Shown one piece after another: positions 1 to 64,000 of a stretch of 64,000 nt of DNA. The translations under genes were made by a program, and so were the position numbers. The notes under the pieces were generated by a model. The model was not told where the DNA came from. It worked only from the letters and a program-made list of their open reading frames with translations, and searched no databases. Source of the stretch: Bacteroidales bacterium (GTDB lineage: Bacteria > Bacteroidota > Bacteroidia > Bacteroidales > UBA7960); contig PWON01000204.1 in NCBI GenBank assembly GCA_003557385.1, positions 6,853 through 70,852 of the forward strand, in the 5' to 3' direction. How positions within the stretch are numbered: the first letter of the stretch is position 1; every line of letters starts with the position of its first letter.

Positions 1-614
1 TCATCACCGGAATGGCCGGCCGGATCTATTTCCCGGATGTATCTCTTTTGCCCGGCGCCGATCAGGAAAATATTTACCCCGTAATGGCCAGCCATCATCT
101 GCATCCTGTTTTGTTTGGTGTGGTCATCGCCAGCATATTTGCCGCCATCATGTCCACGGCCGATTCACAACTTTTGGTGGCTGCTTCTGCCCTGGTACGG
201 GATATATACGAAAAACTTGTTCACCGCCACCGTGAAATTCCCCAAAAAAAGCTGGTGGTGCTCAGCCGGCTGGTGGTGGTACTGTTGGTTATTCTGGCCC
301 TATTGCTTGGACTGCTCGCCGAAAAACTGGTGTTTTGGCTGGTTCTGTTTGCCTGGGCCGGGCTGGGGGCTGCTTTTGGTCCCACATCCATTCTGGCCCT
401 GTTCTGGAAAGGGACTACCAGGACAGGCATGATTGCAGGGATGATCTCCGGTGCGCTTACTGTGATCCTGTGGATTCGTGTGCCCCTGCTTGCAAACCTG
501 ATCTATGAACTGATTCCCGGCTTTTTTGTGGCCCTGGCGGTGACCCTGGTGGTAAGCCGTTTTACCAGGAAACCTGAAGGGGCAGAAGTTTTACATGATG
601 CCATGCGTCGCTGA
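1..614 (+). CDS. Sodium:solute symporter (SSF) family transporter, C-terminal part; 5' end lies outside the window
   Basis: The frame is open from the window edge (codons from nt 3). The product is multi-TM and carries an SSF-type motif, AAIMSTADSQLLVAASALVRDIY. Proline or pantothenate symporter-like. Confidence 0.75.
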   Translation, partial: ITGMAGRIYFPDVSLLPGADQENIYPVMASHHLHPVLFGVVIASIFAAIMSTADSQLLVAASALVRDIYEKLVHRHREIPQKKLVVLSRLVVVLLVILALLLGLLAEKLVFWLVLFAWAGLGAAFGPTSILALFWKGTTRTGMIAGMISGALTVILWIRVPLLANLIYELIPGFFVALAVTLVVSRFTRKPEGAEVLHDAMRR

Positions 615-646
615 ACTTATCCAGACTGACCCCGGATGGTGTCTGC

Positions 647-1573
647 TCAGGTAATAAAAAACAAGGCCACCCCGGCTACGCTTACCAGGGCACCCAGCAA
701 TTCCTTCCAGGTTATTTGTTGTTTATAAAGCAGATACGTCGCAGGCAGGATGAGGATGGGTGAAATGGACATGATGGTGGATGCAATGCCGGTGGCTGTA
801 TATTTCACAGCAACCAGTGAGGATGAAACACCCAGGAAGGGACCAAAGGTAGCCCCAAGAAGCATGAGCCATAAAGCAGTGCGATTGGTAAGTGCATTGC
901 CCACCGCCCCCCATTTCCGGAAAAAATGGATCACGATGCTGAATCCGATAATGCCTGCCAGAACGCGAATCTGGGTGGCAGAGAACGCGTCATAGTCTTG
1001 CATTCCATATTTGCTGAAAACCAGTCCCACAGCCTGTCCAAATGCTCCCAGCAAGGCATAAATAACCCCTGCAGGCGGAATATGCTCCGGCAACTTTCCC
1101 GGTTTGGCCCGCTGACCGCGTTTATGTAAAATGACCATGGCAATGCCCGAGAGCGTCAGGGCCATTCCCCCGAGATGAATCCATGCAAGGACCTCACCCA
1201 TGAGCAGCCATCCTGCAAAGGCAGTTATGGGTGGAACCAGGGTCATGATCAGCAGCGACAACCTGGAACCAATCAGCGTAAAGGCCTTGAATAAAAACAG
1301 GTCACCAATCACAAACCCCACCAGTCCGCTAAAGGCCAGCCAAAGCCAATTAAAGGACGTAGCGTCGGCCGGAAAGGGCATATCCCGCCGAATCCAGGAA
1401 AAAGCGGACAGGAGCACCAGGGCCATTACCAGACGGATAATGTTCACAGGCACACTGCCTACCTTTCTGCTTGCTGCTTCAAAAGAGATGGCTGTCACGG
1501 TCCAGCAAATGGCGGTGAACAGGGCCGCCATCTCCCCCATTCTGAATTCCATGCGATCAATTTTTCGGGGCAA
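647..1573 (-). CDS. EamA/DMT-superfamily transporter
   Basis: 308-aa ORF with about 10 hydrophobic helices in two EamA-like halves. The start could be one of several nearby Met codons. Confidence 0.8.
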   Translation of the reverse strand: MPRKIDRMEFRMGEMAALFTAICWTVTAISFEAASRKVGSVPVNIIRLVMALVLLSAFSWIRRDMPFPADATSFNWLWLAFSGLVGFVIGDLFLFKAFTLIGSRLSLLIMTLVPPITAFAGWLLMGEVLAWIHLGGMALTLSGIAMVILHKRGQRAKPGKLPEHIPPAGVIYALLGAFGQAVGLVFSKYGMQDYDAFSATQIRVLAGIIGFSIVIHFFRKWGAVGNALTNRTALWLMLLGATFGPFLGVSSSLVAVKYTATGIASTIMSISPILILPATYLLYKQQITWKELLGALVSVAGVALFFIT

Positions 1574-1600
1574 AGGTAAGGATAATGGCTTCTCGCCGGT

Positions 1601-1636
1601 AAAAAAAAAGCCGCCCTTGTCAGGTACGGCTTTTTG
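1601..1636 (-). terminator. Putative rho-independent terminator after the Spy/CpxP-like gene
   Basis: The minus strand reads AAAAAGCCG-loop-CGGCTTTTTTTTT: a GC stem followed by a T9 run, about 40 nt after the stop at 1676. Confidence 0.5.
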
Positions 1637-1675
1637 AACATTTAAACCCAGGAAACTAACGGGTTTGATGAGATA

Positions 1676-2200
1676 CTACCAGCGTCCGCGGCCCATGTGG
1701 GATGAACGTGCACCCGGGCGACCCATGGTGGCACGACCACCCGGCCTGCGCATGGTTTGGCTGTCAAATACAATGCGCTGTTCCTCGGTAAGTGTTTCGC
1801 GAATGGCCTGACGATGGGCAACATTCTCTTTAAGTTGCGCATTGCGCAAGGCGGTCATTTCATCAATCACCTGGTTGACGTCTCCTTCGCCCGTACCGGT
1901 GATCAGGCTGCGTTTGCGCGCACGCAATTCGTCCATCTTGTTGCGATGTCTGGTGCTTTGTTCGGTTTGCTTCAGGCGCAATTCCCTGATTTTTGCTTCC
2001 TGTTCCTGGGTCAGATCCGGAATCAACAGACAATACTCCTGCATAGCCATCTGGGGCCGTTGGGGACGCTCTACGGGCCTTTCAACAAATCTTTGCTGTG
2101 GACGTACATCCACTGACCTTCTGCCCCGCTGTGCCATGGCTTCTGCAGAAAAAAGCATTGTAAAAGCAAATAATGAGATTACTAACAATTGTGTTTTCAT
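1676..2200 (-). CDS. Periplasmic Spy/CpxP-family (LTxxQ) protein
   Basis: Signal peptide MKTQLLVISLFAFTMLFSAEAMA. Two LTxxQ motifs (LTQEQEAKI, LTEEQRIVF). Charged helical sequence. Confidence 0.75.
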   Translation of the reverse strand: MKTQLLVISLFAFTMLFSAEAMAQRGRRSVDVRPQQRFVERPVERPQRPQMAMQEYCLLIPDLTQEQEAKIRELRLKQTEQSTRHRNKMDELRARKRSLITGTGEGDVNQVIDEMTALRNAQLKENVAHRQAIRETLTEEQRIVFDSQTMRRPGGRATMGRPGARSSHMGRGRW

Positions 2201-2345
2201 AATTTTTTATGTTTTAAAAATGATTATTCTGTTCACCCCTTTGGATGCATCGGCCGGTAAATGGTTTAATGAAATGGTAAAAAAAAATTCAAATCCCGCT
2301 TCCAAACAAAATATGGAACCGATTGTTTTACATCGAAATGATTGT

Positions 2346-2353
2346 TATTTTTG
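2346..2353 (+). promoter_or_regulatory. Candidate Bacteroidota -7 promoter box (TAnnTTTG)
   Basis: TATTTTTG lies 44 nt upstream of the ATG at 2397. Confidence 0.3.
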
Positions 2354-2396
2354 TAGACCAAAGCAAAAACGATCCGAATGCCAAAGACTCAAATTT

Positions 2397-2930
2397 ATGA
2401 ACTGGAAAGAAATATCACCCAAAATACTGATCATTAGTGTTATTGTATTGTTCGCCGCCCTGATGAGGCTTATACCGCACTATCCGAACTTTACCCCGGT
2501 AGCTGCCATTGCCCTTTTTGCAGGGGCACATCTTGGCAAACGCTGGCTGGCCTATTTGGTTCCCCTTGCGGCCTTGTTTATCAGCGACCTGTTTTTGGGA
2601 TTTCACAACATGATGATCCCTGTGTACCTGGGTTTTTTCCTCATCGTCCTGCTGGGTACCCTGATGCGCAATAACATACGTGTTCCCTACTTAATTGGTG
2701 GCTCTCTGGCTGGGTCCCTGCTCTTTTTCCTGATCACGAACTTTGCCGTGTGGGCATTTACCCCTTACTATCCCAATACCCTGGCGGGACTGATCTCTTC
2801 CTACACGATGGCCATCCCGTTTTTTCATGCCAGTATCCTGGGTGACTTGTTTTACAATGGCCTGTTTTTCGGCGGATTTTACCTGGTACAGCAGTATTAT
2901 CCTGCGCTGAAACTGGTCAATAAAGAATAG
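2397..2930 (+). CDS. Small integral membrane protein (DUF6580-like)
   Basis: ATG at 2397 within the long 1842..2930 ORF. The upstream part of that ORF is antisense to the Spy-like gene and is not credible. The product has about 5 TM helices. Confidence 0.7.
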   Translation: MNWKEISPKILIISVIVLFAALMRLIPHYPNFTPVAAIALFAGAHLGKRWLAYLVPLAALFISDLFLGFHNMMIPVYLGFFLIVLLGTLMRNNIRVPYLIGGSLAGSLLFFLITNFAVWAFTPYYPNTLAGLISSYTMAIPFFHASILGDLFYNGLFFGGFYLVQQYYPALKLVNKE

Positions 2931-2943
2931 TGACCCGAAATCA

Positions 2944-3210
2944 ATGGCACTCACATTTTTCAAAATACCACGCAACAAAAAATTCAATTACAGGCCCGTT
3001 TACTACGACCAGAAGAAGGAAGAGCGTGAAAAGCGGCACAAGGCTGCTTTGGAGGAAGATGGCGGGGATTATGAAAAAGCCCTCAGGGAACGCCTGCAGA
3101 TGCGTTGGAAACGCACTTCCGGAATCAGAACCAGGCGGGCTTCGAAACAACGGCTACTTATTATTTTTGTCGTGATGTTTTTATTGCTTTATTTGATTTT
3201 CTTCATCTGA
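2944..3210 (+). CDS. Hypothetical small protein with a C-terminal TM anchor
   Basis: 88 aa. Charged N-terminal region followed by LLIIFVVMFLLLYLIFFI. Tightly packed between flanking genes. Confidence 0.5.
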   Translation: MALTFFKIPRNKKFNYRPVYYDQKKEEREKRHKAALEEDGGDYEKALRERLQMRWKRTSGIRTRRASKQRLLIIFVVMFLLLYLIFFI

Positions 3211-3232
3211 ATCCTTTAAATATAATACCTAC

Positions 3233-5077
3233 ATGTCGGATGTGATCAAGTTGTTGCCCGATGCCGTAGCCAACCAGATCGCTGCTGGAGAAGTGATACA
3301 AAGGCCTGCTTCGGCCGTGAAAGAATTGCTGGAAAATGCCATCGATGCAGGTGCAGATAATATCCAGCTAATTGTGAAAGACGCCGGGAAACCCCTGATC
3401 CAGGTTGTGGACAATGGGATGGGAATGACCCAAGCCGATGCTGTTTTATGTTTTAATCGTCACGCAACATCCAAAATAGAGCAAGCCAGTGATTTGTTTT
3501 CTATCCGTACCATGGGGTTCCGTGGCGAAGCACTGGCCAGTATTGCAGCCATTGCCCGGGTGGAACTTAAAACACGCACCGCTGATCAGCAGATCGGTAC
3601 GGAGGTGATCATAGAATCAGCCAAACTGAATTCTCAAAACCCATGCAATTGTCCAAAAGGCACCGGCATTTCAGTGAAGAATCTGTTTTTCAATACCCCT
3701 GCCAGGCGAAATTTCCTTAAATCAGACCAGGTGGAAAAAAGGCATATATTGCATGAATTGCAACGCATTGCCATTGCCAGACCCGATATTTCCTTTCAGT
3801 ATTACCAAAACAACCAGCTGACTCATCAGCTGAATAAAAGCAACCTAAAGCAGCGCATAGCCAATCTATTCGGAAGCAATTACAACCAACGCCTGGTGCC
3901 TGTAAATGAAAATACCCAGATTGTCAGGATCAGCGGTTTTACAGGCAAACCCGAATATGCAAAAAAAGCGCGGGGGGAGCAGTTTTTTTACGTCAATAAG
4001 CGCTATATCCGCTCACCCTATCTTAACCACGCCGTGGATAGTGCGTATAAGGAACTGATACCGGACGATGCCCATCCATCTTTTTTTCTTTTCCTTGAAA
4101 CGGCACCCGAACAAATCGATGTGAATGTGCATCCAACAAAAACAGAAATCAAGTTTCAGGACGACAAATACATCTACCAGATCATCAAAGCAGCCATCAG
4201 GCGTTCGCTTGGAAGCTACAACATCAGCCCCAGCCTTGATTTTGAGCAGGAAACGGCCTTTGATACTGACAGGCCGGTAAAAGACCGCCCGTCTAAGCCC
4301 CCCGCCATCAGGATTGACCCGGACTACAACCCTTTTGAAACAGACCGCCCACGCAAAGATACCGCCTCCGGCCCCCCTGGAAAAACCACCCCGGGACATT
4401 GGGAGAAAATGTATCCTGCAGATGTTGATCTGCCTGTACAGGAAGAAGCAAGTGACCGGAAGCAATTTGTCATCAGTCCGGACTGGGAAAGCAGGGCACC
4501 GGAAGAGAACGGCCAGAGGAAATTTTTTCAATTGCATGCCACCTACATTCTGACACCGGTAAAATCTGGAATGATGATAATTGACCAGCATAGGGCGCAC
4601 GAAAGGATATTGTTCGAACATTTCAGCCGAAATACAGCCTCAAAAAAAAACCATTCGCAGCAATTGCTGTTCCCGGAACAAATAAACCTTGCAGAAAACG
4701 AAGCGGGAATACTTAAAGAAATAATTGAAGTAATAAAGGGTTGTGGTTTTTCAATCAAAGTTTTAGATAATAATAATTTTGAAATAGACGCCATCCCGTC
4801 AGGCCTTCCCGAAAGCCAATCTTTGCAGCAGGTCATGGAAGGGATCATTGAAAACGTGCATGCCAACAGGGATGAGTTCAGTCAGGACATGTATGGCCAT
4901 GTGTTAAGGACCATGGCCAAACGAATGGCTGTAAAGCGTGGAAAAGCGTTGACGGAAGAAGAAATGTCTTCCATTGCCAACAACCTGTTTGCCTGCGAAA
5001 TGCCGCAATACAGCCCCACGGGCAAAATCGTCCTGCAGATCATCAGCCACCGTGAACTGTCTGAACGCTTTAAATAA
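3233..5077 (+). CDS. mutL: DNA mismatch repair protein MutL
   Basis: N-terminal GHKL ATPase motifs (IAAGEVIQRPASAVKELLENAIDAG, DNGMGM) and a MutL C-terminal dimerisation domain. 614 aa. Confidence 0.95.
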   Translation: MSDVIKLLPDAVANQIAAGEVIQRPASAVKELLENAIDAGADNIQLIVKDAGKPLIQVVDNGMGMTQADAVLCFNRHATSKIEQASDLFSIRTMGFRGEALASIAAIARVELKTRTADQQIGTEVIIESAKLNSQNPCNCPKGTGISVKNLFFNTPARRNFLKSDQVEKRHILHELQRIAIARPDISFQYYQNNQLTHQLNKSNLKQRIANLFGSNYNQRLVPVNENTQIVRISGFTGKPEYAKKARGEQFFYVNKRYIRSPYLNHAVDSAYKELIPDDAHPSFFLFLETAPEQIDVNVHPTKTEIKFQDDKYIYQIIKAAIRRSLGSYNISPSLDFEQETAFDTDRPVKDRPSKPPAIRIDPDYNPFETDRPRKDTASGPPGKTTPGHWEKMYPADVDLPVQEEASDRKQFVISPDWESRAPEENGQRKFFQLHATYILTPVKSGMMIIDQHRAHERILFEHFSRNTASKKNHSQQLLFPEQINLAENEAGILKEIIEVIKGCGFSIKVLDNNNFEIDAIPSGLPESQSLQQVMEGIIENVHANRDEFSQDMYGHVLRTMAKRMAVKRGKALTEEEMSSIANNLFACEMPQYSPTGKIVLQIISHRELSERFK

Positions 5078-5120
5078 TTTTGAAAATCGTAATTTTACCA
5101 TTTTATTCGTTAAATACACT

Positions 5121-5879
5121 ATGATGATGCAATACAGACCTGCCGGATTCAGTATGATGCCATTGGTAGTTAAGAATCTTCTGATAATAAACGGATTGTT
5201 TTTTCTTGCCACGATCTCAATGGCCGGCGCCTTTCATTTTGACCTGATCAAGACATTGGGGCTGTATATGCCCGGTTCGCCCGATTTTGAGCCCTATCAG
5301 CTTGTTACCCACATGTTCATGCATGCCAACTTCTCGCATATCTTTTTCAATATGTTTGCGTTGTGGATGTTCGGCACCGCCATTGAAAACCTGATGGGGC
5401 CAAAACGTTTTCTGACCTATTACCTGATCACAGGATTCGGGGCTGCCTTCCTGCACCTGGGGGTCAGTTATCTTGAAATGATCAATTTGCGGTCGGAACT
5501 GCTGGCTGCCGGTTACACGACAGGCGATTTAAGGCAGTTCATCGAATCGGGTTCTTACAGGGTTTTGCCAGGGGTTTCGGAGCGTACACTGGTCAATTAC
5601 CTGACCAAGTTCTTTATTCCCACGGTAGGTGCCTCCGGTGCCGTATTCGGCATTTTGCTGGCTTTTGGCATGTTCTTTCCCAACAGTTACATATACCTGT
5701 TTTTTGCCATTCCCATCAAGGCCAAATATTTTGTCATGGCTTACGGGGCCCTTGAATTATTCTTTGGCATTGCCAATCGTCCGGGCGATAATATTGCCCA
5801 CTTCGCACACCTTGGTGGCATGCTGTTTGGTTTTTTACTGATCAGGTACTGGCGACAAAAGCGAAAGATTTTTTATTAA
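5121..5879 (+). CDS. Rhomboid-family intramembrane serine protease
   Basis: Rhomboid motifs: HANFSHIFFNM, catalytic GASGAVFG, and HLGGMLFG. Confidence 0.85.
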   Translation: MMMQYRPAGFSMMPLVVKNLLIINGLFFLATISMAGAFHFDLIKTLGLYMPGSPDFEPYQLVTHMFMHANFSHIFFNMFALWMFGTAIENLMGPKRFLTYYLITGFGAAFLHLGVSYLEMINLRSELLAAGYTTGDLRQFIESGSYRVLPGVSERTLVNYLTKFFIPTVGASGAVFGILLAFGMFFPNSYIYLFFAIPIKAKYFVMAYGALELFFGIANRPGDNIAHFAHLGGMLFGFLLIRYWRQKRKIFY

Positions 5880-5906
5880 CCCGTGTAACCCGCATCGAAA
5901 AAGGTT

Positions 5907-6800
5907 ATGAGACAGTCAATATTTGAGGAGATCAAACAATTTTTTTTACGCGGATCAGTGCTGTCGAGGCTGATTGGGATCAATGTGGCCATATTTGTGT
6001 TGATCAACCTGCTGCGGGTTTTATTTTTTCTTTGGAATGCAGGCGGTCTGTCAGAATCCATGACCCATTGGCTGGGTATCTCCTCCAATATCCATGTGGT
6101 ACTTCAACGCCCATGGACACTGCTCACATACATGTTCCTGCACATTGAGTTTTTTCACATCCTGTTTAACATGATCGTGCTTTATGTCGGGGGCCGGTTG
6201 TTCAGCGATTTTATTGGCCAGGACCGTCTTACAGCTACCTACCTGCTAGGGGGACTGGCCGGAGCGTTGTTTTACATAGCCGCCTTCAACATATTCCCTG
6301 TGTTTGAAGATGTCGTGGCATTTGCGGTGGCCATTGGGGCTTCAGCTTCGGTATTGGCCATTTTTATTGCAATTGCCGTATATATGCCCAACTACCAATT
6401 GCCCTTGCTGCTGCTGGGCCGCATACGGCTCAAATACATTGCCATTTTCTTTGTTGTTCTGGATGTGATCAGTATAGACAAAGGCAACCCCGGCGGACAC
6501 CTTGCACATCTCGGCGGCGCCTTATGGGGGTTTACATACGCCAGTATGCTGAAATCGGGCAAAGACCCGGCACTTGTCATCGGTTTCTATCTGAGCAAAT
6601 TTGGCAGGCTCTTTCAAAAAAACCCCCGGCTGAGGGTCGAATACACAAGTAAGCAGCCCGTGACAGACGATGAATACAACCGCAACAGGGCAGATCACCA
6701 AAAAAGAATAGACAAGATCCTGGATAAGATCTCCAAAAGTGGCTACGATAGCCTGACAAAAGAAGAAAAAGAGATATTGTTCAGGTCGGGTGATAAATAA
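5907..6800 (+). CDS. Rhomboid-family intramembrane serine protease with a charged C-terminal tail
   Basis: HIEFFHILFNM, GASASVLA, AHLGGALWG, plus a soluble extension of about 70 aa. Confidence 0.85.
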   Translation: MRQSIFEEIKQFFLRGSVLSRLIGINVAIFVLINLLRVLFFLWNAGGLSESMTHWLGISSNIHVVLQRPWTLLTYMFLHIEFFHILFNMIVLYVGGRLFSDFIGQDRLTATYLLGGLAGALFYIAAFNIFPVFEDVVAFAVAIGASASVLAIFIAIAVYMPNYQLPLLLLGRIRLKYIAIFFVVLDVISIDKGNPGGHLAHLGGALWGFTYASMLKSGKDPALVIGFYLSKFGRLFQKNPRLRVEYTSKQPVTDDEYNRNRADHQKRIDKILDKISKSGYDSLTKEEKEILFRSGDK

Positions 6801-6806
6801 AACGGC

Positions 6807-8831
6807 ATGCCTTTCAAACTTGTTTCTGACTTCTCTCCCACCGGCGACCAACCCGAAGCCATTGCCGAACTGGTTGGCGGGATCCGGGATGGTTTGCCTT
6901 TTCAAACCTTGCTGGGGGTAACTGGATCAGGAAAGACATTTACCATTGCCAACGTCCTGCAAGAGGTCCAGCGACCCACCCTGGTACTGAGCCATAACAA
7001 AACGCTGGCTGCCCAACTCTATGGAGAATTCAGGCATTTTTTTCCGGACAATGCCGTGGAGTATTTTGTTTCCTATTACGATTATTATCAGCCGGAAGCA
7101 TATATCCCAACTACAAACACCTACATTGAGAAAGACCTTTCGATCAATGACGAGATCGAGAAATTGCGCCTTAGTACCACAAGTGCCTTGTTGTCTGGTC
7201 GTCGCGACATAATTGTTGTAAGCTCAGTATCATGCATTTACGGCATTGGGAACCCGGATGATTTCAGCAAAAACACCATCAGGTTGGAAGCCGGAGACAT
7301 CATAAGCCGCAATAAATTGCTTCACCGGCTAGTAGCCAGCTTATACAGCCGGTCTGCCATAGAATTCAACAGGGGTCATTTCCGTGTAACGGGCGATACG
7401 GTAGATGTTTTCCCTGCATACGCTGACAAAGCATGCAGGATCACATTCTGGGGCGATGAGATTGAATCGCTTGTTTTCTTCGATCCTGAAACAGGCAGAT
7501 CACTCGAAGAACTGAAACAACTGACCATCTATCCGGCAAATATTTTTGTCACCAGCCCCGACCGGATGAAGGAGGCCATCCGTAGCATCCAGGACGATTT
7601 GGTGGAACAGGCTGCCTTTCTGCGGAACAACGGCAGGCAATTGGAGGCTCAGCGTCTGGAAGATCGCGTAAATTATGACCTTGAAATGATTCGCGAATTG
7701 GGTTATTGTTCCGGGATTGAAAACTATTCCCGCTATTTTGACGGTCGCAAACCGGGATCCAGGCCATTCTGCCTGCTGGATTATTTCCCGGATGATTACC
7801 TGATGGTCATTGATGAAAGCCATGTAACGGTTTCGCAGGTACACGGTATGTACGGCGGCGATTTTTCCAGAAAAAAGAACCTGGTGGAATATGGATTCCG
7901 GTTGCCGGCAGCCCTTGATAACCGTCCGTTGAAGTTCGATGAATTTGAGCAGCTGATGAATCAGGTCATTTTTGTCAGTGCCACCCCCGCCGATTATGAG
8001 TTGCAAAAAAGCGAAGGCGTGGTGGTGGAACAGCTGATCCGTCCAACCGGCTTGCTCGAACCACCCATTGAGGTCAGACCGAGCAAGAATCAAATAGATG
8101 ACCTCCTGGAGGAGATTAACCTGCGTACCGGCAATCATGAACGCACCCTCGTTACGACTCTCACCAAAAGGATGACGGAAGAGCTTTCCAGGTACCTGAC
8201 CGGTGCAGGCATCCAATGCCGCTACATCCATTCTGACATCGATACCCTTGAAAGGGTTGAAATATTGCGCGATTTGCGCCTGGGCAACTTTGATGTGCTG
8301 GTTGGGGTCAACCTGCTCCGCGAAGGACTTGATTTGCCGGAAGTATCGCTGGTAGCCATCCTGGATGCCGACAACGAGGGGTTTCTGCGCTCTGAACGTT
8401 CTCTGATACAAACTGCAGGGCGTGCAGCCCGCAATATCAACAGCAAAGTGATCATGTACGCCGACCGCATTACCCGTTCCATGCAGGCGGCCATTGATGA
8501 AACAAAGCGAAAGCGCGAGAACCAATTACACTACAATAAAAAACACAACATAACCCCTGCACAGATTATGAAATCGGTCGAAGCCATCCATGGCCAGACC
8601 ACCGTGGCTGACCAGAAAACAAGGGCCGGGGTATATGCCGGCCAACAGAAAGCAGACCTGGCGGCTGATCCGGTTATACAATACATGGGCAGGGATCAAA
8701 TGAAAAAGGCCATCAACCAGAGCAGGCGGCTCATGGAGAAAGCGGCAAAAGAGTTCGATTTCGTCGAAGCGGCAAAATATCGCGACGACATGTATGCACT
8801 GGAAAAAATATTCAGGGAAAGATTCCTATGA
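6807..8831 (+). CDS. uvrB: Excinuclease ABC subunit B
   Basis: Walker A GVTGSGKT, DESH box, helicase motifs, and a C-terminal UVR domain (FDFVEAAKYRDDMYALE). 674 aa. Confidence 0.97.
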   Translation: MPFKLVSDFSPTGDQPEAIAELVGGIRDGLPFQTLLGVTGSGKTFTIANVLQEVQRPTLVLSHNKTLAAQLYGEFRHFFPDNAVEYFVSYYDYYQPEAYIPTTNTYIEKDLSINDEIEKLRLSTTSALLSGRRDIIVVSSVSCIYGIGNPDDFSKNTIRLEAGDIISRNKLLHRLVASLYSRSAIEFNRGHFRVTGDTVDVFPAYADKACRITFWGDEIESLVFFDPETGRSLEELKQLTIYPANIFVTSPDRMKEAIRSIQDDLVEQAAFLRNNGRQLEAQRLEDRVNYDLEMIRELGYCSGIENYSRYFDGRKPGSRPFCLLDYFPDDYLMVIDESHVTVSQVHGMYGGDFSRKKNLVEYGFRLPAALDNRPLKFDEFEQLMNQVIFVSATPADYELQKSEGVVVEQLIRPTGLLEPPIEVRPSKNQIDDLLEEINLRTGNHERTLVTTLTKRMTEELSRYLTGAGIQCRYIHSDIDTLERVEILRDLRLGNFDVLVGVNLLREGLDLPEVSLVAILDADNEGFLRSERSLIQTAGRAARNINSKVIMYADRITRSMQAAIDETKRKRENQLHYNKKHNITPAQIMKSVEAIHGQTTVADQKTRAGVYAGQQKADLAADPVIQYMGRDQMKKAINQSRRLMEKAAKEFDFVEAAKYRDDMYALEKIFRERFL

Positions 8832-9538
8832 CAACCCTCACCGAACGTCTATACCAACAACGCACATCGCTGCATCCGATTTGCCTGCCAGAACCAGGTC
8901 AGGACAATACCCTGTTGCTTGACCTCACGGAAAACAACCCGGACATACAAAATTCAGTCAAGAATACGACAGAAATACTCGGACAATACATCTTTAGCAG
9001 GATGAAGGCACAGCAGGCCATGTATGCCTATGGCGGTTATCTGGAAGACCGCGCGGTATACCGCCGCAGTTCGCTTTTTGGTGGCCCCGGCGCGGACTCC
9101 CGGAGTATTCACCTGGGAACCGACCTGTGGGCGGCAGCCGGCACACCGGTTTACCTGCCACTCGACGGATATGTTCACAGTTTTCAGAACAATGCGCAAC
9201 ATGGCGATTACGGCCCCACCATCATCATCGGCCACCACCTGCAGGAAATATCATTTTTTACCCTCTACGGGCATCTTACCACAGATTCTCTAAATGGCAT
9301 CGAAACACACATGCCATTGAAAGCAGGTCAAATGCTTTGCCACATAGGCGATGCCCCGGAAAACGGAGACTGGCCACCACACCTGCATTTTCAGATCATT
9401 ACCGACATGAAAGGCAACACAGGAGATTTCCCCGGTGTGGCCTATCCACGCGAAAAGCATACCTATCAAAAGATATGTCCGGATCCGGCGGTTTTTTTCC
9501 AAAAACTTTTCCCAGGCCCTGACAAAGTATTTTCCTGA
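8828..9538 (+). CDS. M23-family metallopeptidase
   Basis: HLGTD (HxxxD) and PPHLHFQI (HxH) motifs. The start overlaps the uvrB stop (ATGA). Confidence 0.75.
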   Translation: MTTLTERLYQQRTSLHPICLPEPGQDNTLLLDLTENNPDIQNSVKNTTEILGQYIFSRMKAQQAMYAYGGYLEDRAVYRRSSLFGGPGADSRSIHLGTDLWAAAGTPVYLPLDGYVHSFQNNAQHGDYGPTIIIGHHLQEISFFTLYGHLTTDSLNGIETHMPLKAGQMLCHIGDAPENGDWPPHLHFQIITDMKGNTGDFPGVAYPREKHTYQKICPDPAVFFQKLFPGPDKVFS

Positions 9539-9564
9539 TTTTTTGCACAAACAGGATAATAGTT

Positions 9565-9572
9565 TATTTTTG
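9565..9572 (+). promoter_or_regulatory. Candidate Bacteroidota -7 promoter box (TAnnTTTG)
   Basis: TATTTTTG lies 39 nt upstream of the ATG at 9611. Confidence 0.3.
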
Positions 9573-9610
9573 CCAGATAAATACTGTTTTTTAAATCTAT
9601 AGTTATAAGT

Positions 9611-10855
9611 ATGGATATATTTACGAAAGTTACGGCCAAAATGGGGCCTATAGGACAATATGCCAGCCGGGCACACGGCTATTATACTTTTCCAAAACTC
9701 GAAGGCGAGATATCCAATCGCATGAAATTCCGAGGAAAAGAAAAACTTGTCTGGAGCCTGAATAACTACCTTGGCCTGGCAAACCACCCGGAAGTTCGCA
9801 AAGCAGACGCCGAAGCAGCCAGGGAATATGGCATGGCCTACCCGATGGGTGCCAGGATGATGTCGGGGCAAACCACGATGCATGAAAAACTGGAGAATGA
9901 ACTGGCCGCTTTTGTTGGTAAAGAATCCGCCTATTTGCTCAATTACGGATACCAGGGCATGGTGTCCATCATCGATGCCCTGCTCGACAGGCAGGATGTG
10001 GTGGGTTATGACTCAGAATCACATGCCTGCATCATTGATGGTCTGCGCATGCATCTTGGAAAACGGTTTGTGTATCCGCACAACAATATGGGAAACCTGA
10101 GGGTGCAACTGGAACGCGCCACCAAACTGGCCGGAAAAACCGGTGGTGGCATCCTGGTGATCACCGAAGGAGTTTTTGGCATGTCGGGCAATTTGGGCAA
10201 ACTGGATGAAATTGCGGCACTGAAAAAGAACTTCAACTTTCGCCTGCTTGTGGATGATGCACACGGAATTGGCATTATGGGGGAAACAGGAGCCGGTACA
10301 GGCGAGCACTTCGGGGTTCAGGACAAAGTGGATGTTTTCTTTGGCACTTTTGCTAAAGCGTTTGCATCCATTGGGGCTTTTGTGGCCGGACCAAAAGAGG
10401 TAATCACCTATCTGATGTACAATATGCGCAGCCAGATTTATGCCAAGTCATTGCCGATGCCCCTGGTTGTAGGCGGACTCAAGCGCCTTGAACTTATCAG
10501 AGAAAAGCCCGAACTGCGCGAAAAAGTATGGACCATTGCCCGGGCACTGCAAAACGGCCTGAAAGAAAGGGGCTTTAATATTGGGAGCACCCAATCGCCC
10601 GTAACTCCGGTTGTGCTGAGTGGCGATACTTACGAGGGCACCAACCTCACCCATGACCTCAGGGAAAATTTCAATATCTTCTGTTCCGTGGTGGGATACC
10701 CGGTGATACCGAAAGGGATGATCATACTGCGCCTGATTCCTACCGCCGTGCACACCCTCGAAGATGTCGAATACACCCTGGATGCATTTTCAAAGGTAAA
10801 AGACAAACTGGATAAAGGCTCGTATGCCACAGGCAAGATTGCAGATGTGTTATAA
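9611..10855 (+). CDS. PLP-dependent alpha-oxoamine synthase family enzyme (Kbl / BioF / serine palmitoyltransferase-like)
   Basis: Class-II aminotransferase fold: WSLNNYLGLANHPEV, DDAHGIG, and the GTFAKAF Lys motif. Substrate cannot be assigned from sequence alone. Confidence 0.85.
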   Translation: MDIFTKVTAKMGPIGQYASRAHGYYTFPKLEGEISNRMKFRGKEKLVWSLNNYLGLANHPEVRKADAEAAREYGMAYPMGARMMSGQTTMHEKLENELAAFVGKESAYLLNYGYQGMVSIIDALLDRQDVVGYDSESHACIIDGLRMHLGKRFVYPHNNMGNLRVQLERATKLAGKTGGGILVITEGVFGMSGNLGKLDEIAALKKNFNFRLLVDDAHGIGIMGETGAGTGEHFGVQDKVDVFFGTFAKAFASIGAFVAGPKEVITYLMYNMRSQIYAKSLPMPLVVGGLKRLELIREKPELREKVWTIARALQNGLKERGFNIGSTQSPVTPVVLSGDTYEGTNLTHDLRENFNIFCSVVGYPVIPKGMIILRLIPTAVHTLEDVEYTLDAFSKVKDKLDKGSYATGKIADVL

Positions 10856-11812
10856 AACGGCTTGCTGAACTGCAGGGGCATGGGCCAGTTTGTCTGCCAG
10901 GCTTTTGATCATGATCTTCTCTCCGACCCGAAAAGGCTTGATCTGGTTTGATATTCCATTGGTTGAATAACTCACCAAAACATGGCCCGCGTTTTTGTTG
11001 CCAACTTTTATGGGGGCTTTAAAACTCCATTCTGTCAAATGAAAGCCGTGTGAAGCAAACCGCTTGCCCTGAAATACGATTTCCACCCCTGCCTCTCCCC
11101 CGTATCGAAGGCCCTCAGGAATGATTTTCAGGGCGCGTCGAAAGATCTCATCCGTTGTTAGCTCCGAATTGGAGGTCATGTCCTGCATGGCAAACATGCA
11201 GTTTTGCTGTTTCACCTTTTGCACCAGCGAACCGGTATATTTGTGCATCTTATTTTCCAGCCTGATGTGGTCAGATATATCGGTCATCACCACAATGGCG
11301 GCACCATTAATGTCTTTAATTTCCTGGGGGTAACTGAAACTAAGGCTTGCCCAGAACATTTCATTGTCGCCCCGGATCAGGTGTAACTCATCGCGACATT
11401 TGCCCCCGGGGATTATTTTCCGGAGGATGCCTTCCAGGCAACTCGTTTCGGATGCCCCGACCGCAAAATCGGATAATTTCCGCCCAATCACCTGCTCATT
11501 GGATCGCTTCAGAATATCGCAGGCACACTGGTTGGCATACACAATTTCGTTGTCGGAATTGACAAGAAAAAGCCCCTCGTTCATGTGTTCAACCAGTTTG
11601 CTGAACCTTTCCTCATGGGCAAACATTGCCTTGGTGGTCTGATTGCTTTTTATGGCAAGTCGTCCGAGCAATTTATGGATCTTGCGTTTTGAACGCATTC
11701 GCGACTTCAGGTAAATGACAAATGTGGCAACCCACAGTACCAAAAACAATACCACCAGGGCCAACAGCACTTCGGTTGTGAACAGCCCTGTTAAAAAATA
11801 CAGTATAGTCAT
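10850..11812 (-). CDS. Membrane-anchored PAS-domain sensor protein with no recognisable output domain
   Basis: N-terminal TM helix, PAS-like segment (FLVNSDNEIVYANQCACDIL...), then about 130 aa with no recognisable domain. Confidence 0.6.
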   Translation of the reverse strand: MTILYFLTGLFTTEVLLALVVLFLVLWVATFVIYLKSRMRSKRKIHKLLGRLAIKSNQTTKAMFAHEERFSKLVEHMNEGLFLVNSDNEIVYANQCACDILKRSNEQVIGRKLSDFAVGASETSCLEGILRKIIPGGKCRDELHLIRGDNEMFWASLSFSYPQEIKDINGAAIVVMTDISDHIRLENKMHKYTGSLVQKVKQQNCMFAMQDMTSNSELTTDEIFRRALKIIPEGLRYGGEAGVEIVFQGKRFASHGFHLTEWSFKAPIKVGNKNAGHVLVSYSTNGISNQIKPFRVGEKIMIKSLADKLAHAPAVQQAVL

Positions 11813-11842
11813 AATTCATACAGGTCGTAAAAACAACTTGAA

Positions 11843-12775
11843 TTAATACAGTTTTGATCTTTTCAAAAGAAATGAGAGCAGTATGTTTTCGAAACCCCGA
11901 TTAATGTCTGAAGGTACAAAATCGATTTTATATTGCATGCACTTAAGTCGTAAATCGCGATAATACGTACCCATTTTCTGCACATAACTGTCTCTCAGAT
12001 CAGCCGGATTGAGTTTGACCGCGTCTCCTGTTTCCATATCGATAAAACGAAACGGCCGGCCCTGATAGTCAAAGGTAAGTTCTTTTTGCTTTTCAAACAC
12101 ATGAAACAGGACCACTTCATGTTTGTTGTGTTTCAGGTGCTGAAGGGCAGAAAACATATTTTCCGGATTCGCTTCATTGTCCATCATATCGGAAAAAATA
12201 ACCACCAGTGACCGTTTATGTATTTTTTCCGCCAGCAAATGCAGGATCTCAGCTGTATTGGTCTTTTTCTGAACTCCCTGGTTGTCTGACCTGTACAAAC
12301 GATCCAGCTGGCTGTACAACATTTTATGATGCACGCTGCTTGAGCGGGCCGTGGTATGCAGATCCATCCTATCGGAAACCACACTGAGGCCTACGGCATC
12401 TCTTTGTTTTCTTAACAGGTAAATAAGTGCTGCAGCACATTCAACGGAAAACTCCAGTTTGGAAGATTGACGGCCTGCAGGATCACGGCCTGAAAAATGC
12501 ATCGAGGATGAATTGTCAATGACGATCTGGCATCTCAGGTTGGTTTCCTCCTCAAAGCGCTTCACAAATAATTTTTCAGTACGCCCATAAAGTTTCCAAT
12601 CGATATGCCGGGTGCTTTCGCCGGGATTGTAAATCCTGTGCTCGGCAAACTCAACAGAAAACCCATGAAAAGGGCTTTTATGCATACCGGTAATGAAACC
12701 CTCAACCACCTGGCGGGCCAATAGTTCGAGCGTGCCAAAGCGCCCCGGGACCTCAGGATCAATTTTTTTAATCAA
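11843..12775 (-). CDS. DUF58 (vWA-like) domain protein
   Basis: Typical DUF58 motif SPFHGFSVEFAEHRIYNPGESTRHIDWKLYGRTEKLFVKRFEEE. The start is uncertain. The ORF runs up to 12853 but overlaps trxA, so I place it at the TTG at 12775. Confidence 0.7.
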   Translation of the reverse strand: MIKKIDPEVPGRFGTLELLARQVVEGFITGMHKSPFHGFSVEFAEHRIYNPGESTRHIDWKLYGRTEKLFVKRFEEETNLRCQIVIDNSSSMHFSGRDPAGRQSSKLEFSVECAAALIYLLRKQRDAVGLSVVSDRMDLHTTARSSSVHHKMLYSQLDRLYRSDNQGVQKKTNTAEILHLLAEKIHKRSLVVIFSDMMDNEANPENMFSALQHLKHNKHEVVLFHVFEKQKELTFDYQGRPFRFIDMETGDAVKLNPADLRDSYVQKMGTYYRDLRLKCMQYKIDFVPSDINRGFENILLSFLLKRSKLY

Positions 12776-12803
12776 AAACAGAAGATTTAAATGTCTTATA
12801 TGA

Positions 12804-13121
12804 TTACAAGAGACTTTCGAGTTTTCCCGCCAGGACAGATTTGGGTACAGCACCTACCTGTTTGTCAGCCACCTCCCCGTCCTTAAAGAACAAAATGGTC
12901 GGAATATTCCTGATCCCATACTTCATAGACACGTCGGGGTTGCTGTCCACGTCGAGCTTGCCAACGATCGCCTTGTCTTTATACTCTTCGGCTAACTCGG
13001 AAACAATGGGGCCAACCATCCGGCAGGGACCACACCATTCCGCCCAGAAGTCAACCAGAACGGGCTTGTCTGCTTTTACAACGAGCTCTTCAAAATTGGC
13101 ATCGGTAAATTCATGTGTCAT
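12804..13121 (-). CDS. trxA: Thioredoxin
   Basis: 105 aa with the WCGPC active site. Confidence 0.95.
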   Translation of the reverse strand: MTHEFTDANFEELVVKADKPVLVDFWAEWCGPCRMVGPIVSELAEEYKDKAIVGKLDVDSNPDVSMKYGIRNIPTILFFKDGEVADKQVGAVPKSVLAGKLESLL

Positions 13122-13191
13122 AATGCAAAATATGTTTTGTCAATGATGCAAATATATTCTTTATGCCGTTAATAAATGCTATAAACCGGCA

Positions 13192-16100
13192 CTAATTTAA
13201 ACGGTAACTGATCTCATAATGTTTTAACATCTCTTTTAAAAATCCGACCGGTTCCACTTTGACCGTGCGCGAGATCATCTCTATGGAATAGTTTTCGACC
13301 GGATCCATGAGCAAAACCTTCAGGCGCGATTTTCCACGGTGTTTTTCAGCAGTCCGTTTCATACGGTCCACAAGGTCTTTGTTGACATCGGCTACAGGCA
13401 ACTGCAGTACCAGGTCAGATTCATCCCTTTCTACCAGGTCGCCCAGCAAATTCATGGACTTTACCCTGATGTCGAGCTGGGATGGGTCTTTCCTGTTGAC
13501 ATGTACCCTGGCCTTGACCAGTACTGTGTTTTGTACCTCCATAAAATGTTTTACCTTGAGATAATCCTCCGCAAACACGTAAAGCGCATAGGAATCGGTA
13601 TAATCTTCAACCTGAATGACCCCGTATGGATTGCCGTTGCGGGTGTGTTTATGTGCCACATCTGTAATGATGCCGGCAAAAATGATTTCCTTGTTTTTTA
13701 GGCTGTGCGGGTTTTTAAGGTCGCCTACACCATGGTTGCAAAAACTTTTGATATGGATTTTGAAGTTATCGAGCGGATGACCTGATATATACATGCCCGT
13801 AACCTCTTTTTCCTGCCTTAATACTTCGAGTGTTGACCAGGGGGCACATTCCGGGAGTTCAGGGTCGGGAAAATAAACCTCATTGGTTTCTTCAAAAAGG
13901 TTCATCTGGGAGGTATTTTCCCGCATCAGAATATTGTGTGTGTGCCTGATGATCTTGTCAATAAAAATACTGGCGCCGTTGTCTTCCGAAAAAAAGAACT
14001 GGGCCCTGTGCGAACCATCAAAACAGTCGAATGCACCTGCCCTGGCCAGGGCTTCAAAAACACGTTTGTTGACATTACGCAGGTTTACACGTTTGGCAAA
14101 GTCAAATATGTTTTTGTAGGGGCCGTTGGCATCACGTTCCATGACAATATTTTCCACAGCCCCTTCGCCAACCCCTTTAATCGCCCCAAGGCCAAAACGG
14201 ATTTCCCCTTTGTCATTAACAACAAAGTTAAAGGTACTTTCATTGATATCCGGGCCAAGTACGGGGATTTGCTGGCGCTGACACTCTTCCATGATAAAGG
14301 TGATCTTTTTTATATCACTGAAATTGTGTGTTAATACAGCCGCCATGTATTCCGCCGTATAATTTGCCTTTAAATATGCGGTGCGATAGGCTACAACGGA
14401 ATATGCCGCAGAGTGTGAACGGTTAAACCCGTACTCGGCAAAGCGGGCCATAATCTCAAAAATTTTCTCCGCATTGCCCCTCTCTATGCCTTTGTTCAGT
14501 GCGCCATCAATGAAAAATGCCTTCTGGCGTTCCATCTCGTCCTTTTTCTTCTTGCCCATGGCCCTGCGCAAAATGTCCGCATTGGCCAAAGAAAAACCTG
14601 CCATGATTTGTGCCGCTTGCATGATCTGTTCCTGATAAACCATGATGCCGAAGGTGGTCTTGAGAATGTCTTCCAGCCAGGGATGTGGATAATCTACCTT
14701 TTGCCGGCCATGTTTTCGCTTGATATACAATGGGATAAAATCCATCGGACCAGGCCGGTACAGTGCGTTCATGGCAATCAGGTCTTCAATGTTGGTAGGC
14801 TTTAGTTCTTTGAGGTATTCCCGCATGCCTTGCGATTCAAACTGAAAAGTACCGATGGTATCGCCACGCTGATATAATGTATAGGTTTCTTCATCATCCA
14901 GCGGGATGTTCTCAATGTCTATTTTGCTGCCGTAACGTTTTTCAACGTTTTTTATGGCTTCTTTTATGATCGACAGGGTTTTAAGGCCTAAAAAGTCCAT
15001 TTTAAGCATCCCCACCGATTCTACCAGTTTTCCTTCATACTGCGTAACTGGCAGGTCGGTATCTTTCTGGGTACTTAACGGAAGGCAGTCCACCAGGTCG
15101 GACGGGCCAATGATCACCCCACAGGCATGTACCCCGGTTTGACGGATGGAGCCTTCAAGGCTTTGGGCATACTGAAGGGTTTCCTGAACCAGCGGAGGGG
15201 CTTCTTTGAGTGCCTTGGCCAGTTCGGGCACTTCTTTATAAGCTTTCTTTAATGTTGTGCCCGGCCTTTCGGGGACCAGCTTGGCCAGACGATCAGCTTC
15301 CGTCAGCGGCAACCTCAACACGCGGGCCACATCCCGGATTGATGAACGCGCAGCCATGGTGCCGAATGTAACGATCTGAGCCACCTTGTCACGGCCATAT
15401 TTATCAATTACATACTGCAGGACCCTGTCACGGCCTTCGTCGTCAAAATCGATGTCAATGTCCGGCATGGATATCCTTTCGGGATTCAGAAATCGCTCAA
15501 AGAGCAGGTTGTACCTGATCGGGTCAATGGAGGTAATGCCCGTGCAATAAGCCACCGCAGAACCCGCGGAGCTTCCCCTGCCAGGCCCCACGGCCACGTC
15601 CATTTCCCTTGCCTTGTTTATAAAATCCTGAACAATCAGGAAATAGCCGGCATATCCCATTTCCCTGATGACCTGTAATTCATAATCAAGTCGCTCCCTC
15701 ATAGTATCGGTAATTTCAGGGTACAGTTTATTTGCCCCTTCGTAAGCCAGGTAACGTAAATACGCATCTTCATTGTCATAACCCCCAGGCATTGGAAATC
15801 CGGGCAACATGATCTGCCGGGTGGTGATGTCATAGTCTTCCACCTTGCCGGCAATCTCCATGGTACCGGCCAGTGCTTCCGGAACATCAGAAAACAGCGT
15901 TTCCATTTCCCCGGGGCTTTTCAGGTATTCCTGCCCGGTATATTTCATGCGCGTGTCATCATCCAGGTCGCGTCCGGTTTGCAGGCATACAAGGATATCG
16001 TGGGCCCTGGCATCCGATTCATTGATGAAGTGACAGTCGTTGGTGGCGATCAGAGGCACTTTGTGCTTTTTCGAAAATTGCTGCAGTACCTTATTGACTA

Positions 16101-16656
16101 ATTCCTGTTCTTCCAGGCCATGTCTTTGCAGTTCAAGGTAAAAGTCATCCCCAAACACATCAAGGTATTCAAGCAAAACCTTTTCTGCGGCCTCTTCCCC
16201 TTTGCCAAGAATGGTCTGCGGAATTTCACCGCCGATACAGGCAGAGGTAACAATCAGGCCTTCGTGGTAACGAAACAACAATTCCTTATCGATGCGTGCC
16301 GTATAGTAAAAGCCTTCCAGATAACCAAGGGAACAAAGTCTTGACAGGTTTTTATAACCCTGCATATTCTTGGCCAGCAAAATGAGGTGATAACCACTCC
16401 GGTCTTCCTTGCCCCTTTTTTCGAGCCGGTTTCCCCCGGCAACATACATTTCGCAACCAATGATGGGTTTGATGCGATGTTTGCGGGCCAATTCGGTAAA
16501 TTCCAGTACCCCATACATATTGCCATGGTCTGTGATAGCCAGTGCTTTCATACCATCTTTGGACGCTTTTTTCAACAACTGATCAATGGCGGCGGCACCA
16601 TCAAGGATGGAGTATTGTGTATGTACGTGTAAATGAGTGAATTCTGTTTCGGGCAT
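13192..16656 (-). CDS. dnaE: DNA polymerase III alpha subunit
   Basis: PHP domain (HLHVHTQYSILDG), polymerase core, OB fold. 1154 aa. Confidence 0.97.
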   Translation of the reverse strand: MPETEFTHLHVHTQYSILDGAAAIDQLLKKASKDGMKALAITDHGNMYGVLEFTELARKHRIKPIIGCEMYVAGGNRLEKRGKEDRSGYHLILLAKNMQGYKNLSRLCSLGYLEGFYYTARIDKELLFRYHEGLIVTSACIGGEIPQTILGKGEEAAEKVLLEYLDVFGDDFYLELQRHGLEEQELVNKVLQQFSKKHKVPLIATNDCHFINESDARAHDILVCLQTGRDLDDDTRMKYTGQEYLKSPGEMETLFSDVPEALAGTMEIAGKVEDYDITTRQIMLPGFPMPGGYDNEDAYLRYLAYEGANKLYPEITDTMRERLDYELQVIREMGYAGYFLIVQDFINKAREMDVAVGPGRGSSAGSAVAYCTGITSIDPIRYNLLFERFLNPERISMPDIDIDFDDEGRDRVLQYVIDKYGRDKVAQIVTFGTMAARSSIRDVARVLRLPLTEADRLAKLVPERPGTTLKKAYKEVPELAKALKEAPPLVQETLQYAQSLEGSIRQTGVHACGVIIGPSDLVDCLPLSTQKDTDLPVTQYEGKLVESVGMLKMDFLGLKTLSIIKEAIKNVEKRYGSKIDIENIPLDDEETYTLYQRGDTIGTFQFESQGMREYLKELKPTNIEDLIAMNALYRPGPMDFIPLYIKRKHGRQKVDYPHPWLEDILKTTFGIMVYQEQIMQAAQIMAGFSLANADILRRAMGKKKKDEMERQKAFFIDGALNKGIERGNAEKIFEIMARFAEYGFNRSHSAAYSVVAYRTAYLKANYTAEYMAAVLTHNFSDIKKITFIMEECQRQQIPVLGPDINESTFNFVVNDKGEIRFGLGAIKGVGEGAVENIVMERDANGPYKNIFDFAKRVNLRNVNKRVFEALARAGAFDCFDGSHRAQFFFSEDNGASIFIDKIIRHTHNILMRENTSQMNLFEETNEVYFPDPELPECAPWSTLEVLRQEKEVTGMYISGHPLDNFKIHIKSFCNHGVGDLKNPHSLKNKEIIFAGIITDVAHKHTRNGNPYGVIQVEDYTDSYALYVFAEDYLKVKHFMEVQNTVLVKARVHVNRKDPSQLDIRVKSMNLLGDLVERDESDLVLQLPVADVNKDLVDRMKRTAEKHRGKSRLKVLLMDPVENYSIEMISRTVKVEPVGFLKEMLKHYEISYRLN

Positions 16657-16806
16657 CTGAAATGATTTAAACCTTTAAAATTATACAAAATCGGGGGGAA
16701 TTGCAGGGAGTTTTTTCGTAAAGATCATTTTTTTATTCGAAAAAAAAAGTCGATATTTGCACCCTTGTTAAAACACCTGATTTATTTATCATTAAAAACT
16801 ATTTCA

Positions 16807-17634
16807 ATGCCAACAAAGATCAGACTACAGAGAAAGGGTAAAAAGGGACAGCCCTTTTACCACCTGGTAGTTGCGGATGGTCGTGCACCCCGAGACGGAA
16901 AATTTATTGAGAGACTTGGCACTTATAACCCCCTGACCCACCCGGCTACCATTGAAATTAATTTTGACAGGTCGCTATACTGGATTCAGGTTGGGGCACA
17001 ACCCACTGACACTGCACGCAGTATACTTTCCAGCAAAGGCGTAATGCTCAAGCACCACTTACTGAAAGGCGTAAAAAAAGGTGCACTGACAGAAGAACAG
17101 GTTGAAGAAAAATTCCAGGAATGGCTGAAAGAAAAACAGGAAAAGCTGGAAAAAACCCGCAAAGATGCCGAACTGGCCGATAAAGACAAAAGCAAAAAAC
17201 AACTTGAGGCCGAACGGAAAATCAACGAAACCAGGGCCGCTGAAATTTCAAAAAAACGTGCCCAGGAAACCCTCAAGGTAGCAGCGGAAGCAGAAGCCCC
17301 GAAGGATGAAGCCGGAACCAAAGAAGAAGCAAAGGAAGTAACAAAGGAAGAACCGCCCAAGGCAGAGGATAAGGCCGAAGCAGCACCGGCAAAGGAGGAA
17401 AAACCTGCTAAAGAGGAAGAGGCCAAGAAAGAAGAGCCCAAGGCAGAAGAAAAAGCCGAAACAGAGCCGGCAAAGGAGGAAAAACCTGCTAAAGAGGAAG
17501 AGGTCAAGAAAGAAGAGCAGCCCAAGGCAGAAGAAAAAGCCGAAACAGAGCCGGCAAAGGAGGAAAAACCTGCTAAAGAGAAAGAGGCCAAAAAAGAAGA
17601 CAAACCTGAAAAGGAAGATCCCAAGGGTGAATAA
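16807..17634 (+). CDS. rpsP: 30S ribosomal protein S16 with a long K/E/A/P-rich C-terminal extension
   Basis: N-terminus [42 protein letters not shown] is canonical S16. It is followed by a low-complexity tail of about 160 aa. Confidence 0.9.
17356..17607 (+). repeat. Tandem 81-84-bp coding repeat (about 3 copies) inside the rpsP tail
   Basis: Copies start at 17356, 17437 and 17521. Each encodes PKAE(D/E)[15 protein letters not shown](A/V)KKEE. Confidence 0.85.
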
Positions 17635-17657
17635 TCCCTTCGAACAAACCCGCCAGG

Positions 17658-18185
17658 ATGAGAACAGAAGATTGTTATTATCTGGGTTACATCGTAAAGA
17701 CGGTAGGGGTAGACGGATCCCTAATTGCTTCTTTTGAAGCAGATGACATACAAAACTACAAAGACCTGGAATCAGTTTTCATTCAGATTGAAGGAAAGCT
17801 GGTTCCTTTTTTTATAGAAGAACTTCGTGCCCGCTCCCCTAAAAACGAAGTGCTTATAAGATTTGAAGATATCGACAGCATAGAAAAAGCCCGTGACCTA
17901 TGCGGCCACGACATGTACCTTCCCCACGATCAAGCCACAGGATCCGGGCGTGAAGCATTTCATTACCATGACCTGAGAGATTATAAAGCATACAACAGTC
18001 AGGGAATTCACCTGGGCAATATTTCAAAGATCCTCGATTATCCCGGAAATCCTGTATTTTTAATCCACAAGGACACCAGGGAGATCATGATTCCGGTCAA
18101 CAATGATTTTATCCTGAATATCGACCACGATAAACGGCGAATCGACTTCAATCCTCCGGACGGGCTTCTGGACCTTTATATGTAA
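17658..18185 (+). CDS. rimM: 16S rRNA processing protein RimM
   Basis: Lies directly downstream of rpsP. RimM/PRC-barrel-like sequence, 175 aa. Confidence 0.88.
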   Translation: MRTEDCYYLGYIVKTVGVDGSLIASFEADDIQNYKDLESVFIQIEGKLVPFFIEELRARSPKNEVLIRFEDIDSIEKARDLCGHDMYLPHDQATGSGREAFHYHDLRDYKAYNSQGIHLGNISKILDYPGNPVFLIHKDTREIMIPVNNDFILNIDHDKRRIDFNPPDGLLDLYM

Positions 18186-18204
18186 GACCTGAATACCTGT
18201 ATCA

Positions 18205-19419
18205 TTAAACCTTTAAGGTTTCCCCTTCTGTTTTGGCGATGGTCACCGCCCCGCAAGTATCACTCCATATATTTACCGAAGTCCTGAACATATCCAGGAT
18301 ACGTTCCACAGCCAGGATGAGCCCAATTCCTTCAAGCGGCATGCCAAGCACAGAGAGAATGATCGTAATGACCACAAGCCCCGCCATGGGTACTCCAGCA
18401 GCACCGATGGATGCAAGCAATGCAGTAAACACCACAATAAACTGCTGCAACAGGGTCAGTTCAATGCCATAGGCCTGGGCAATAAAGAGAACCGACACAC
18501 ACTCATACAAGGCAGTGCCGCACATGTTGACTGTAGCACCGATGGGCAATACAAAACTGGTCACCTTTTTCGACACACCACTGTTTTGTTCCACGGCTTC
18601 CATGGCCAGTGGCAGTGTGGCACTGCTGCTGCTGGTGGTAAAAGCTGTCAGCAATGGTACGGTCATGGCCCTGAAATGTTTGCGTGGATTGGCTTTGCCA
18701 ATAATCCGTACAATGGCAGGAAGTACCACAAAGGCATGGATAGACAGGGCAATGATCACTGTGAGCATATACATGCCCATGCGGCTGAAAACATTCACCA
18801 AATCGTGTGCCTGGTCGGCCACAATCCCTGATACGATCCCAAATACCCCCAGGGGTGCAAAACGGATTACAAACATGGTAATACGCATCATCACCTCAAA
18901 TACCGCATTAAATCCCTTGTCAAGTGCATCCCGGTATCGGGAACCCACCCGGGTGGCAAAAAATCCAAACAAGATGGCAAAAAATATGATAGAAAGCATA
19001 TCGGTCTCAGCCAATGCCTGGAAAATATTCGTAGGGACAATGTTCATCAGCGTATCCGCAAAATTTGAAGCACCGGCTTCAAGCACCACCCCTTCTTCTG
19101 TGAGCCCAAGATCTGCACCCACACCAGGGCGCATGATGTTTACAACAAACAAACCCACAATGGAGGCCACCAGGCTTGTAGCGGCATAGTACCCGAACGT
19201 TTTGGCACTCATCCTTCCCAGATTCTGGGCGCTGCCCAGGCCAAGTACGCCGGCCACAATGGAAGAAAAGATCAACGGGGCAATGATCATCTGCAGGGCC
19301 CTGAGAAACACGTTGCCCATCCAGGTCACATAAGATACATAATCCGAAAAATAATACCCATAAACAACGCTTAGGACCAGTGCGATGAGTATTTGCCAGT
19401 GCAGTTTGATTTTTTTCAT
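18205..19419 (-). CDS. Dicarboxylate/amino acid:cation symporter (DAACS family)
   Basis: Family motifs SSSATLP and GATVNMCGTALYE. Multi-TM. ATG chosen at 19419. Confidence 0.9.
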   Translation of the reverse strand: MKKIKLHWQILIALVLSVVYGYYFSDYVSYVTWMGNVFLRALQMIIAPLIFSSIVAGVLGLGSAQNLGRMSAKTFGYYAATSLVASIVGLFVVNIMRPGVGADLGLTEEGVVLEAGASNFADTLMNIVPTNIFQALAETDMLSIIFFAILFGFFATRVGSRYRDALDKGFNAVFEVMMRITMFVIRFAPLGVFGIVSGIVADQAHDLVNVFSRMGMYMLTVIIALSIHAFVVLPAIVRIIGKANPRKHFRAMTVPLLTAFTTSSSSATLPLAMEAVEQNSGVSKKVTSFVLPIGATVNMCGTALYECVSVLFIAQAYGIELTLLQQFIVVFTALLASIGAAGVPMAGLVVITIILSVLGMPLEGIGLILAVERILDMFRTSVNIWSDTCGAVTIAKTEGETLKV

Positions 19420-19628
19420 GGACAAAAGGGATAATGTTTGGTTTGCATACAAATTGAACGGGCAATATTACAAAAACAAATGAAATTATGCTAATGCAGG
19501 ACTGTCATTTGCGGTTCCTGATTCATGCCATTTTGTCCGAAAGACAGGGCCGCACTTCAAATGGTGTGTAATTTGCTGCTACTGGTAATAAAATCAAATC
19601 ATTACGTTCATAAAAAGGAAAAAAATAC

Positions 19629-22223
19629 ATGCATTTCGATCGTTTGACCATAAAATCGCAGGAGGCCGTTCAGCAAGCCCAGGAAATTGCCATGGGATAT
19701 AATCATCAAGCCATTGAGAACGCTCATTTGCTTAAAGGCATCATGGGTGTTGATGACCACGTGACGCCTTACTTGCTGAAGAAAAACAATATCCCCACCG
19801 GCAGGCTGCAGCAGGCGCTTGACCGCATTATCGCAAGCTATCCCAGGGTTGATGGCGGAGAACCTTACCTGGCGGGATCAGCCAAAAAAACCCTCCGGTC
19901 GGCCATGGCGAAGTTGAAGGAGTTTGGCGATGAATATATATCTGTGGAACATCTTTTGCTGGGTATTTTATCGGGTTCCGATAATGTAGCCCAACTCTTA
20001 AAAGACAGTGGCCTGACCTTAAAAGGCCTGAAAGATGCCATCAGTGAACTGCGCCAGGGTTCCAGGGTAGACAGCCCGTCGGCCGAGGAACAATTCAATG
20101 CTTTAAGCAAATACGCCAACAACCTGAATGATATGGCCCTTTCGGGCAAGCTTGACCCGGTCATCGGCCGTGATGAGGAGATCCGGCGCATATTGCAAAT
20201 ACTGTCAAGGCGCACCAAAAACAATCCCATCCTGATCGGCGAACCCGGCGTGGGCAAAACAGCCATAGCAGAAGGTCTTGCACACCGTATAATCAATGGG
20301 GATGTACCTGAGAACCTGAAATCCAAAAAGATCTTTTCACTCGACATGGGGGCGCTCATTGCCGGAGCCAAGTACAAGGGTGAATTTGAAGAGCGAATCA
20401 AAGCCGTTGTAAAAGAAGTGGTATCGTCAGACGGCGAATATATATTGTTCATTGACGAGATACACACCCTGGTAGGCGCCGGTGCTGCCGGCGAGGGGGC
20501 CATGGACGCCGCAAATATACTAAAGCCGGCCCTGGCCAGGGGCGAATTGAGGGCCATAGGCGCAACCACCCCCAAAGAATACCAGCGGTATTTCGAAAAG
20601 GACAAAGCCCTTGAACGCCGCTTTCAAACCGTCATTGTAGACGAACCCAATAAACCGGATGCCATCAGCATTCTAAGGGGACTTAAGGAAAGGTATGAAA
20701 CCCATCACCAGGTAAGGATCAAGGACGAAGCGATCATTGCCGCGGTAGACCTGTCGCACCGCTATATATCCGACCGTTTCCTGCCCGATAAAGCCATCGA
20801 CCTTGTGGACGAAGCTGCCTCAAAACTCAGGCTTGAAATGAATTCAGTACCCGAAGAACTCGACGAAGCCGAACGAAAGATCAGGCAGTTGGAGATTGAA
20901 CGCGAAGCGATCAAACGCGAAAAAGACGAAGCGAAACTTAAAAGGCTGAGCAGTGTGCTGGCCAACCTTCATGAAGAAAAAAACAGGCTTCAGGCCCGCT
21001 GGAAAAGCGAAAAAGCCATCGTGGATGAAATACAAAAACACAAGGCGGCCATCGAACAATACAGGTTTGAAGCTGAACAGGCCGAGCGTGGCAGCGACTT
21101 CGGCAAGGTGGCTGAATTACGTTATGGGCGGATAAAAGAGGCAGAAGAAAAGCTTCAGCAGTTACACATGAAGCTGCAGGAAATGCAGGCAGACAGTGCG
21201 CTGATCAAAGAGGAAGTCAGTGCCGAAGACATCGCAGATGTGGTTTCGCGCTGGACGGGCATCCCTGTAAGCCGCATGCTGCAGAGTGAACGCGAAAAGC
21301 TGTTGCAACTGGAAGATGAATTGCATAAACGCGTTGTTGGACAAGATGAGGCGATCAATGCCGTGTCGGATGCCATTCGCCGAAGTCGTGCCGGGTTGCA
21401 GGATCCAAAGCGCCCTGTTGGATCATTTATCTTTTTGGGAACCACCGGCGTTGGAAAAACGGAACTGGCAAAAGCCCTTGCAGCCTTTTTGTTTAACGAC
21501 GAAAATGCCATGGTCCGGCTCGACATGTCGGAATACCAGGAAAGGCATGCCGTAAGCCGCCTGATTGGAGCCCCTCCGGGATACGTGGGCTATGAGGAAA
21601 GCGGACAGCTGACCGAGGCTGTCAGAAGAAAACCCTATTCAGTGGTTTTGCTTGATGAGATAGAAAAAGCGCATCCCGACGTATTTAATATCCTGTTGCA
21701 GGTGCTCGAAGATGGCCGGTTGACTGACAATAAGGGACGCACCGCAGATTTCAGGAACACCATCATCATCATGACGTCAAATGTGGGATCGGGTCTTATC
21801 CAGGAGCGTATGGAAGCCATGACAGATAAAAACAGGGAAGAAACCATTGATCAGTGCCGCCAGGAAGTATTTGCTTTGCTGAAACGCACCATACGGCCGG
21901 AGTTCCTGAATCGGATTGATGAAACCATCATGTTTAAGCCGCTGACACGGGAAGAGATCAAGGGAGTTGTGGAATTTCAACTCCGGCTTGTAAAGGAAAT
22001 GCTCAGGGAACATGAAATCAGCATTGAGGTTACCCCACAAGCCGTGGACTGGATCGCTGATACCGGGTTTGACCCGCAATTTGGAGCCAGGCCATTGAAA
22101 AGGGTTATTCAACGAAGTCTGTTAAACAAACTATCCATAGAAATGCTTGCCGATAAGTTAAAACCCAGGGATTCCGTAAAAGTAGACAGGGAAAGCGATG
22201 CACTGACGTTTACAGTGAGGTAA
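19629..22223 (+). CDS. clpB: ATP-dependent chaperone ClpB
   Basis: Two AAA+ modules (GEPGVGKT and GTTGVGKT) separated by a long coiled-coil middle domain. 864 aa. Confidence 0.97.
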   Translation: MHFDRLTIKSQEAVQQAQEIAMGYNHQAIENAHLLKGIMGVDDHVTPYLLKKNNIPTGRLQQALDRIIASYPRVDGGEPYLAGSAKKTLRSAMAKLKEFGDEYISVEHLLLGILSGSDNVAQLLKDSGLTLKGLKDAISELRQGSRVDSPSAEEQFNALSKYANNLNDMALSGKLDPVIGRDEEIRRILQILSRRTKNNPILIGEPGVGKTAIAEGLAHRIINGDVPENLKSKKIFSLDMGALIAGAKYKGEFEERIKAVVKEVVSSDGEYILFIDEIHTLVGAGAAGEGAMDAANILKPALARGELRAIGATTPKEYQRYFEKDKALERRFQTVIVDEPNKPDAISILRGLKERYETHHQVRIKDEAIIAAVDLSHRYISDRFLPDKAIDLVDEAASKLRLEMNSVPEELDEAERKIRQLEIEREAIKREKDEAKLKRLSSVLANLHEEKNRLQARWKSEKAIVDEIQKHKAAIEQYRFEAEQAERGSDFGKVAELRYGRIKEAEEKLQQLHMKLQEMQADSALIKEEVSAEDIADVVSRWTGIPVSRMLQSEREKLLQLEDELHKRVVGQDEAINAVSDAIRRSRAGLQDPKRPVGSFIFLGTTGVGKTELAKALAAFLFNDENAMVRLDMSEYQERHAVSRLIGAPPGYVGYEESGQLTEAVRRKPYSVVLLDEIEKAHPDVFNILLQVLEDGRLTDNKGRTADFRNTIIIMTSNVGSGLIQERMEAMTDKNREETIDQCRQEVFALLKRTIRPEFLNRIDETIMFKPLTREEIKGVVEFQLRLVKEMLREHEISIEVTPQAVDWIADTGFDPQFGARPLKRVIQRSLLNKLSIEMLADKLKPRDSVKVDRESDALTFTVR

Positions 22224-22255
22224 AAATTGCTATTTTTGACAAAAAGCACAACGCC

Positions 22256-23476
22256 TTGAATACTTCTCTATTTATTGCCAGGCGAATAGGAGGTGCCGGC
22301 AAAGGCAAGGGATTTTCCTCGCTGATCAAAAAGATCGCCGTTGTCAGCATTTCGCTTGGTTTGGCCGTTATGATCATTTCCATGGCCGTGGTAACCGGTT
22401 TTCAAAACGAAATTCGCGACAAGGTTATCGGCTTCGGGGCACATGTGCAGATCACCAACTTTGATTACAATATTTCCTTTGAACCGCAACCCATAAGCAG
22501 TCAGCAAGACTTCCTTGATGATATCCGGAAGTTAAACGGGGTAAAACATATCCAGGTATTTGCCACCAAACCCGGCATCATCAAAACGGACGATGACATC
22601 CATGGCATAATATTCAAGGGGGTGGGGCCGGATTTTGACTGGTCGTTTTTTTCCGACCGCCTGGTGACCGGGAATATCCTCACCATGGACGACACATTGC
22701 GCTCGGAAGAAGCCATCATATCCCGCCTTATTTCAAGACGGTTGCAACTGGAAAAAGGCGATGACCTGTTCATCTACTTTATTCAGGACCCCCCAAGGAT
22801 CAGGAGACTGAACATAGCCGGGATTTATGACACCGGGTTAGAGGAATTGGACAGGTTGTTTGTGCTGGGCGATATCAGACACGTTCAGCGTTTAAATGAC
22901 TGGAATCCGGATCAGATTGGTGGTTTTGAGGTCCTGGTATCAGATTATGACGCCATACCGGATATGTCTGATGCGATCTTTGACTTACTCCCCTATCACC
23001 TGGATGCGAAAAGCATCCGGCAGCTCTACCCCCAGATTTTTGACTGGCTTTCTTTGCTTGACATGAATGTATACGTGATCATTGCGCTGATGATACTGGT
23101 TGCCGGCATCAATATGATCACGACCCTGCTGATTTCAGTGATGGACAAGACAAATGCAATCGGCATTTTGAAAGCAGTGGGTGCCGGCAACAACATGATC
23201 CGGAAGGTATTTCTGTATCATGCAGGAATGCTTATCTCCAAAGGGCTTTTGTGGGGAAATCTGATTGGGATCCTGGCCTGCCTGGTTCAGGGTCACTGGG
23301 GCCTGATCACCTTGTCGCCCGAATCGTATTATGTATCAGAAGTACCGGTAAACCTGCAATGGAATCACATCATTTTACTCAATGCCGGAACATTTATTCT
23401 ATCCATGGCCATGCTGATCGCCCCTTCATACATCATCACCAAGATCTCTCCGGTGCGGGCAATAATATACAGATAG
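22256..23476 (+). CDS. FtsX-like ABC transporter permease (LolC/E-like)
   Basis: TTG start, MacB-type periplasmic domain, and a C-terminal FtsX 4-TM bundle. 406 aa. Confidence 0.85.
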   Translation: MNTSLFIARRIGGAGKGKGFSSLIKKIAVVSISLGLAVMIISMAVVTGFQNEIRDKVIGFGAHVQITNFDYNISFEPQPISSQQDFLDDIRKLNGVKHIQVFATKPGIIKTDDDIHGIIFKGVGPDFDWSFFSDRLVTGNILTMDDTLRSEEAIISRLISRRLQLEKGDDLFIYFIQDPPRIRRLNIAGIYDTGLEELDRLFVLGDIRHVQRLNDWNPDQIGGFEVLVSDYDAIPDMSDAIFDLLPYHLDAKSIRQLYPQIFDWLSLLDMNVYVIIALMILVAGINMITTLLISVMDKTNAIGILKAVGAGNNMIRKVFLYHAGMLISKGLLWGNLIGILACLVQGHWGLITLSPESYYVSEVPVNLQWNHIILLNAGTFILSMAMLIAPSYIITKISPVRAIIYR

Positions 23477-23490
23477 CTTAATGCACCGGT

Positions 23491-24144
23491 TTAAAAAACG
23501 AGGATTCCAAGAGAGATAATGTACGACCGCTGCCTGGAATCAAAATCAAACTCTTCGCTGCCGATCACAATGCCGTCGCCAAATTCACTTAAGTTGTCTT
23601 CAAAGCGAAAATCCAGCATGAGGTTGCCAAACTTGATACCTGCAATAGCCTGGTACCCTATGGTGGCAGTATTATAGTTTAAAGTCAGGTTTTCAATGTG
23701 CCCCTTGGTGCTATCCAGTAAAATAGACGCCACAGGGCCAACACCCACATGGATGGGGCCAAACTGGATACCTGCAAGTGCCGGTATCTTCAGATGACTG
23801 AACTCCTGGGTAAACTCTGTTGTACCCCCCCCATTCAGGTCAGAATTGTTTACAGCCATCTTCTGCCCGGTTTCAACATACAATAGTTCGGGTTGAATAA
23901 ATATATTTCCCAGCATAAGCCGTCCGAAAAGACCAAAATGAAAACCTGTGTATGAGCCGGGCAATAATTCCAGGTTCACCATACTGCCATCGGTTTTATT
24001 GCCAATGAATGAGAACTCATCAGCGGAAGGCACCGACGAAAAGTTTAACCCCCCGCGTATCCCAAAGCCAATGCCACTGGCATATGTCTGAACACTGAAA
24101 AGAATAAATGCAATTACGATGAATAATCTGGTGGTTTTTTTCAT
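23491..24144 (-). CDS. Outer-membrane beta-barrel protein (porin family)
   Basis: Signal peptide MKKTTRLFIVIAFILFSVQTYA, alternating beta-strand pattern, and a C-terminal aromatic residue (LGILVF). Confidence 0.7.
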   Translation of the reverse strand: MKKTTRLFIVIAFILFSVQTYASGIGFGIRGGLNFSSVPSADEFSFIGNKTDGSMVNLELLPGSYTGFHFGLFGRLMLGNIFIQPELLYVETGQKMAVNNSDLNGGGTTEFTQEFSHLKIPALAGIQFGPIHVGVGPVASILLDSTKGHIENLTLNYNTATIGYQAIAGIKFGNLMLDFRFEDNLSEFGDGIVIGSEEFDFDSRQRSYIISLGILVF

Positions 24145-24198
24145 AACATGCCTTTTTTTATGAATTAAGGATGAATAAAATAACAACATTTAAATGCG

Positions 24199-24816
24199 TC
24201 AGGCCTCCCTGAGTATCTTCATTTTTTCTTTCAGCACGGAAATTTCATTGCGGGCCCGATCGATCTTTTCCTCTAATTCTTTCTTCAGGATATCCGCTTT
24301 TTTGCTGGACGCGAAAAATCCGATGTTGTTCTCCAGGACTTTGATGTCTGACTCCAGGATTTTGATTTTGTTATTCAGGATATTGCGTTCCTTTTGAATG
24401 ATGTTCCCTGCGTTGGGCACATTTTTGAGATTTTCAATTTTCGACTGGAACGATAAAGTGCTTTTAACTTTTTTACTGATGTTCAACACCTCAAACTGAT
24501 GGTCTATCGCTTTTCTGAACTCATGCTGCACCTTGTCTTTCTGCTTGATAGGCACATGACCAATTTCCATCCAACGACGCTGAAAATCCTTCAAAACATC
24601 CAGATTTTTCTTGTTGTCATCGGTATATGGATGCTTTTTGACCTCCTCAATCACCGACAGCTTTTTGGCAAGGTTTTCATCCTGCTTCTCACCAATATTC
24701 GCAAAATGTTCTGATTTTTTGTTAAAGAAAGTATCACAAGCCTGCCGGAACCGTTTCCAGATTTTATCGCTGAATTTGGCCGGCACAGGTCCGATTTTCT
24801 TCCATTCCTGCTGCAA
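24199..24816 (-). CDS. DUF349 repeat protein, C-terminal fragment; in frame with 24844..26295 across a TAG
   Basis: DUF349 repeats (QQEWKKIGPVP...IWKRFRQACDTFF; FQRRWMEIGHVP). Same reading frame as the upstream ORF. Confidence 0.7.
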   Translation of the reverse strand: MQQEWKKIGPVPAKFSDKIWKRFRQACDTFFNKKSEHFANIGEKQDENLAKKLSVIEEVKKHPYTDDNKKNLDVLKDFQRRWMEIGHVPIKQKDKVQHEFRKAIDHQFEVLNISKKVKSTLSFQSKIENLKNVPNAGNIIQKERNILNNKIKILESDIKVLENNIGFFASSKKADILKKELEEKIDRARNEISVLKEKMKILREA

Positions 24817-24843
24817 ATGTATCAGGCCCTCTGTGGTGGCACG

Positions 24844-26295
24844 CTAATCTTCACTGTCTTTTAAGGCTTCTGCCTGCAGGCAAAGGTTCAGTTTTTGGTT
24901 ATAGTTGTCTTTTTGCTGGTCTTTATATTTACGGAAAAACTCTTTTTTATTGGAAAAAAAGGTATCCAGCGAAGTACGGAATCTGTTCCATACTTCATTG
25001 TTCACTTTTTTTGGTGCAAATCCAATGGTCTTCCATACTTTGAATAACTCATTGATGGCATCTGTCTGTTCCTGCCATTGCCTGGGCGTATTCGGGTCAA
25101 AGGCTATGATCTCTTCGGCCTTTTCACACAAGACAAGCTTTGCCGCATAATTTTTGTTTTGCTCTTCACGCAAGCCCTCATAATGTTCCTGGCGCCTCCT
25201 GTTCAGTTTGTCGGTAGCTGCCTTGAAACGTTCCCAGATCTCATCTTTTTTATCCTGGGCGACCGGACCGGTTTCCTTCCATGCCTCATGTAATTTCTGC
25301 AGTTGCTGGAAAGACCTGGTTATGGATGATTCAAGCAAGAGTTCTTCGGCCTTTTCACATAAAGCGGTTTTGGCTTCCAGGTTCTTTTTCAGATCCAGGT
25401 CTTTGAGTTCTTTGTTGATATTTACTTTATCAAAGAACTTCTCAACCAGGAAGTGATAATTATTCCATAATGTCCCCTTTGCCCCTCTGGGAACGGGCCC
25501 TACTGCACGCCAACGATCCTGAAGGTAATGAAACTGGTCATAGGTTTTCTTCAGTTCTTCTTCTGAGTCGATCAACTGGCGTAATTCTTCGAGAATATCT
25601 TCCTTGGCCTTCAGATTATCCTGCATCTCAGCTTCCAGGGCCTTGTCGAAAGCAGATTTTTTTTCCTTATAGACAGCAAAAGCCGCATCAAACCGTTCAG
25701 TCAAAGAATCAGCAAGCGCCTCCTCGCCTTCTTCTGAGGTGGGTGTGCCCAATTTTTGCTCGTAAGAAGCCATGTTTTCGTCGCGCAGCAGTTTGCGGTA
25801 GGCAAGTTTGATAAAACCAATATGCCTCCGTATGTGGGCCACATCATCGTTCATGACAAGCGCCTCGATGTTGCTTACCAGTTCTTCGCGGTTCATGGCA
25901 CCATATTTTTCCGTCAGGGTGTCGCTGTCTTCCGCTTCCGGGTCCGGTGTTTTTTCCTTTTCTTCAACGGGGGGTTGTTCCGCGGGGGGAAGTTCTTCCG
26001 GCGGGATTTCCTCTGAAGCAGGCGATTCTTCCACGGGGGGAAGTTCTTCCGGCGGGATTTCCTCTGAAGCAGGCGATTCTTCCGCGGGGAGAAGTTCTGC
26101 GGCAGGTGGCTCTTTTACGGGTTCTTCTTCCGCAGGGAGTTTTTCTGCAGCGGGTTTTTTTCCGGGTTTTTTCTCCGGGGTGGTTGATTTGGTTGTTTTG
26201 TCCTGATCGGTTGCCGCATTATCGGCCAGACTCTCCTCCCCAACAACTGCCTGTTTTTCTCCAACTTTGGGGTCCAGTTGTTCCTTGTTTTCCAT
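24844..26295 (-). CDS. DUF349 repeat protein, N-terminal fragment; ends at an in-frame TAG
   Basis: P/E-rich N-terminus, then DUF349 repeats (LQDRWRAVGPVP, LHEAWKETGPVA, LFKVWKTIGFAP). Confidence 0.75.
   Translation of the reverse strand: MENKEQLDPKVGEKQAVVGEESLADNAATDQDKTTKSTTPEKKPGKKPAAEKLPAEEEPVKEPPAAELLPAEESPASEEIPPEELPPVEESPASEEIPPEELPPAEQPPVEEKEKTPDPEAEDSDTLTEKYGAMNREELVSNIEALVMNDDVAHIRRHIGFIKLAYRKLLRDENMASYEQKLGTPTSEEGEEALADSLTERFDAAFAVYKEKKSAFDKALEAEMQDNLKAKEDILEELRQLIDSEEELKKTYDQFHYLQDRWRAVGPVPRGAKGTLWNNYHFLVEKFFDKVNINKELKDLDLKKNLEAKTALCEKAEELLLESSITRSFQQLQKLHEAWKETGPVAQDKKDEIWERFKAATDKLNRRRQEHYEGLREEQNKNYAAKLVLCEKAEEIIAFDPNTPRQWQEQTDAINELFKVWKTIGFAPKKVNNEVWNRFRTSLDTFFSNKKEFFRKYKDQQKDNYNQKLNLCLQAEALKDSED
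25984..26105 (-). repeat. 51-bp tandem coding repeat (2 copies plus a partial third) in the DUF349 N-terminus
   Basis: Near-identical copies start at 25984 and 26035. They encode ESPASEEIPPEELPP(V/A)E. Confidence 0.85.
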
Positions 26296-26492
26296 TAAAA
26301 TAAGATTCAGTTACTAATTAAAGTCAAGAAGCATGTCTACGCTATATAAACACTATTTCATCCTATAGTGTGAGCGCCCTGTAATAACCGGGCATGTGCT
26401 TGCAAACCTGTATTTCAATTATACTGTACAAAAATAGAAATATTTTTAAGGGCATCATAGCATTTTCAGGCCATTTCCCATAAAATCAGGCA

Positions 26493-27674
26493 CTATATAC
26501 ACTTCATGGCCTGATCCAGATCGGAAATGATGTCTTCCACATTTTCTATACCCACCGAAAACCTGACCAAACCGTCTGTGATGCCCGACCGCTCACGGGA
26601 TTCCTTGTCCATTTTGGAGTGGGTCATGGAAGCAGGATGCTGTATGAGGGTTTCTACTCCCCCCAGCGAAACCGCCAGGATACAAAGTTTTACACGATCC
26701 ATCAGTGTTTTGCCAGCACACAACCCGTCCTTCATCTCAAAGCTGATCATGGCGCCGGGACCATCCATCTGTTTGCGCGCCAGGACATATTGGGGATGGG
26801 AAACAAGGCCTGGATATTTGACCCATTTTACCTTGGGATGCCCCTCGAGAAATTGAGCGATATGCATGGCATTTTCCTGCGACCGGTCAATCCGGACAGA
26901 CAAGGTCTTTAAACCCCTGATCACCATATATGCCTGATGCGGATCCATGTTGCATCCAAGGTTGATCATCACAGGACGCATCAACTCATCCAGCGGTTTA
27001 TCCCTGCTTACAATGACGCCACCCACAATATCAGCATGCCCGTTCAGAAACTTGGTGATGGAATGAAATACTATGTCGAATCCATAATCAATCGGTTTCT
27101 GCAGGTAGGGACTGCAAAAAGTGTTGTCTGCCACGGTAATCAGCTTATGTTCCCTGGCGATTTTAACCACTTCTTCAAGATCGGTTATGTCCATGGTTGG
27201 ATTGGCCGGTGTTTCAATGTAAAGCATCCTTGTATTCTTACGGATCGCCTTGCGAATATTCTCCGGGTCACTGGTATTGACGTAGGTGGATTCGATGCCA
27301 AACTTGCTGTAATGTTTCTCCATTACCACCCTTGACGGTCCGTATACCGCGGCGGTACTGACCATATGGTCGCCTTGCTTCAGAAAAGCGCTGTAAATGG
27401 TGTTTACAGCCCCCATGCCAGAACTGGTGGCAATGCCGCGGTATCCGTTCTCGAGCGCCGCAACCAGTTTCTCCAAAGAATCAATTGTGGGATTGTTCAA
27501 GCGGGTGTATATATATCCGTCCGACTCACCTGCAAAACAGGCAGCCCCATGGTCGGCATTCTTGAATTTAAAGGTGCTTGTCTGGTAGATCGGCACTGTG
27601 GCGCTGCCAAACTGATCATCAAACATTCCGGCATGAATAAGCTTTGAATCAAAGCCGAGATCCTTGGTATCCAT
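26493..27674 (-). CDS. Cys/Met-metabolism PLP-dependent enzyme (methionine gamma-lyase / O-acetylhomoserine sulfhydrylase family)
   Basis: VPIYQTSTFKF, the HSITKFLNGHAD Lys motif, and C-terminal LVRFSVGIE. Confidence 0.85.
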   Translation of the reverse strand: MDTKDLGFDSKLIHAGMFDDQFGSATVPIYQTSTFKFKNADHGAACFAGESDGYIYTRLNNPTIDSLEKLVAALENGYRGIATSSGMGAVNTIYSAFLKQGDHMVSTAAVYGPSRVVMEKHYSKFGIESTYVNTSDPENIRKAIRKNTRMLYIETPANPTMDITDLEEVVKIAREHKLITVADNTFCSPYLQKPIDYGFDIVFHSITKFLNGHADIVGGVIVSRDKPLDELMRPVMINLGCNMDPHQAYMVIRGLKTLSVRIDRSQENAMHIAQFLEGHPKVKWVKYPGLVSHPQYVLARKQMDGPGAMISFEMKDGLCAGKTLMDRVKLCILAVSLGGVETLIQHPASMTHSKMDKESRERSGITDGLVRFSVGIENVEDIISDLDQAMKCI

Positions 27675-27706
27675 AAGATTGTATTTTATTGTTAGCAAAC
27701 TGTCTT

Positions 27707-28063
27707 TCAGAAGGTTTCCATATTAAGCATCACCAGGGTACAGTCTTCAATGCATTCAATACCGTCCTGGATGGCTTTTTCCTCCAGAACACGGTTGTAG
27801 GTCCCCGGATTAAAAATGATTCGCTTAGGACGCAGAGAAATAATATAATCCAGGTAATCTTCCTGATTGGCAGGACCCACATACAAGGTTACGGTATGAA
27901 TATCTTTTAAAGGCGGGGTGCCGGTAAGCACTTCCACATCCCCGATGGTTGTTTCACGTTTACCAATGGCAACCACTTCCTTCTCATAAGCAATAAGGTG
28001 TTTTACCGCTTTGTTCGAATACCTTAATGGGTTCGGACTGGCTCCGATTACCAGGGTTTTCAT
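27707..28063 (-). CDS. CoA-binding domain protein (YccU-like)
   Basis: MKTLVIGASPNPLRYSNKAVKHL. ATGA overlap with the upstream thioesterase gene. Confidence 0.75.
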   Translation of the reverse strand: MKTLVIGASPNPLRYSNKAVKHLIAYEKEVVAIGKRETTIGDVEVLTGTPPLKDIHTVTLYVGPANQEDYLDYIISLRPKRIIFNPGTYNRVLEEKAIQDGIECIEDCTLVMLNMETF

Positions 28064-28476
28064 TTGCCTGCATTTATTTTTTCCTGAAATTTTTCCAAAA
28101 ACCACACGGGCGCACCACATGGACGGCCATTCTGCTTATTCAAAAAGGCCAGTACTGTATACCCCTTGTTTAGCAACACACCGTCTTCATTATAAATTTC
28201 ATAGTCAAAATGCATGCGTGAGGCTGGTAATCCAGAAACGGTTGTTTTAACGGTCAACAGATCGTCATATCGTGCCGGACGGATATATTTAATTTTCATG
28301 TCAACAATAGGCATCACCACCCCCTTCTCTTCCATATCCCTGTAAGTCATTCCCAGTTGACGCATGGCATCGGCCCTGCCCACTTCATAATACTGGGGAT
28401 AATTGCCATAGTAAACAAATCCCATCTGGTCGGTTTCTGCATAGCGCACCCGCAATTGAGTCATTGAAGAAAACAT
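28060..28476 (-). CDS. Acyl-CoA thioesterase (YbgC/4HBT hotdog family)
   Basis: LRVRYAETDQMGFVYYGNYPQYYEVGR, typical of YbgC-like thioesterases. Confidence 0.85.
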   Translation of the reverse strand: MFSSMTQLRVRYAETDQMGFVYYGNYPQYYEVGRADAMRQLGMTYRDMEEKGVVMPIVDMKIKYIRPARYDDLLTVKTTVSGLPASRMHFDYEIYNEDGVLLNKGYTVLAFLNKQNGRPCGAPVWFLEKFQEKINAGK

Positions 28477-28527
28477 TGTACCTGGTTTTATTATCTGGTT
28501 AATCTCAACGGCAGGCGATCAGGATCA

Positions 28528-31500
28528 TCATCCTGACTTGCCGTGACATTGTTTATACTTTTTGCCGCTTCCGCACGGACACGGTTCATTCCGGCCAACC
28601 TTCTTTTCAACCCTCACCGGTTGAACTTTCTCTCCTCCTGCCCTTCCGCCGGGAAGATCACTTCGTCCGGTCTGCAACTTGCTCATATCGGTACGCTCCT
28701 TTTCGGTACCTTTTTGTATCTGGGCAGGATCCCTCACTGGCAAGCGGGCTTTTCCAAGGAATGAAATGATGTCTTTGTTGACCTTCTGAATCATCCGTTT
28801 AAACAATTCAAAGGACTCAAACTTATATATCAGCAAAGGATCTTTCTGCTCATACGCCGCCCCTTGTACAGATTGCTTCAGGTCATCCATTTCCCGCAGG
28901 TGGTCTTTCCAGGCATCGTCAATGATCCCAAGTGTGATTCCTTTCTCGACCGACAGGGATACCTCCCGGCCATTGGTCTCATAAGCTTTCTTAAGGTTGG
29001 CGATCATGTTCAGGGTCTTGATGCCGTCTGTGATCGGGATGGCTATGTTTTCATATTTCTGGGCAGCCTTTTCATATACCTCCTTGATGACAGGAAATGC
29101 TGTTTCAGCAATTTGCTCATTTTTGCGTTTGTAAGACTCAATGGCTTTTGCATACAACATGTCATTGAGCTTTTCTGACTTCCCTTCAATGAACTCCTGT
29201 TGGTTGAAAGGGGGTTCAACACCAAAAGTCCGCAACAGTTCAAAGGTAAATCCTTCGAAATCCCCCATTTCCTGGTATTCAATGATCATTTGCTCGCAGG
29301 TGTCAAACATCATGTTGGCTATGTCAACCGCCAGGCGGTCGCCAAACAGGGCATTCCGGCGTTTTTTATAGATCACCTCACGCTGCGCATTCATCACGTC
29401 GTCGTATTCCAGCAGGCGTTTACGGATCCCAAAGTTGTTTTCTTCCACCTTCTTTTGTGCCCGCTCTATCGATTTGGTGATCATCGAATGTTGTATCACC
29501 TCACCTTCCTTCAGGCCCATCCTGTCCATCAACGAAGATATTCTTCCTGAGCCGAATACCCGCATCAAATCGTCTTCAAGAGATACAAAGAATTGTGATG
29601 AACCCGGGTCTCCCTGGCGGCCCGCCCGGCCGCGCAATTGCCGGTCAACCCTTCTTGATTCATGCCGTTCCGTACCAAGAATAGCCAAACCTCCGGCCTC
29701 ACGCACCCCGGACCCAAGTTTAATATCCGTACCCCGGCCTGCCATGTTGGTGGCTATGGTCACGGTACCTGCCTGCCCGGCCTCTTTTACTACCTGGGCT
29801 TCTTTTTGGTGCTGCTTGGCATTTAGTATGTTATGGCGCAAATTCCGCAATTTAAGCATGCGGCTGAGTAATTCTGAAGTTTCCACCGAGGTTGTTCCGA
29901 CCAGTACGGGACGGCCTGCACCGACCAACTGGCTGACCTCATCGATGATGGCATTGTATTTTTCCCGTTTGGTTTTGTATATCAGGTCTTCCCGGTCATC
30001 CCTGATTACCGATCGATGCGTGGGTACGACAACCACGTCCAGCTTGTAAATATTCCAGAATTCGCCGGCTTCGGTTTCGGCCGTACCCGTCATCCCGGCC
30101 AGTTTTCTATACATGCGGAAATAATTCTGCAGGGTGATGGTGGCATAGGTCTGAGTAGCTGCCTCAATCCTTACATTTTCCTTGGCTTCGATGGCCTGGT
30201 GCAGTCCATCGGAATAACGCCGCCCCTCCATGATCCGGCCCGTTTGCTCATCTACAATCTTGACCTTATTGTCCATGATGACGTATTCGGTATCCTTTTC
30301 GAAAAGGGTGTAAGCCTTCAGCAACTGATTGATGGTATGTACCCGTTCGCTTTTGATCTGAAAATCACCGAGCAACTGGTTTTTTTTATCCAGTTTTTCT
30401 TCGGCCGGCAAACCGGACTTTTCCAGCTCGGCCATTTCTGATCCAATATCAGGGAGGATAAAGAAGCCCGGATCGTCTGTCTGACTGGTAATCAGGTCAA
30501 TTCCTTTTTCTGTAAGTTCAATGGAATTGTTTTTTTCCTCAATAACAAAGAAGAGTTCATCATCGATGATGTGCATGTGTTTGCTCTGCTCCTGCATATA
30601 AAAATTTTCTGTCTTTTGCAGGATGGTCTTCATGCCAGGTTCTGACAGGAATTTGATCAGGGCCTTGTTTTTTGGCAAGCCACGGTGTGTGCGCAGCAGA
30701 AGTTCACCCCCCTTTTTCTCATCGGGCTCCCCCTCTTTGGGTGAAAGAAGTTTCCGGGCCTCTGCAAGCAAGTTGGTTACCAGCATGCGCTGCGCGCTGT
30801 AAAGTTTTTCCACCTTGGGTTTCATCTCATGAAACTCATGCTTTTCACCTTGCGGGGTAGGTCCGGAAATAATCAGTGGGGTCCGTGCGTCATCGATCAA
30901 CACCGAATCTACCTCGTCCACAATGGCATAGTTCAGCTTCCGCTGCACCAATTCTTCCGGGTTACGCGACATATTGTCGCGCAGGTAATCAAAACCAAAT
31001 TCATTGTTGGTCCCGTAGGTTACATCGGCCTTGTATGCTGCCCGTCGCTCGGGTGAATGCGGGGTGTGTTTGTCAATACAATCTACCTTTAACCCATGGA
31101 ATTCAAACAGCATGCCCATCCATTCCGAATCCCTTTTGGCCAGGTAATCGTTCACGGTAACAATATGCACCCCTTTTCCCGATAAGGCATTCATATACAC
31201 CGGCAGGGTGGCCACCAGGGTCTTGCCCTCACCCGTGGCCATCTCGGCGATCTTTCCCTTATGCAGATGAATCCCCCCGATCAACTGTACATCGTAATGC
31301 ACCATATCCCAGGTGATCATATTGCCGCCAGCCATCCATTGGTTTTTATAGGCGGCTTTATCTCCCTTTATTTCAATGCTGGGGCGCGTGGATGCGAGTT
31401 CTCTGTCAAAATCATTGGCCGTGACCAGCACCTCTTTGTTTTCGTAAAAACGGCGTGCTGTTTCCTTTACAACGGAAAATGCTTCAGGTATGAGTGTTTC

Positions 31501-31812
31501 CAGAAGTTCTTCCGTTTTTTCATTCTGCCGGTCGTCAAGCTGATCAATTTGTTCATATATCCGTTCTTTTTCCTCCACGTCAATGTCGTAATTGGCCTCC
31601 AGATATTCTTTCAGGGTATCGATCTGACGCTGTTCTTCGGCAATATGTTTGGCAATACGCTCTTTAAATTCCAGGGTTTTGGCCCTCAACTGGTCGTTGT
31701 CGAGCAATTTAATCTCTTCATATGCCTGCAGGGTCTTGTCAAGAATTCCTTTGATTTCTTTGAAGTCCCGTTCGGCCTTGCTGCCAAATACTTTCTTTAT
31801 TAAAGTGAGCAT
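28528..31812 (-). CDS. secA: Preprotein translocase ATPase SecA
   Basis: DEAD motor motifs ([33 protein letters not shown]) and a C-terminal zinc motif, [14 protein letters not shown]. Confidence 0.97.
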
Positions 31813-31930
31813 AAATGCTTTCGTTTTTGCAAAAAGCAAAGTTAATCAAATCTGGCCAGAATAACAGCCGGGATCCCAATAAAAAACCGGCACAAGGCCG
31901 GTCCTGAGAATAAAAATAAGATATGGCGTA

Positions 31931-32152
31931 TTAGTATTCGTCCTCATGAAAGAAGAAGTCGTCCTTGGTAGGATAATCGGGCCAGATGTCTTCAATGCTC
32001 TCATAAACATCACCCTCATCTTCAATTTCCTGAAGATTCTCAATCACTTCCATGGGCGCTCCCGAACGCAGTGCATAATCGATCAATTCTTCCTTGGTGG
32101 CCGGCCATGGTGCATCTTCCAGCTTGGATGCCAATTCTAAAGTCCAATACAT
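31931..32152 (-). CDS. DUF2795 domain protein
   Basis: APWPATKEELIDYALRSGAPMEVIENLQEIE matches the DUF2795 pattern. The start could instead be 32179. Confidence 0.65.
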   Translation of the reverse strand: MYWTLELASKLEDAPWPATKEELIDYALRSGAPMEVIENLQEIEDEGDVYESIEDIWPDYPTKDDFFFHEDEY

Positions 32153-32292
32153 ATTGTACGGGGTTGGTTTTTTTTGCAAAAGTATATTTTTTTATCATTT
32201 AGACAACAAATATTTTATGATTTGGTTTTGGCTTTAACAATTTTTCTGTACACCGTCATTTTCTTATTAACTTCGCAGATCAATGCAGGCTG

Positions 32293-32739
32293 ATGGGAGC
32301 AAAAATTCAGATAAAAAATAAAAAAGCGGCTTTCGAGTACTATCTTCTGGAAGAATTTTCTGCCGGTATTGTACTCACAGGGACGGAGATCAAGTCTATC
32401 CGGGCGGGCAAAGCCAGCCTGAATGAGGCTTATTGCGCTTTTACAGGATATGAGTTGTTTATCCGCAATATGCATATTGCTCCATACTCCCATGGAACTT
32501 ACAACAATCACGAACCCAAGCGGGAGCGAAAGCTCCTGCTCACTTCCCGGGAGTTGCGCAAACTGAAAACACGGATCGATGAGCGTGGTTACACCCTTAT
32601 TCCGGTATTATTATATATCAACGAAAAAGGCCTGGCCAAGCTGAATGTCGCCCTGGCCCGGGGTAAAAAAATGCACGATAAGCGGGATGCCATCAAGCAA
32701 AAAGACATTCAGCGCGAAATAGACAGAAGCAATATTTGA
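32293..32739 (+). CDS. smpB: SsrA-binding protein SmpB
   Basis: IKNKKAAFEYYLLEEFSAGIVLTGTEIKSIRAGKASLNEAYC is canonical SmpB. Confidence 0.95.
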   Translation: MGAKIQIKNKKAAFEYYLLEEFSAGIVLTGTEIKSIRAGKASLNEAYCAFTGYELFIRNMHIAPYSHGTYNNHEPKRERKLLLTSRELRKLKTRIDERGYTLIPVLLYINEKGLAKLNVALARGKKMHDKRDAIKQKDIQREIDRSNI

Positions 32740-32750
32740 TATATGTCTTT

Positions 32751-33542
32751 TCAGGGGTAACTGATGATGAAACTATCCAGAAATCCCTCATCACGCATAA
32801 CACTGCGCAGCTGAACAGCTTGCTCCCGTTGCCTGAAATTGCCGACAGAAATTTTATATAAAATCCCGCCGTTTTCGTGAACCACCTGGATAAAAAGCGG
32901 GAAACCAAATTTTTCAGAATAGCGGGCACTGATCTCTTCCACCTGACCGGGATTGGTCAAAATGGCAATCTGCACACCGATCCCTGAGGGTTCTACCTTC
33001 TCCAGTGAAGCATTGAAAAATCCTTCGGCCAGTTCCCTGAGATCCGGTGTCCCGGATTTCATTTCGGCACCTTCGTGTGCATTCAATGTCTCGCAGGCGA
33101 TGGTATCCTGTACATCCAATGACTCAAGGGCAATGGAGTCTTGTGCATCAAATGTCTCACGGACAATGATATCCTGCGCATCCAATGCCTCGCGGGCCAG
33201 TATGACTTCTCGCAGGGCTTCCGTGCTCAACTCCATAAAATATTCAGCCTGCTCTTCTTTGTCCGGATCAAGCCTGATGGAAACCCTGAAATCAGCCAGT
33301 GCCCTGGTGTACTGCCGCAGTTCAAAATGTGCCAGCCCCCTGTAAAAATAGGCTTCAGCATACAGCGAGTCAAGTTCAATGGCCCTGTTGAGCCACCATA
33401 AGGCTTCTTCAAAATCCTTGTCTATGCCTTTACGGATCCCTTCGCTAAATGCCTCCCTGGACTGCCTTGCCTGGCGGTCGGCAGGCTGGGACATAAGACC
33501 TGGGGTAAGTGCCAGGAATAAAATGACCAATATGATCTTCAT
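32751..33542 (-). CDS. Secreted TPR plus SPOR domain protein
   Basis: Signal peptide, TPR-like helices (AEAYFYRGLAHFELRQYTRALADF), and a C-terminal SPOR-like domain (IGVQIAILTN...YKISVGNF). Confidence 0.7.
   Translation of the reverse strand: MKIILVILFLALTPGLMSQPADRQARQSREAFSEGIRKGIDKDFEEALWWLNRAIELDSLYAEAYFYRGLAHFELRQYTRALADFRVSIRLDPDKEEQAEYFMELSTEALREVILAREALDAQDIIVRETFDAQDSIALESLDVQDTIACETLNAHEGAEMKSGTPDLRELAEGFFNASLEKVEPSGIGVQIAILTNPGQVEEISARYSEKFGFPLFIQVVHENGGILYKISVGNFRQREQAVQLRSVMRDEGFLDSFIISYP
33075..33205 (-). repeat. 33-bp tandem coding repeat (about 4 copies) in the TPR/SPOR gene linker
   Basis: Encodes EALDAQDIIVR / ETFDAQDSIAL / ESLDVQDTIAC / ETLNAHEGAEM. Confidence 0.75.
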
Positions 33543-33560
33543 ATACCGAGCATATTGTTA

Positions 33561-35168
33561 TCAATGGCGTATGCTTAGATCATCAAAGGTATCATCTTCC
33601 AGGATACGAATGGCTTCCCGGAAAGCCTCATCGGCCTGCATGACCACCTGGGTATATGCAGCAAAGTCAAACAGGTTGCGGGCTATAAGCCCCCTGAGTT
33701 GATTTTTCATATACAAAATGGTATCCTCTGTTTGTTCTTCGTCACCTGGTGTCACCCCTTGTTCTTTTGCATAGGCATACAATTCGTCCATGAGCGCCTG
33801 ATCAATCCGGAAATGTTCCAGGAAAACCTGTATATCGGGATAGGCATCAGACAAGGCGATGCGGTTCCTGTTGGTATACTCGATGCCAAAATTGTTTAAT
33901 GTGCCGCGGCGTAAAAGCCTGGAATAAAAATCAGATACCCTGTTGGTATCGAGCGGGATGAAAAAATCAGGCATGATGCCGCCACCGCCATATACCACCC
34001 GTTTGTTATGCAAGGTGAAATGTTTCAGTGAATCGGGAAATGCAATGTTTTCCGGGCTGATCAGTTCACCTGACGACAAGCGTTCTGACAGGTCTTTATA
34101 ATATTCTTCAGTCCCCTCATCATATGGCTTCTGAATGCTCCTGCCCGTCGGCGTATGATATTGTGCCGTGGTCAGGCGGATGGCGGAGCCATCGGGCAAT
34201 TCAAAGGGCCGCTGAACCAGGCCCTTGCCAAAAGAACGGCGGCCAACCAGCAAACCCCTGTCCCAGTCCTGGATCGCCCCGGCCAGGATCTCACTGGCAG
34301 AAGCGCTCCCTTCATTGATCAATACCACCAATTTGCCGTTTTTAAAATTGCCCCTGAATGTGCTTTTGAATTCCTGCCTCGGAGTAGCATGCCCTTCGGT
34401 GTAAACAATCATCTGGTCGCGTTCCAGAAACTGATCAGTCAGATCAATCGCCACATCCAGATAACCACCGGAATTGTAATTAAGATCCAGGATCAGATGT
34501 TTCATTCCCTGGTCTGCCAGGTTCTGGCTGGCTTCGCGGTATTCACGCATGGTGGTGCGGGCAAAACGGTTCAGCTTAATGTAACCGATTTCAGGTGTGG
34601 CCATAAACGCCGCATCTACCGAATTGATCGGAATTCTATCCCGTGTAATGGTAAAATCCAGCAAACCGGCAACACCTGCGCGGTAAATGACCACATCTAC
34701 CTTTGATCCACGCTCCCCACGTAACCTGTCCTGAACATACTGATTGTTTATCTTTGATCCATACGCCGTTTCTCCATCAATCCGGACGATTTTATCGCCG
34801 GGCCTCAACCCGACTTTTTCAGAGGGACCGCCCGGAATGGGGCTGACCACTACAATGGTGTCGTTGATCAGGTTAAACTGAATGCCAATGCCTTCAAAGC
34901 TTCCTTCAAGGGGCTCGTTGGCGCGGCGAAGTTCATCGGCTGATAAATACACGCTGTGGGGATCCAGTTCACTGAGCATGCCCCTGATGGCATCTTCCAC
35001 CAGTTTTTCATCCTCGAGTTTTTCTATATAGGCAAACTCAATAAATTGCAGGGCCCTCTGCAATTTTTCCATCTGCGCCTGGCTAACCTGCGAATAGACC
35101 GGCAGGACAGTTGACAAAAGGAAGGCTGCCGTTAAAATAATCGTCCGGGATATGATAAAACACTTCAT
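33561..35168 (-). CDS. S41-family C-terminal processing peptidase
   Basis: PDZ segment (GLRPGDKIVRIDG), catalytic region (INEGSASASEILAGAIQD, GKGLVQ), and a signal peptide. Confidence 0.9.
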   Translation of the reverse strand: MKCFIISRTIILTAAFLLSTVLPVYSQVSQAQMEKLQRALQFIEFAYIEKLEDEKLVEDAIRGMLSELDPHSVYLSADELRRANEPLEGSFEGIGIQFNLINDTIVVVSPIPGGPSEKVGLRPGDKIVRIDGETAYGSKINNQYVQDRLRGERGSKVDVVIYRAGVAGLLDFTITRDRIPINSVDAAFMATPEIGYIKLNRFARTTMREYREASQNLADQGMKHLILDLNYNSGGYLDVAIDLTDQFLERDQMIVYTEGHATPRQEFKSTFRGNFKNGKLVVLINEGSASASEILAGAIQDWDRGLLVGRRSFGKGLVQRPFELPDGSAIRLTTAQYHTPTGRSIQKPYDEGTEEYYKDLSERLSSGELISPENIAFPDSLKHFTLHNKRVVYGGGGIMPDFFIPLDTNRVSDFYSRLLRRGTLNNFGIEYTNRNRIALSDAYPDIQVFLEHFRIDQALMDELYAYAKEQGVTPGDEEQTEDTILYMKNQLRGLIARNLFDFAAYTQVVMQADEAFREAIRILEDDTFDDLSIRH

Positions 35169-35285
35169 TGTATGATTGCTTGTTTGGTATATTCTGATTG
35201 TTCTGACAGAATGATTAATAAAACTATGCGTACTTTTGTTTAAAATCACAAAAACAGGGCCAAAATCCAGGCCTCAGTCAATATT

Positions 35286-36002
35286 TTGGAACTGGAGCAG
35301 GATATTTTATACAAAGTTAAGAAAAAGCAGGAAAAGAGACGTTTTCTGGTTAGCCTGGTATATCCTGCCGTTTTTGTGGTTATTCTCTGGATTGTGCATT
35401 TGGCAGAAACATTGTTTGACCTGGGTTTTCACACCTATGGTATTTTTCCGCAAACGCTCTCAGGTCTAAAGGGTATCTTGTTCTCTCCACTGATCCACGG
35501 CAGTTTCTCGCACCTTGCATCCAATTCGTTGCCCATGTTGGTACTGGGAGCGGCACTGTTTTACTTCTACCGCGAAATTGCCCTGCAGGTTAGCATTTAC
35601 GGCTGGCTGATCACCGGTTTGTGGGTCTGGATCGTTGCCAGGCCATCATTTCACATTGGGGCTTCAGGCCTCCTTTACAGCCTGGCAGCCTTTTTGTTTG
35701 TCAGCGGCATCATCCGCCGGCATCCCCGGCTGATGGCCCTGTCATTACTGGTAGCATTCCTTTATGGAGGAATTGTATGGGGTATTTTTCCCATCAGGGA
35801 GCACATTTCGTGGGAATCGCACCTGATGGGTATGTTGTCTGGCATCATACTGGCCCTGTTTTTCAAGAAGCATGGCCCACAGCGGCCACTTTACTCCTGG
35901 GAGCTTGAGGAAAAAAAAGAGGATGAAGAAGGGGGCCCGTCAGAGGAAGAAGACCAGGCTGAGGGCCATGATGGCCATGCCGGCCGTCAGGCCGTAGAGT
36001 GA
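35286..36002 (+). CDS. Rhomboid-family membrane protein (third rhomboid gene in the window)
   Basis: HGSFSHLASN, GASGLLYSL, SHLMGMLSG. TTG start. The acidic tail overlaps the convergent zupT by 63 nt. Confidence 0.72.
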   Translation: MELEQDILYKVKKKQEKRRFLVSLVYPAVFVVILWIVHLAETLFDLGFHTYGIFPQTLSGLKGILFSPLIHGSFSHLASNSLPMLVLGAALFYFYREIALQVSIYGWLITGLWVWIVARPSFHIGASGLLYSLAAFLFVSGIIRRHPRLMALSLLVAFLYGGIVWGIFPIREHISWESHLMGMLSGIILALFFKKHGPQRPLYSWELEEKKEDEEGGPSEEEDQAEGHDGHAGRQAVE

Positions 36003-36764
36003 CAGGTGAGGTTCCCCGTATTCCCTGGCAGCCGGCAACAGGTTATCAATCGAAATAAAAACCATAATGCCGGCCACGGAGGCAAACAAAACACCAAACA
36101 CGGCATCATTCATAAAAGGCATCAGGATAAAGAACCCTACCAGGGCGCCGAGGGGTTCAGCCAGGCCCGACAGGAAACTGTAACAAAAAGCTTTCCGGCG
36201 GCTTCCGGTGGCATGGTGGATGGGAACTGAAATGGCAATACCTTCCGGTATATTGTGGAGGGCAATGGCAATGGCAATGGGTAGGCCAAGCTTCAAATCC
36301 TGAAGTGCCGCCAAAAAGGTGGCGAGGCCTTCCGGAAAATTGTGGATGGTAATGGCAACGGCTGACATTATCCCCATGCGGTATAGCTTTGTATTTTTTT
36401 CCGCTTCCCGGTCCCGGATGCGTTCCACCCTTTTGAGTTCGTGGGGGTTCTCAAATGCCGGGACCAGCCTGTCGATGACGGCAATCAGAACAATGCCCGA
36501 AAAAAAGGCAACCACCGTAATCAGATAACCCACCTGCAACCCCATTTCCTGCCCAAGGATCTCTTTTGCTTTCGGAAAAATCTCTACGAATGAAAGGTAT
36601 ATCATTACCCCGGCAGAAAAACCAAGCGCAATGGATAAGAATTTTGTATTGGTCCGTTTTGCAAAAAAAGCAATGGCGCTGCCAATACCGGTAGACAACC
36701 CCGCAAACAGTGTCAGGCCAAAAGCAATCAATATTTGCTGCGTACTGAAGGTGGAATCAAACAT
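35940..36764 (-). CDS. zupT: ZIP-family zinc/metal transporter ZupT
   Basis: HNFPEGLA and HNIPEGIA motifs, 8 TM helices. Confidence 0.9.
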   Translation of the reverse strand: MFDSTFSTQQILIAFGLTLFAGLSTGIGSAIAFFAKRTNTKFLSIALGFSAGVMIYLSFVEIFPKAKEILGQEMGLQVGYLITVVAFFSGIVLIAVIDRLVPAFENPHELKRVERIRDREAEKNTKLYRMGIMSAVAITIHNFPEGLATFLAALQDLKLGLPIAIAIALHNIPEGIAISVPIHHATGSRRKAFCYSFLSGLAEPLGALVGFFILMPFMNDAVFGVLFASVAGIMVFISIDNLLPAAREYGEPHLSLYGLTAGMAIMALSLVFFL

Positions 36765-36772
36765 ACAAGGCA

Positions 36773-37180
36773 CTAAGAGCGTGTAACAAAATCTTCAAGG
36801 CTTTGTTCCTGAAAATATTTCTTGAACTGTGCGGTTACGTCGCGAACCAGGCCATCCACAAGGCATTTGTCAAAAGGACAAATTTTTCGATCAAGGGGGC
36901 ATTCCGGCAGATCGATCTTGCCTTCAATGGCCTCATAGATCTCCAGGATAGTGATCTGATCAGCCGGTTTACTCAACACAAAGCCTCCGCTGGGGCCCCT
37001 GACAGACTTCAGGAAATTGTGTTTGACCAATTGCTGGAGCACTTTGGCCAGGTGGTTTTTCGAAGCGCCCATTTCCTGTGCTATGCTATTCACATTTATG
37101 TGATTCGTTGTTTTGGCGATCAATACCATGGCATGCAATGCAAGAGATGCAGCCTCCGAGAAATGAACCAGTTTTGCCAT
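36773..37180 (-). CDS. Rrf2-family transcriptional regulator with a candidate Fe-S-binding Cys triad
   Basis: N-terminal wHTH typical of Rrf2 (ASLALHAMVLIA...SKNHLAKVLQQLVKHNFLKSVRGPSGGF). Cys cluster CPLDRKICPFDKC. Confidence 0.88.
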   Translation of the reverse strand: MAKLVHFSEAASLALHAMVLIAKTTNHINVNSIAQEMGASKNHLAKVLQQLVKHNFLKSVRGPSGGFVLSKPADQITILEIYEAIEGKIDLPECPLDRKICPFDKCLVDGLVRDVTAQFKKYFQEQSLEDFVTRS

Positions 37181-37198
37181 AAAAAATAATATAAAGGG

Positions 37199-37450
37199 TT
37201 AAAAAACCATTTTCCGGACCTTCACCCCGTCCAGCGCCCACAATTCATTTTCAAGTCGAATACATTCATCCTGGTTTCCGGTCAGCTCCAGTATGATGAG
37301 TCCGCAACTGCTGCAATCGGGCATGTCGAGGGTATGCAGCCCAAGGCGTGTCCTGATGGAGCACCCGTATTTGGTAAGGATTTCCTGTACCTTCTGAGCG
37401 GCTTCTGTTCTGGACTCGACCAAAACTCCTAATACTCTGATTTCATTCAT
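37199..37450 (-). CDS. Putative iron-only hydrogenase system regulator (TM1266-like, ACT / NikR-C-like), copy 2
   Basis: About 83 aa. Paralog of the adjacent gene (VLGVLVESR...VQEILTKYGCSIRTRLGLH). Adjacent to hydG, as TM1266 is in Thermotoga. Confidence 0.65.
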   Translation of the reverse strand: MNEIRVLGVLVESRTEAAQKVQEILTKYGCSIRTRLGLHTLDMPDCSSCGLIILELTGNQDECIRLENELWALDGVKVRKMVF

Positions 37451-37461
37451 TTCAAGCAAGT

Positions 37462-37728
37462 TTACTTAAACAAATAATCAAATTTCATTTTTTTGATTTC
37501 CACTCCGCCAATCCGGGCCAGGTCTTCTTGCAATTCTTCCCACTGCCCGGGTTTGCCCTGAAGGACGATCAAGATGGTTCCCACACGGCTGCAGATATTG
37601 TCTGACAGTTCATGAAAACCCAGACGGGTTCTGATCACGTCCGCATGTTTGGTAAGCACTTCTTGCGTGCGACCGGCTTCTTTGATCCGGTCAAAAACCA
37701 ATATGCCAAGAATCATGGTTTGTTGCAT
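37462..37728 (-). CDS. Putative iron-only hydrogenase system regulator (TM1266-like), copy 1
   Basis: 88 aa. ILGILVFDR...TQEVLTKHADVIRTRLGFH. Immediately downstream of hydG. Confidence 0.65.
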   Translation of the reverse strand: MQQTMILGILVFDRIKEAGRTQEVLTKHADVIRTRLGFHELSDNICSRVGTILIVLQGKPGQWEELQEDLARIGGVEIKKMKFDYLFK

Positions 37729-37741
37729 AATCTATCATTTT

Positions 37742-39169
37742 TTAAAAATACAAGTCCCTTTTTCCGGATTTGATCTGTCCGATCTTTTCCTTGAGCTTGG
37801 CCACCTTTTGTTCCTGCCCAAGCTCTTTGATTTTGTCGTCAATTAGCCTGTAACCCGCTTTTTTGGTTTCCTCACCGCCATAATCCTCCAGATATTCAGC
37901 CAGTGTAAGCAATGCATTGGGTGTACAATACCTTTTGATAAAGCCCGGTACGGAAAATTCCATAAAGTGTTCGCCGGTGCGACCGAGCCGGTAACAGGCC
38001 GTACAGAAAGACGGGATGTATCCCGATTTGATCAGTTCGTCCATAATCTCGCCCAGTGACCTGTTGTCGTTGATCTGGAACTGGCCCTTGCTTAAATCCT
38101 GCTGATCATGCTTTCCTTTGGAGTAACCGCCCAACTCAAGGTTGGTACCACCATCAATTTGCGAAACCCCGAATCGCAGGATCTGATCACGGATATGAGA
38201 CGGTTCGCGGGCCGTAAGTATCATGCCTGTGTATGGGACCGCCAGGCGAAGAATCGATACCAGCCGCACGAATTCATCGTCTTTGACAAGCCGGCTTTTA
38301 TCAATGTCGAGCGACATGGCATTCTGTATCCTTGGGAAAGAGATTGTGTGCGGACCCACATTGTAAACCGCTTCGAAGTGGTTTACATGCCTCACGAGCC
38401 CCATCACTTCAAAACGCCAATCGTACAACCCGAATAAAGCGCCGATGCCCACATCATCGATACCTGCTTCCTGCGCCCTGTCGAGCGAAGTCAAACGCCA
38501 TTCATAATTTCTTTTGATGCCACCCAGATGAACCTTCTTATAAGTTGGTTCATGATATGTTTCCTGGAAAATCTGGAAAGTCCCGATGCCGGCATCCTTG
38601 ATGGTACGAAATCCCGGGATGTCAAAAGGCGCTGCATTGATGTTTACCCGCCTGATCTCCCCGTTCTTATGCTTAACACCATACACAATTTCAACGGTTT
38701 CGGCTATGAACCCGGCAGAATATTTTGGATGTTCACCATACACCAGGATCAGCCGCTTGTGACCCTGATCGATCAACGCCCTGGTTTCGGCGATCAATTC
38801 CTCACGGCTTAAGGTAATGCGCCTGACCCCTTTGTTGGAAGCACGAAAGCCACAATACTGGCAATTATTGGTACACAAATCACCCACATAAAGCGGAGCA
38901 AACAACACAATGCGTTCGCCATACACTTTTTCCTTGAGCATGCGTGCCCCTTCCTTGATCTCTTCGACCAGTCCGGGGTCTGTGGCATTGATCAGCACTG
39001 CCGTTTCCTCGAGCGAAAGGCGTTTTTTATCAAGCGAAGCCCCAATTACGTCCCGCACCCGTTGCTTATCTGCTTTTGTATTGTTTATAAAATTCCATAT
39101 CTCTCCTGAATCAATAAACGGAGCCATGCGTTTGTCTGCAATGCTGTATTTCTCAGGGTGGTAAATCAT
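37742..39169 (-). CDS. hydG: [FeFe]-hydrogenase H-cluster maturase, radical SAM protein HydG
   Basis: CTNNCQYCGF radical-SAM motif, ThiH-like core, and a C-terminal Cys motif (CTACYRLGRTGEHFMEF...YC) characteristic of HydG. Confidence 0.88.
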   Translation of the reverse strand: MIYHPEKYSIADKRMAPFIDSGEIWNFINNTKADKQRVRDVIGASLDKKRLSLEETAVLINATDPGLVEEIKEGARMLKEKVYGERIVLFAPLYVGDLCTNNCQYCGFRASNKGVRRITLSREELIAETRALIDQGHKRLILVYGEHPKYSAGFIAETVEIVYGVKHKNGEIRRVNINAAPFDIPGFRTIKDAGIGTFQIFQETYHEPTYKKVHLGGIKRNYEWRLTSLDRAQEAGIDDVGIGALFGLYDWRFEVMGLVRHVNHFEAVYNVGPHTISFPRIQNAMSLDIDKSRLVKDDEFVRLVSILRLAVPYTGMILTAREPSHIRDQILRFGVSQIDGGTNLELGGYSKGKHDQQDLSKGQFQINDNRSLGEIMDELIKSGYIPSFCTACYRLGRTGEHFMEFSVPGFIKRYCTPNALLTLAEYLEDYGGEETKKAGYRLIDDKIKELGQEQKVAKLKEKIGQIKSGKRDLYF

Positions 39170-39254
39170 TATAAAAACATTTGCTATTGCCCAAACAAAA
39201 TTAAGCAATATTCAGATAATAAAGTAATTTAAATGCCAGAATACCGGAAAAGAA

Positions 39255-39428
39255 TCACAGGCGAATTTTTAAGCCGTCATAAGCCAGAAGAACATGCTCA
39301 GGAAGATCCCGGCTAACCTCCTTGTGCGTACCAATAAAATGACTCATATGGGTGATATAGGCTTGCTTCGGGTTAACCTCTTTGATCACCTGCAACGCCT
39401 CTTCAAGTGAAAAATGAGAAATGTGTTT
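39255..39428 (-). pseudogene. In-frame 3' continuation of the MBL-fold hydrolase gene beyond an internal TAA
   Basis: The same frame reads KHISHFSLEEALQVIKEVNPKQAYITHMSHFIGTHKEVSRDLPEHVLLAYDGLKIRL*, which is the conserved C-terminus of PhnP-like MBL proteins. Confidence 0.7.
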
Positions 39429-40034
39429 TTATTTTCGGAGCGCATTGATAACCAACACATTGCTGCCTTTTATTTTTTCTTTTTCCTGTTCACTGATATG
39501 GCTGGCATCGGTAATATAGGAAAAATCACCCACCCTGAAACCAAACACCTGCATTTTGTGGTGCTCGACCTCTATGGGCGTAAACAACAAACCGTTAATG
39601 GAAAAAGGATTGTGGTTAATGATATGAAAATGCAATTGCGGGGCGCCGAAAAATCGTTTCTCTTTGAGAATATACGGAAACTCTTTGTTGATACTGTCTA
39701 TAACCGCATCGCTGGCATAAATGTCCACCGTTTTGTTCAATACATAATTGAATGCACGCACATCATCCAGGCCGGCAATATGATCGCGGTGCCCGTGGGT
39801 AAATAATATGGCACCGATGTCCTCTACCTTTTCCCTGATCATCTGGTAACGGAAATCAGGCCCGCAATCAATCACATAATGGGTTCCCTCTACCTCCAGC
39901 ATCACGGAAGTCCTCAGCCTGGAATCGCGCGAGTCATCACTGGTGCAAACACGGCAGTCGCAGGCAACCACGGGTACGCCCGTTGATGTACCGGTGCCGA
40001 GAAAAGTGATGGTCATTGGTTTGTTCAGAGGCAT
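39429..40034 (-). CDS. MBL-fold metallo-hydrolase (PhnP-like), truncated by an in-frame TAA at 39429..39431
   Basis: TFLGTGTSTGVP and HxHxDH (THGHRDH) motifs. The ORF stops about 58 codons before the expected end. Confidence 0.8.
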   Translation of the reverse strand: MPLNKPMTITFLGTGTSTGVPVVACDCRVCTSDDSRDSRLRTSVMLEVEGTHYVIDCGPDFRYQMIREKVEDIGAILFTHGHRDHIAGLDDVRAFNYVLNKTVDIYASDAVIDSINKEFPYILKEKRFFGAPQLHFHIINHNPFSINGLLFTPIEVEHHKMQVFGFRVGDFSYITDASHISEQEKEKIKGSNVLVINALRK

Positions 40035-40060
40035 AAGTAACGTATATCGTATAAATATGA

Positions 40061-40984
40061 TTAATAGATCAATTCTTCAACCTGCTCCCTGGCTTCTTCC
40101 ATGGCATTCCTGTTGGCCAGGCCATTATTTACGGGATCCCCGTCCCATACACGTTTATAAAAATACAGTGTGCCCAGCTGCACTTCAGGATCAAGATTAT
40201 CATAAAGCAAAATGCTCTCGATCCGGGGTCTGTGGCCGGCACAGTGGGTGACCAGGGTCATCGATTTCATCCAGGTTGCTCCCGACACCAGGTTGGTGGC
40301 ATATATGCCCGGAGGCGGTACAAGCTTTTCTTCGGTATCGGTGGTGCTGCCCACCACCACATGGCTGGATTCCATGCCCTCAGCCAGGGTCCCTATATAC
40401 AAAGTGCCTTTGATGATATACTGGTGGTCCAGGTATGCATTGGCGCGCTGAATATTGCCTTCCGACAAGGCCTTCCTGATCTTGGTGGAACTGACCGTTT
40501 CATTTTCTATCATCTGCAGGGGAATCTCTTCCACTCCAAATCCCATATCGCGGCTCAGGCGATGCAGATAGGAGTAGTCACCTTTCCTGGCATATCCAAA
40601 ATGATGGTTGTGGCCAACAACCACCACTCTGGCGCCCAGGTGCCCAATCAACATGTTGACGGCAAAATCCCGGGATGTCGTCTTCGAAAATTCCAGTGAA
40701 AAGGGGATGATGATCAGGTTTTCCAACCCAGCCTTTTGCAGCAGTTCGATCTTTTCCTCCTGTGAATTGATCATTTTCAGATTTTCCTGATCGGGATACA
40801 ATACCTTGCGGGGATGGGGATAAAAAGTGATGAGCGCAGACTCCCCGTCAATATCCCGGGCAATTTCATTTAACCTGTTAATAATCAGCTTATGTCCGAT
40901 ATGGACCCCATCAAAACTACCGGTGGTGACCACCGCCCTGCTGATTTTCCCTGCAGCCTCGGCTGTATGATAAAATACCCTCAT
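40061..40984 (-). CDS. ribF: Bifunctional riboflavin kinase / FMN adenylyltransferase
   Basis: GSFDGVHIGH nucleotidyltransferase motif and a C-terminal riboflavin kinase domain. 307 aa. Confidence 0.92.
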   Translation of the reverse strand: MRVFYHTAEAAGKISRAVVTTGSFDGVHIGHKLIINRLNEIARDIDGESALITFYPHPRKVLYPDQENLKMINSQEEKIELLQKAGLENLIIIPFSLEFSKTTSRDFAVNMLIGHLGARVVVVGHNHHFGYARKGDYSYLHRLSRDMGFGVEEIPLQMIENETVSSTKIRKALSEGNIQRANAYLDHQYIIKGTLYIGTLAEGMESSHVVVGSTTDTEEKLVPPPGIYATNLVSGATWMKSMTLVTHCAGHRPRIESILLYDNLDPEVQLGTLYFYKRVWDGDPVNNGLANRNAMEEAREQVEELIY

Positions 40985-41610
40985 TTGACCAGATATGCCA
41001 GTTTTTCCAGTGATGTTACAATATCGTATTCTTCCAGGTGTATGCCCTCCGGAACAGTCAGGGGTACCGATGTATAATTCAGTATCCCCCTGATCCCTGC
41101 ATCCAGTAGCATTTTTGCCACATCATGAGTAGCTTCCGGAGATACCGTCAACACGGCAATCTGAATGTTTTCCTTTTTAACAAACTCCTTGATTTGGCTG
41201 ATGTGGTGGCATGGGATGCCGGCCACAATGCGGCCGGTCTTCTGCAAGTCATTATCGAAAGCGGACACAATAGACAGTTTGTCTCTTTTTCCGGAAAAAT
41301 AGCTGGTAATGGCCCTGCCCAGATTACCCATCCCCACCAGGATGATGTCCTGGCCTTTCTCGCTGTCAATGATCTTTCCGATCAGCGCCACCAGGTCCTT
41401 GATCACATACCCCTTGCTCTGGCTTCCTGAGTAGCCGATAAGCATCAGATCCCTGCGAACCTGTACCGGTGTCAGATTCATCATTTTGGCCAGCTCATGT
41501 GAGTATATGTTCGTTTTGCCTTCATGGATGCTGTTGTATAAAATCCGCCTGTATTGACTCAGGCGCTCAATCGTTTTACCCGGTAATTCTAAATAGGTAT
41601 TTTTTGCCAT
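40981..41610 (-). CDS. rex: Redox-sensing transcriptional repressor Rex
   Basis: Winged-helix N-terminus (IERLSQYRRIL...VQVRRDL) and a Rossmann NADH-binding motif, GMGNLG. Confidence 0.9.
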   Translation of the reverse strand: MAKNTYLELPGKTIERLSQYRRILYNSIHEGKTNIYSHELAKMMNLTPVQVRRDLMLIGYSGSQSKGYVIKDLVALIGKIIDSEKGQDIILVGMGNLGRAITSYFSGKRDKLSIVSAFDNDLQKTGRIVAGIPCHHISQIKEFVKKENIQIAVLTVSPEATHDVAKMLLDAGIRGILNYTSVPLTVPEGIHLEEYDIVTSLEKLAYLVK

Positions 41611-41631
41611 GGGATCAATAATTTATTTGGA

Positions 41632-42759
41632 TTAATCTTCGAGTTTGAATATTATGGTAAAGCAACTTCCCTGATCCGGTGTACTTTCCACTTCAATATT
41701 TGCCTGATACAGGTCTAGCAGCTTTTTAACGATCGACAAGCCCAGCCCGCTGCCGCTGATATGCCTGGTATGTTCACTTTTTATCCGGACAAAATCTTCA
41801 AACAGTTTTTTGGTATCCTCCGGTTTCATCCCGATGCCGGTATCTTCGACGCTCAGCATCAATAGCCCGTTTTCCTTGCGAATGTTCACATCTACCCTTC
41901 CACCCTGTTTGTTGTATTTTATTGCATTGGATACCAGGTTATTCAGTATGATCTCCATCTCCTGGCTGTCGGCCTGCAGGGCGATTTTTTCACTGCAATT
42001 CAGATAAACATCCACGTCTTTCTGAATAGCCAGCGGCTGAAAAGAGTCTATGCATTGCTGGGCAATCTCGCACAGGTGGATCATTTCCAGCTTGCGTTTT
42101 TTCTTGCCGCTTTCAATGCGTGTAAAATCGAGCATGTCCATAATCAGGTTCCGCATTCCCTGTATCCTGTGTAAAGAACGGTCAATGATCTCCCTGTAAT
42201 CGTCCATTTGGTCGCCGAACTTTTTTTTCTGCATCATTTCAAGGTACCCCTCCACGGCATTGATCGGTGCCTTGAGTTCGTGCGACAGCACCGACAAAAA
42301 CTGAAAACGCACCTGACGTCCCTCCACATTCATTTTTTGCGTCATGCGCTGCAGAAAACGCTGTTTTGTAATGGTCTCGATGGATGCACGCAATTCTTTT
42401 GGGGTAAATGGTTTGGGAACAAAATCGTAGGCTCCCTGGCGGGTGGCTTTCACGGCCAGTTCAAGGGATGCATATGAGGTGATCATGACCACCACAAGGT
42501 CCATGTTCTGCTGGTTGATGTATTCCAGCACATCTATCCCTTGTATTCCCGGAAGTTTGTTGTCGAGCAACACAATATCCATGGGTTTTTTCTTGAGGAT
42601 ATCCAGGGCTTCTTCGCCACTTTCAGCGGTTTCTACAATAAACCCGATATCCTCGTCCATAAACGGATAGCTCACAGTATAATTCTCCAGGATCCGGGAA
42701 ACGCCGCTGCGGATACCAGGTTCATCATCAACCACCAGGAGGTTTAAAGTTTCCATCAC
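41632..42759 (-). CDS. Hybrid receiver (REC) - HisKA - HATPase_c sensor kinase, cytoplasmic
   Basis: N-terminal REC (LLVVDDEPGIRSG...VLLDNKLPG), H-box SHELKAPIN, N-box NLVSNAIKYN, G-boxes EDTGIGM and GSGLGLSIV. No TM segments. Confidence 0.85.
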   Translation of the reverse strand: MMETLNLLVVDDEPGIRSGVSRILENYTVSYPFMDEDIGFIVETAESGEEALDILKKKPMDIVLLDNKLPGIQGIDVLEYINQQNMDLVVVMITSYASLELAVKATRQGAYDFVPKPFTPKELRASIETITKQRFLQRMTQKMNVEGRQVRFQFLSVLSHELKAPINAVEGYLEMMQKKKFGDQMDDYREIIDRSLHRIQGMRNLIMDMLDFTRIESGKKKRKLEMIHLCEIAQQCIDSFQPLAIQKDVDVYLNCSEKIALQADSQEMEIILNNLVSNAIKYNKQGGRVDVNIRKENGLLMLSVEDTGIGMKPEDTKKLFEDFVRIKSEHTRHISGSGLGLSIVKKLLDLYQANIEVESTPDQGSCFTIIFKLED

Positions 42760-42760
42760 A

Positions 42761-43159
42761 TCAGAGTTTTAGCAATTTATTGATCTCCTTGTGCAACTGG
42801 TCCATCCGGATACCTTTGTCCAGGAATAGATCTGCCTTCACCCAGTCCTGTTCTTCTTCTGTGGTCACATCGAAAAGCATGCCTGTTTCGGCCGTTACGG
42901 CAGAAACGATGATGATGGGCAGATCAGGATACATGCTTTTGATCTTGTGGCAAAGGATGAAGCCAGTGTCCTGGTTTTCCATCATCAGGTCAAGGATGGC
43001 CAGGTCGGGGCGCATGCGCTGGATAATGTCTTCGGCCTCTTTTTGTGTTCCCGCCGATATTGCCTCAAATCCCATATCCTTTACCCCATGCCTGAGTTGA
43101 AACAGATAATCGGCATCATCGTCAACGATCAGAATGGTCTTTTTCTCTTTTTTTAGCAT
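42761..43159 (-). CDS. Stand-alone response-regulator receiver protein
   Basis: ILIVDDDADYL...DLAILDLMM. About 132 aa with no output domain. Confidence 0.85.
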   Translation of the reverse strand: MLKKEKKTILIVDDDADYLFQLRHGVKDMGFEAISAGTQKEAEDIIQRMRPDLAILDLMMENQDTGFILCHKIKSMYPDLPIIIVSAVTAETGMLFDVTTEEEQDWVKADLFLDKGIRMDQLHKEINKLLKL

Positions 43160-43169
43160 AATTATTTTT

Positions 43170-45218
43170 TTAGCGGATAAGCGCCTCATCCGGTGTTTTT
43201 TTTTGCTGTTCTTCCGACTTTCGGGGCAAACTCACAAAAAATGTAGATCCGGTAGGGCCTTTGGCCTGATTATTATTGGATTCTACCCTGACATTGCCCC
43301 GGTGCATCTTGATGATGCCATAGATAATGGGCAGCCCGAGCCCTGTTCCCTGACCTGTTTCCTTGGTGGTAAAGAAAGGTTCAAACATCCTCTCTATATT
43401 CTCCTTGGAAATACCCGTACCGGTATCTGCAATACGGAATTCCAGTGTTTTACTTCTCTCTTTGTCATCAACTGCCACAATAAGCTTGCCTCCCTTTGGC
43501 ATTGCATCCACGGCATTTTTAAACAAGTTGGCAAACACCTGTACCATCTGGTCATGGTCACATTCAAACATGGGGTTCTGGGTGTTGATCCGGATGTCCA
43601 GGTCAATATTTTCTGGCAACACGATCGCCTTTAGCCCATTATTGATCAAATGCTTAACGTTTACCCTGTCAATGGTCAGCTTACTCTTCCGGGCAAAGTT
43701 TAGCAGTCCGCCTACAATCTTTTTACACCGGTCGGCCTGTTCAACGATCATTTTCAGATCGCGGTACAGGGGTGAAGAAGGATCCATGTCATCCAGCAAA
43801 ATATGGCTGTACATGATCACCACCCCCAGGGGGTTATTCACCTCATGGGCGATCCCGGCGGCCAATTGACCCATGGAGGCAAGTTTTTCACTTTGCTTCA
43901 GCGCAGCCTGCGTGGAGGCCAGCTTCTTGTTTGACACGTCCAGTTCCGTGATGTATTCATGCAGTTTATCTATGGTATAGGGCAGGCACATTTCCGATTC
44001 GGCAAGGCCCTGCAGGATGGCTACGGCATGTTCATAGCAGGTGTCGTAACCGCAAGCCCCGCAGTTGAGTTCGTCTTCCGCTTCTTTTTTTCCAAACCTT
44101 TGCAAAACTTCACGGATCTCCTCTTCCCTGGGAAGGCCTGGAAAGCGCTGGTCATCAGCTTCAAAACTGCGGTCGAGTTTTAATTGCAGGAAAGTATTCA
44201 GATCTTTCTGCCATTGCTCCAAATCAATCAGGTCGTAACGCCTTTGGGCAAAATTGGAGATGTTCTTTCGCTTGTAAAAAAACTTGTGTTTGTTGCTCAT
44301 GCCCGGCCCGTTGATGCATCCGTTGCAACAAAGCAGGTCAAACATTTTGGCTTCAAGGTAGCCCTCTTCAAATTCACGCAGTACTTCGATGATGTCGTGC
44401 CGGCCCTCAGCCACCACGATGTCGCCCTTCACAAAATCTTCTTCCAGGTCAACTGTTTGCAACATGCCCCCACTGATAGGGAAAATGGCACCTTTGCCGG
44501 CAACCGGGGGATCAAACTCATGGGGCTGTACCTTATTTTCATCCAGGTCCTTTTCGGCAAACATCCGGCGCAGTTCAACAAAAGAGATGACTTCATCAAT
44601 CAATCCCCTGAACTGATCTTCGGCTGCTTCCACCTTTTTGGCGATACAGGGTCCGATAAAAACAATTTTTATTCCATCGCCGTATTTTTCCTTCAATACT
44701 TTGGCCGTAGCAATCATGGGCGAAACTACCGGCATCAGCGAATCAATGATCTGTGGGTGGTGCTTCTCCACATAACTCACAATAGCCGGGCAGGATGTGG
44801 AGATCAATGGACGCTTGGGGCCTGATTCCAGCAATTCCTTGTATTTATTCGCGATGAGTTCGGCTCCGAAGGCCACTTCATTGACATAGTCAAAGCCCAG
44901 GGCCTTGATCATACCCACAAAATGCCGGTAATCCTTGATATCTGTGAATTCGCCCGCAATACTGGGCGCCACAATGGCAGCCACTTTATCCTGGCTGTTA
45001 AGTAGAACCTTTACCTTATCGATAGAGAAAGCGAACATTTTTGCATCCCGGCTGCACACCCGGATGCAGTTGCCACAGGCAATGCACCTGCTGGGTATGA
45101 TCTCAGCCTGGCCGTTCATGATCCGGATGGCCTTGGCAGGACATTCACGCACACAGGTATAACAAACCTTGCACCGGTCTTTCACGGTATAAATGATCTC
45201 TTTATTCTTTTCCGACAT
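43170..45218 (-). CDS. Sensory [FeFe]-hydrogenase-like domain fused to a histidine kinase
   Basis: 2x[4Fe-4S] ferredoxin motifs (CKVCYTCVRECP, CIACGNCIRVC). H-domain motifs TSCPAIV, GPCIAKKVE, CCNGCINGPG. Then Cx2Cx4Cx16C (CGACGYDTC...C), HisKA (AHEVNNPLG) and HATPase_c (DTGTGI, GTGLGLPI). Confidence 0.85.
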   Translation of the reverse strand: MSEKNKEIIYTVKDRCKVCYTCVRECPAKAIRIMNGQAEIIPSRCIACGNCIRVCSRDAKMFAFSIDKVKVLLNSQDKVAAIVAPSIAGEFTDIKDYRHFVGMIKALGFDYVNEVAFGAELIANKYKELLESGPKRPLISTSCPAIVSYVEKHHPQIIDSLMPVVSPMIATAKVLKEKYGDGIKIVFIGPCIAKKVEAAEDQFRGLIDEVISFVELRRMFAEKDLDENKVQPHEFDPPVAGKGAIFPISGGMLQTVDLEEDFVKGDIVVAEGRHDIIEVLREFEEGYLEAKMFDLLCCNGCINGPGMSNKHKFFYKRKNISNFAQRRYDLIDLEQWQKDLNTFLQLKLDRSFEADDQRFPGLPREEEIREVLQRFGKKEAEDELNCGACGYDTCYEHAVAILQGLAESEMCLPYTIDKLHEYITELDVSNKKLASTQAALKQSEKLASMGQLAAGIAHEVNNPLGVVIMYSHILLDDMDPSSPLYRDLKMIVEQADRCKKIVGGLLNFARKSKLTIDRVNVKHLINNGLKAIVLPENIDLDIRINTQNPMFECDHDQMVQVFANLFKNAVDAMPKGGKLIVAVDDKERSKTLEFRIADTGTGISKENIERMFEPFFTTKETGQGTGLGLPIIYGIIKMHRGNVRVESNNNQAKGPTGSTFFVSLPRKSEEQQKKTPDEALIR

Positions 45219-45228
45219 AATCCAAACC

Positions 45229-46950
45229 TTATTTTTTATTGAATTGCCTGCCCAACCAATCCAGGGCTGTGGGGTGATCAGGCAACAGCCGTTTGCCCTT
45301 ATACAGGGATTTGATGGCGGGATTCTCTCCCGGATGTTTAATTGGGTTGGCTTTCCCCATTTCCACGCATATTCTCTTACGCGATCTCACATGCTCAAAC
45401 CCCCGGCTGACAGGTTGTCCTCCACCACCTGCACAGCCATCCAAACAGGCCATCACTTCAATATAATGGATATCCTCCCTTTGTTCGTCCTCCAGGTGTC
45501 TTATGTAATCTTCCGCTTCGGCAATGCTGCTTACCCAGGCAAACCCGATCTCCTTTCCGCCAATGGGCACTTTTATTTCGCGCCGCCCCGACAGATTCTT
45601 GGGCAGGTTGAATTTAAATTGCTCTTTTTTCGGATCGGCCATTATCCGGAACAATTCACGGGCAACCGCTTCGGCCTTGCCGCCCGAATAACCGGCTTGC
45701 CATCCGGCTGATGAACCGGTATCAAAAGGCCTGTCGGGCTGTTCCTCTTCCATTTCGGCAATATCCAGGCCAAACCCTCTCATGAGCTGGAAAAATTCCC
45801 GGACTGTCAACACAGCATCCACATCCGATACCCCTTTGTGGGTGTTTTCTTCCAGGGAGGCTTCGTATTTTTCAGCCACACAGGGCATCACCGCCACCAA
45901 AAAGATCGATTCCGGGTCCATTCCCTCCTGAACTGCATAGCTGGTTTTGACCAAAGTACCCAGGATTTGTTGCGGAGACTTAACTTCTGACAGGTGCACA
46001 AGATTGCCGGGACGGAACGATTGCACATATTTTACCCACGATGGGCAACAGGACGACATCAAAGGAAGGGCGCCACCACCCCTTTCTGCAAGCCTGTCAG
46101 AGAGTATGCGGGCTTCCTCAAGCACATTTACATCGTGGGCGGTACCCAGGTCAAACACCCTGAACGCCCCACATCTTTTCAGGGCCGCGACAATACGGTC
46201 CCTGGCTTTTACTTTCGATTTAAACCCCAGTGTATCCGTTACCGAAGCGACCACAGCAGGACTGATGAAAAATATGACCTGTTTTTTGTCTTTACTCAGT
46301 GCCGCCTGTACTTTTTCCACATGCGAAATGTCCAGCAGGGCAGCCGTAGGGCAAACCTGTATACACTGTCCGCAATGAATGCAACTTGATTCGTTGAGCC
46401 CTTTGTTAAAAGCACTGTTCACCCTGGTCTGATTGCCGCGTGAAATAAAATCAATGGCAGTAACCCGCTGCACCTCCTCACAAATGCGGACACAACGGCT
46501 GCACAGTACGCATTTTGCAGGGTCACGGGCCACACTGGTACTGGAATAATCAGGATACCAGGTATTCTTTTTTCCAAAAAACCTTCGCTCCTTCACATTC
46601 ATTTCTTCGGCCAACCATTGAAGCTCACAGTGTCCGTTGCGCTGGCAATACAGGCAGTCGTCCGGATGATTCGACAATAAGAGTTCCACCAGTGATTTGC
46701 GGGCCTTTATCACACGTGGTGAATTGGTCCTGACCCGCATGCCCTCCTCCACAGGATGGGAACAGGATGTGATCAGGTCGCGCTTGCCAAGGACCTCCAC
46801 AACACACAAACGGCAGGCACCTGTTGGTGAAAAACGGTTCATGTGACAGAGCGTGGGAATCCGGAAGGCATTTCTACGTAAGGCAGACAACAATGTCTCC
46901 CCTTCCTCTACAAGGATTTGTTTATTGTTTATTTCGATCTGGAATTCCAT
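45229..46950 (-). CDS. hydA: [FeFe]-hydrogenase catalytic subunit HydA (multimeric, NADH/ferredoxin-linked type)
   Basis: N-terminal 2Fe-2S and His-ligated 4Fe-4S (HPDDCLYCQRNGHC), and 2x[4Fe-4S]. Canonical H-cluster motifs SSCCPSW, MPCVAEKYE, EVMACLDGCAGGGGQP. Confidence 0.92.
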   Translation of the reverse strand: MEFQIEINNKQILVEEGETLLSALRRNAFRIPTLCHMNRFSPTGACRLCVVEVLGKRDLITSCSHPVEEGMRVRTNSPRVIKARKSLVELLLSNHPDDCLYCQRNGHCELQWLAEEMNVKERRFFGKKNTWYPDYSSTSVARDPAKCVLCSRCVRICEEVQRVTAIDFISRGNQTRVNSAFNKGLNESSCIHCGQCIQVCPTAALLDISHVEKVQAALSKDKKQVIFFISPAVVASVTDTLGFKSKVKARDRIVAALKRCGAFRVFDLGTAHDVNVLEEARILSDRLAERGGGALPLMSSCCPSWVKYVQSFRPGNLVHLSEVKSPQQILGTLVKTSYAVQEGMDPESIFLVAVMPCVAEKYEASLEENTHKGVSDVDAVLTVREFFQLMRGFGLDIAEMEEEQPDRPFDTGSSAGWQAGYSGGKAEAVARELFRIMADPKKEQFKFNLPKNLSGRREIKVPIGGKEIGFAWVSSIAEAEDYIRHLEDEQREDIHYIEVMACLDGCAGGGGQPVSRGFEHVRSRKRICVEMGKANPIKHPGENPAIKSLYKGKRLLPDHPTALDWLGRQFNKK

Positions 46951-46979
46951 AACAACAAAAAATTGCGCGATGACAGGCG

Positions 46980-48929
46980 CTATTTAATGATTACCGCATT
47001 GAATTTGCAAACGTCAAAACAAGTTCCGCAACCGATGCATTTATCCTGCACTATAAAATGCGGGTACCGGGGCGTTCCGATGATGGCGTCGACCGGACAT
47101 TTCTTAAAACAGACCGCGCAGCCCGTGCAAGCATCCACGTTAATTTCATAAACCCTCAGGTCGGTACATACGCCTGCCTCACATTTCCTGTCAAAGATAT
47201 GGGCATCAAATTCGTGCTTAAAATGCTTCAGTGTATTGAGGACAGGATTGGGTGCCGACTTGCCCAGCGAGCATAAGGATGTGTCACTGATCACAGAGGC
47301 CAGGCTTTTCAGTTGCATGACCCCTTTAAAACGTTCCAGCGTTTGAAATGAATTGGTATCGGAAGGCTTGCGGGTAACTTGCTCCATGACTTCCAGCATC
47401 CGTGCTGTCCCCTCCCTGCAGGGAATGCATTTGCCACAACTTTCTTTTTTAAAGAAGGCTGTGAAATAGCGGGCCAGATCCACCATGCAGGTCGCCTGGT
47501 CGAGCACTACAAAAGCACCGCTGCCAAGGGCAGCACCGATGCTTTCCAGGGACTCATAATCCACCCTTGCGTCGAGGTTTTCGGCTGTAATATAGCTGCC
47601 ACTGTTGATGCCCAGAACGATGGCCTTGAATGGCAGTTTGCCCGCCAGGCCGCCACCTGCCCCTTCGATGATTTCCCTGAAAGTGGTCCCCATCAGTACC
47701 TCAACCGTCCCATAATTCTTCAGCCGGCCGGAAAGGGTATATAACTTTGTCCCCTTGCTGCTTTCGGTACCCAGTGAGCGAAACCATTCGGGACCGTTTT
47801 TAACGATCAGGGGAACATTAAACAATGTTTCTACATTGTTCACCACAGTGGGCTTATTCCACAGACCTCTTTCTGCCGGATAGGGCGGTTTCGAGGCAGG
47901 CATGGCCCGTTTGCCCTCAATGCTGTTGTTCAGTGCAGTTTCTTCACCGCAAACAAACGCACGGGCACCTTCTCTGATTACCACATCGATATTCACCCCT
48001 GAATCAAATATATGATGCCCGGTCAAGCCGTATGCACCAGCCTGCCCAATGGTTGCCTGCAAGCGTTTGATGGCCAGACGGAATTCTTTGCGGATAAATA
48101 TATAAGCCTTGTTAGCACCGGTGGCGTATGCTGCGATCAGCACAGCCTCTATCAAACGGTGGGGGTTGCTTTCTATAATGGCACGGTTCATATAACTGCC
48201 CGGATCACTCTCCACGGCATTACACACAAAAAACTTCTGATCACTCACTGTGTTCAGTGCTGCACTCCACTTTTTCCCCGCCGGGAATCCCCCGCCACCC
48301 CGGCCGGCCAAACCACTTTCTTCTATCATCCTGCATACTTCGGCAGGTGTGTGGCGTGCAATGGTGTCGATAAATGCCTGGTAACCGCCCTTCGCGATAT
48401 ATTGTGCAGCTGATACGGGGTCTATGATCCCACAATGTTCCAGCAACATCCTGTGCTGGCCGGAAAAAAATGGATGCGATTCAATGCCAGGCACATCCTC
48501 CCAGGGCTGCAAGATGGTGTCAGTGTACTGACCCAATACAGGCAGGTCGGGCAAATTATCATTCAGAATATCATCCAGCAGCGACTGTACTTTTTCGGCT
48601 GTGACACGCGAAAAAGACAACCTGGCCTTGCCGGGCAGCTGTACATCCACCAGGGGTTCTTCCATGCAAAACCCCACACACCCACCTTCCACCAGGTCGG
48701 CATCAATGTCGTGTTCCTGCAAATATTCCCGGATGGCCTCAAATGTTTTATCCGCACCGGCAATGCGGCCACAGGTAGCCATACCCACATAAATCATAGG
48801 CTTATGAACCCGCTCACCGGCGATGTAAGACAATGATTTTTTTATATCAGTGCGGTCATCCCTCCGGGGGTCTGACAATACCTGTTTGGTAAGGAATTGC
48901 CGGATGTCTTTATCTGGTTCGGGACTCAT
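46980..48929 (-). CDS. hydB: NuoF-like flavoprotein subunit HydB of the multimeric hydrogenase
   Basis: FMN/NADH motifs (GRGGGGFPAGKKW), N3-type cluster ESCGKCIPCREG, and a C-terminal 2x[4Fe-4S] (CTGCAVCFKKCP, CIGCGTCFDVC). Confidence 0.9.
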   Translation of the reverse strand: MSPEPDKDIRQFLTKQVLSDPRRDDRTDIKKSLSYIAGERVHKPMIYVGMATCGRIAGADKTFEAIREYLQEHDIDADLVEGGCVGFCMEEPLVDVQLPGKARLSFSRVTAEKVQSLLDDILNDNLPDLPVLGQYTDTILQPWEDVPGIESHPFFSGQHRMLLEHCGIIDPVSAAQYIAKGGYQAFIDTIARHTPAEVCRMIEESGLAGRGGGGFPAGKKWSAALNTVSDQKFFVCNAVESDPGSYMNRAIIESNPHRLIEAVLIAAYATGANKAYIFIRKEFRLAIKRLQATIGQAGAYGLTGHHIFDSGVNIDVVIREGARAFVCGEETALNNSIEGKRAMPASKPPYPAERGLWNKPTVVNNVETLFNVPLIVKNGPEWFRSLGTESSKGTKLYTLSGRLKNYGTVEVLMGTTFREIIEGAGGGLAGKLPFKAIVLGINSGSYITAENLDARVDYESLESIGAALGSGAFVVLDQATCMVDLARYFTAFFKKESCGKCIPCREGTARMLEVMEQVTRKPSDTNSFQTLERFKGVMQLKSLASVISDTSLCSLGKSAPNPVLNTLKHFKHEFDAHIFDRKCEAGVCTDLRVYEINVDACTGCAVCFKKCPVDAIIGTPRYPHFIVQDKCIGCGTCFDVCKFNAVIIK

Positions 48930-49393
48930 AGGGCAGCACTTTCTTTTTCCCTGAACGAGTGTACAAGGTCTTTCAAGATGTCCAGGGTAATATTTGTATA
49001 AAACGTCTCATTGACCTCAATCAGGGGGGCAAGCCCGCAGGCACCGATACAACTGACCACCTCAAGGCTGAACAGGCCGTTTTTATCGGTTTCGCCATGG
49101 CTAATCTGCAGCAATTTTTCCAGTTCCTTCAAAATTGTTGCCGATCCTGCTACATGACAGGCCGTTCCGTGACAAAGGCGGAAATGGTATTTTCCCAGCG
49201 GCCCGAAGCGAAAATTGTCGTAAAAAGTGGCCACGCCAAAAATCTTGTTTATGCTGATATCCAGATAGTCTCCTACAATATGGATGATCTCCTCCGACAA
49301 AAAACCGTATTCATCCTGAATGGACTGCAGCAGGGAGATCAGGTCTTCACGACGGCGATTGGGGAATTTATTCAGTATGTGCCCTAGCTCCAT
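48926..49393 (-). CDS. hydC: NuoE-like [2Fe-2S] subunit HydC
   Basis: CHGTACHV...VSCIGACGLAP thioredoxin-like 2Fe-2S motif. 4-nt overlap with hydB. Confidence 0.9.
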   Translation of the reverse strand: MELGHILNKFPNRRREDLISLLQSIQDEYGFLSEEIIHIVGDYLDISINKIFGVATFYDNFRFGPLGKYHFRLCHGTACHVAGSATILKELEKLLQISHGETDKNGLFSLEVVSCIGACGLAPLIEVNETFYTNITLDILKDLVHSFREKESAAL

Positions 49394-49410
49394 GGTTGGA
49401 TTATTGAGTG

Positions 49411-49428
49411 TTGATATTCAATTCACAA
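49411..49428. promoter_or_regulatory. Candidate Rex operator upstream of hydC
   Basis: TTGATATTCAATTCACAA compared with the Rex consensus TTGTGAAnnnnTTCACAA. The right half-site is perfect and the left has 3 mismatches. It lies 18-35 nt upstream of the hydC ATG. Confidence 0.4.
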
Positions 49429-49500
49429 TATAAGAGAAATTTTTTAATACTCAATAACAAGATTATAGTCAATCATTTAAGTTATTAGTAATCAATGGAA

Positions 49501-49508
49501 CAAAGATA
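49501..49508 (-). promoter_or_regulatory. Candidate -7 promoter box (TAnnTTTG) for the hydCBA-led gene string
   Basis: The minus strand reads TATCTTTG about 108 nt upstream of the hydC ATG. The Rex-like site sits between this box and the start codon. Confidence 0.3.
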
Positions 49509-49644
49509 GTTAAAAAAAGAGAGCTGCCTTGCATGTGTGTAAAAAGTGGTGGATTTCTCCATTAATGTTATTTAGATTAAGTCTTAAATAGCACAATAAA
49601 ATAAAGATGTGAAGGAATTAACTGGTATTCTTAAAAGCTTTCCT

Positions 49645-49652
49645 TATTTTTG
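49645..49652 (+). promoter_or_regulatory. Candidate -7 promoter box (TAnnTTTG) for the ferredoxin-hydS-phosphatase operon
   Basis: TATTTTTG lies 45 nt upstream of the ATG at 49697. Confidence 0.33.
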
Positions 49653-49696
49653 TTAACCCCCAGGGGATTCATTCATGAATCATCAATGAAGAAAGC

Positions 49697-49954
49697 ATGG
49701 GCAAGACACAAACCGGTGAAATAGTTATTTGCATGGGCAGCAGTTGCTTTTCCAGGGGAAACAAATACAGCCTTGAACTGATAAAAAAATACCTGAAGGA
49801 AAGGGGGCTGAAAGACACCTTCAGGTTCAAGGGGTCACATTGTTTTGGGGAATGCGAACACGGACCGGTTGTGATTATTGATGGCATCAGGTATACAGAG
49901 GTTCAGCCTGACAAGATCACCGAATTGATGGAGAATCATTTTGCCAACCATTGA
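49697..49954 (+). CDS. Thioredoxin-like [2Fe-2S] ferredoxin (NuoE/HfsA-like)
   Basis: 85 aa with four Cys (CMGSSC...CFGEC). Confidence 0.78.
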   Translation: MGKTQTGEIVICMGSSCFSRGNKYSLELIKKYLKERGLKDTFRFKGSHCFGECEHGPVVIIDGIRYTEVQPDKITELMENHFANH

Positions 49955-49980
49955 ACCGCCTAACCAATCCAAACCAGGGC

Positions 49981-51837
49981 ATGAAAATCATCAAAATAGA
50001 CCATGACCGCTGCACCAGGTCCTATGCCTGCATCAGGGCCTGTCCGGTAAAAGCCATCACCACCAATGGCAGGAACGGCATGCCGGAAGTCAACCATGCA
50101 CGCTGCATTGGCTGTGGCAGTTGTTTAACGGTATGTGCCGCCAGCGCCGTATCCCACTTCAGCGACCTGGAACATACGGCATCGCTCCTTGAATCAAAAC
50201 ATAAGGTGGCGGCCATTGTAGACCCCACCATCAGCGGGGAGTTCCCCGACATTACCGACTACCGGAAGTTCGTCGAAATGATTCGTACACTCGGTTTTGA
50301 TTATGTTAATGAAGTATCGTTCGGGGTGGATCTTGTGGCGAAAAAATACCATGACCTGCTGTCCGATTTTAAGGGCAAATATTACCTGATGTCCGGTTGC
50401 CCGAGCATGGTATCGTATGTGGAAAAATTTTTTCCGGAACTAACCGAAAACCTCTCCCCCATTGTCACCCCGATGACAGCCAGTGCCAAAGTGGTCCGCA
50501 AGGCATTCGGGAAAGAACTGAAAGTGGTTTTCATAGGCCCCTGCCTTTCTGCAAAGCACGAAGCCAAACTGCACAGGGGCACCGGAAAAGTGGATGCGGT
50601 ATTGACCTTTAAAGAGTTGCGCACTTTATTTACCCGTTTCAAGATCAAAGAAGCCAAGGTGGAGTACTCCGATTTTGACAAGCCCATCGGCTATCTCGGC
50701 TCCCTGTTCCCTATCAGCAAGGGCATTGTGTATGCAGCCAGACTGGATGATTCGTTGTTTGACGGGAAGGTGATCACAGTAGAAGGGAAAAACAATATGC
50801 TCGACCTGGTGGATGAATTTAATGAGCAGGCCGAATTCCTGAAAAAACACTTCAATGTGTTCTACCATGGCGGGTGTATCGTAGGGCCGGGTACCACCGA
50901 TACCTCCAATAAGTTCCTGCGACGGACCATGGTGGTAGATTATGTACACAAGCGCCTGAAAGATTTTGACAAGAACCAATGGGAACATGACATGGATGAA
51001 TACCTCGGGCTTGATCTGTCGCGCACTTTCAACAAGGATGACCAGCGTCTGCCCCAGCCTGGCAATGAGCAGATAGAAGAGATTTTAAAGAGCCTGGGCA
51101 AGACCACCGAACTCAATGCCGCCTGTACGGCCTGTGGGTTCAGGAGCTGCCGCGATTTTGCCGCTTCCATTTCCCAGGGGCTATCAAGGCCCGAAATGTG
51201 TCTGAACTACTCCATAAAAAATAAGCAGGATTATATCAGGACACTAAAAAACAACAACGAAAAACTGAAAAAGCAGCAAGAGGGATTGCTTGACAAGGAA
51301 CAATCGCTTCTGGAAGAAAACCAGAAACTAAAACTGCAATCCGACACCATATCCGCCTTGCTAAAAAACCTGCCCTCCGCGGCAGTGATTGTTGACGACA
51401 AACTGAAAGTGATAGAATCCAACGACAGTTTTATCAAAGTGCTGGGCGAAGACGCCGCAATGATCAACGAAGTGATCCCAGGCCTGGTTGGTGCCGATTT
51501 AAAAACCCTGCTACCCTATAACCTCTATAATTTGTTTACCTACGTGCTGGAAAATGACAAGAACATTGTGGGCAAGGATGTGGAACATGACGACCGCCTG
51601 CTCAATGTCAGCATTTATTCGCTGAAACCAAACAAAATCGTTGGCGGGGTGTTCCGCGACATGTATGTGGCAGAGGTGCGCCAGGAGGAGATCATCAACA
51701 GGGTGAATGAGGTCATTGATGAAAACCTGAAAATGGTCCAGCAGATCGCCTTTTCCCTGGGCGAAGGGGCAAGTACGACAGAGAAAATGCTGAATTCCAT
51801 TATTGAGACTTATCGGATGAAGAAGAAGAAGGAATAG
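49981..51837 (+). CDS. hydS: HydS-like sensory [FeFe]-hydrogenase paralog with Cx2Cx4Cx16C motif, coiled coil and C-terminal PAS domain
   Basis: Ferredoxin motifs (CTRSYACIRACP, CIGCGSCLTVC). H-domain motifs SGCPSMV, GPCLSAKHE, YHGGCIVGPG. Then CTACGFRSC(x16)C and a PAS-like C-terminus. Confidence 0.85.
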   Translation: MKIIKIDHDRCTRSYACIRACPVKAITTNGRNGMPEVNHARCIGCGSCLTVCAASAVSHFSDLEHTASLLESKHKVAAIVDPTISGEFPDITDYRKFVEMIRTLGFDYVNEVSFGVDLVAKKYHDLLSDFKGKYYLMSGCPSMVSYVEKFFPELTENLSPIVTPMTASAKVVRKAFGKELKVVFIGPCLSAKHEAKLHRGTGKVDAVLTFKELRTLFTRFKIKEAKVEYSDFDKPIGYLGSLFPISKGIVYAARLDDSLFDGKVITVEGKNNMLDLVDEFNEQAEFLKKHFNVFYHGGCIVGPGTTDTSNKFLRRTMVVDYVHKRLKDFDKNQWEHDMDEYLGLDLSRTFNKDDQRLPQPGNEQIEEILKSLGKTTELNAACTACGFRSCRDFAASISQGLSRPEMCLNYSIKNKQDYIRTLKNNNEKLKKQQEGLLDKEQSLLEENQKLKLQSDTISALLKNLPSAAVIVDDKLKVIESNDSFIKVLGEDAAMINEVIPGLVGADLKTLLPYNLYNLFTYVLENDKNIVGKDVEHDDRLLNVSIYSLKPNKIVGGVFRDMYVAEVRQEEIINRVNEVIDENLKMVQQIAFSLGEGASTTEKMLNSIIETYRMKKKKE

Positions 51838-51851
51838 CAAGTAAGAGGTGA

Positions 51852-51878
51852 TTAGTAGTTAGTAATTAGTATTTAGTA
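51852..51878 (+). repeat. Heptameric micro-repeat (TTAGTAN) x4
   Basis: ttagtag ttagtaa ttagtat ttagtat, in the 101-nt spacer between hydS and the phosphatase gene. Confidence 0.8.
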
Positions 51879-51938
51879 TGAATTTATTACTTGTTGGGCG
51901 TTGGTTACACAGGTGTAAGTTTTTGGTTGAAAAATGGT

Positions 51939-53123
51939 ATGGGTGAGGGTGTTTATATAGAAGTTGGGTCGGCTTTGCGTAATCATGCCGGAGAGCGCAT
52001 TTGCGGCGACATCTTTCTCTCTGAAAGAGTCCGTGAGGAAGGTCGGACCGTGGTGGTGCTGTCAGACGGCATGGGGCACGGGGTCAAAGCCAATCTGCTG
52101 GCTACCCTGACAGCCACCATGGCATTGAACTTTACCAAAGAACACAAGGATGCACACAAGATCGCAGAGATCATCATGAATACCCTGCCCGTTTGCAGCG
52201 AACGCAAGATCAGTTATGCCACCTTTACCATTGTGGATATCGAACAGGAAGGGCAGTGCACGATACTGAACTATGACAATCCCGATGCCATCGTCATGCG
52301 CGGCAAAGAGCCCTATCAGCCCGATTGGCAACATATCACCATAGAAGCGGGTGAATATTCCCGGAAAAAGATCAAAGCCTGCAGTTTCCAGGCCCTTAAG
52401 GAAGACCGTGTGTTGCTGATGACCGACGGCATCACCCAATCGGGTCTTGGTCGTGATCAGTTCTTGCTGGGTTGGGGCGCCGAAGCTGTGGAAAAACACT
52501 TTTTTAACCTGGTAAATGAACAGCCCGACATTTCCGCCTCCAGGCTGGCCTCCCTGGTGGTGAACAAGGCCCATACCAACGACGGGTATCAGGCAAAAGA
52601 CGACACCAGTGCTGCTGTGATCTACTTTAGAGAACCCCGGCGGCTGCTTATCTGTTCGGGTCCGCCGTATGAAAAGAAAAAAGACAAGGAACTGGCACAG
52701 GTGGTGAAAAAATTTAAGGGGAAAAAAATCTTATCGGGTGGCACCACGGCAGAGATTGTTTCAAGGGAACTGGATATCGCCATTGAAGACACCCTGGAGT
52801 TTGACGACCCTGATTTGCCACCCATTTCTTACATGAAAGGGATTGACCTGGTTACGGAAGGCATCCTGACCCTGAGTAAAACAGCAGAGATCCTGGATAA
52901 ATACAGCACCCGTACCGAATTGGAAAAAGGGCCGGCAGACCTTATTGTAAGGCAATTGCTGGAAAGTGATGAGATCCACTTGCTGGCAGGAACAGCCATC
53001 AATGTTGCCCACCAGGATCCAAACCTGCCGGTAGAACTTGAGATTCGCCGGTCGGTGATGAAAAAGATTGCACGTATCCTGGAGGATAAGTTTTTGAAAG
53101 AAGTGAGTTTACGGTATATATGA
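51939..53123 (+). CDS. SpoIIE/PP2C-family serine phosphatase with an uncharacterised C-terminal domain of about 170 aa
   Basis: ICGDIF...VLSDGMGHGVKA and MTDGITQSG motifs typical of SpoIIE-type PP2C. Confidence 0.8.
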   Translation: MGEGVYIEVGSALRNHAGERICGDIFLSERVREEGRTVVVLSDGMGHGVKANLLATLTATMALNFTKEHKDAHKIAEIIMNTLPVCSERKISYATFTIVDIEQEGQCTILNYDNPDAIVMRGKEPYQPDWQHITIEAGEYSRKKIKACSFQALKEDRVLLMTDGITQSGLGRDQFLLGWGAEAVEKHFFNLVNEQPDISASRLASLVVNKAHTNDGYQAKDDTSAAVIYFREPRRLLICSGPPYEKKKDKELAQVVKKFKGKKILSGGTTAEIVSRELDIAIEDTLEFDDPDLPPISYMKGIDLVTEGILTLSKTAEILDKYSTRTELEKGPADLIVRQLLESDEIHLLAGTAINVAHQDPNLPVELEIRRSVMKKIARILEDKFLKEVSLRYI

Positions 53124-53132
53124 TCCGCCGGC

Positions 53133-54179
53133 ATGATTAACGAAGAATTATATATGAAACGCTGCATCGAACTGGCCAGGCTTGGCCTGGGCCGGACCGC
53201 TCCCAATCCGATGGTGGGTGCACTGGTGTTGCACAACGACCGGATCATCGGCGAGGGTTATCACAGGCGCTGCGGTGATCACCATGCAGAGGTGCGGGCC
53301 ATTATGTCTGTAGCAGATGAACGTTTGCTCAGCAAGTCCACACTGTTCGTGAGCCTGGAACCTTGCTGCCACCATGGAAAGACTCCGCCATGCACCGATC
53401 TGATCATCGAAAAAAGTATCCCGTCGATTGTGATCGGCACCACCGACCCCTACGCTGAAGTAGCCGGGAAAGGCATTGCACGGCTACGGGGCCACGGATG
53501 CCATGTAAAGGTTGGTGTCATGAAGGATGCATGCCGGCAGCTCAACAAACGCTTTTTTACCTTTCATGAAAAAAAACGGCCTTATATCATTCTAAAATGG
53601 GCGCAGACCGCCGACGGATTCATTGATGCGGAAAGGGGGCCGGGTGCCATCCAGCAACCCACCTGGATCACCAGCGAAAAACTTCGCATCCTGGTGCATA
53701 AATGGCGCAGCGAAGAACAGGCCATCATGGTGGGTACCCGGACGGCATTAAAAGACAACCCGCAACTGAATGTCCGCGACTGGAACGGCCCCTCTCCCAC
53801 CCGCATTGTTTTGGACAGGGAGTTAAAACTCCCGGCCAACCTGCATTTGCTAAACAACAGCCAGTCTACCATTGTAATAAACGAAATCATTGAAAAAACC
53901 AGTGGCAAAACCCGCTATATGAAGCTTCCTTTCAATGACATGCTGTTGCACACACTTACCGCAAAACTCTACGACCAAGGCCTGCAGTCGCTGTTTGTGG
54001 AGGGCGGCCGGCAGCTGTTGCAGGGATTTATCGACCAGGATCTCTGGGACGAAGCCAGGGTGTTTACAGGCACAGGGTTTTTCGGCAAAGGCCTTGAAGC
54101 ACCGGATATTCCCCCCCAAAAGCCTGTATCACAAATAATGATTGGCCAGGAAGTGTTTTATTGTTTCAGGAACACTTAA
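53133..54179 (+). CDS. ribD: Bifunctional riboflavin biosynthesis deaminase/reductase RibD
   Basis: CMP/dCMP deaminase zinc motif (HAEV...PCCHHGKTPPC) and a RibD C-terminal reductase domain. Confidence 0.92.
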   Translation: MINEELYMKRCIELARLGLGRTAPNPMVGALVLHNDRIIGEGYHRRCGDHHAEVRAIMSVADERLLSKSTLFVSLEPCCHHGKTPPCTDLIIEKSIPSIVIGTTDPYAEVAGKGIARLRGHGCHVKVGVMKDACRQLNKRFFTFHEKKRPYIILKWAQTADGFIDAERGPGAIQQPTWITSEKLRILVHKWRSEEQAIMVGTRTALKDNPQLNVRDWNGPSPTRIVLDRELKLPANLHLLNNSQSTIVINEIIEKTSGKTRYMKLPFNDMLLHTLTAKLYDQGLQSLFVEGGRQLLQGFIDQDLWDEARVFTGTGFFGKGLEAPDIPPQKPVSQIMIGQEVFYCFRNT

Positions 54180-54220
54180 GGGCACCGGTAACCGGACAAC
54201 CTTTTCATCAGACCATTGGA

Positions 54221-54841
54221 ATGAAAGAAAACGAGCAGGATACGCTTAAAACCATCCAGGGACATTCACAAGGCCTTTACAAAGATAAAGGGAGCAGGTT
54301 TATTGCACTGGCCTGGCCTGTGAAAGATGAGGAAAAGATAAAAGAATTGCTGGCCGGGATCAAAAAAGAATACCACGATGCCCGACATCATTGTTTTGCA
54401 TGGGTTCTGGGGCAAGATAAGGCCCTGTACCGCACGAACGACGACGGCGAACCCTCCGGTACCGCCGGCCAGCCAATCTACGGACAAATCCTGTCTCACG
54501 ACCTGTGCAACATCCTGATTGTGGTGGTCCGGTATTTTGGTGGCACCAAACTGGGTGTCAGGGGCCTGATCAATGCTTACCGCCAGGCTGCCCGGCAAGC
54601 CATCGCAAACAACCGGATCATTACAAAAACCCTCCGAAAGTACTACAGGCTGCATTTTGATTATCCGGCCATGAATGACATCATGCGCGTAATGAAAACC
54701 TTTGATCTTCAGCAGGAAGGACAGGATTTCGGCCTTCGTTGCTCCCTTGATTTCAGTGTACGTAAAAGCTTGAGCCACAAGGTCATTGAACGTTTTAGGG
54801 GCATTCCGGACATCCAAATCAGGCTTCTGCACACCGATTAA
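54221..54841 (+). CDS. YigZ / IMPACT-family protein
   Basis: KGSRFIA...HHCFAW...DDGEPSGTAG is characteristic of UPF0029/IMPACT N-terminal domains. Confidence 0.8.
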   Translation: MKENEQDTLKTIQGHSQGLYKDKGSRFIALAWPVKDEEKIKELLAGIKKEYHDARHHCFAWVLGQDKALYRTNDDGEPSGTAGQPIYGQILSHDLCNILIVVVRYFGGTKLGVRGLINAYRQAARQAIANNRIITKTLRKYYRLHFDYPAMNDIMRVMKTFDLQQEGQDFGLRCSLDFSVRKSLSHKVIERFRGIPDIQIRLLHTD

Positions 54842-54946
54842 CTTGCCGGAAAATATATTTTTTGATTTTCTTCAGAAAAGGGTTGTTTTATTTCAGAATA
54901 AAGCTTAATATTGCCTTTCATTGTTTCCACAAAACGTACAATTACC

Positions 54947-55720
54947 ATGTTTAAGTACCGAATTTCCATAATCGGTAAAGTGTTTTCTTTACTCTTTATT
55001 TTATGGGCTTGCGGTACGTCACACACCACGGTTGAAGTCGATGGCCGGTTGGTCGCCATTGACAGTCTGACGATCCCGGAAAAGGACAGACAGGTCGATT
55101 CGGTGATCGCCATTTACAGGGTCGCCATGGAAAAGGAGATGAACCAGGTGCTTGCCCACTCGGCACATGTAATGCAGCGGGGCAGCCCGGAAGGTTTGCT
55201 GAACAATTTTGTGGCTGACCTGATCATGGAAACAGGCCAGCAACTTTACACACCTGTTGATGGAAGGCCCATTGACTTTACCTTGCTGAATTACGGGGGC
55301 CTGCGGACAGGCATTCCCAAAGGCCCGGTTACCCGTGCCAGGATCTTTGAACTGATGCCCTTTGAGAACGAAATGGTGGTGCTTACCCTGTCGCCCGGGA
55401 ACACGCTCAGGGCCTTTGAGTACCTGGCCGCTTCAGAAAGAGGCATGCCCGTTTCTGGCATTCGTCTGCACGTGGAGAGCAATGCCGTTAAGAAAGTGTC
55501 GATCCAGGGTGCTCCTTTCGATGCATCAAGGAATTATAAGGTCCTCACCTCCGATTACCTGGCCGGGGGCGGCGACAACATGGTATTTTTCCTCAACCCG
55601 GAAAACGAGGAGCTGCTTGGGAAAAGGATACGGGACGCCATCATCGATTACCTGGTGAAACAAAACAACCTGGGTCGGCAAATTGAAAGCAAACTGGACG
55701 GACGCATAAAAACTGAATGA
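54947..55720 (+). CDS. 5'-nucleotidase C-terminal (substrate-binding) domain lipoprotein
   Basis: Lipobox LFILWAC. NFVADLI, LNYGGLR, FENEMVV and SDYLAGGGD motifs. Confidence 0.8.
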   Translation: MFKYRISIIGKVFSLLFILWACGTSHTTVEVDGRLVAIDSLTIPEKDRQVDSVIAIYRVAMEKEMNQVLAHSAHVMQRGSPEGLLNNFVADLIMETGQQLYTPVDGRPIDFTLLNYGGLRTGIPKGPVTRARIFELMPFENEMVVLTLSPGNTLRAFEYLAASERGMPVSGIRLHVESNAVKKVSIQGAPFDASRNYKVLTSDYLAGGGDNMVFFLNPENEELLGKRIRDAIIDYLVKQNNLGRQIESKLDGRIKTE

Positions 55721-56637
55721 TGATGCAGCATATCGACAGACGCAGTTTCTTAAAGACGCTGGGCATTGCCGGGGCAGCCAGCCTGGCAGGTATTCCAGCC
55801 CTCGCCCTGCGCGATGCCGGGATCAGTCATCTGACCATCTTGCACACCAACGACACCCACAGCCGCCTTGACCCCTACCCGACAAATGATCCGACCTTTC
55901 CGGGCATGGGTGGGTATGCCAGGAGGGCTGCCCTGATAAAACAGCACCGGAGAAACGATCCGGACCTGATCCTGCTCGATGCCGGCGATGTTTTTCAGGG
56001 TACTCCCTACTTTAACATGTATGGGGGAAAACCAGAACTCAAACTTATGAGCAAAATGGGCTACGACGCCGTAACCTTTGGAAATCATGAATTTGACAAC
56101 GGCCTGGATGGTTTTAAGGAAGTATTGCCCCACGCCGGGTTCCCTTTTTTGGCTGCCAACTACGATTTCAGCCAAACCATCCTGGCGGGCAAAGTAAAGG
56201 ACTACGTGATGGTGGGCAGGGGCGGGAGGAGAATTGGAATATACGGGCTCGGCATAGATCCCGAAGGACTGGTAAGCCGGAATTTATACGGAGACACCGA
56301 ATACCTGGACCCGATTGAAAAGGCCAGGGAGATGGAAAACTTGTTGCAAAATAAACGATGTGACCTGATCGTCTGCCTGTCGCATTTGGGATTCGATTAC
56401 AATGACGACAAGGTCAGTGATACCATGGTGGCCGGACACACCCGTTATACCGGAATCATTATCGGTGGCCACACCCATGTGAGGCTTGACCCTCCGGCAA
56501 TGGTTAAAAACCAGATTGGAAACCGGGTCTTTATTGGCCAGGCTGGATACGGGGGAACATACATGGGTATTATGAGTGTATTTTTCAACGGCCGGGAGGA
56601 ACAAAATTTTGTCGAATCGTATACAACAAAAATTTAG
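55717..56637 (+). CDS. Calcineurin-like metallophosphoesterase (5'-nucleotidase N-terminal domain) with a Tat-type signal
   Basis: RRSFLKTLGIAGAASLAG, then HTNDTHS, DAGDVFQGT, GNHEFD, GGHTH. Confidence 0.85.
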   Translation: MMMQHIDRRSFLKTLGIAGAASLAGIPALALRDAGISHLTILHTNDTHSRLDPYPTNDPTFPGMGGYARRAALIKQHRRNDPDLILLDAGDVFQGTPYFNMYGGKPELKLMSKMGYDAVTFGNHEFDNGLDGFKEVLPHAGFPFLAANYDFSQTILAGKVKDYVMVGRGGRRIGIYGLGIDPEGLVSRNLYGDTEYLDPIEKAREMENLLQNKRCDLIVCLSHLGFDYNDDKVSDTMVAGHTRYTGIIIGGHTHVRLDPPAMVKNQIGNRVFIGQAGYGGTYMGIMSVFFNGREEQNFVESYTTKI

Positions 56638-56786
56638 AAAATACAAGGGCAAAAAGATTTTTTTTTTCACTTTTTTTAACCAAAATTTGTTAACAACTTT
56701 GATGCGGAGATTCCAATTTCCCGAATTGTTGATAATCAAAACCCAAAGAGTTTTCTCTATATATAATTATTAACCGATAGCAATTA

Positions 56787-58238
56787 ATGGAGCAGGGATA
56801 CGAAAAGGTTTGGTCGGGTTGTTTGAAGGTCATCAAGGACAATATCAGTCCGAATGCCTACAATACCTGGTTTGATCCTATTAAACCCGTTCGTTTAAAA
56901 AATAATGTCCTGACCCTGCAGGTACCAAGCCAGTTCTTTTATGAATGGCTCGAAGAGCATTACATTGATCTGCTGAAAAAAACCATCAAGAAAGAGTTGG
57001 GTCCGGACGGGCGGCTGGAGTATAGCATTGTGATGGATAGCACCTATCATGCAAATCAGCCCGGGCCGTTTACTGTCCATGCCCCCACACTGAATAAAAA
57101 AGCATTAAAGAATCCACCCATTACCATCCCCATTGACCTGAATAAAGACATGGGGCCGGGAAAAGGGATGCCCAATCCGTTTGTGATCCCCGGGTTAAAG
57201 AAGCTGAATATCCATACCCAACTGATCGATTCCTACAATTTCGAGAACTTTATCCAGGGCGATTGCAATCGTCTGGCGCGAAGTGCAGGACTTGCCGTAG
57301 GACAAAACCCGGGAAAAACCTCATTCAATCCGCTACTGGTCTATAGTGGCAACGGACTGGGTAAAACACACCTGGTGCATGCCATCGGCATTGAGGTAAA
57401 AAACCATTACCCGGAAAAGACCGTGCTATACGTTACCGCAGAGCAGTTCACCAACCAGTTTATCGACAGCATCCGGAACAACAACCAGAACGATTTTGTC
57501 CACTTCTACCAGATGATGGACGTATTGATTGTGGATGACATACACTGCCTGGCCGGAAGACCAAAAACCCAGGATGTATTCTTTCACTTATTCAATCAGT
57601 TGCACCAGAACGGGAAACAGATAGTCATCACCAGCGACATGCCGCCCGTGGGGATGAGCGGGATCGAACCCAGGCTGCTGTCACGCTTTAAATGGGGGTT
57701 ATCGGCCGACTTGCAGGTTCCTGATTTTGAAACCAGGATGGCCATTCTGCAAAAAAAGATACGCAACGATGGGGTTGAAATGCCCCAGGAAGTGCTGGAA
57801 CTGATCAGTTCAAAAATTGATACCAACATCCGGGAAATGGAAGGTGCGCTGATCTCCATTTTGGCCCAATCATCAATGAATAAAAAAGAGATCACCCCGG
57901 ATCTGGCGGCAAACGTCATCGAAAAATTTGTCAAGAACACACCCAGGGAGATCACCATAGACTATATCCAGCAAACCGTATGCAAATATTTCGACATCCC
58001 CCTGGAAAAACTCAAGTCCAAGAGCCGGAAGCGTGATACGGTTCAGGTACGGCAGCTGGCCATGTATTTTAGTAAACTTTACACAAAATCCTCACTCGCA
58101 GTGATCGGGAACAAATGCGGCAATAAAGACCACGCCACTGTTTTACATGCATGCAAAACAGTCAGGAACCTGCTGGATACCGACAAAAGCTTCAAAAAGT
58201 ATGTGGATGAGCTGGAAAATATTATCAAAATCAGCTAA
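56787..58238 (+). CDS. dnaA: Chromosomal replication initiator DnaA
   Basis: AAA+ motifs (GNGLGKTHL, VLIVDDIH) and a C-terminal DnaA-box-binding domain (VRQLAMYFSK...GNKDHATVLHA). Confidence 0.97.
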   Translation: MEQGYEKVWSGCLKVIKDNISPNAYNTWFDPIKPVRLKNNVLTLQVPSQFFYEWLEEHYIDLLKKTIKKELGPDGRLEYSIVMDSTYHANQPGPFTVHAPTLNKKALKNPPITIPIDLNKDMGPGKGMPNPFVIPGLKKLNIHTQLIDSYNFENFIQGDCNRLARSAGLAVGQNPGKTSFNPLLVYSGNGLGKTHLVHAIGIEVKNHYPEKTVLYVTAEQFTNQFIDSIRNNNQNDFVHFYQMMDVLIVDDIHCLAGRPKTQDVFFHLFNQLHQNGKQIVITSDMPPVGMSGIEPRLLSRFKWGLSADLQVPDFETRMAILQKKIRNDGVEMPQEVLELISSKIDTNIREMEGALISILAQSSMNKKEITPDLAANVIEKFVKNTPREITIDYIQQTVCKYFDIPLEKLKSKSRKRDTVQVRQLAMYFSKLYTKSSLAVIGNKCGNKDHATVLHACKTVRNLLDTDKSFKKYVDELENIIKIS

Positions 58239-58268
58239 GGAGACGAAAGCAATTAATGTTTATCTGGT

Positions 58269-58742
58269 ATGAAGGTTTTAATGGTTTGCCTGGGTAATAT
58301 TTGCCGGTCACCCCTGGCAGAAGGCATATTCAGGAAAATAGCAAAAGAACAGGGACTTAAGGCCGAGGTTGATTCGGCCGGAACTTCTGCCTATCATGAA
58401 GGCGAAAGGCCTGACAGTCGCTCACAACAGGTGGCCATAAAATATGGCATAGACATTTCAAATCAACGAGCCCGCCGATTCACCAAATCAGACTTTGACT
58501 CCTTTGACAAGATTTATGTAATGGACAGGTATAATTATGAGGACGTGGTGGTTCTTGCCGACACACCTGAAGAAGAACAGAAGGTCGACCTCATCATGAA
58601 TGCGCTGCACCCAGGTGGAAACCGGGCAGTTCCCGATCCGTATTACGACGGACATGACGGTTTTGAACATGTGTTCAAGTTGCTGGAGGATAGCTGTGAG
58701 ATCATTGTTGAAGAGATGCTCGGACAAAAGCAGGGCAACTGA
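58269..58742 (+). CDS. Low-molecular-weight protein-tyrosine phosphatase
   Basis: P-loop CLGNICRSP and a DPYY motif. Confidence 0.9.
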   Translation: MKVLMVCLGNICRSPLAEGIFRKIAKEQGLKAEVDSAGTSAYHEGERPDSRSQQVAIKYGIDISNQRARRFTKSDFDSFDKIYVMDRYNYEDVVVLADTPEEEQKVDLIMNALHPGGNRAVPDPYYDGHDGFEHVFKLLEDSCEIIVEEMLGQKQGN

Positions 58743-58821
58743 GCCGGTTTTCCGGTCCGGATGGGAAAAAAATTCAAGATCACCCTAGAACAGCACAAGT
58801 GTGGCAACATCCAAGCAAAAG

Positions 58822-59784
58822 ATGCCGGGAAAAGAAAAGATCCTGGAGGTCAGGCGCATCATTGAACCATATGCGCACCGCACCCCTGTTATGACATGCA
58901 CCACACTCGACACACGAAGCGGCAGCCGGCTGGTTTTTAAATGTGAAAATTTTCAGAAAGGGGGTGCGTTTAAATTCCGCGGGGCAAGCCATGCCGTTAT
59001 GACCTTGCCCGAAACCATTGCAAGCAGGGGTGTCGCCACCCATTCTTCAGGAAACCATGCACAGGCATTGGCTCTTGCCGCCAGGATGCGGGGCATTGAA
59101 GCCCGCATCGTGATGCCTGAGAACGCCCCAAAAAACAAGATAGATGCTGTTGAATCTTATGGCGGCATCATCCGGTTCTGCAAACCGACACTGGCCGATC
59201 GCGAAGCCACTCTGCAAAAGGTGATCAATGAATATGGGTGCGGGGAGATACATCCTTACAACGACTACCGCATCATTGCCGGACAGGCAACGGTTTCAGC
59301 CGAACTTATCGAAGATTCCGTACAGCTTGACTGCCTGGTGGCCCCGGTAGGGGGCGGGGGACTGCTCAGTGGGTGCATACTGGGTGCGCGTTATTTTTCA
59401 CCCCGCACCCTTGTGTATGGCGCTGAACCCGAAAAGGCCAACGATGCCTGGCAATCTTTCCGCCAAAAACGGCTAATTCCCGCCGACAAGCCACAGACCA
59501 TTGCTGATGGCCTGCGCACCTCCCTGGGCAGCCTGACCTTCCCGATCATCAGGGACGGGGCCACAGATATCCTGACCACCACCGAAGAGGGCATTATTGA
59601 AGCCATGAAGCTGATATGGGAATACATGAAGGTGGTTGTGGAACCAAGTGCGGCGGTGCCACTTGCCGCAATCCTTGAACACCCTGGGATGTTTGCAGGA
59701 AAACGCACCGGGATCATTCTTTCGGGTGGTAACGCAGACCTGTTTCGACTGCCCTGGCTGGAACAACAAGGCGGCGTGCACTAA
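58822..59784 (+). CDS. Fold-type II PLP-dependent serine/threonine dehydratase family enzyme
   Basis: KCENFQKGGAFKFRGA Lys motif, SSGNHAQ, and a GGGGL loop. Confidence 0.85.
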   Translation: MPGKEKILEVRRIIEPYAHRTPVMTCTTLDTRSGSRLVFKCENFQKGGAFKFRGASHAVMTLPETIASRGVATHSSGNHAQALALAARMRGIEARIVMPENAPKNKIDAVESYGGIIRFCKPTLADREATLQKVINEYGCGEIHPYNDYRIIAGQATVSAELIEDSVQLDCLVAPVGGGGLLSGCILGARYFSPRTLVYGAEPEKANDAWQSFRQKRLIPADKPQTIADGLRTSLGSLTFPIIRDGATDILTTTEEGIIEAMKLIWEYMKVVVEPSAAVPLAAILEHPGMFAGKRTGIILSGGNADLFRLPWLEQQGGVH

Positions 59785-59795
59785 AACACCATGCC

Positions 59796-60671
59796 ATGGA
59801 CAAACACCGATCAGAACAATACAACCCCACACCGGCCGGAATTGCCCCGGGAGCCCGCAATCAGGCCAACACCAGGAGCACGCCTGAAACAGGGGGTAAG
59901 GCTGAGACCGGGATTACGCCTGATTCAAAAGGGCAGCCCAAAAGCCGGACAGCATCAGGAAGAGGAACCCTTTACCTGATCCCGTCATCACTGGGTGAAA
60001 AAGACCTGCATACCGTGTGGCCAGCCGGGCATCATGATTTGATCAACAGGCTGCATTTCTTTATTGTGGAAAATATACGTACCACCCGGCGCTTTTTAAA
60101 ACGGGCCGGCTACCATACAGATTTTAAACACGTACAATTTTTCCTGCTCGACAAGCATCGCTCAGAAGAAGAATACACAGTGTTTTTGCAACCGGCGCTT
60201 GAAGGTCACTCCATCGGCCTTTTTTCTGAAGCCGGATGCCCCGGCATTGCAGACCCGGGCCAGCGTATTGTGGCCCGTGCCCACCAAACAGGAATCCCCG
60301 TAAAACCATTGACGGGGCCCAGTTCCATTCTCCTGGCTTTGATGGCTTCGGGCCTGAACGGGCAACAGTTCTTCTTTCACGGCTATTTGCCAATTCAAAA
60401 AGCGGGCAGGTCAAAAAAAATCAGGGTCATGGAAGAGGAGAGCCGGCGCAGTGGCGCCACCCAGGTTTTTATGGAAACACCCTTCAGAAACAACGCACTG
60501 TTTAATGACCTGTTGAAAGTGTGCCGTCCGGATACGTTAATATGCATCGCAGCGGACCTGACCATGGAAACAGAATTCATTAAAACACAAAGTGTGGCCG
60601 GGTGGCGCAGCGAGGGCCTGCCCGGGCTGCATAAGCGTCCGGCGATCTTCCTGCTTTTACACAGGGATTAA
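59796..60671 (+). CDS. SAM-dependent tetrapyrrole-methylase-fold methyltransferase (RsmI/YraL-like) with a low-complexity N-terminal extension of about 58 aa
   Basis: GTLYLIPSSLGE, SEAGCPGIADPG and GPSSILLALMASGL motifs. The true start is uncertain. Confidence 0.7.
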   Translation: MDKHRSEQYNPTPAGIAPGARNQANTRSTPETGGKAETGITPDSKGQPKSRTASGRGTLYLIPSSLGEKDLHTVWPAGHHDLINRLHFFIVENIRTTRRFLKRAGYHTDFKHVQFFLLDKHRSEEEYTVFLQPALEGHSIGLFSEAGCPGIADPGQRIVARAHQTGIPVKPLTGPSSILLALMASGLNGQQFFFHGYLPIQKAGRSKKIRVMEEESRRSGATQVFMETPFRNNALFNDLLKVCRPDTLICIAADLTMETEFIKTQSVAGWRSEGLPGLHKRPAIFLLLHRD

Positions 60672-60680
60672 TTATGAAAC

Positions 60681-61496
60681 TCAGGTGTTTTTAGCCGCGT
60701 CCTGCCTCTTTTTATGCCGCAAAGCATAATACATCACCACAATCCCTGTAATGATGATGGGTATGCTTAAAATCTGTCCCATGTTCAGCAACATATTCTC
60801 TTCGAAGGCAGACTGCGGCTCCTTGATGAATTCCACCAGAAAACGCGCAATAAACATAAAGAGCCCGAAAAAGGCAGTAAGAAAGCCCGGGGCCAGGGAT
60901 TTGCGTTTTTTCAGATACATCCATCCCAGCAAAACAAACAGCACCAGGTAGGTCAGCCCTTCATAGATCTGTGTCGGGTGCTTGGCCACTGTCTCACCGC
61001 GCCTTTCAAAAATAAAGCCCCAGGGCAAGGATGTTTCAATACCATAAATTTCCGAGTTCATCAGGTTTCCCATCCTGATAAAAAACGCCCCAAGGGCTAC
61101 CGGGATCACAAGCCGGTCGAGCAACCAGACAAAGCTTTGACTGCTGATCTTTTTCTGATAATAGTACAGGGCGATCAGGATGCCTATGGCTCCGCCATGG
61201 CTTGCCAGACCCCCTTGCCAGATATACAGAACTTCGATGAGGTTTTGGGAATAATAACCGAAATCATAAAAAAAGCAATGTCCCAAACGGGCCCCCACGA
61301 TGGTCCCCACGGCCATAAATATCAGCAGGCTGTCGACCTGTTTAAGGGAGACCCCTTCTTTTTTGAAAATCCGAAGTATGATCTCATACCCCAGATAAAA
61401 CGACAATGCCCAAAATAGGCCATACCATCTGACAGCCAAACTCCCTATGCGAAAGATTTCAGGACTTGCATCCCAGGTGATCTGCAGTAAATCCAT
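60681..61496 (-). CDS. lgt: Prolipoprotein diacylglyceryl transferase
   Basis: VRWYGLFWALSF, the GGLASHGGAIG motif, multi-TM. Confidence 0.92.
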   Translation of the reverse strand: MDLLQITWDASPEIFRIGSLAVRWYGLFWALSFYLGYEIILRIFKKEGVSLKQVDSLLIFMAVGTIVGARLGHCFFYDFGYYSQNLIEVLYIWQGGLASHGGAIGILIALYYYQKKISSQSFVWLLDRLVIPVALGAFFIRMGNLMNSEIYGIETSLPWGFIFERRGETVAKHPTQIYEGLTYLVLFVLLGWMYLKKRKSLAPGFLTAFFGLFMFIARFLVEFIKEPQSAFEENMLLNMGQILSIPIIITGIVVMYYALRHKKRQDAAKNT

Positions 61497-61559
61497 TGGA
61501 AATGTATTTAATGTTTATTCAACGATCTGTTTTTTTCAGTGCCCTGAGCACCAGACAAT

Positions 61560-62783
61560 TTATCGGCCAATATCGATCAGTTCCACATCGAAAACCAGGG
61601 TGGCCCCGGGTGGAATGGGCCCGATGGCCCTGTCGCCATAGGCCAGATGCGGTGGAAGGATCAAACGGGCACGCGTGCCTTTCGGGAACAATAAAAACGC
61701 TTCGTCCCAACCACGCAAAACCTGTCCTGTGCCCAGCACAAATCGAACGGTCTCACCCCGCTGGACAGAAGAGTCAAACAGGGTACCATCCGGGAGGTAT
61801 CCGCTGTAATGTACATGCAAAACATGGCCAATCAGTGGGGGATCCCCCTCCCCTTCGCCTACGATGATGTATCGCAGGCCCGAATCTGTTTCCACGGTAT
61901 CCTTCTCTTCGGGTTGAAAGGGAACCGGGGGTTCAGGAATTCCCGCATCCAGTATGCTGATGTCAAATACCAGGTCGGTATTTGGGGGAATAGGCCCCCT
62001 GCCCTTTGCCCCGTAGGCCAGCTCATTGGGTACCCAAAGCCGGACCTTGTCGCCTACATGAAACAACGGAAGGGCTTCTTCCCAGGCGGGAATCACCATC
62101 CGGTGGCCCAGGATAAAGGTGAGCGCTTCGTCACGTTCATAAGAGCTGTCAAAAACAGTTTGCCCTGTATCATCAAGGTAGCCGGTATAATTGACCGTCA
62201 CCAGCATTTCCGGATCCAGCCGGAGACCATCTCCCTGTTCCAGAACACTGTACTGAACTCCGGAAGGGGTTTCCTCGCGGGGTACAATTTCCGTTTCAGG
62301 CATCCTGGCCGGGGTGTATATGCCCAACAATTCGACCTCGAAGGTCAGTGTTTCGTTTTCAGGTACCGGGCCAAAACCCATATCGCCATAAGCCAGTTGA
62401 GGCGGGATAACAAAGGTGGCCCGTGCACCTTCTCTTAATAAACTGATGCCCTCTTCCCAACCAGGCAGCAACTGGTCACTTCCCATCCGAAATTGTACCG
62501 GCTCACCGCGTTCGCGCGAGGAGTCAAAGATACGTCCGTCGGAAAGCTTTCCGGTGTAATGCACCGTCACCAGATCGCCTTCCTGGGGCATAAGGCCGTC
62601 CCCCTCACGAATGATAGTGTAGGCCAGGCCGGTATCGGTGATTTGTTGTTCGGGTTCGGCTTCGGGTACGCGCAACAGGCGGCATCCGGTAAACCCGGTC
62701 AACAGCAACATCGCCACCAGGATCCAGCAAAACCTGAGCCCTTGACGAATGCAGACGGTTTTAAAGCTTGGTATGGGTTGCAT
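61560..62783 (-). CDS. Lipoprotein with three tandem FKBP-type peptidyl-prolyl isomerase domains
   Basis: Lipobox LTGFTGC. Three copies of the pattern V.Y.G.L.DG..FDSS....P..F.LG...(I/L).GW.E......G......IPP.LAYG. Confidence 0.85.
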   Translation of the reverse strand: MQPIPSFKTVCIRQGLRFCWILVAMLLLTGFTGCRLLRVPEAEPEQQITDTGLAYTIIREGDGLMPQEGDLVTVHYTGKLSDGRIFDSSRERGEPVQFRMGSDQLLPGWEEGISLLREGARATFVIPPQLAYGDMGFGPVPENETLTFEVELLGIYTPARMPETEIVPREETPSGVQYSVLEQGDGLRLDPEMLVTVNYTGYLDDTGQTVFDSSYERDEALTFILGHRMVIPAWEEALPLFHVGDKVRLWVPNELAYGAKGRGPIPPNTDLVFDISILDAGIPEPPVPFQPEEKDTVETDSGLRYIIVGEGEGDPPLIGHVLHVHYSGYLPDGTLFDSSVQRGETVRFVLGTGQVLRGWDEAFLLFPKGTRARLILPPHLAYGDRAIGPIPPGATLVFDVELIDIGR

Positions 62784-62804
62784 GTTCTTTTGCCTGGTTT
62801 GTTT

Positions 62805-63689
62805 TTATTCAATCACTTCAACAAGTTCCACATCAAATACCAGGGTGCTGAAAGGAGGTATCATTTCTCCGGCACCCCGGTCGCCATAGGCCAAAAATGA
62901 GGGGATGACCAGGGTGGCTTTGCCGCCCACCTGCATCATGCCGATGCCTTCGTCCCAACCCGGGATCACGTGTCCGCGGCCCACAGTAAATTCTATGGGT
63001 TCGCCCCGTTGGTAGGAAGAATCAAATACGGTGCCATCGAGCAGCCGCCCCTCGTAATGAACAGCCACCATATCGCCAGACTGCACACGGGCTCCATCGC
63101 CCTGCTCGCGTTCCACATAATACAGGCCGCTTGAGGTAGGCGCAACTGTAATGTTTTCCTCGGCGAGATAGTCAAGCATGAGGCCTTCCTCCTGCTCCGC
63201 CCTCAACATGTCTTCCTGCATCTGTTGCTCCATCAGGCGCTCTTGTTCAAGCGCAAACCCTTCCTCATCCATTATTTGCCTTAAAGCGACATGGAAAACC
63301 ACCTCGTCGCCTTCTTGTACAAAGGGGGGCAGCTCCATCATGCCCACCGTATAGAAAAAGAACACCTCCGCATCAATGATGAAACTCGCGCTGTCGCCTT
63401 CTGCCATCAAAGCGAGGCCTTCATAAATATCACCAGGGTATTCCGGTTCCATCATCTGCAAAAACATAGGCATACCCATGTCGCGGCTGTCGAACAAAAC
63501 GCTGTCGCGCACACTGTAAAACATTTCCAGGGACAAAATATCTCCTGTTTCCGGTTTTTCCATGCCGGTTTCTACCAGCAGCGCGTATTTAAGCCCGCTC
63601 TCGGTCTCCTGATATTCTATCTTGTCTGCAGGGCCACATGCGCCCAAAACGGCCATCAGGCCAATGATCAGATATCGTAATGCTTTCAT
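62805..63689 (-). CDS. FKBP-type peptidyl-prolyl isomerase lipoprotein (degenerate N-terminal FKBP-like half plus a canonical C-terminal domain)
   Basis: Lipobox VLGACG. C-terminal VAVHYEGRLLDGTVFDSSYQRGEPIEFTVGRGHVIPGWDEG...LAYGDRG. Confidence 0.85.
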   Translation of the reverse strand: MKALRYLIIGLMAVLGACGPADKIEYQETESGLKYALLVETGMEKPETGDILSLEMFYSVRDSVLFDSRDMGMPMFLQMMEPEYPGDIYEGLALMAEGDSASFIIDAEVFFFYTVGMMELPPFVQEGDEVVFHVALRQIMDEEGFALEQERLMEQQMQEDMLRAEQEEGLMLDYLAEENITVAPTSSGLYYVEREQGDGARVQSGDMVAVHYEGRLLDGTVFDSSYQRGEPIEFTVGRGHVIPGWDEGIGMMQVGGKATLVIPSFLAYGDRGAGEMIPPFSTLVFDVELVEVIE

Positions 63690-63713
63690 ACAAATATGGT
63701 TTTGATAAACAAT

Positions 63714-64000
63714 TTATTGAATTTCCAACACTTCTACTTCGTAAATAATGGTGGCCCTCCGGGGAATTTTTTGCCCGTCTCCCGGCACCCCATGGGCCAA
63801 ATGATGGGGCAGGATAAAACGGGCCCTGCCACCTTTTGCCAGCAACAGGATCCCCTCTTCAAGCCCCCGCTCAACGCCACCGCGGCCAACAGTAAAACGC
63901 ATGGGGCCATCATCAGCCGACGAATAAACCGGATCACCGGTGATCAGATACACATCATAATCCATGGTTACCCGTTGTCCATAAGAGGCCTTCGGACCCT
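63714..64000 (-). CDS. FKBP-type peptidyl-prolyl isomerase, C-terminal part; the gene continues past the window edge
   Basis: The frame stays open to nt 64000. RFTVGRGGVERGLEEGILLLAKGGRARFILPHHLAHG. Confidence 0.8.
   Translation of the reverse strand, partial: GPKASYGQRVTMDYDVYLITGDPVYSSADDGPMRFTVGRGGVERGLEEGILLLAKGGRARFILPHHLAHGVPGDGQKIPRRATIIYEVEVLEIQ

Follow-up and report, generated by a model that had tools for sequence, protein, structure and literature searches.

A Bacteroidales [FeFe]-hydrogenase locus as the predicted local form of a widespread cassette of hydrogenase and regulatory genes

The closest described relatives of the locus presented here are the BfuABC-T clusters, in which hydABC of the group A3 type carries a kinase-fused group C paralogue right after the catalytic gene. 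In PMC11406978 (2024), a work based on genome annotation and predicted structures, this kinase-fused 'bfuT' lies downstream of bfuA and is treated as subunit T, and BfuABC-T sub-types IV and V are reported from Hydrogenedentota and Calditrichota. Three Bacteroidota, namely Perlabentimonas gracilis, Tenuifilum thalassicum and Williamwhitmania taraxaci, are described there with "two bfuT genes" that flank bfuABC, the second, PAS-type paralogue being located upstream of bfuC, the first gene. The meaning of the two genes is called 'unclear' in the same text, and both forms are classed as C3 by HydDB, not C1. Term searches of this paper turned up neither 'Rex' nor 'response regulator', and likewise nothing about a REC/REC-kinase pair, a PP2C partner or missing H-cluster ligands in the PAS-type paralogue.

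Further systems share parts of this arrangement. TmHydS of Thermotoga maritima (group C/M2f; PMC10055695, with Chongdar 2018 cited there) is encoded beside a bifurcating hydrogenase and consists of an N-terminal 2x[4Fe-4S] region, an H-domain without the relay Cys and with Met353 replaced by Gly, a C-terminal four-Cys cluster and a PAS domain. In TmHydS every ligating cysteine is kept, as are the residues forming hydrogen bonds to CN/CO; in sensory HydS, the ligating cysteines and the residues hydrogen-bonding the [2Fe] site are stated to be conserved (PMC10055695). In Firmicutes, the hfsABCD genes of Thermoanaerobacterium and the HydS cluster of Ruminococcus albus follow the order small protein, HydS-PAS, Ser/Thr phosphatase (PMC5707799, PMC11837493). 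According to these papers and Zheng 2014 cited there, genetic evidence points to the PAS hydrogenase as a regulator that influences how adhE and rex are expressed; our locus shares the link to Rex. A comparable logic, with a low-activity hydrogenase as H2 sensor and a histidine kinase controlling hydrogenase genes, is known from [NiFe] HoxBC, HoxJ and HoxA of Ralstonia/Cupriavidus (PMC5707799), where, in contrast to our locus, metal centre and protein family are unrelated and sensor and kinase are separate proteins. Finally, Rex regulons can include hydrogenase and hydG genes, for instance in Caldicellulosiruptor bescii (PMC6391272); a Rex operator is described as TTGTGAAW4TTCACAA (PMC2883068).

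The window, by which we mean the whole 64-kb stretch analysed, stems from a soda-lake Bacteroidales MAG and has the layout of the two-bfuT Bacteroidota (Table 1). Fourteen minus-strand ORFs, from the hydC start at 49393 to the end of the ZIP gene at 35940, and a divergent plus-strand trio at 49697-53123 were found in the order and at the positions given in an earlier note on this DNA. Their domain content was also as described there by Pfam and NCBIfam, except for the PAS domain, which appears in the predicted fold and not by Pfam; the AT-rich spacer between hydC and the small 2Fe-2S gene is exactly 303 nt long, with 28.7% GC. The claimed gap range of -4 to 85 nt holds with starts called on near-identical contigs and an intact 259-aa MBL gene, but not for the interrupted MBL frame of the window. 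As a whole, the gene string is confirmed as real, and the interpretation that had been built on it is partly supported. The wiring had been proposed as a good candidate for undescribed regulation; the layout itself is already present in PMC11406978, where the window's cassette type corresponds to sub-type V, and so is not undescribed.

Table 1. Genes and candidate control sites of the hydrogenase locus (window positions)
Feature	Position	Strand	Evidence
zupT, ZIP-family	35940-36764	-	PF02535
rrf2	36773-37180	-	PF02082
Two tandem TM1266-like/CPF_0552-family small proteins	37462-37728, 37199-37450	-	PF21699
hydG, H-cluster radical-SAM maturase, 475 aa from called start	37742-39169	-	TIGR03955 496 bits (cutoff 312)
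Bacteroidota-type -7 box, candidate, 26 nt 5' of hydG ATG	39196-39203	-	TAATTTTG
MBL-fold hydrolase gene, interrupted	39255-40034	-	PF12706
ribF-like gene	40061-40984	-	PF06574 E 1e-44 (FAD-synthetase domain only)
rex, NADH/NAD+-sensing repressor, 209 aa	40981-41610	-	NF003995 206 bits (cutoff 126); Pfam Put_DNA-bind_N and CoA_binding
Receiver-histidine kinase hybrid, REC-HisKA-HATPase_c, 374 aa	41632-42756	-	PF00072, PF00512, PF02518
Single-domain response-regulator receiver (REC), 132 aa from called start	42761-43159	-	PF00072 E 1e-15
HydS-type hydrogenase-like sensor::histidine kinase fusion, 682 aa	43170-45218	-	Pfam PF02906, PF04060, PF00512, PF02518
hydA, group A [FeFe] hydrogenase catalytic subunit, 573 aa	45229-46950	-	PF02906 E 2e-62
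hydB, NuoF-like FMN/NADH subunit with C-terminal 2x[4Fe-4S] domain, 649 aa	46980-48929	-	Complex1_51K, NADH_4Fe-4S, Fer4
hydC, NuoE-like thioredoxin-like [2Fe-2S] subunit, 155 aa	48926-49393	-	PF01257 E 4e-44
Candidate Rex operator in hydC leader	49411-49428	-	TTGTGAATTGAATATCAA (minus strand), 2 mismatches to TTGTKAANNNNTTMACAA
Bacteroidota-type -7 promoter box, candidate, 107 nt 5' of hydC	49501-49508	-	TATCTTTG
Bacteroidota-type -7 box, candidate, 44 nt 5' of small ferredoxin-like gene	49645-49652	+	TATTTTTG
Small thioredoxin-like [2Fe-2S] protein, 85 aa	49697-49954	+	PF01257 E 6e-10, profile positions 67-143
Hydrogenase-like PAS protein, 618 aa from called start	49981-51837	+	PF02906, PF04060
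PP2C/SpoIIE-type Ser/Thr phosphatase, 394 aa from called start	51939-53123	+	PF07228 E 4e-17

Synteny is conserved in related Bacteroidota, where a check had been suggested, and beyond them. The core order hydC-hydB-hydA, kinase fusion, REC, REC-kinase is kept in 80 related loci from at least eight phyla (by record titles, Bacteroidota, Planctomycetota, Myxococcota, Hydrogenedentota, Acidobacteriota, Verrucomicrobiota, Melainabacteria and others). The cassette begins with hydC in 56 of 67 loci with sufficient upstream sequence; hydA is immediately 5' of the kinase fusion in 66/77, the REC gene adjoins the fusion in 65/73, and the REC-kinase lies downstream of it in 70/73. In Bacteroidota, rex and ribF, adjacent in most loci, are added downstream of the core, and 22 Bacteroidota loci carry the divergent trio upstream, the phosphatase being kept downstream of the PAS protein in 21 loci. 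The idea that unrelated signalling genes came to lie beside the hydrogenase operon by chance, a reading to which the unconserved neighbours ribD and rrf2-zupT indeed lend something, is therefore refuted for core and trio by these counts, and we consider it hardly credible. On sequence grounds, the region is best taken as the Bacteroidales form of a widespread conserved hydrogenase-plus-regulators cassette. We give a probability of roughly 0.55 to the joint reading that it combines a sensor-kinase relay, repression by Rex, an hfs-like module whose PAS paralogue more likely does something other than sensing H2, and a separate hydG unit.

The enzyme itself is a bifurcating-type (Bfu), NADH-linked [FeFe] hydrogenase, as the HydABC architecture had suggested. 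Its HydA is closest among solved structures to 8a6t_A (T. kivui HydA1, E 6e-127), and HydB aligned over nearly its full length with B subunits of bifurcating enzymes (7t2r_B, E 3e-171; also 7q4v_B, 8a6t_B and 7p5h_B). The best NCBIfam model for HydA, FeFe_hydrog_A6, scored 561 bits, under its cutoff of 765. Motifs L1 (SSCCPSW) and L3 (EVMACLDGCAGGGGQP) are canonical, and L2 reads MPCVAEKYE, with Glu at the position of Lys358 (CpI numbering) and 'vmpcvaekyea' aligned to 'vmpcigkkfea' of 8a6t_A. This K358E substitution, new here, is common only to P0242, a protein 85% identical; it affects the CN-binding lysine, and even the label 'catalytic' must therefore be used with caution.

Sequence identity is 41% between the two paralogues and about 25% between either of them and HydA. 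In the tree each type is monophyletic, and the two group together as sister clades to the exclusion of HydA and CpI. By the tree and the active-site columns, both fall outside group A and have sensory-type active sites. The proton-relay cysteine, Cys299, is missing in both, as had been noted: the kinase fusion has Ser there, the PAS protein Gly. A C-terminal four-Cys motif, described for groups C and D (PMC8163306), can be read directly in each. The kinase fusion, for which the database holds at least 8000 homologues, comprises 2x[4Fe-4S] motifs, H-domain, a Cx2Cx4Cx16C cluster motif, HisKA and HATPase_c; it thus differs from TmHydS in having a kinase in place of PAS. Kinase boxes H, N, G1, F and G2 are readable. 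It retains A230-P231-S232, C300, C355, K358, E361 and the L3 cysteines (CpI numbering), with Met353 replaced by Gly and Glu279 by Tyr.

With every H-cluster-binding residue kept and the proton relay absent, the kinase-fused paralogue probably either binds H2 or turns it over slowly. Its C-terminal Cx2Cx4Cx16C cluster would relay the change in redox state to the kinase next to it, and this would determine how far the receiver, whose start was taken from the gene call on a near-identical contig, and the receiver-kinase are phosphorylated. Within the 64-kb window no DNA-binding response regulator or other output regulator of the relay is encoded, in contrast to the Hox system with its HoxA, so the output of the relay is a guess; its last target may be an orphan regulator, or it may be the enzyme itself. 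The lack of a DNA-binding output in cassette and window would also suit the view that the fusion is mainly a fourth enzyme subunit, tapping the electron path of HydABC and tuning its activity or assembly post-translationally rather than transcription, by phosphorylation or receiver binding. Single-domain receivers often act by binding proteins, and the fusion gene nearly always comes right after hydA, with a gap of 10 nt in the window. We regard this view, also favoured by the name subunit T, as quite unlikely: complex formation with HydABC remains putative, five loci (L058, L063, L073, L079 and L082) have the fusion with hydABC not nearby, and LuxR- or OmpR-type regulators lie near the cassette in some loci. 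Our literature search found no biochemical study or other experiment on the kinase-fused class, in line with the earlier note.

The sensor-kinase relay is, in our preferred reading, accompanied by the divergent trio as an hfsABC-like module. The 85-aa protein, likened to HfsA by its place in the gene order, corresponds to the C-terminal half of the NuoE fold, and its gene overlaps the next by 4 nt. The hfs system differs in that hfsD, a ferredoxin-linked hydrogenase, belongs to the same operon, and a kinase of the hfs/R. albus type has no counterpart at our locus. The PAS paralogue has degenerate 2x[4Fe-4S] motifs, an H-domain, Cx2Cx4Cx16C, a coiled coil and a PAS fold. Pfam detected no PAS domain in it (PAS_8 on the C-terminal fragment, E=0.02), and the precomputed domain matches of its 120 closest homologues include no PAS; when the C-terminal 214 aa were modelled with AlphaFold, the top Foldseek matches were PAS/LOV domains only. 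The phosphatase's C-terminal domain of about 165 aa matched no family.

Compared with CpI, the PAS paralogue shows Met353 changed to Gly, Lys358 to Ala and Ala230 to Asp, and at Cys499 a Tyr (then His) is aligned, so that one of the four H-cluster cysteines is lost; one ferredoxin-motif cysteine is missing too. Around L3, the AlphaFold model of the whole protein is of low quality (pLDDT <50). Among its 120 closest homologues, 119 lack this H-cluster Cys and all lack K358. The loss of the H-cluster Cys and of the lysine, new here and absent from TmHydS, is derived within the PAS-type clade, which makes the clade's PAS paralogue doubtful as an H2 sensor, and with it the proposed H2 input via a phosphatase branch. 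Both paralogues could still be genuine H2 sensors with kinase and phosphatase outputs, for example at different thresholds, and with Rex in addition. They share the H-domain, the missing relay Cys and the group C/D cluster motif, and remoter PAS-type orthologues (44-52% identity) retain a Cys in L3. His and Asp are possible ligands of [4Fe-4S] clusters; the varied residues found at the lost position in the 120 homologues (His, Asp, Asn or Ser) fit an alternative ligand or cluster loss alike. HfsB and RaHydS, moreover, are treated as putative sensors (PMC5707799 for hfs). Set against the conservation of ligands in sensory HydS, the loss throughout the close homologues makes two H2 sensors improbable. 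The PAS paralogue of the hfs-like module is more likely an Fe-S/ferredoxin redox reporter or a pseudo-enzyme scaffold than an H2 sensor.

As for Rex, the proposed NADH/NAD+ input gains from the relatives and is weak in the window's own box. Boxes with at most one mismatch occur upstream of the cassette in 20 of 42 loci with rex (shuffle mean 0.03) and in 0 of 17 without; in Bacteroidota they are of the TTGTTAA-N4-TTAACAA type. The candidate operator of the window, 18-35 nt 5' of the hydC ATG, is degenerate: it has 2-3 mismatches, and sequences matching this loosely turn up in the window no less often than expected by chance. Loci L005 and L006 have a box at the same position with the same left half-site. 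Known Rex regulons share an inverted-repeat operator of similar type before hydrogenase genes and the Rex gene; the window differs in its degenerate site and in having rex inside the hydrogenase cassette. Rex may bind in the hydC leader and would then repress the operon, rex included, until NADH/NAD+ rises.

The fourteen genes are unlikely to form a single unit, since hydG has a -7 box of its own and a different RNA depth, and, among the related loci, rrf2-zupT recurs in L006 alone, the nearest full one. By assembled metatranscriptome contigs, which are of low depth and unstranded and may include DNA carry-over, depth was about 9 on hydG, the region's highest, against 0.2-0.9 on ribF/MBL, and no RNA contigs were found across 36134-37401, the rrf2-zupT region. 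These two genes are probably mere neighbours outside the system. hydG appears to have its own promoter, a new finding here, and, with the two TM1266-like genes (NF052672, 78 and 101 bits; cutoff 85), may form a separate downstream maturation unit; one RNA contig, 37580-37892, spans the hydG/TM1266-like junction. In situ RNA contigs also lie on hydB, on hydC with its leader (49070-49478, covering the Rex box and ending just downstream of the hydC -7 box) and on the trio (49759-50001, across the junction of the 85-aa and PAS proteins). In the ribF-like gene, no flavokinase domain was found in the C-terminal 137 aa, a fragment without Pfam match at E<=5, and all NCBIfam RibF models scored under cutoff. 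The MBL frame is stopped by TAA at 39429-39431 (codon 202), leaving an ORF of 201 aa, separated by 220 nt from the longest hydG ORF. Three other contigs have TCA at this codon, a single-base difference at 39430, and the gene is intact on L001-L003; the T allele is present in a metatranscriptome contig as well.

The string of genes from hydC to the ZIP transporter, together with the trio that diverges from hydC, had been read from the sequence in an earlier note and was borne out at its place by the ORF map, the translations, the gaps, and Pfam and NCBIfam scans. Intergenic gaps of -4 to 85 nt, as given there, hold for an intact 259-aa gene of the MBL-fold hydrolase (MBL), but not in the window itself, where codon 202 of this gene is TAA. 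The window was found to be 99.96% identical to a contig from Kulunda soda-lake sediment and to two Bacteroidales MAG contigs, and homologues of its proteins were likewise labelled Bacteroidales.

Features of the hydrogenase cassette and of the divergent trio, in window coordinates
Feature	Position	Strand	Remark
hydC	48926-49393	minus	NuoE-like subunit
hydB	46980-48929	minus	NuoF-like subunit
hydA	45229-46950	minus	catalytic subunit
kinase fusion	43170-45218	minus	hydrogenase-domain::HisKA-HATPase fusion
REC		minus	single receiver, next after the kinase fusion
receiver-kinase		minus	follows REC
rex		minus	follows receiver-kinase
ribF-like gene	40061-40984	minus	follows rex
MBL hydrolase gene	39255-40034	minus	follows the ribF-like gene
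in-frame TAA of MBL gene	39429-39431	minus	codon 202
hydG		minus	follows the MBL gene
two TM1266-like genes		minus	follow hydG
rrf2		minus	follows the TM1266-like genes
ZIP transporter (zupT)	end at 35940	minus	last gene of the string
candidate Rex site	49411-49428		in the hydC leader
hydC/trio spacer			303 nt, GC 28.7%
2Fe-2S ferredoxin-like gene		plus	half-NuoE protein, first of the trio
PAS protein	49981-51837	plus	second hydrogenase-domain protein
PP2C phosphatase	51939-53123	plus	SpoIIE/PP2C type

Homologues of the kinase fusion (47-77% identity) were found at 80 loci when species-representative genomes were scanned, and the ORFs of these loci were compared with the 17 proteins of the window; counts were taken over loci with sufficient flanking sequence. 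The arrangement proved to be conserved in relatives, the core recurring in Bacteroidota and in other phyla. We found hydA immediately 5' of the kinase fusion in 66 of 77 loci and a complete hydCBA upstream in 56 of 67, with a receiver-kinase downstream in 70/73 and a single receiver in 65/73. By record title, these loci come from Bacteroidota, Planctomycetota, Myxococcota, Hydrogenedentota, Acidobacteriota, Verrucomicrobiota, Thermoleophilia, Melainabacteria and others. Bacteroidota loci carry rex-ribF after the relay, often together with MBL, hydG and TM1266-like genes; in the other phyla rex stands 5' of hydC. In 22 Bacteroidota loci the divergent ferredoxin/PAS-hydrogenase/PP2C trio is located upstream, and in one locus (L051) it is downstream; L006, the nearest full locus, is the sole one in which rrf2-zupT follows the cassette. 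ribD, which adjoins the phosphatase gene here, was considered as a member of the trio and rejected, as it is not conserved in the other loci. As a separate observation, ten Bacteroidota loci (L010, L012, L019, L020, L024, L034, L037, L042, L053 and L056) are without rex and the trio and have an extra receiver directly upstream of hydC, accompanied in L010 by a LuxR-type regulator and preceded in L019, L024 and L037 by Rex-like boxes.

The same cassette has been published as BfuABC-T. In sub-type V of PMC11406978 a kinase-fused bfuT comes after the bfuA gene of bfuABC, and a second bfuT upstream of bfuC is reported in three Bacteroidota, its implications being called unclear. Hence the two-sensor layout is already on record. 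As judged from the comparison of loci, the cassette is a functional unit and a chance neighbourhood is ruled out; it adds one more member to a cassette type that is known and common, and is no new kind of system. Perlabentimonas gracilis, one of the three Bacteroidota with two bfuT genes, is a soda-lake isolate. The locus shows that the kinase-fused sensor, REC and receiver-kinase make up an ancient module, shared across phyla and tied to HydABC, and it bears on H2 sensing and on the control of bifurcating-hydrogenase activity in fermenting anaerobes.

Both the kinase fusion and the PAS protein contain a PF02906 hydrogenase domain, in which they are 41% identical to each other and each about 25% identical to HydA. 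In a neighbour-joining tree of 100 kinase-fused, 51 PAS-type and 59 HydA sequences plus a fragment of CpI, the reference hydrogenase for residue numbering, each paralogue type was monophyletic and the two types were sisters, apart from HydA and CpI. This places both paralogues outside group A, in a tree built without group B and D references. The absence of the proton-relay cysteine, also claimed earlier, was found in both, C299 being Ser in the kinase fusion and Gly in the PAS protein; the proton-path residue E279 is Tyr in each, and Met353 is replaced by Gly in the two proteins, likewise in TmHydS. A C-terminal Cx2Cx4Cx16C cluster motif is described for groups C and D (PMC8163306), and it reads CGACGYDTC-x16-C in the kinase fusion and CTACGFRSC-x16-C in the PAS protein, with PF04060 matches. 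HydDB distinguishes kinase-linked C1, chemotactic C2 and phosphatase-linked C3 subtypes, all of them putative (PMC5037454). The C1 label was not taken up for the kinase fusion, because the BfuT proteins of sub-types IV and V, kinase-domain and PAS forms alike, are typed as C3 in PMC11406978. The [FeFe] 'sensory' class is termed putative throughout the reviews retrieved. Our literature search found only TmHydS (group C) and TamHydS (group D) as biochemically characterised members, and no study of a kinase-fused one.

In sensory HydS proteins both the cysteine ligands and the residues hydrogen-bonding the [2Fe] site are conserved (PMC10055695). The kinase fusion has all four H-cluster cysteines and these hydrogen-bonding residues: Ala230-Pro231-Ser232, Cys300, Cys355, Lys358, Glu361 and the L3 cysteines are kept, and its residue at each tabulated position recurs in 98-99 of 99 relatives, the cysteines of the H-cluster motif L3 being judged by motif counts. 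At its C-terminus it carries HisKA and HATPase_c where the PAS protein has PAS. Both kinases of the locus have a complete phospho-accepting His and N, G1, F and G2 boxes (HisKA and HATPase_c matches, motifs read), and both receivers a complete Asp pocket, Thr/Ser and Lys (Response_reg matches, motifs read). An H2 input through the kinase fusion is plausible. A search of the 64-kb window for a further receiver, histidine kinase, DNA-binding regulator or output domain gave none; in certain related loci, regulators of LuxR or OmpR type or additional receivers lie close by.

The Rex protein scored 206 bits against NF003995, above the cutoff of 126. In the hydC leader the best match to the canonical TTGTGAA-N4-TTCACAA had 3 mismatches and was not above chance for the window. 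The candidate site listed in the table has 2-3 mismatches, which is not above chance across the whole window; its position and the block ATATTGTGAA...CAAC are common to two related loci, L005 and L006. Relatives have boxes of the type TTGTTAA-N4-TTAACAA in the same spacer. A degenerate pattern taken from them (TTGTKAA-N4-TTMACAA, at most one mismatch) matched 33 sites over the 1.43 Mb of the loci; about 20 of these stand immediately 5' of hydC, or of rex in loci that have rex as first gene. Within 300 nt of the first gene, a box was present in 20 of 42 rex-bearing loci, compared with 0.03 expected from shuffles, and in 0 of 17 loci without rex. From these box counts, predicted Rex control of the cassette is well supported at the level of the family, and it is plausible in the window's own genome. 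Rex operators follow the presence of rex in the cassette, a link that seems to have no earlier description.

The PAS-type paralogue tells a different story at its active site. Aligned with CpI, the PAS protein has Tyr305, then His306, at Cys499, and it carries Ala at Lys358 and Asp at Ala230. This H-cluster cysteine is missing in 119 of its 120 closest homologues, where His, Asp or Asn replaces it, and Lys358 is absent in all 120. More distant PAS-type orthologues keep a cysteine and branch basally, and the loss is therefore derived. The PAS-type protein of this clade thus departs from the rule for sensory HydS (PMC10055695). Moreover, its first ferredoxin motif (ORF residues ~21-31) reads CxxSxxCxxxCP, with Ser for the second Cys; in an alignment of 32 homologues, at least 90% share this Ser. 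The PAS domain itself had no significant Pfam match. A Foldseek search with the full-length model found hydrogenases only, and the C-terminal 214 residues were then modelled alone (pLDDT 71.5), giving a long helix followed by a two-strand/helices/three-strand unit. The top 50 matches of this fragment in the PDB were all PAS or LOV domains (E ~2e-5, TM up to 0.74), so that the PAS label of the earlier note is right by predicted fold, though Pfam misses the domain.

At least three inputs stacked on one catalytic enzyme had been proposed. Two of them, H2 via the kinase fusion and NADH via Rex, stand as plausible, but the phosphatase branch is probably no H2 input in this clade. Given that the PAS protein retains three of four H-cluster cysteines, is without Lys358 and has Ser for one ferredoxin-motif Cys, we propose tentatively, with a probability of about 0.3, that the PAS-type paralogue of the clade is a pseudo-hydrogenase without an H-cluster, which, paired with the small 2Fe-2S protein, would pass the redox state of ferredoxin or Fe-S on to the PP2C phosphatase and leave the kinase fusion as the sole true H2 sensor. 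If so, the three substrates and products of the bifurcating hydrogenase would have separate read-outs: H2 through the kinase relay, ferredoxin redox through PAS/PP2C, and NADH through Rex. The PAS-type second paralogue has degenerated in one clade, and its derived loss of H-cluster ligands seems not to have been described earlier.

The phosphatase has a SpoIIE domain (PF07228, E 4e-17) in which the metal-binding motifs SDGMGHG, TDG and KDD are readable. Its C-terminal ~165 aa had no Pfam match even at E<=5 and may hold the key to the phosphatase target; the length of this part is conserved among the trio phosphatases of other loci. No partner kinase or STAS protein for it is present here. A regulatory role of the PAS/phosphatase type has genetic support from hfsB deletion in Thermoanaerobacterium (PMC5707799, PMC11837493).

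The enzyme itself was compared with the trimeric bifurcating type of group A (A3). Among solved structures, HydA comes closest to the catalytic subunits of three bifurcating HydABC enzymes, those of T. kivui, A. woodii and T. maritima (E 6e-127 to 5e-109), and its top NCBIfam model, FeFe_hydrog_A6, scored 561 bits, below the cutoff of 765. By Pfam domains, a NuoF-like HydB, with an FMN/NADH site and C-terminal 2x[4Fe-4S], and a NuoE-like HydC are encoded together. HydB aligned almost over its full length with the B subunits of bifurcating enzymes. The alignment takes in the C-terminal two-cluster domain, whose clusters B3 and B4 are named as required for bifurcation in PMC11406978. The first and third H-cluster motifs of HydA agree with their consensus, L1 (TSCCPxW) being SSCCPSW, with both relay Cys299 and ligand Cys300, and L3 (ExMxCxxGCxxGGGxP) being EVMACLDGCAGGGGQP. 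L2 deviates from MPCxxKxxE: it reads MPCVAEKYE, with Cys355, Met353 and Glu361 kept and Lys358 replaced by Glu (codon 360). In CpI, Lys358 contacts the distal CN ligand of the H-cluster (PMC10147833). Among the 120 closest homologues of HydA this position is K in ~68, N in ~29 and E in 2, the last being the window protein and one 85%-identical relative. A literature search for natural K358 variants was fruitless apart from a single statement on what the residue does, and variable Lys358 in cassette-associated HydA seems to have no earlier description. To judge from the motifs, the catalytic partner in the cassette would often itself be non-canonical. Further afield, in non-Bacteroidota cassettes with hydA beside the kinase fusion (L013, L018, L025, L033, L036, L040, L044, L048 and others) L1 is TSCSPG, with ligand Cys300 apparently changed to Ser, and in one clade of Bacteroidales (L017, L028, L035, L046 and others) the HydA motifs are SACPA and TPCxAMKFE, that is C299A, M353T and K358M.

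A scan for sigma-70 promoters and intrinsic terminators gave counts not clearly above shuffles, with terminator-like sites all intragenic, and was uninformative for Bacteroidota; a search for the Bacteroidota-type -7 box (TAnnTTTG) was used in its place. Against a background of 0.36 per kb per strand, boxes were found upstream of three genes: hydC (at 107 nt), the small ferredoxin gene (at 44 nt) and hydG (at 26 nt). In one alkali-sediment metatranscriptome, contigs fell on hydG (deepest), the hydG/TM1266 junction, hydB, the PAS protein, the ferredoxin/PAS-hydrogenase junction, and hydC with its leader to 49478, Rex box included. Binned RNA depth covered most of the PP2C gene (51984-52617), and this metatranscriptome gave no signal on rrf2, most of zupT or ribD. 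These assembled, low-depth contigs weakly favour at least three transcription units over one 14-gene operon. Membership of the maturase and metal genes in the same unit is not demonstrable.

No homologue of hydE or hydF was found in the 64-kb window, though hydG is there; therefore the remaining maturases must be encoded elsewhere in the genome. Every RibF model scored below its cutoff on the ribF-like gene. In most Bacteroidota cassettes the gene comes after rex, a position that suggests a flavin-related role connected with HydB and its FMN. Of the encoded protein only the FAD-synthetase half can be recognised, and no family match was obtained for the C-terminal 137 aa.

Finally, the MBL stop codon arises from T at 39430. 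Three near-identical public contigs have TCA (Ser) at codon 202, and two DNA runs have G at this position; an assembled metatranscriptome contig has T. Since the T allele recurs there, a sequencing error is ruled out and the stop is a real natural nonsense polymorphism. A two-base difference was also observed at codon 173 of the kinase fusion (44700-44701), which is Lys (AAA) in the window and Arg (AGG) in four contigs of the same population.

Follow-up and report, generated by a model that had tools for sequence, protein, structure and literature searches.

Two putative sensory [FeFe] hydrogenases have been characterized, TmHydS from Thermotoga maritima (M2f, group C) and TamHydS from Thermoanaerobacter mathranii (M2e, group D). 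Both lack C299 and the proton pathway, harbor a Cx2Cx4Cx16C motif, and show slow turnover with a bound H-cluster; in TmHydS, M353 is substituted with Gly and M497 with Ser (PMC8163306). Neither enzyme has a measurable output, and H2 sensing by group C [FeFe] hydrogenases, like the route by which a signal would leave the protein, is still hypothetical.

Forms that are linked to a histidine kinase are known from genomes. HydDB describes its group C1 as “histidine kinase-linked (putative)” and as possibly sensing H2 (PMC5037454), and ING2E5A_0849 of Petrimonas mucosa, close to the hnd genes (at a distance of four locus tags), is listed as C1 (PMC7768429). BfuT proteins with a His-kinase domain occur in the sub-type V BfuABC clusters of Hydrogenedentota and of Caldithrix abyssi (WP_006928132.1), and two bfuT genes are present in the Bacteroidota clusters of Perlabentimonas gracilis, Tenuifilum thalassicum, and Williamwhitmania taraxaci (PMC11406978). 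The same study assigns sub-type V BfuT, which has a kinase domain and is encoded beside bfuA, to C3 and reports that the best-matching HydDB C1 entry lacks the HATPase domain. Since the literature uses C1 in Petrimonas and C3 for the kinase-bearing BfuT, the label “HydDB C1” is uncertain for the sensor kinase described here, and its assignment belongs to the k-NN classifier of HydDB.

The sensor kinase gene lies in a window of 64,000 nucleotides (contig PWON01000204.1 of a Bacteroidales bacterium) and is an ordinary new example of this known class. An earlier note on this DNA implied novelty, but the class and the exact locus layout had already been described from genomes (PMC5037454, PMC7768429, and PMC11406978), so that the architecture is already in print. 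New here is the fixed 47-residue spacing between the accessory cluster and the phospho-acceptor histidine. As a whole, the locus is with moderate confidence best explained by a putative H2-sensing HydS-type sensor kinase that would feed a phosphorelay.

Domain layout of the sensor kinase

The sensor kinase is encoded by an ORF of 682 amino acids without internal stops (Table 1). It reads on the minus strand, a detail that the earlier note left out. Its translation and Pfam matches reproduce the domain order given in the earlier note, in which two [4Fe-4S] ferredoxin motifs are followed by the H-domain, the Cx2Cx4Cx16C domain, HisKA, and HATPase_c. The strings LISTSCPAIV, FIGPCIAKKVE, LLCCNGCINGPG, and CGACGYDTC-x16-C are all located in the protein. 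No PAS domain is matched by Pfam in the sensor kinase at E <= 0.01, and the FeS domain is separated from HisKA by 35 residues. The kinase occupies the place of the PAS domain that the M2f definition puts after the accessory cluster. The C-terminus consists of HisKA/HATPase, and Pfam detects no HTH or other output domain in the sensor kinase. A transmembrane segment is also absent from it (maximum 19-residue hydropathy of 1.48), and a membrane sensor was ruled out for lack of a hydrophobic segment.

Table 1. Positions of the sensor kinase, its domains, and the neighboring genes in the window
Feature	Residues	Position	Strand	Basis
HydS-type [FeFe]-hydrogenase module fused to histidine kinase		43170..45218	(-)	ORF, Pfam, 198 full-length homologs
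Two [4Fe-4S] ferredoxin motifs, 8 Cys	10-59	45042..45191	(-)	Fer4_10/Fer4 matches
H-domain	78-305	44304..44987	(-)	PF02906 (Fe_hyd_lg_C) E 4e-52, HydA alignment, fold matches
Accessory Cx2Cx4Cx16C cluster domain, Cys 386/389/394/411	384-413	43980..44069	(-)	PF04060 “FeS” E 6e-9
Heptad-Leu helical linker into DHp helix, Leu 419/426/433/440	414-448	43875..43979	(-)	Spacing and Leu counts
HisKA (DHp), phospho-acceptor His458	449-511	43686..43874	(-)	PF00512 E 9e-13
HATPase_c, N/G1/F/G2 boxes intact	554-667	43218..43559	(-)	PF02518 E 7e-24
Stand-alone REC protein, overlapping/abutting the sensor stop codon		42761..43189	(-)	PF00072
REC-HisKA-HATPase hybrid kinase, no Hpt, no DNA-binding domain		41632..42759	(-)	Pfam
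Rex-type redox-sensing repressor		40981..41610	(-)	Put_DNA-bind_N and CoA_binding
hydG maturase, end of the gene string		37742..39208	(-)	TIGR03955, 495 bits, above cut-off
hydC-hydB-hydA, trimeric bifurcating-type (A3-like) [FeFe] hydrogenase		45229..49393	(-)	Pfam NuoE-like, NuoF-like, HydA
Divergent second sensor, HydS-like paralog without kinase (628 aa), and SpoIIE/PP2C phosphatase		49951..53123	(+)	Pfam

More than 560 species-representative genomes encode the fusion at full length, which rules out both a chance reading frame and a fusion artefact of the assembly. Within Bacteroidales, it is present in about 111 of the 301 genomes sampled. Copies of the cassette hydC-hydB-hydA-sensorHK-REC-REC/HK are found in Bacteroidota and also in MAGs labeled as seven other phyla, among them a Hydrogenedentes MAG whose homolog shares 51% identity over the full length and lies in the same cassette. 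The copy in the window is not special, as hundreds of equivalent genes exist, some of them in cultivated strains.

Residues of the H-domain, linker, and kinase core

The H-domain is modeled by AF2 with a pLDDT above 90 over most of its length; by fold, the model comes closest to [FeFe] hydrogenases, with matches to HydA and CpI. Sequence and fold searches of solved structures match catalytic hydrogenases and isolated kinase cores only, with no HydS-type protein among them. Conservation was counted by column in 198 full-length fused homologs. The four H-cluster cysteines 143, 191, 298, and 301 (equivalent to C300, C355, C499, and C503) are invariant (198/198), as are all eight cysteines of the ferredoxin motifs. 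The same holds for Ala84-Pro85-Ser86, Lys194, Glu197, and Ser166-Pro167 (S323-P324, counted from C299), which correspond to positions of the H-cluster pocket in group A enzymes, where Lys194 and the Ala-Pro-Ser motif contact the diiron (CN) ligands.

The earlier note read TSCPAIV in the sensor against SSCCPSW in the adjoining HydA, with the relay Cys replaced by Ser and the cluster Cys kept. SSCCPSW is indeed present in HydA (45229-46950), and its alignment with the sensor places Ser142 at the relay position C299 and Cys143 at C300. The stretch from the TSCP motif to the SP motif, 25 residues further along, aligns without indels, so a better alignment does not bring back the relay Cys. Among the homologs, the relay position is taken by Ser (126), Asp (56), Thr (9), Cys (3), or Asn (2). 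The group A proton pathway is replaced as well, with E279 becoming Tyr126, E282 becoming Leu129, and S319 becoming Met162 (Ala in most homologs), and the residue at R286 varies. Proton transfer could still run through Ser, Asp, or Thr in place of the relay Cys, and real catalytic turnover might remain. M353 is replaced by Gly189 and M497 by Leu296 in all 198 homologs. The L2 and L3 motifs were noted earlier as retained, which is true of both strings; L3, however, is invariant only as the CxxC pair C298/C301, one residue shorter than the group A spacing, and C297 is kept in 181/198 homologs. These residues are characteristic of HydS-type [FeFe] hydrogenases, the putative sensory enzymes, and support such an assignment for the H-domain.

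The changes in the signature motifs (TSCP versus TSCCP, GPC versus MPC, CxxC versus Cx3C) could also mark a degenerate H-domain that holds [4Fe-4S] only, in which case the protein would be an O2 or iron–sulfur-integrity sensor kinase that shuts down the oxygen-labile hydrogenase genes. The P1-P3 motifs are hard to find in Hydrogenedentota HydDB group C1 proteins (PMC11406978), and the second paralog in the window has lost one ligand Cys, both of which would fit such decay. TmHydS and TamHydS, however, bind a functional H-cluster despite comparable substitutions (PMC8163306), the diiron-ligand contacts Lys194 and Ala-Pro-Ser are invariant, and the genome encodes all three maturases, HydE, HydF, and HydG. 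A degenerate H-domain is thus very improbable.

The earlier assignment of the Cx2Cx4Cx16C motif as a HydS signature holds, since its four cysteines (386/389/394/411) are invariant with exact spacing in 198/198 homologs and the motif is described for M2e and M2f enzymes in PMC8163306. Cys411, the last cluster ligand, lies exactly 47 residues before the phospho-acceptor His458 in all 198 homologs, whereas the spacings between the other domains vary. Leu433 and Leu440 of the linker are invariant, and Leu419 and Leu426 are kept in 195/198 and 194/198. The AF2 monomer, which cannot show a dimeric coiled coil, places helices at 412-432 and 437-456 with low confidence (pLDDT below 50 for 429-463). 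The fixed spacing, the leucine-heptad helix, and the missing PAS domain together fit an accessory cluster that acts directly on the kinase.

The H-box AHEVNNPL with His458 is invariant (198/198), as are Asn564/568, DxGxG 598-602, and GxGxG 624-628; Phe612 is kept in 195/198. Cys498 in helix 2 of HisKA is likewise found in every homolog. The best PDB relative of the kinase part is ZraS (9jfj, E 8e-34). Judged by these motifs, the core is a class I (HisKA-type) kinase with every catalytic box intact.

The same clusters would also suit a general redox sensor, in which reduced ferredoxin or HydABC itself supplies electrons to the ferredoxin-type clusters and the redox state of the accessory cluster sets the kinase activity. 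The H-cluster would then be only a slow electron vent or would tie the signal to the Fd/H2 couple. The invariant N-terminal 2x[4Fe-4S] motifs are the usual electron entry or exit of [FeFe] hydrogenases, the cluster beside the kinase is the accessory [4Fe-4S] and not the H-cluster, and the cassette is accompanied by Rex, another redox sensor. The invariance of the H-cluster ligands and CN contacts is nevertheless hard to explain for a dispensable H-cluster, and hydG belongs to the same string of genes. A general redox role is therefore rather unlikely, and the fusion probably senses hydrogen, its H2 specificity being deduced solely from homology with enzymes whose own sensor role is no more than “putative”.

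The gene string and the proposed phosphorelay

Gene neighborhoods were counted in 80 related loci from several phyla, with some counts made on 44 fully flanked loci. The stand-alone REC gene lies immediately downstream of the sensor in 69/77 loci and the REC-kinase hybrid gene downstream in 69/71. The earlier note called the protein a “one-component-style” sensor in which the H-cluster directly gates autophosphorylation. The fixed spacing and the HydS-type H-domain, covalently joined to an intact kinase without PAS, fit the second part of this claim. The first part fails: with no HTH or output domain and with receiver partners encoded next to it, the sensor is not one-component. Its domains and neighbors identify it as a soluble sensor kinase of a predicted multi-step phosphorelay.

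Upstream, HydA directly adjoins the sensor in 64/72 loci (gap of 10 nt in the window), and HydB and HydC are present in 67/67. The HydA motifs are canonical (SSCCPSW/MPC/MACLDGC), and hydABC is the probable regulatory target of the sensor kinase. HydE (343 bits) and HydF (500 bits) score above their curated cut-offs and are both encoded on contig C13 of the same genome. Rex is encoded within 8 kb in 28/44 fully flanked loci, downstream in Bacteroidota and upstream of hydC in the MAGs of other phyla. One match to the Rex operator TTGTGAAN6TTCACAA lies just upstream of hydC (49409-49428, three mismatches); with about 5.3 such matches expected by chance in the window, it is no evidence on its own. 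A sigma-70 promoter/terminator scan of 39000-50100 returned 15 promoter-like sites versus 16.1 expected, with a consensus that does not cover Bacteroidota promoters. The second sensor is present upstream in 24/44 fully flanked loci, and its paralogs form their own clade nested inside the kinase-fused sequences in the tree.

In none of the sampled phyla does the cassette include a gene for a DNA-binding response regulator. The phosphorelay might therefore act post-translationally on HydABC or Rex and not via a classical transcription factor. This gap and the tight placement of the gene right after hydA would also suit a docked regulatory subunit of HydABC (“BfuT”) that exchanges electrons with the complex, its phosphorelay acting on the enzyme or Rex post-translationally and not transcriptionally, and PMC11406978 treats the sensor as a gene for a fourth “T” subunit. 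Such a docked subunit is quite improbable, however, as the solved HydABC complexes (7p5h, 8a6t) contain none, and orphan response regulators elsewhere in the genome would be a simpler output.

For the favored H2-sensing kinase, the proposed reaction sequence would start with the insertion of the [2Fe] subcluster into the sensor H-domain by HydE, HydF, and HydG. H2 would bind at the H-cluster and be slowly split, and its electrons would shift the redox state of the accessory cluster. The coiled-coil linker would carry this change to the DHp and ATPase domains, which would alter autophosphorylation. The neighboring REC protein, the REC domain of the REC-kinase hybrid, or both would then accept the phosphoryl group, and the hybrid would relay it on to an unlinked output. 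The probable role would be to let H2 partial pressure feed back on the bifurcating HydABC, whose genes are presumably co-transcribed with the sensor, in parallel with NADH sensing by Rex and with the upstream phosphatase-linked second sensor. A more specific version is offered tentatively and is itself doubtful: the accessory [4Fe-4S] would be the switch, acting via an indel-free coiled coil of 47 residues with no PAS or HAMP, and the relay might act post-translationally on HydABC or Rex.

Comparison with described sensors

No biochemical data for any kinase-fused member were found in the literature. In a kinase-fused sensor, autophosphorylation and phosphotransfer can be compared between H2 and N2 as a direct biochemical read-out, and the defined partners are encoded by the adjacent genes. 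This makes the class a good experimental handle on how fermentative, electron-bifurcating hydrogenases are controlled in response to H2, in anaerobic Bacteroidales as well as in other phyla.

The sensor kinase resembles TmHydS and TamHydS in its order of 2x[4Fe-4S], H-domain, and Cx2Cx4Cx16C, in the missing C299 and proton pathway, and in its gene position beside a bifurcating group A hydrogenase. M353 is replaced by Gly as in TmHydS and M497 by Leu as in TamHydS. The C-terminus of TmHydS is a PAS domain, and that of TamHydS contains neither PAS nor a kinase, whereas here HisKA/HATPase follows via the fixed 47-residue linker. A further difference is the relay position, which is Ser, Asp, or Thr in 191/198 homologs.

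Petrimonas C1 is likewise a putative H2 sensor acting via a histidine kinase, beside a bifurcating hydrogenase in a Bacteroidales genome. BfuT shares both the kinase fusion and the gene position directly downstream of hydA/bfuA, and the Bacteroidota bfuT clusters share the second sensor gene upstream of hydC/bfuC. The BfuT study is genomic only and names the protein HydDB C3 and a “subunit”; the REC and REC-kinase partners, the relay-residue statistics, and the fixed cluster-to-His spacing are not part of it (PMC11406978).

A functional parallel is HoxBC/HoxJ/HoxA ([NiFe] group 2b), in which a histidine kinase regulates the hydrogenase genes and is itself controlled by a slow, sensor-grade hydrogenase (PMC5037454). 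The metal centre and fold are unrelated, however, and sensor and kinase are separate proteins that are joined via the PAS domain of HoxJ. HoxA has been identified there as the output regulator, whereas the cassette described here encodes no DNA-binding response regulator.

Architecture and gene neighborhood

The coordinates given for the sensor kinase coincide exactly with an ORF, in agreement with the single polypeptide claimed in the earlier note, and Pfam matches along the protein bear out the proposed order of ferredoxin, H-domain, FeS, HisKA, and HATPase_c (Table). All peptide strings quoted in that note are found in the translation. The fusion was correctly observed, and chance falls far short of explaining it. 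NCBIfam scoring likened the N-terminal half to [FeFe] hydrogenases and the C-terminal half to AtoS/ZraS kinases, with neither half reaching an equivalog cut-off. The fold search matched catalytic [FeFe] hydrogenases only (T. kivui HydA, T. maritima HydA, CbA5H, CpI, and DdH), and a HydS-type structure was found in the PDB neither by sequence nor by fold. A 19-residue Kyte–Doolittle scan of the full protein peaks at a mean of 1.48 and contains no hydrophobic segment, so the sensor kinase is predicted to be a cytoplasmic protein.

Table. Features of the sensor kinase, its neighborhood, and the source genome (C13 and C120, source-genome contigs; fractions, homologous loci with a flank long enough to show the feature)
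Feature	Position	Strand	Source	Loci
Sensor kinase, 682 aa	window 43170-45218	-		
Two 4Fe-4S ferredoxin motifs	residues 10-59	-	Pfam	
[FeFe]-hydrogenase H-domain, PF02906	residues 78-305	-	Pfam, E 4e-52	
Small FeS domain, PF04060	residues 384-413	-	Pfam	
HisKA	residues 449-511	-	Pfam	
HATPase_c	residues 554-667	-	Pfam	
Cys498 codon	window 43725-43727	-		
hydC (NuoE-like), then hydB (NuoF-like)	upstream of hydA	-	Pfam	67/67
hydA	directly upstream of sensor kinase	-	Pfam	64/72
Stand-alone REC	directly downstream of sensor kinase	-	Pfam	69/77
REC-HisKA-HATPase hybrid	after REC	-	Pfam	69/71 (within next two genes)
rex	after hybrid	-	Pfam	28/44 (within 8 kb)
Probable ribF (candidate), MBL-fold gene, hydG	after rex	-		
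Rex-like half-palindrome	window 49409-49428			
85-aa Cys-rich ORF	window 49697-49954	+		
Second sensor (kinase-less, HydS-like, 628 aa)	window 49951-51837, divergently upstream of hydC	+		24/44
Second sensor residue 306	window 50866-50868	+		
SpoIIE/PP2C phosphatase	divergently upstream of hydC			
CpI-like [FeFe] hydrogenase	C120:3404-4276			
hydE and hydF	C13:13174-15448			

From hydC as far as the MBL gene, the intergenic gaps measure −20 to about 30 nt, and about 220 nt separate the annotated MBL ORF from hydG. The Cys-rich ORF directly 5′ of the second sensor probably encodes a small Fe–S protein that is predicted to be co-transcribed with it. A Rex-like half-palindrome (TGTTGATATTCAATTCACAA), differing from the consensus at three positions, is located 16 nt 5′ of the hydC start; with 5.3 such matches expected per window, a single one carries no statistical weight.

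The source genome is a MAG of 2.13 Mb that is 80% complete. It contains four H-domain genes, three in the window and one on another contig that encodes a CpI-like monomeric-type enzyme of 590 aa with canonical TSCCPGW, MPC, and MACPGGC motifs. HydE and HydF, encoded together on a contig apart from hydG, and HydG in the window all score above curated cut-offs. Since all three are present, the source genome is predicted to be able to make the H-cluster.

The predicted H-cluster environment

Motifs were compared across 198 full-length fused homologs (119 protein clusters and 79 translated loci). Residue numbers refer to the sensor kinase, with group A enzyme positions in parentheses. The adjacent HydA carries canonical SSCCPSW, MPCVAEKYE, and MACLDGCAGGGGQP motifs, and alignment with it places Ser142 at the relay position (C299) and Cys143 at C300, which confirms the claimed loss of the relay cysteine and retention of the cluster-ligating one. 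Among the homologs, the relay position is taken by Ser (126), Asp (56), Thr (9), Cys (3), or Asn (2). Invariant in all are Cys143, 191, 298, and 301, the eight ferredoxin cysteines, the accessory cysteines 386, 389, 394, and 411, Gly189 (M353), Leu296 (M497), Lys194 (K358), Glu197, Ala84-Pro85-Ser86, and Ser166-Pro167. The remaining proton-pathway residues are not kept: E279 is replaced by Tyr in 185/198 and E282 by Leu, S319 is mostly Ala (Met in the sensor kinase), and R286 is variable. The L3 motif, described earlier as retained, holds for the invariant CxxC pair C298/C301 and not for C297, which is only 91% conserved; the L3 loop is consequently one residue shorter than the group A Cx3C, a shortening common to the kinase-less paralogs too.

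In CpI and CaHydA, variants with Asp at the relay position retain partial activity, and Ser or Ala nearly abolishes activity; the CpI C299A and C299D entries were among the PDB matches of the sequence and fold searches. By analogy, the Ser/Asp/Thr pattern of the family fits a slow but not necessarily dead catalysis. TmHydS and TamHydS resemble the sensor kinase in having lost C299 and the proton pathway, in the replacement of M353 and M497 (by Gly and Ser in TmHydS), and in the Cx2Cx4Cx16C motif, and both bind the H-cluster despite these substitutions (PMC8163306).

Proposed coupling of the clusters to the kinase

The kinase half retains an invariant phospho-acceptor His458 (within AHEVNNPL), N box (Asn564 and Asn568), G1 DxGxG (598-602), and G2 GxGxG (624-628), together with the F box Phe612 in 195/198 homologs. 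Its nearest solved relative by PDB sequence search is the ZraS kinase core (9jfj, E 8e-34). No PAS, HAMP, or GAF domain was matched by Pfam in the sensor kinase, and only 35 residues separate the FeS domain from HisKA. The last accessory-cluster ligand, Cys411, lies exactly 47 residues from His458 in 198/198 homologs, while other spacings vary (C301–C386, 83-90 residues; C191–C298, 101-109). This fixed register is the main addition of the present analysis. A heptad series of Leu419 (195/198), Leu426 (194/198), and the invariant Leu433 and Leu440 continues into the DHp helix. The AF2 model predicts linker helices at 412-432 and 437-456 with low confidence, a usual outcome when a dimeric coiled coil is modeled as a monomer; pLDDT exceeds 90 in the H-domain and is about 85-90 in the ATPase domain. 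The fixed register is support, though not proof, for a direct mechanical link between the accessory cluster and the kinase.

Cys498 in DHp helix 2 (ADRCKKIV) is likewise invariant in 198/198; the position is Leu in ZraS, and the cysteine has no counterpart in the neighboring REC-kinase. This cysteine may serve as an additional redox input through its thiol, or its role may be structural only.

Judged from its sequence, the protein is most likely an H2-responsive cytoplasmic sensor kinase, with a general redox-responsive kinase as the less likely reading. The earlier proposal of a one-component-style H2 sensor kinase is reasonable in its sensor part and wrong as to "one-component," because REC and REC-kinase genes follow. 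The H2-responsive kinase would feed this REC/REC-kinase relay, which in turn would tune the presumably co-transcribed bifurcating hydrogenase. No DNA-binding response regulator was found in the cassette at the loci compared for synteny.

Relatives, paralogs, and known sensors

In a protein database search that hit its ceiling of 8000 candidates, the best 120 clusters are exclusively full-architecture relatives (53-100% identity), and those named by source are nearly all Bacteroidales. A near-full-length match occurs in 111/301 sampled genomes of the same order, and at least 566 loci were found in species-representative genomes. Query coverage exceeds 95% at ≥50% identity in 77 of the best 80 loci; the other three end at a contig edge. 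Most of the loci are from Bacteroidota, and others are from MAGs labeled Planctomycetota, Omnitrophota, Caldisericota, Hydrogenedentota, Fidelibacterota, Nitrospirota, and Pseudomonadota. The closest relatives among the loci listed are Bacteroidales MAGs named CSSed (77-85% identity). Loci from MAGs labeled Thiohalospira (L042), Hyphomicrobiales (L095), Alphaproteobacteria (L104), and Nitrospiraceae (L045) form tight groups with sequences from Bacteroidota or Planctomycetota, and L042 pairs with L071 at 100/100. The Pseudomonadota- and Nitrospirota-labeled cassettes could reflect binning contamination or recent transfer, so phylum counts from MAG labels need care.

In a tree of the ferredoxin, H-domain, and FeS region (loci L028-L107), HydA is separated from all sensors at 100/100 support. 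The kinase-less paralogs form one clade (100/100) nested within kinase-fused sequences, a nesting forced by the starred branches. This tentatively hints that the PAS/phosphatase-linked paralog arose from a kinase-fused ancestor via duplication and domain swap, tentatively because the root depends on a very long HydA outgroup branch. Residue 306 of the second sensor is His where relatives usually have the L3 ligand Cys, which the kinase-fused sensor, in contrast, retains; among 34 relatives this position is C in 19, N in 7, H in 6, and D in 2. The second sensor may bind [4Fe-4S]H in another way, or may lack it.

HydDB describes [FeFe] group C1 as "histidine kinase-linked (putative); may sense H2" (PMC5037454), and the Bacteroidales isolate Petrimonas mucosa has a C1 gene beside hnd genes (PMC7768429). 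A Hydrogenedentota study reported C1 proteins bearing HATPase and, in sub-type V clusters, "BfuT" sensors with a His-kinase domain, bfuT being placed downstream of bfuA; as kinase-bearing BfuT is there labeled HydDB C3, the "C1" label of the earlier note is uncertain (PMC11406978). A literature search found no paper in which a kinase-fused member had been purified, studied by spectroscopy, or assayed for phosphorylation. The sensor kinase belongs to an already known, widespread class, and its value is that of an assayable model of [FeFe]-based H2 sensing rather than a new kind of system. In the Bacteroidota clusters of the Hydrogenedentota study, bfuT occurs twice, once downstream of bfuA and once upstream of bfuC, which is the layout of the window (PMC11406978).
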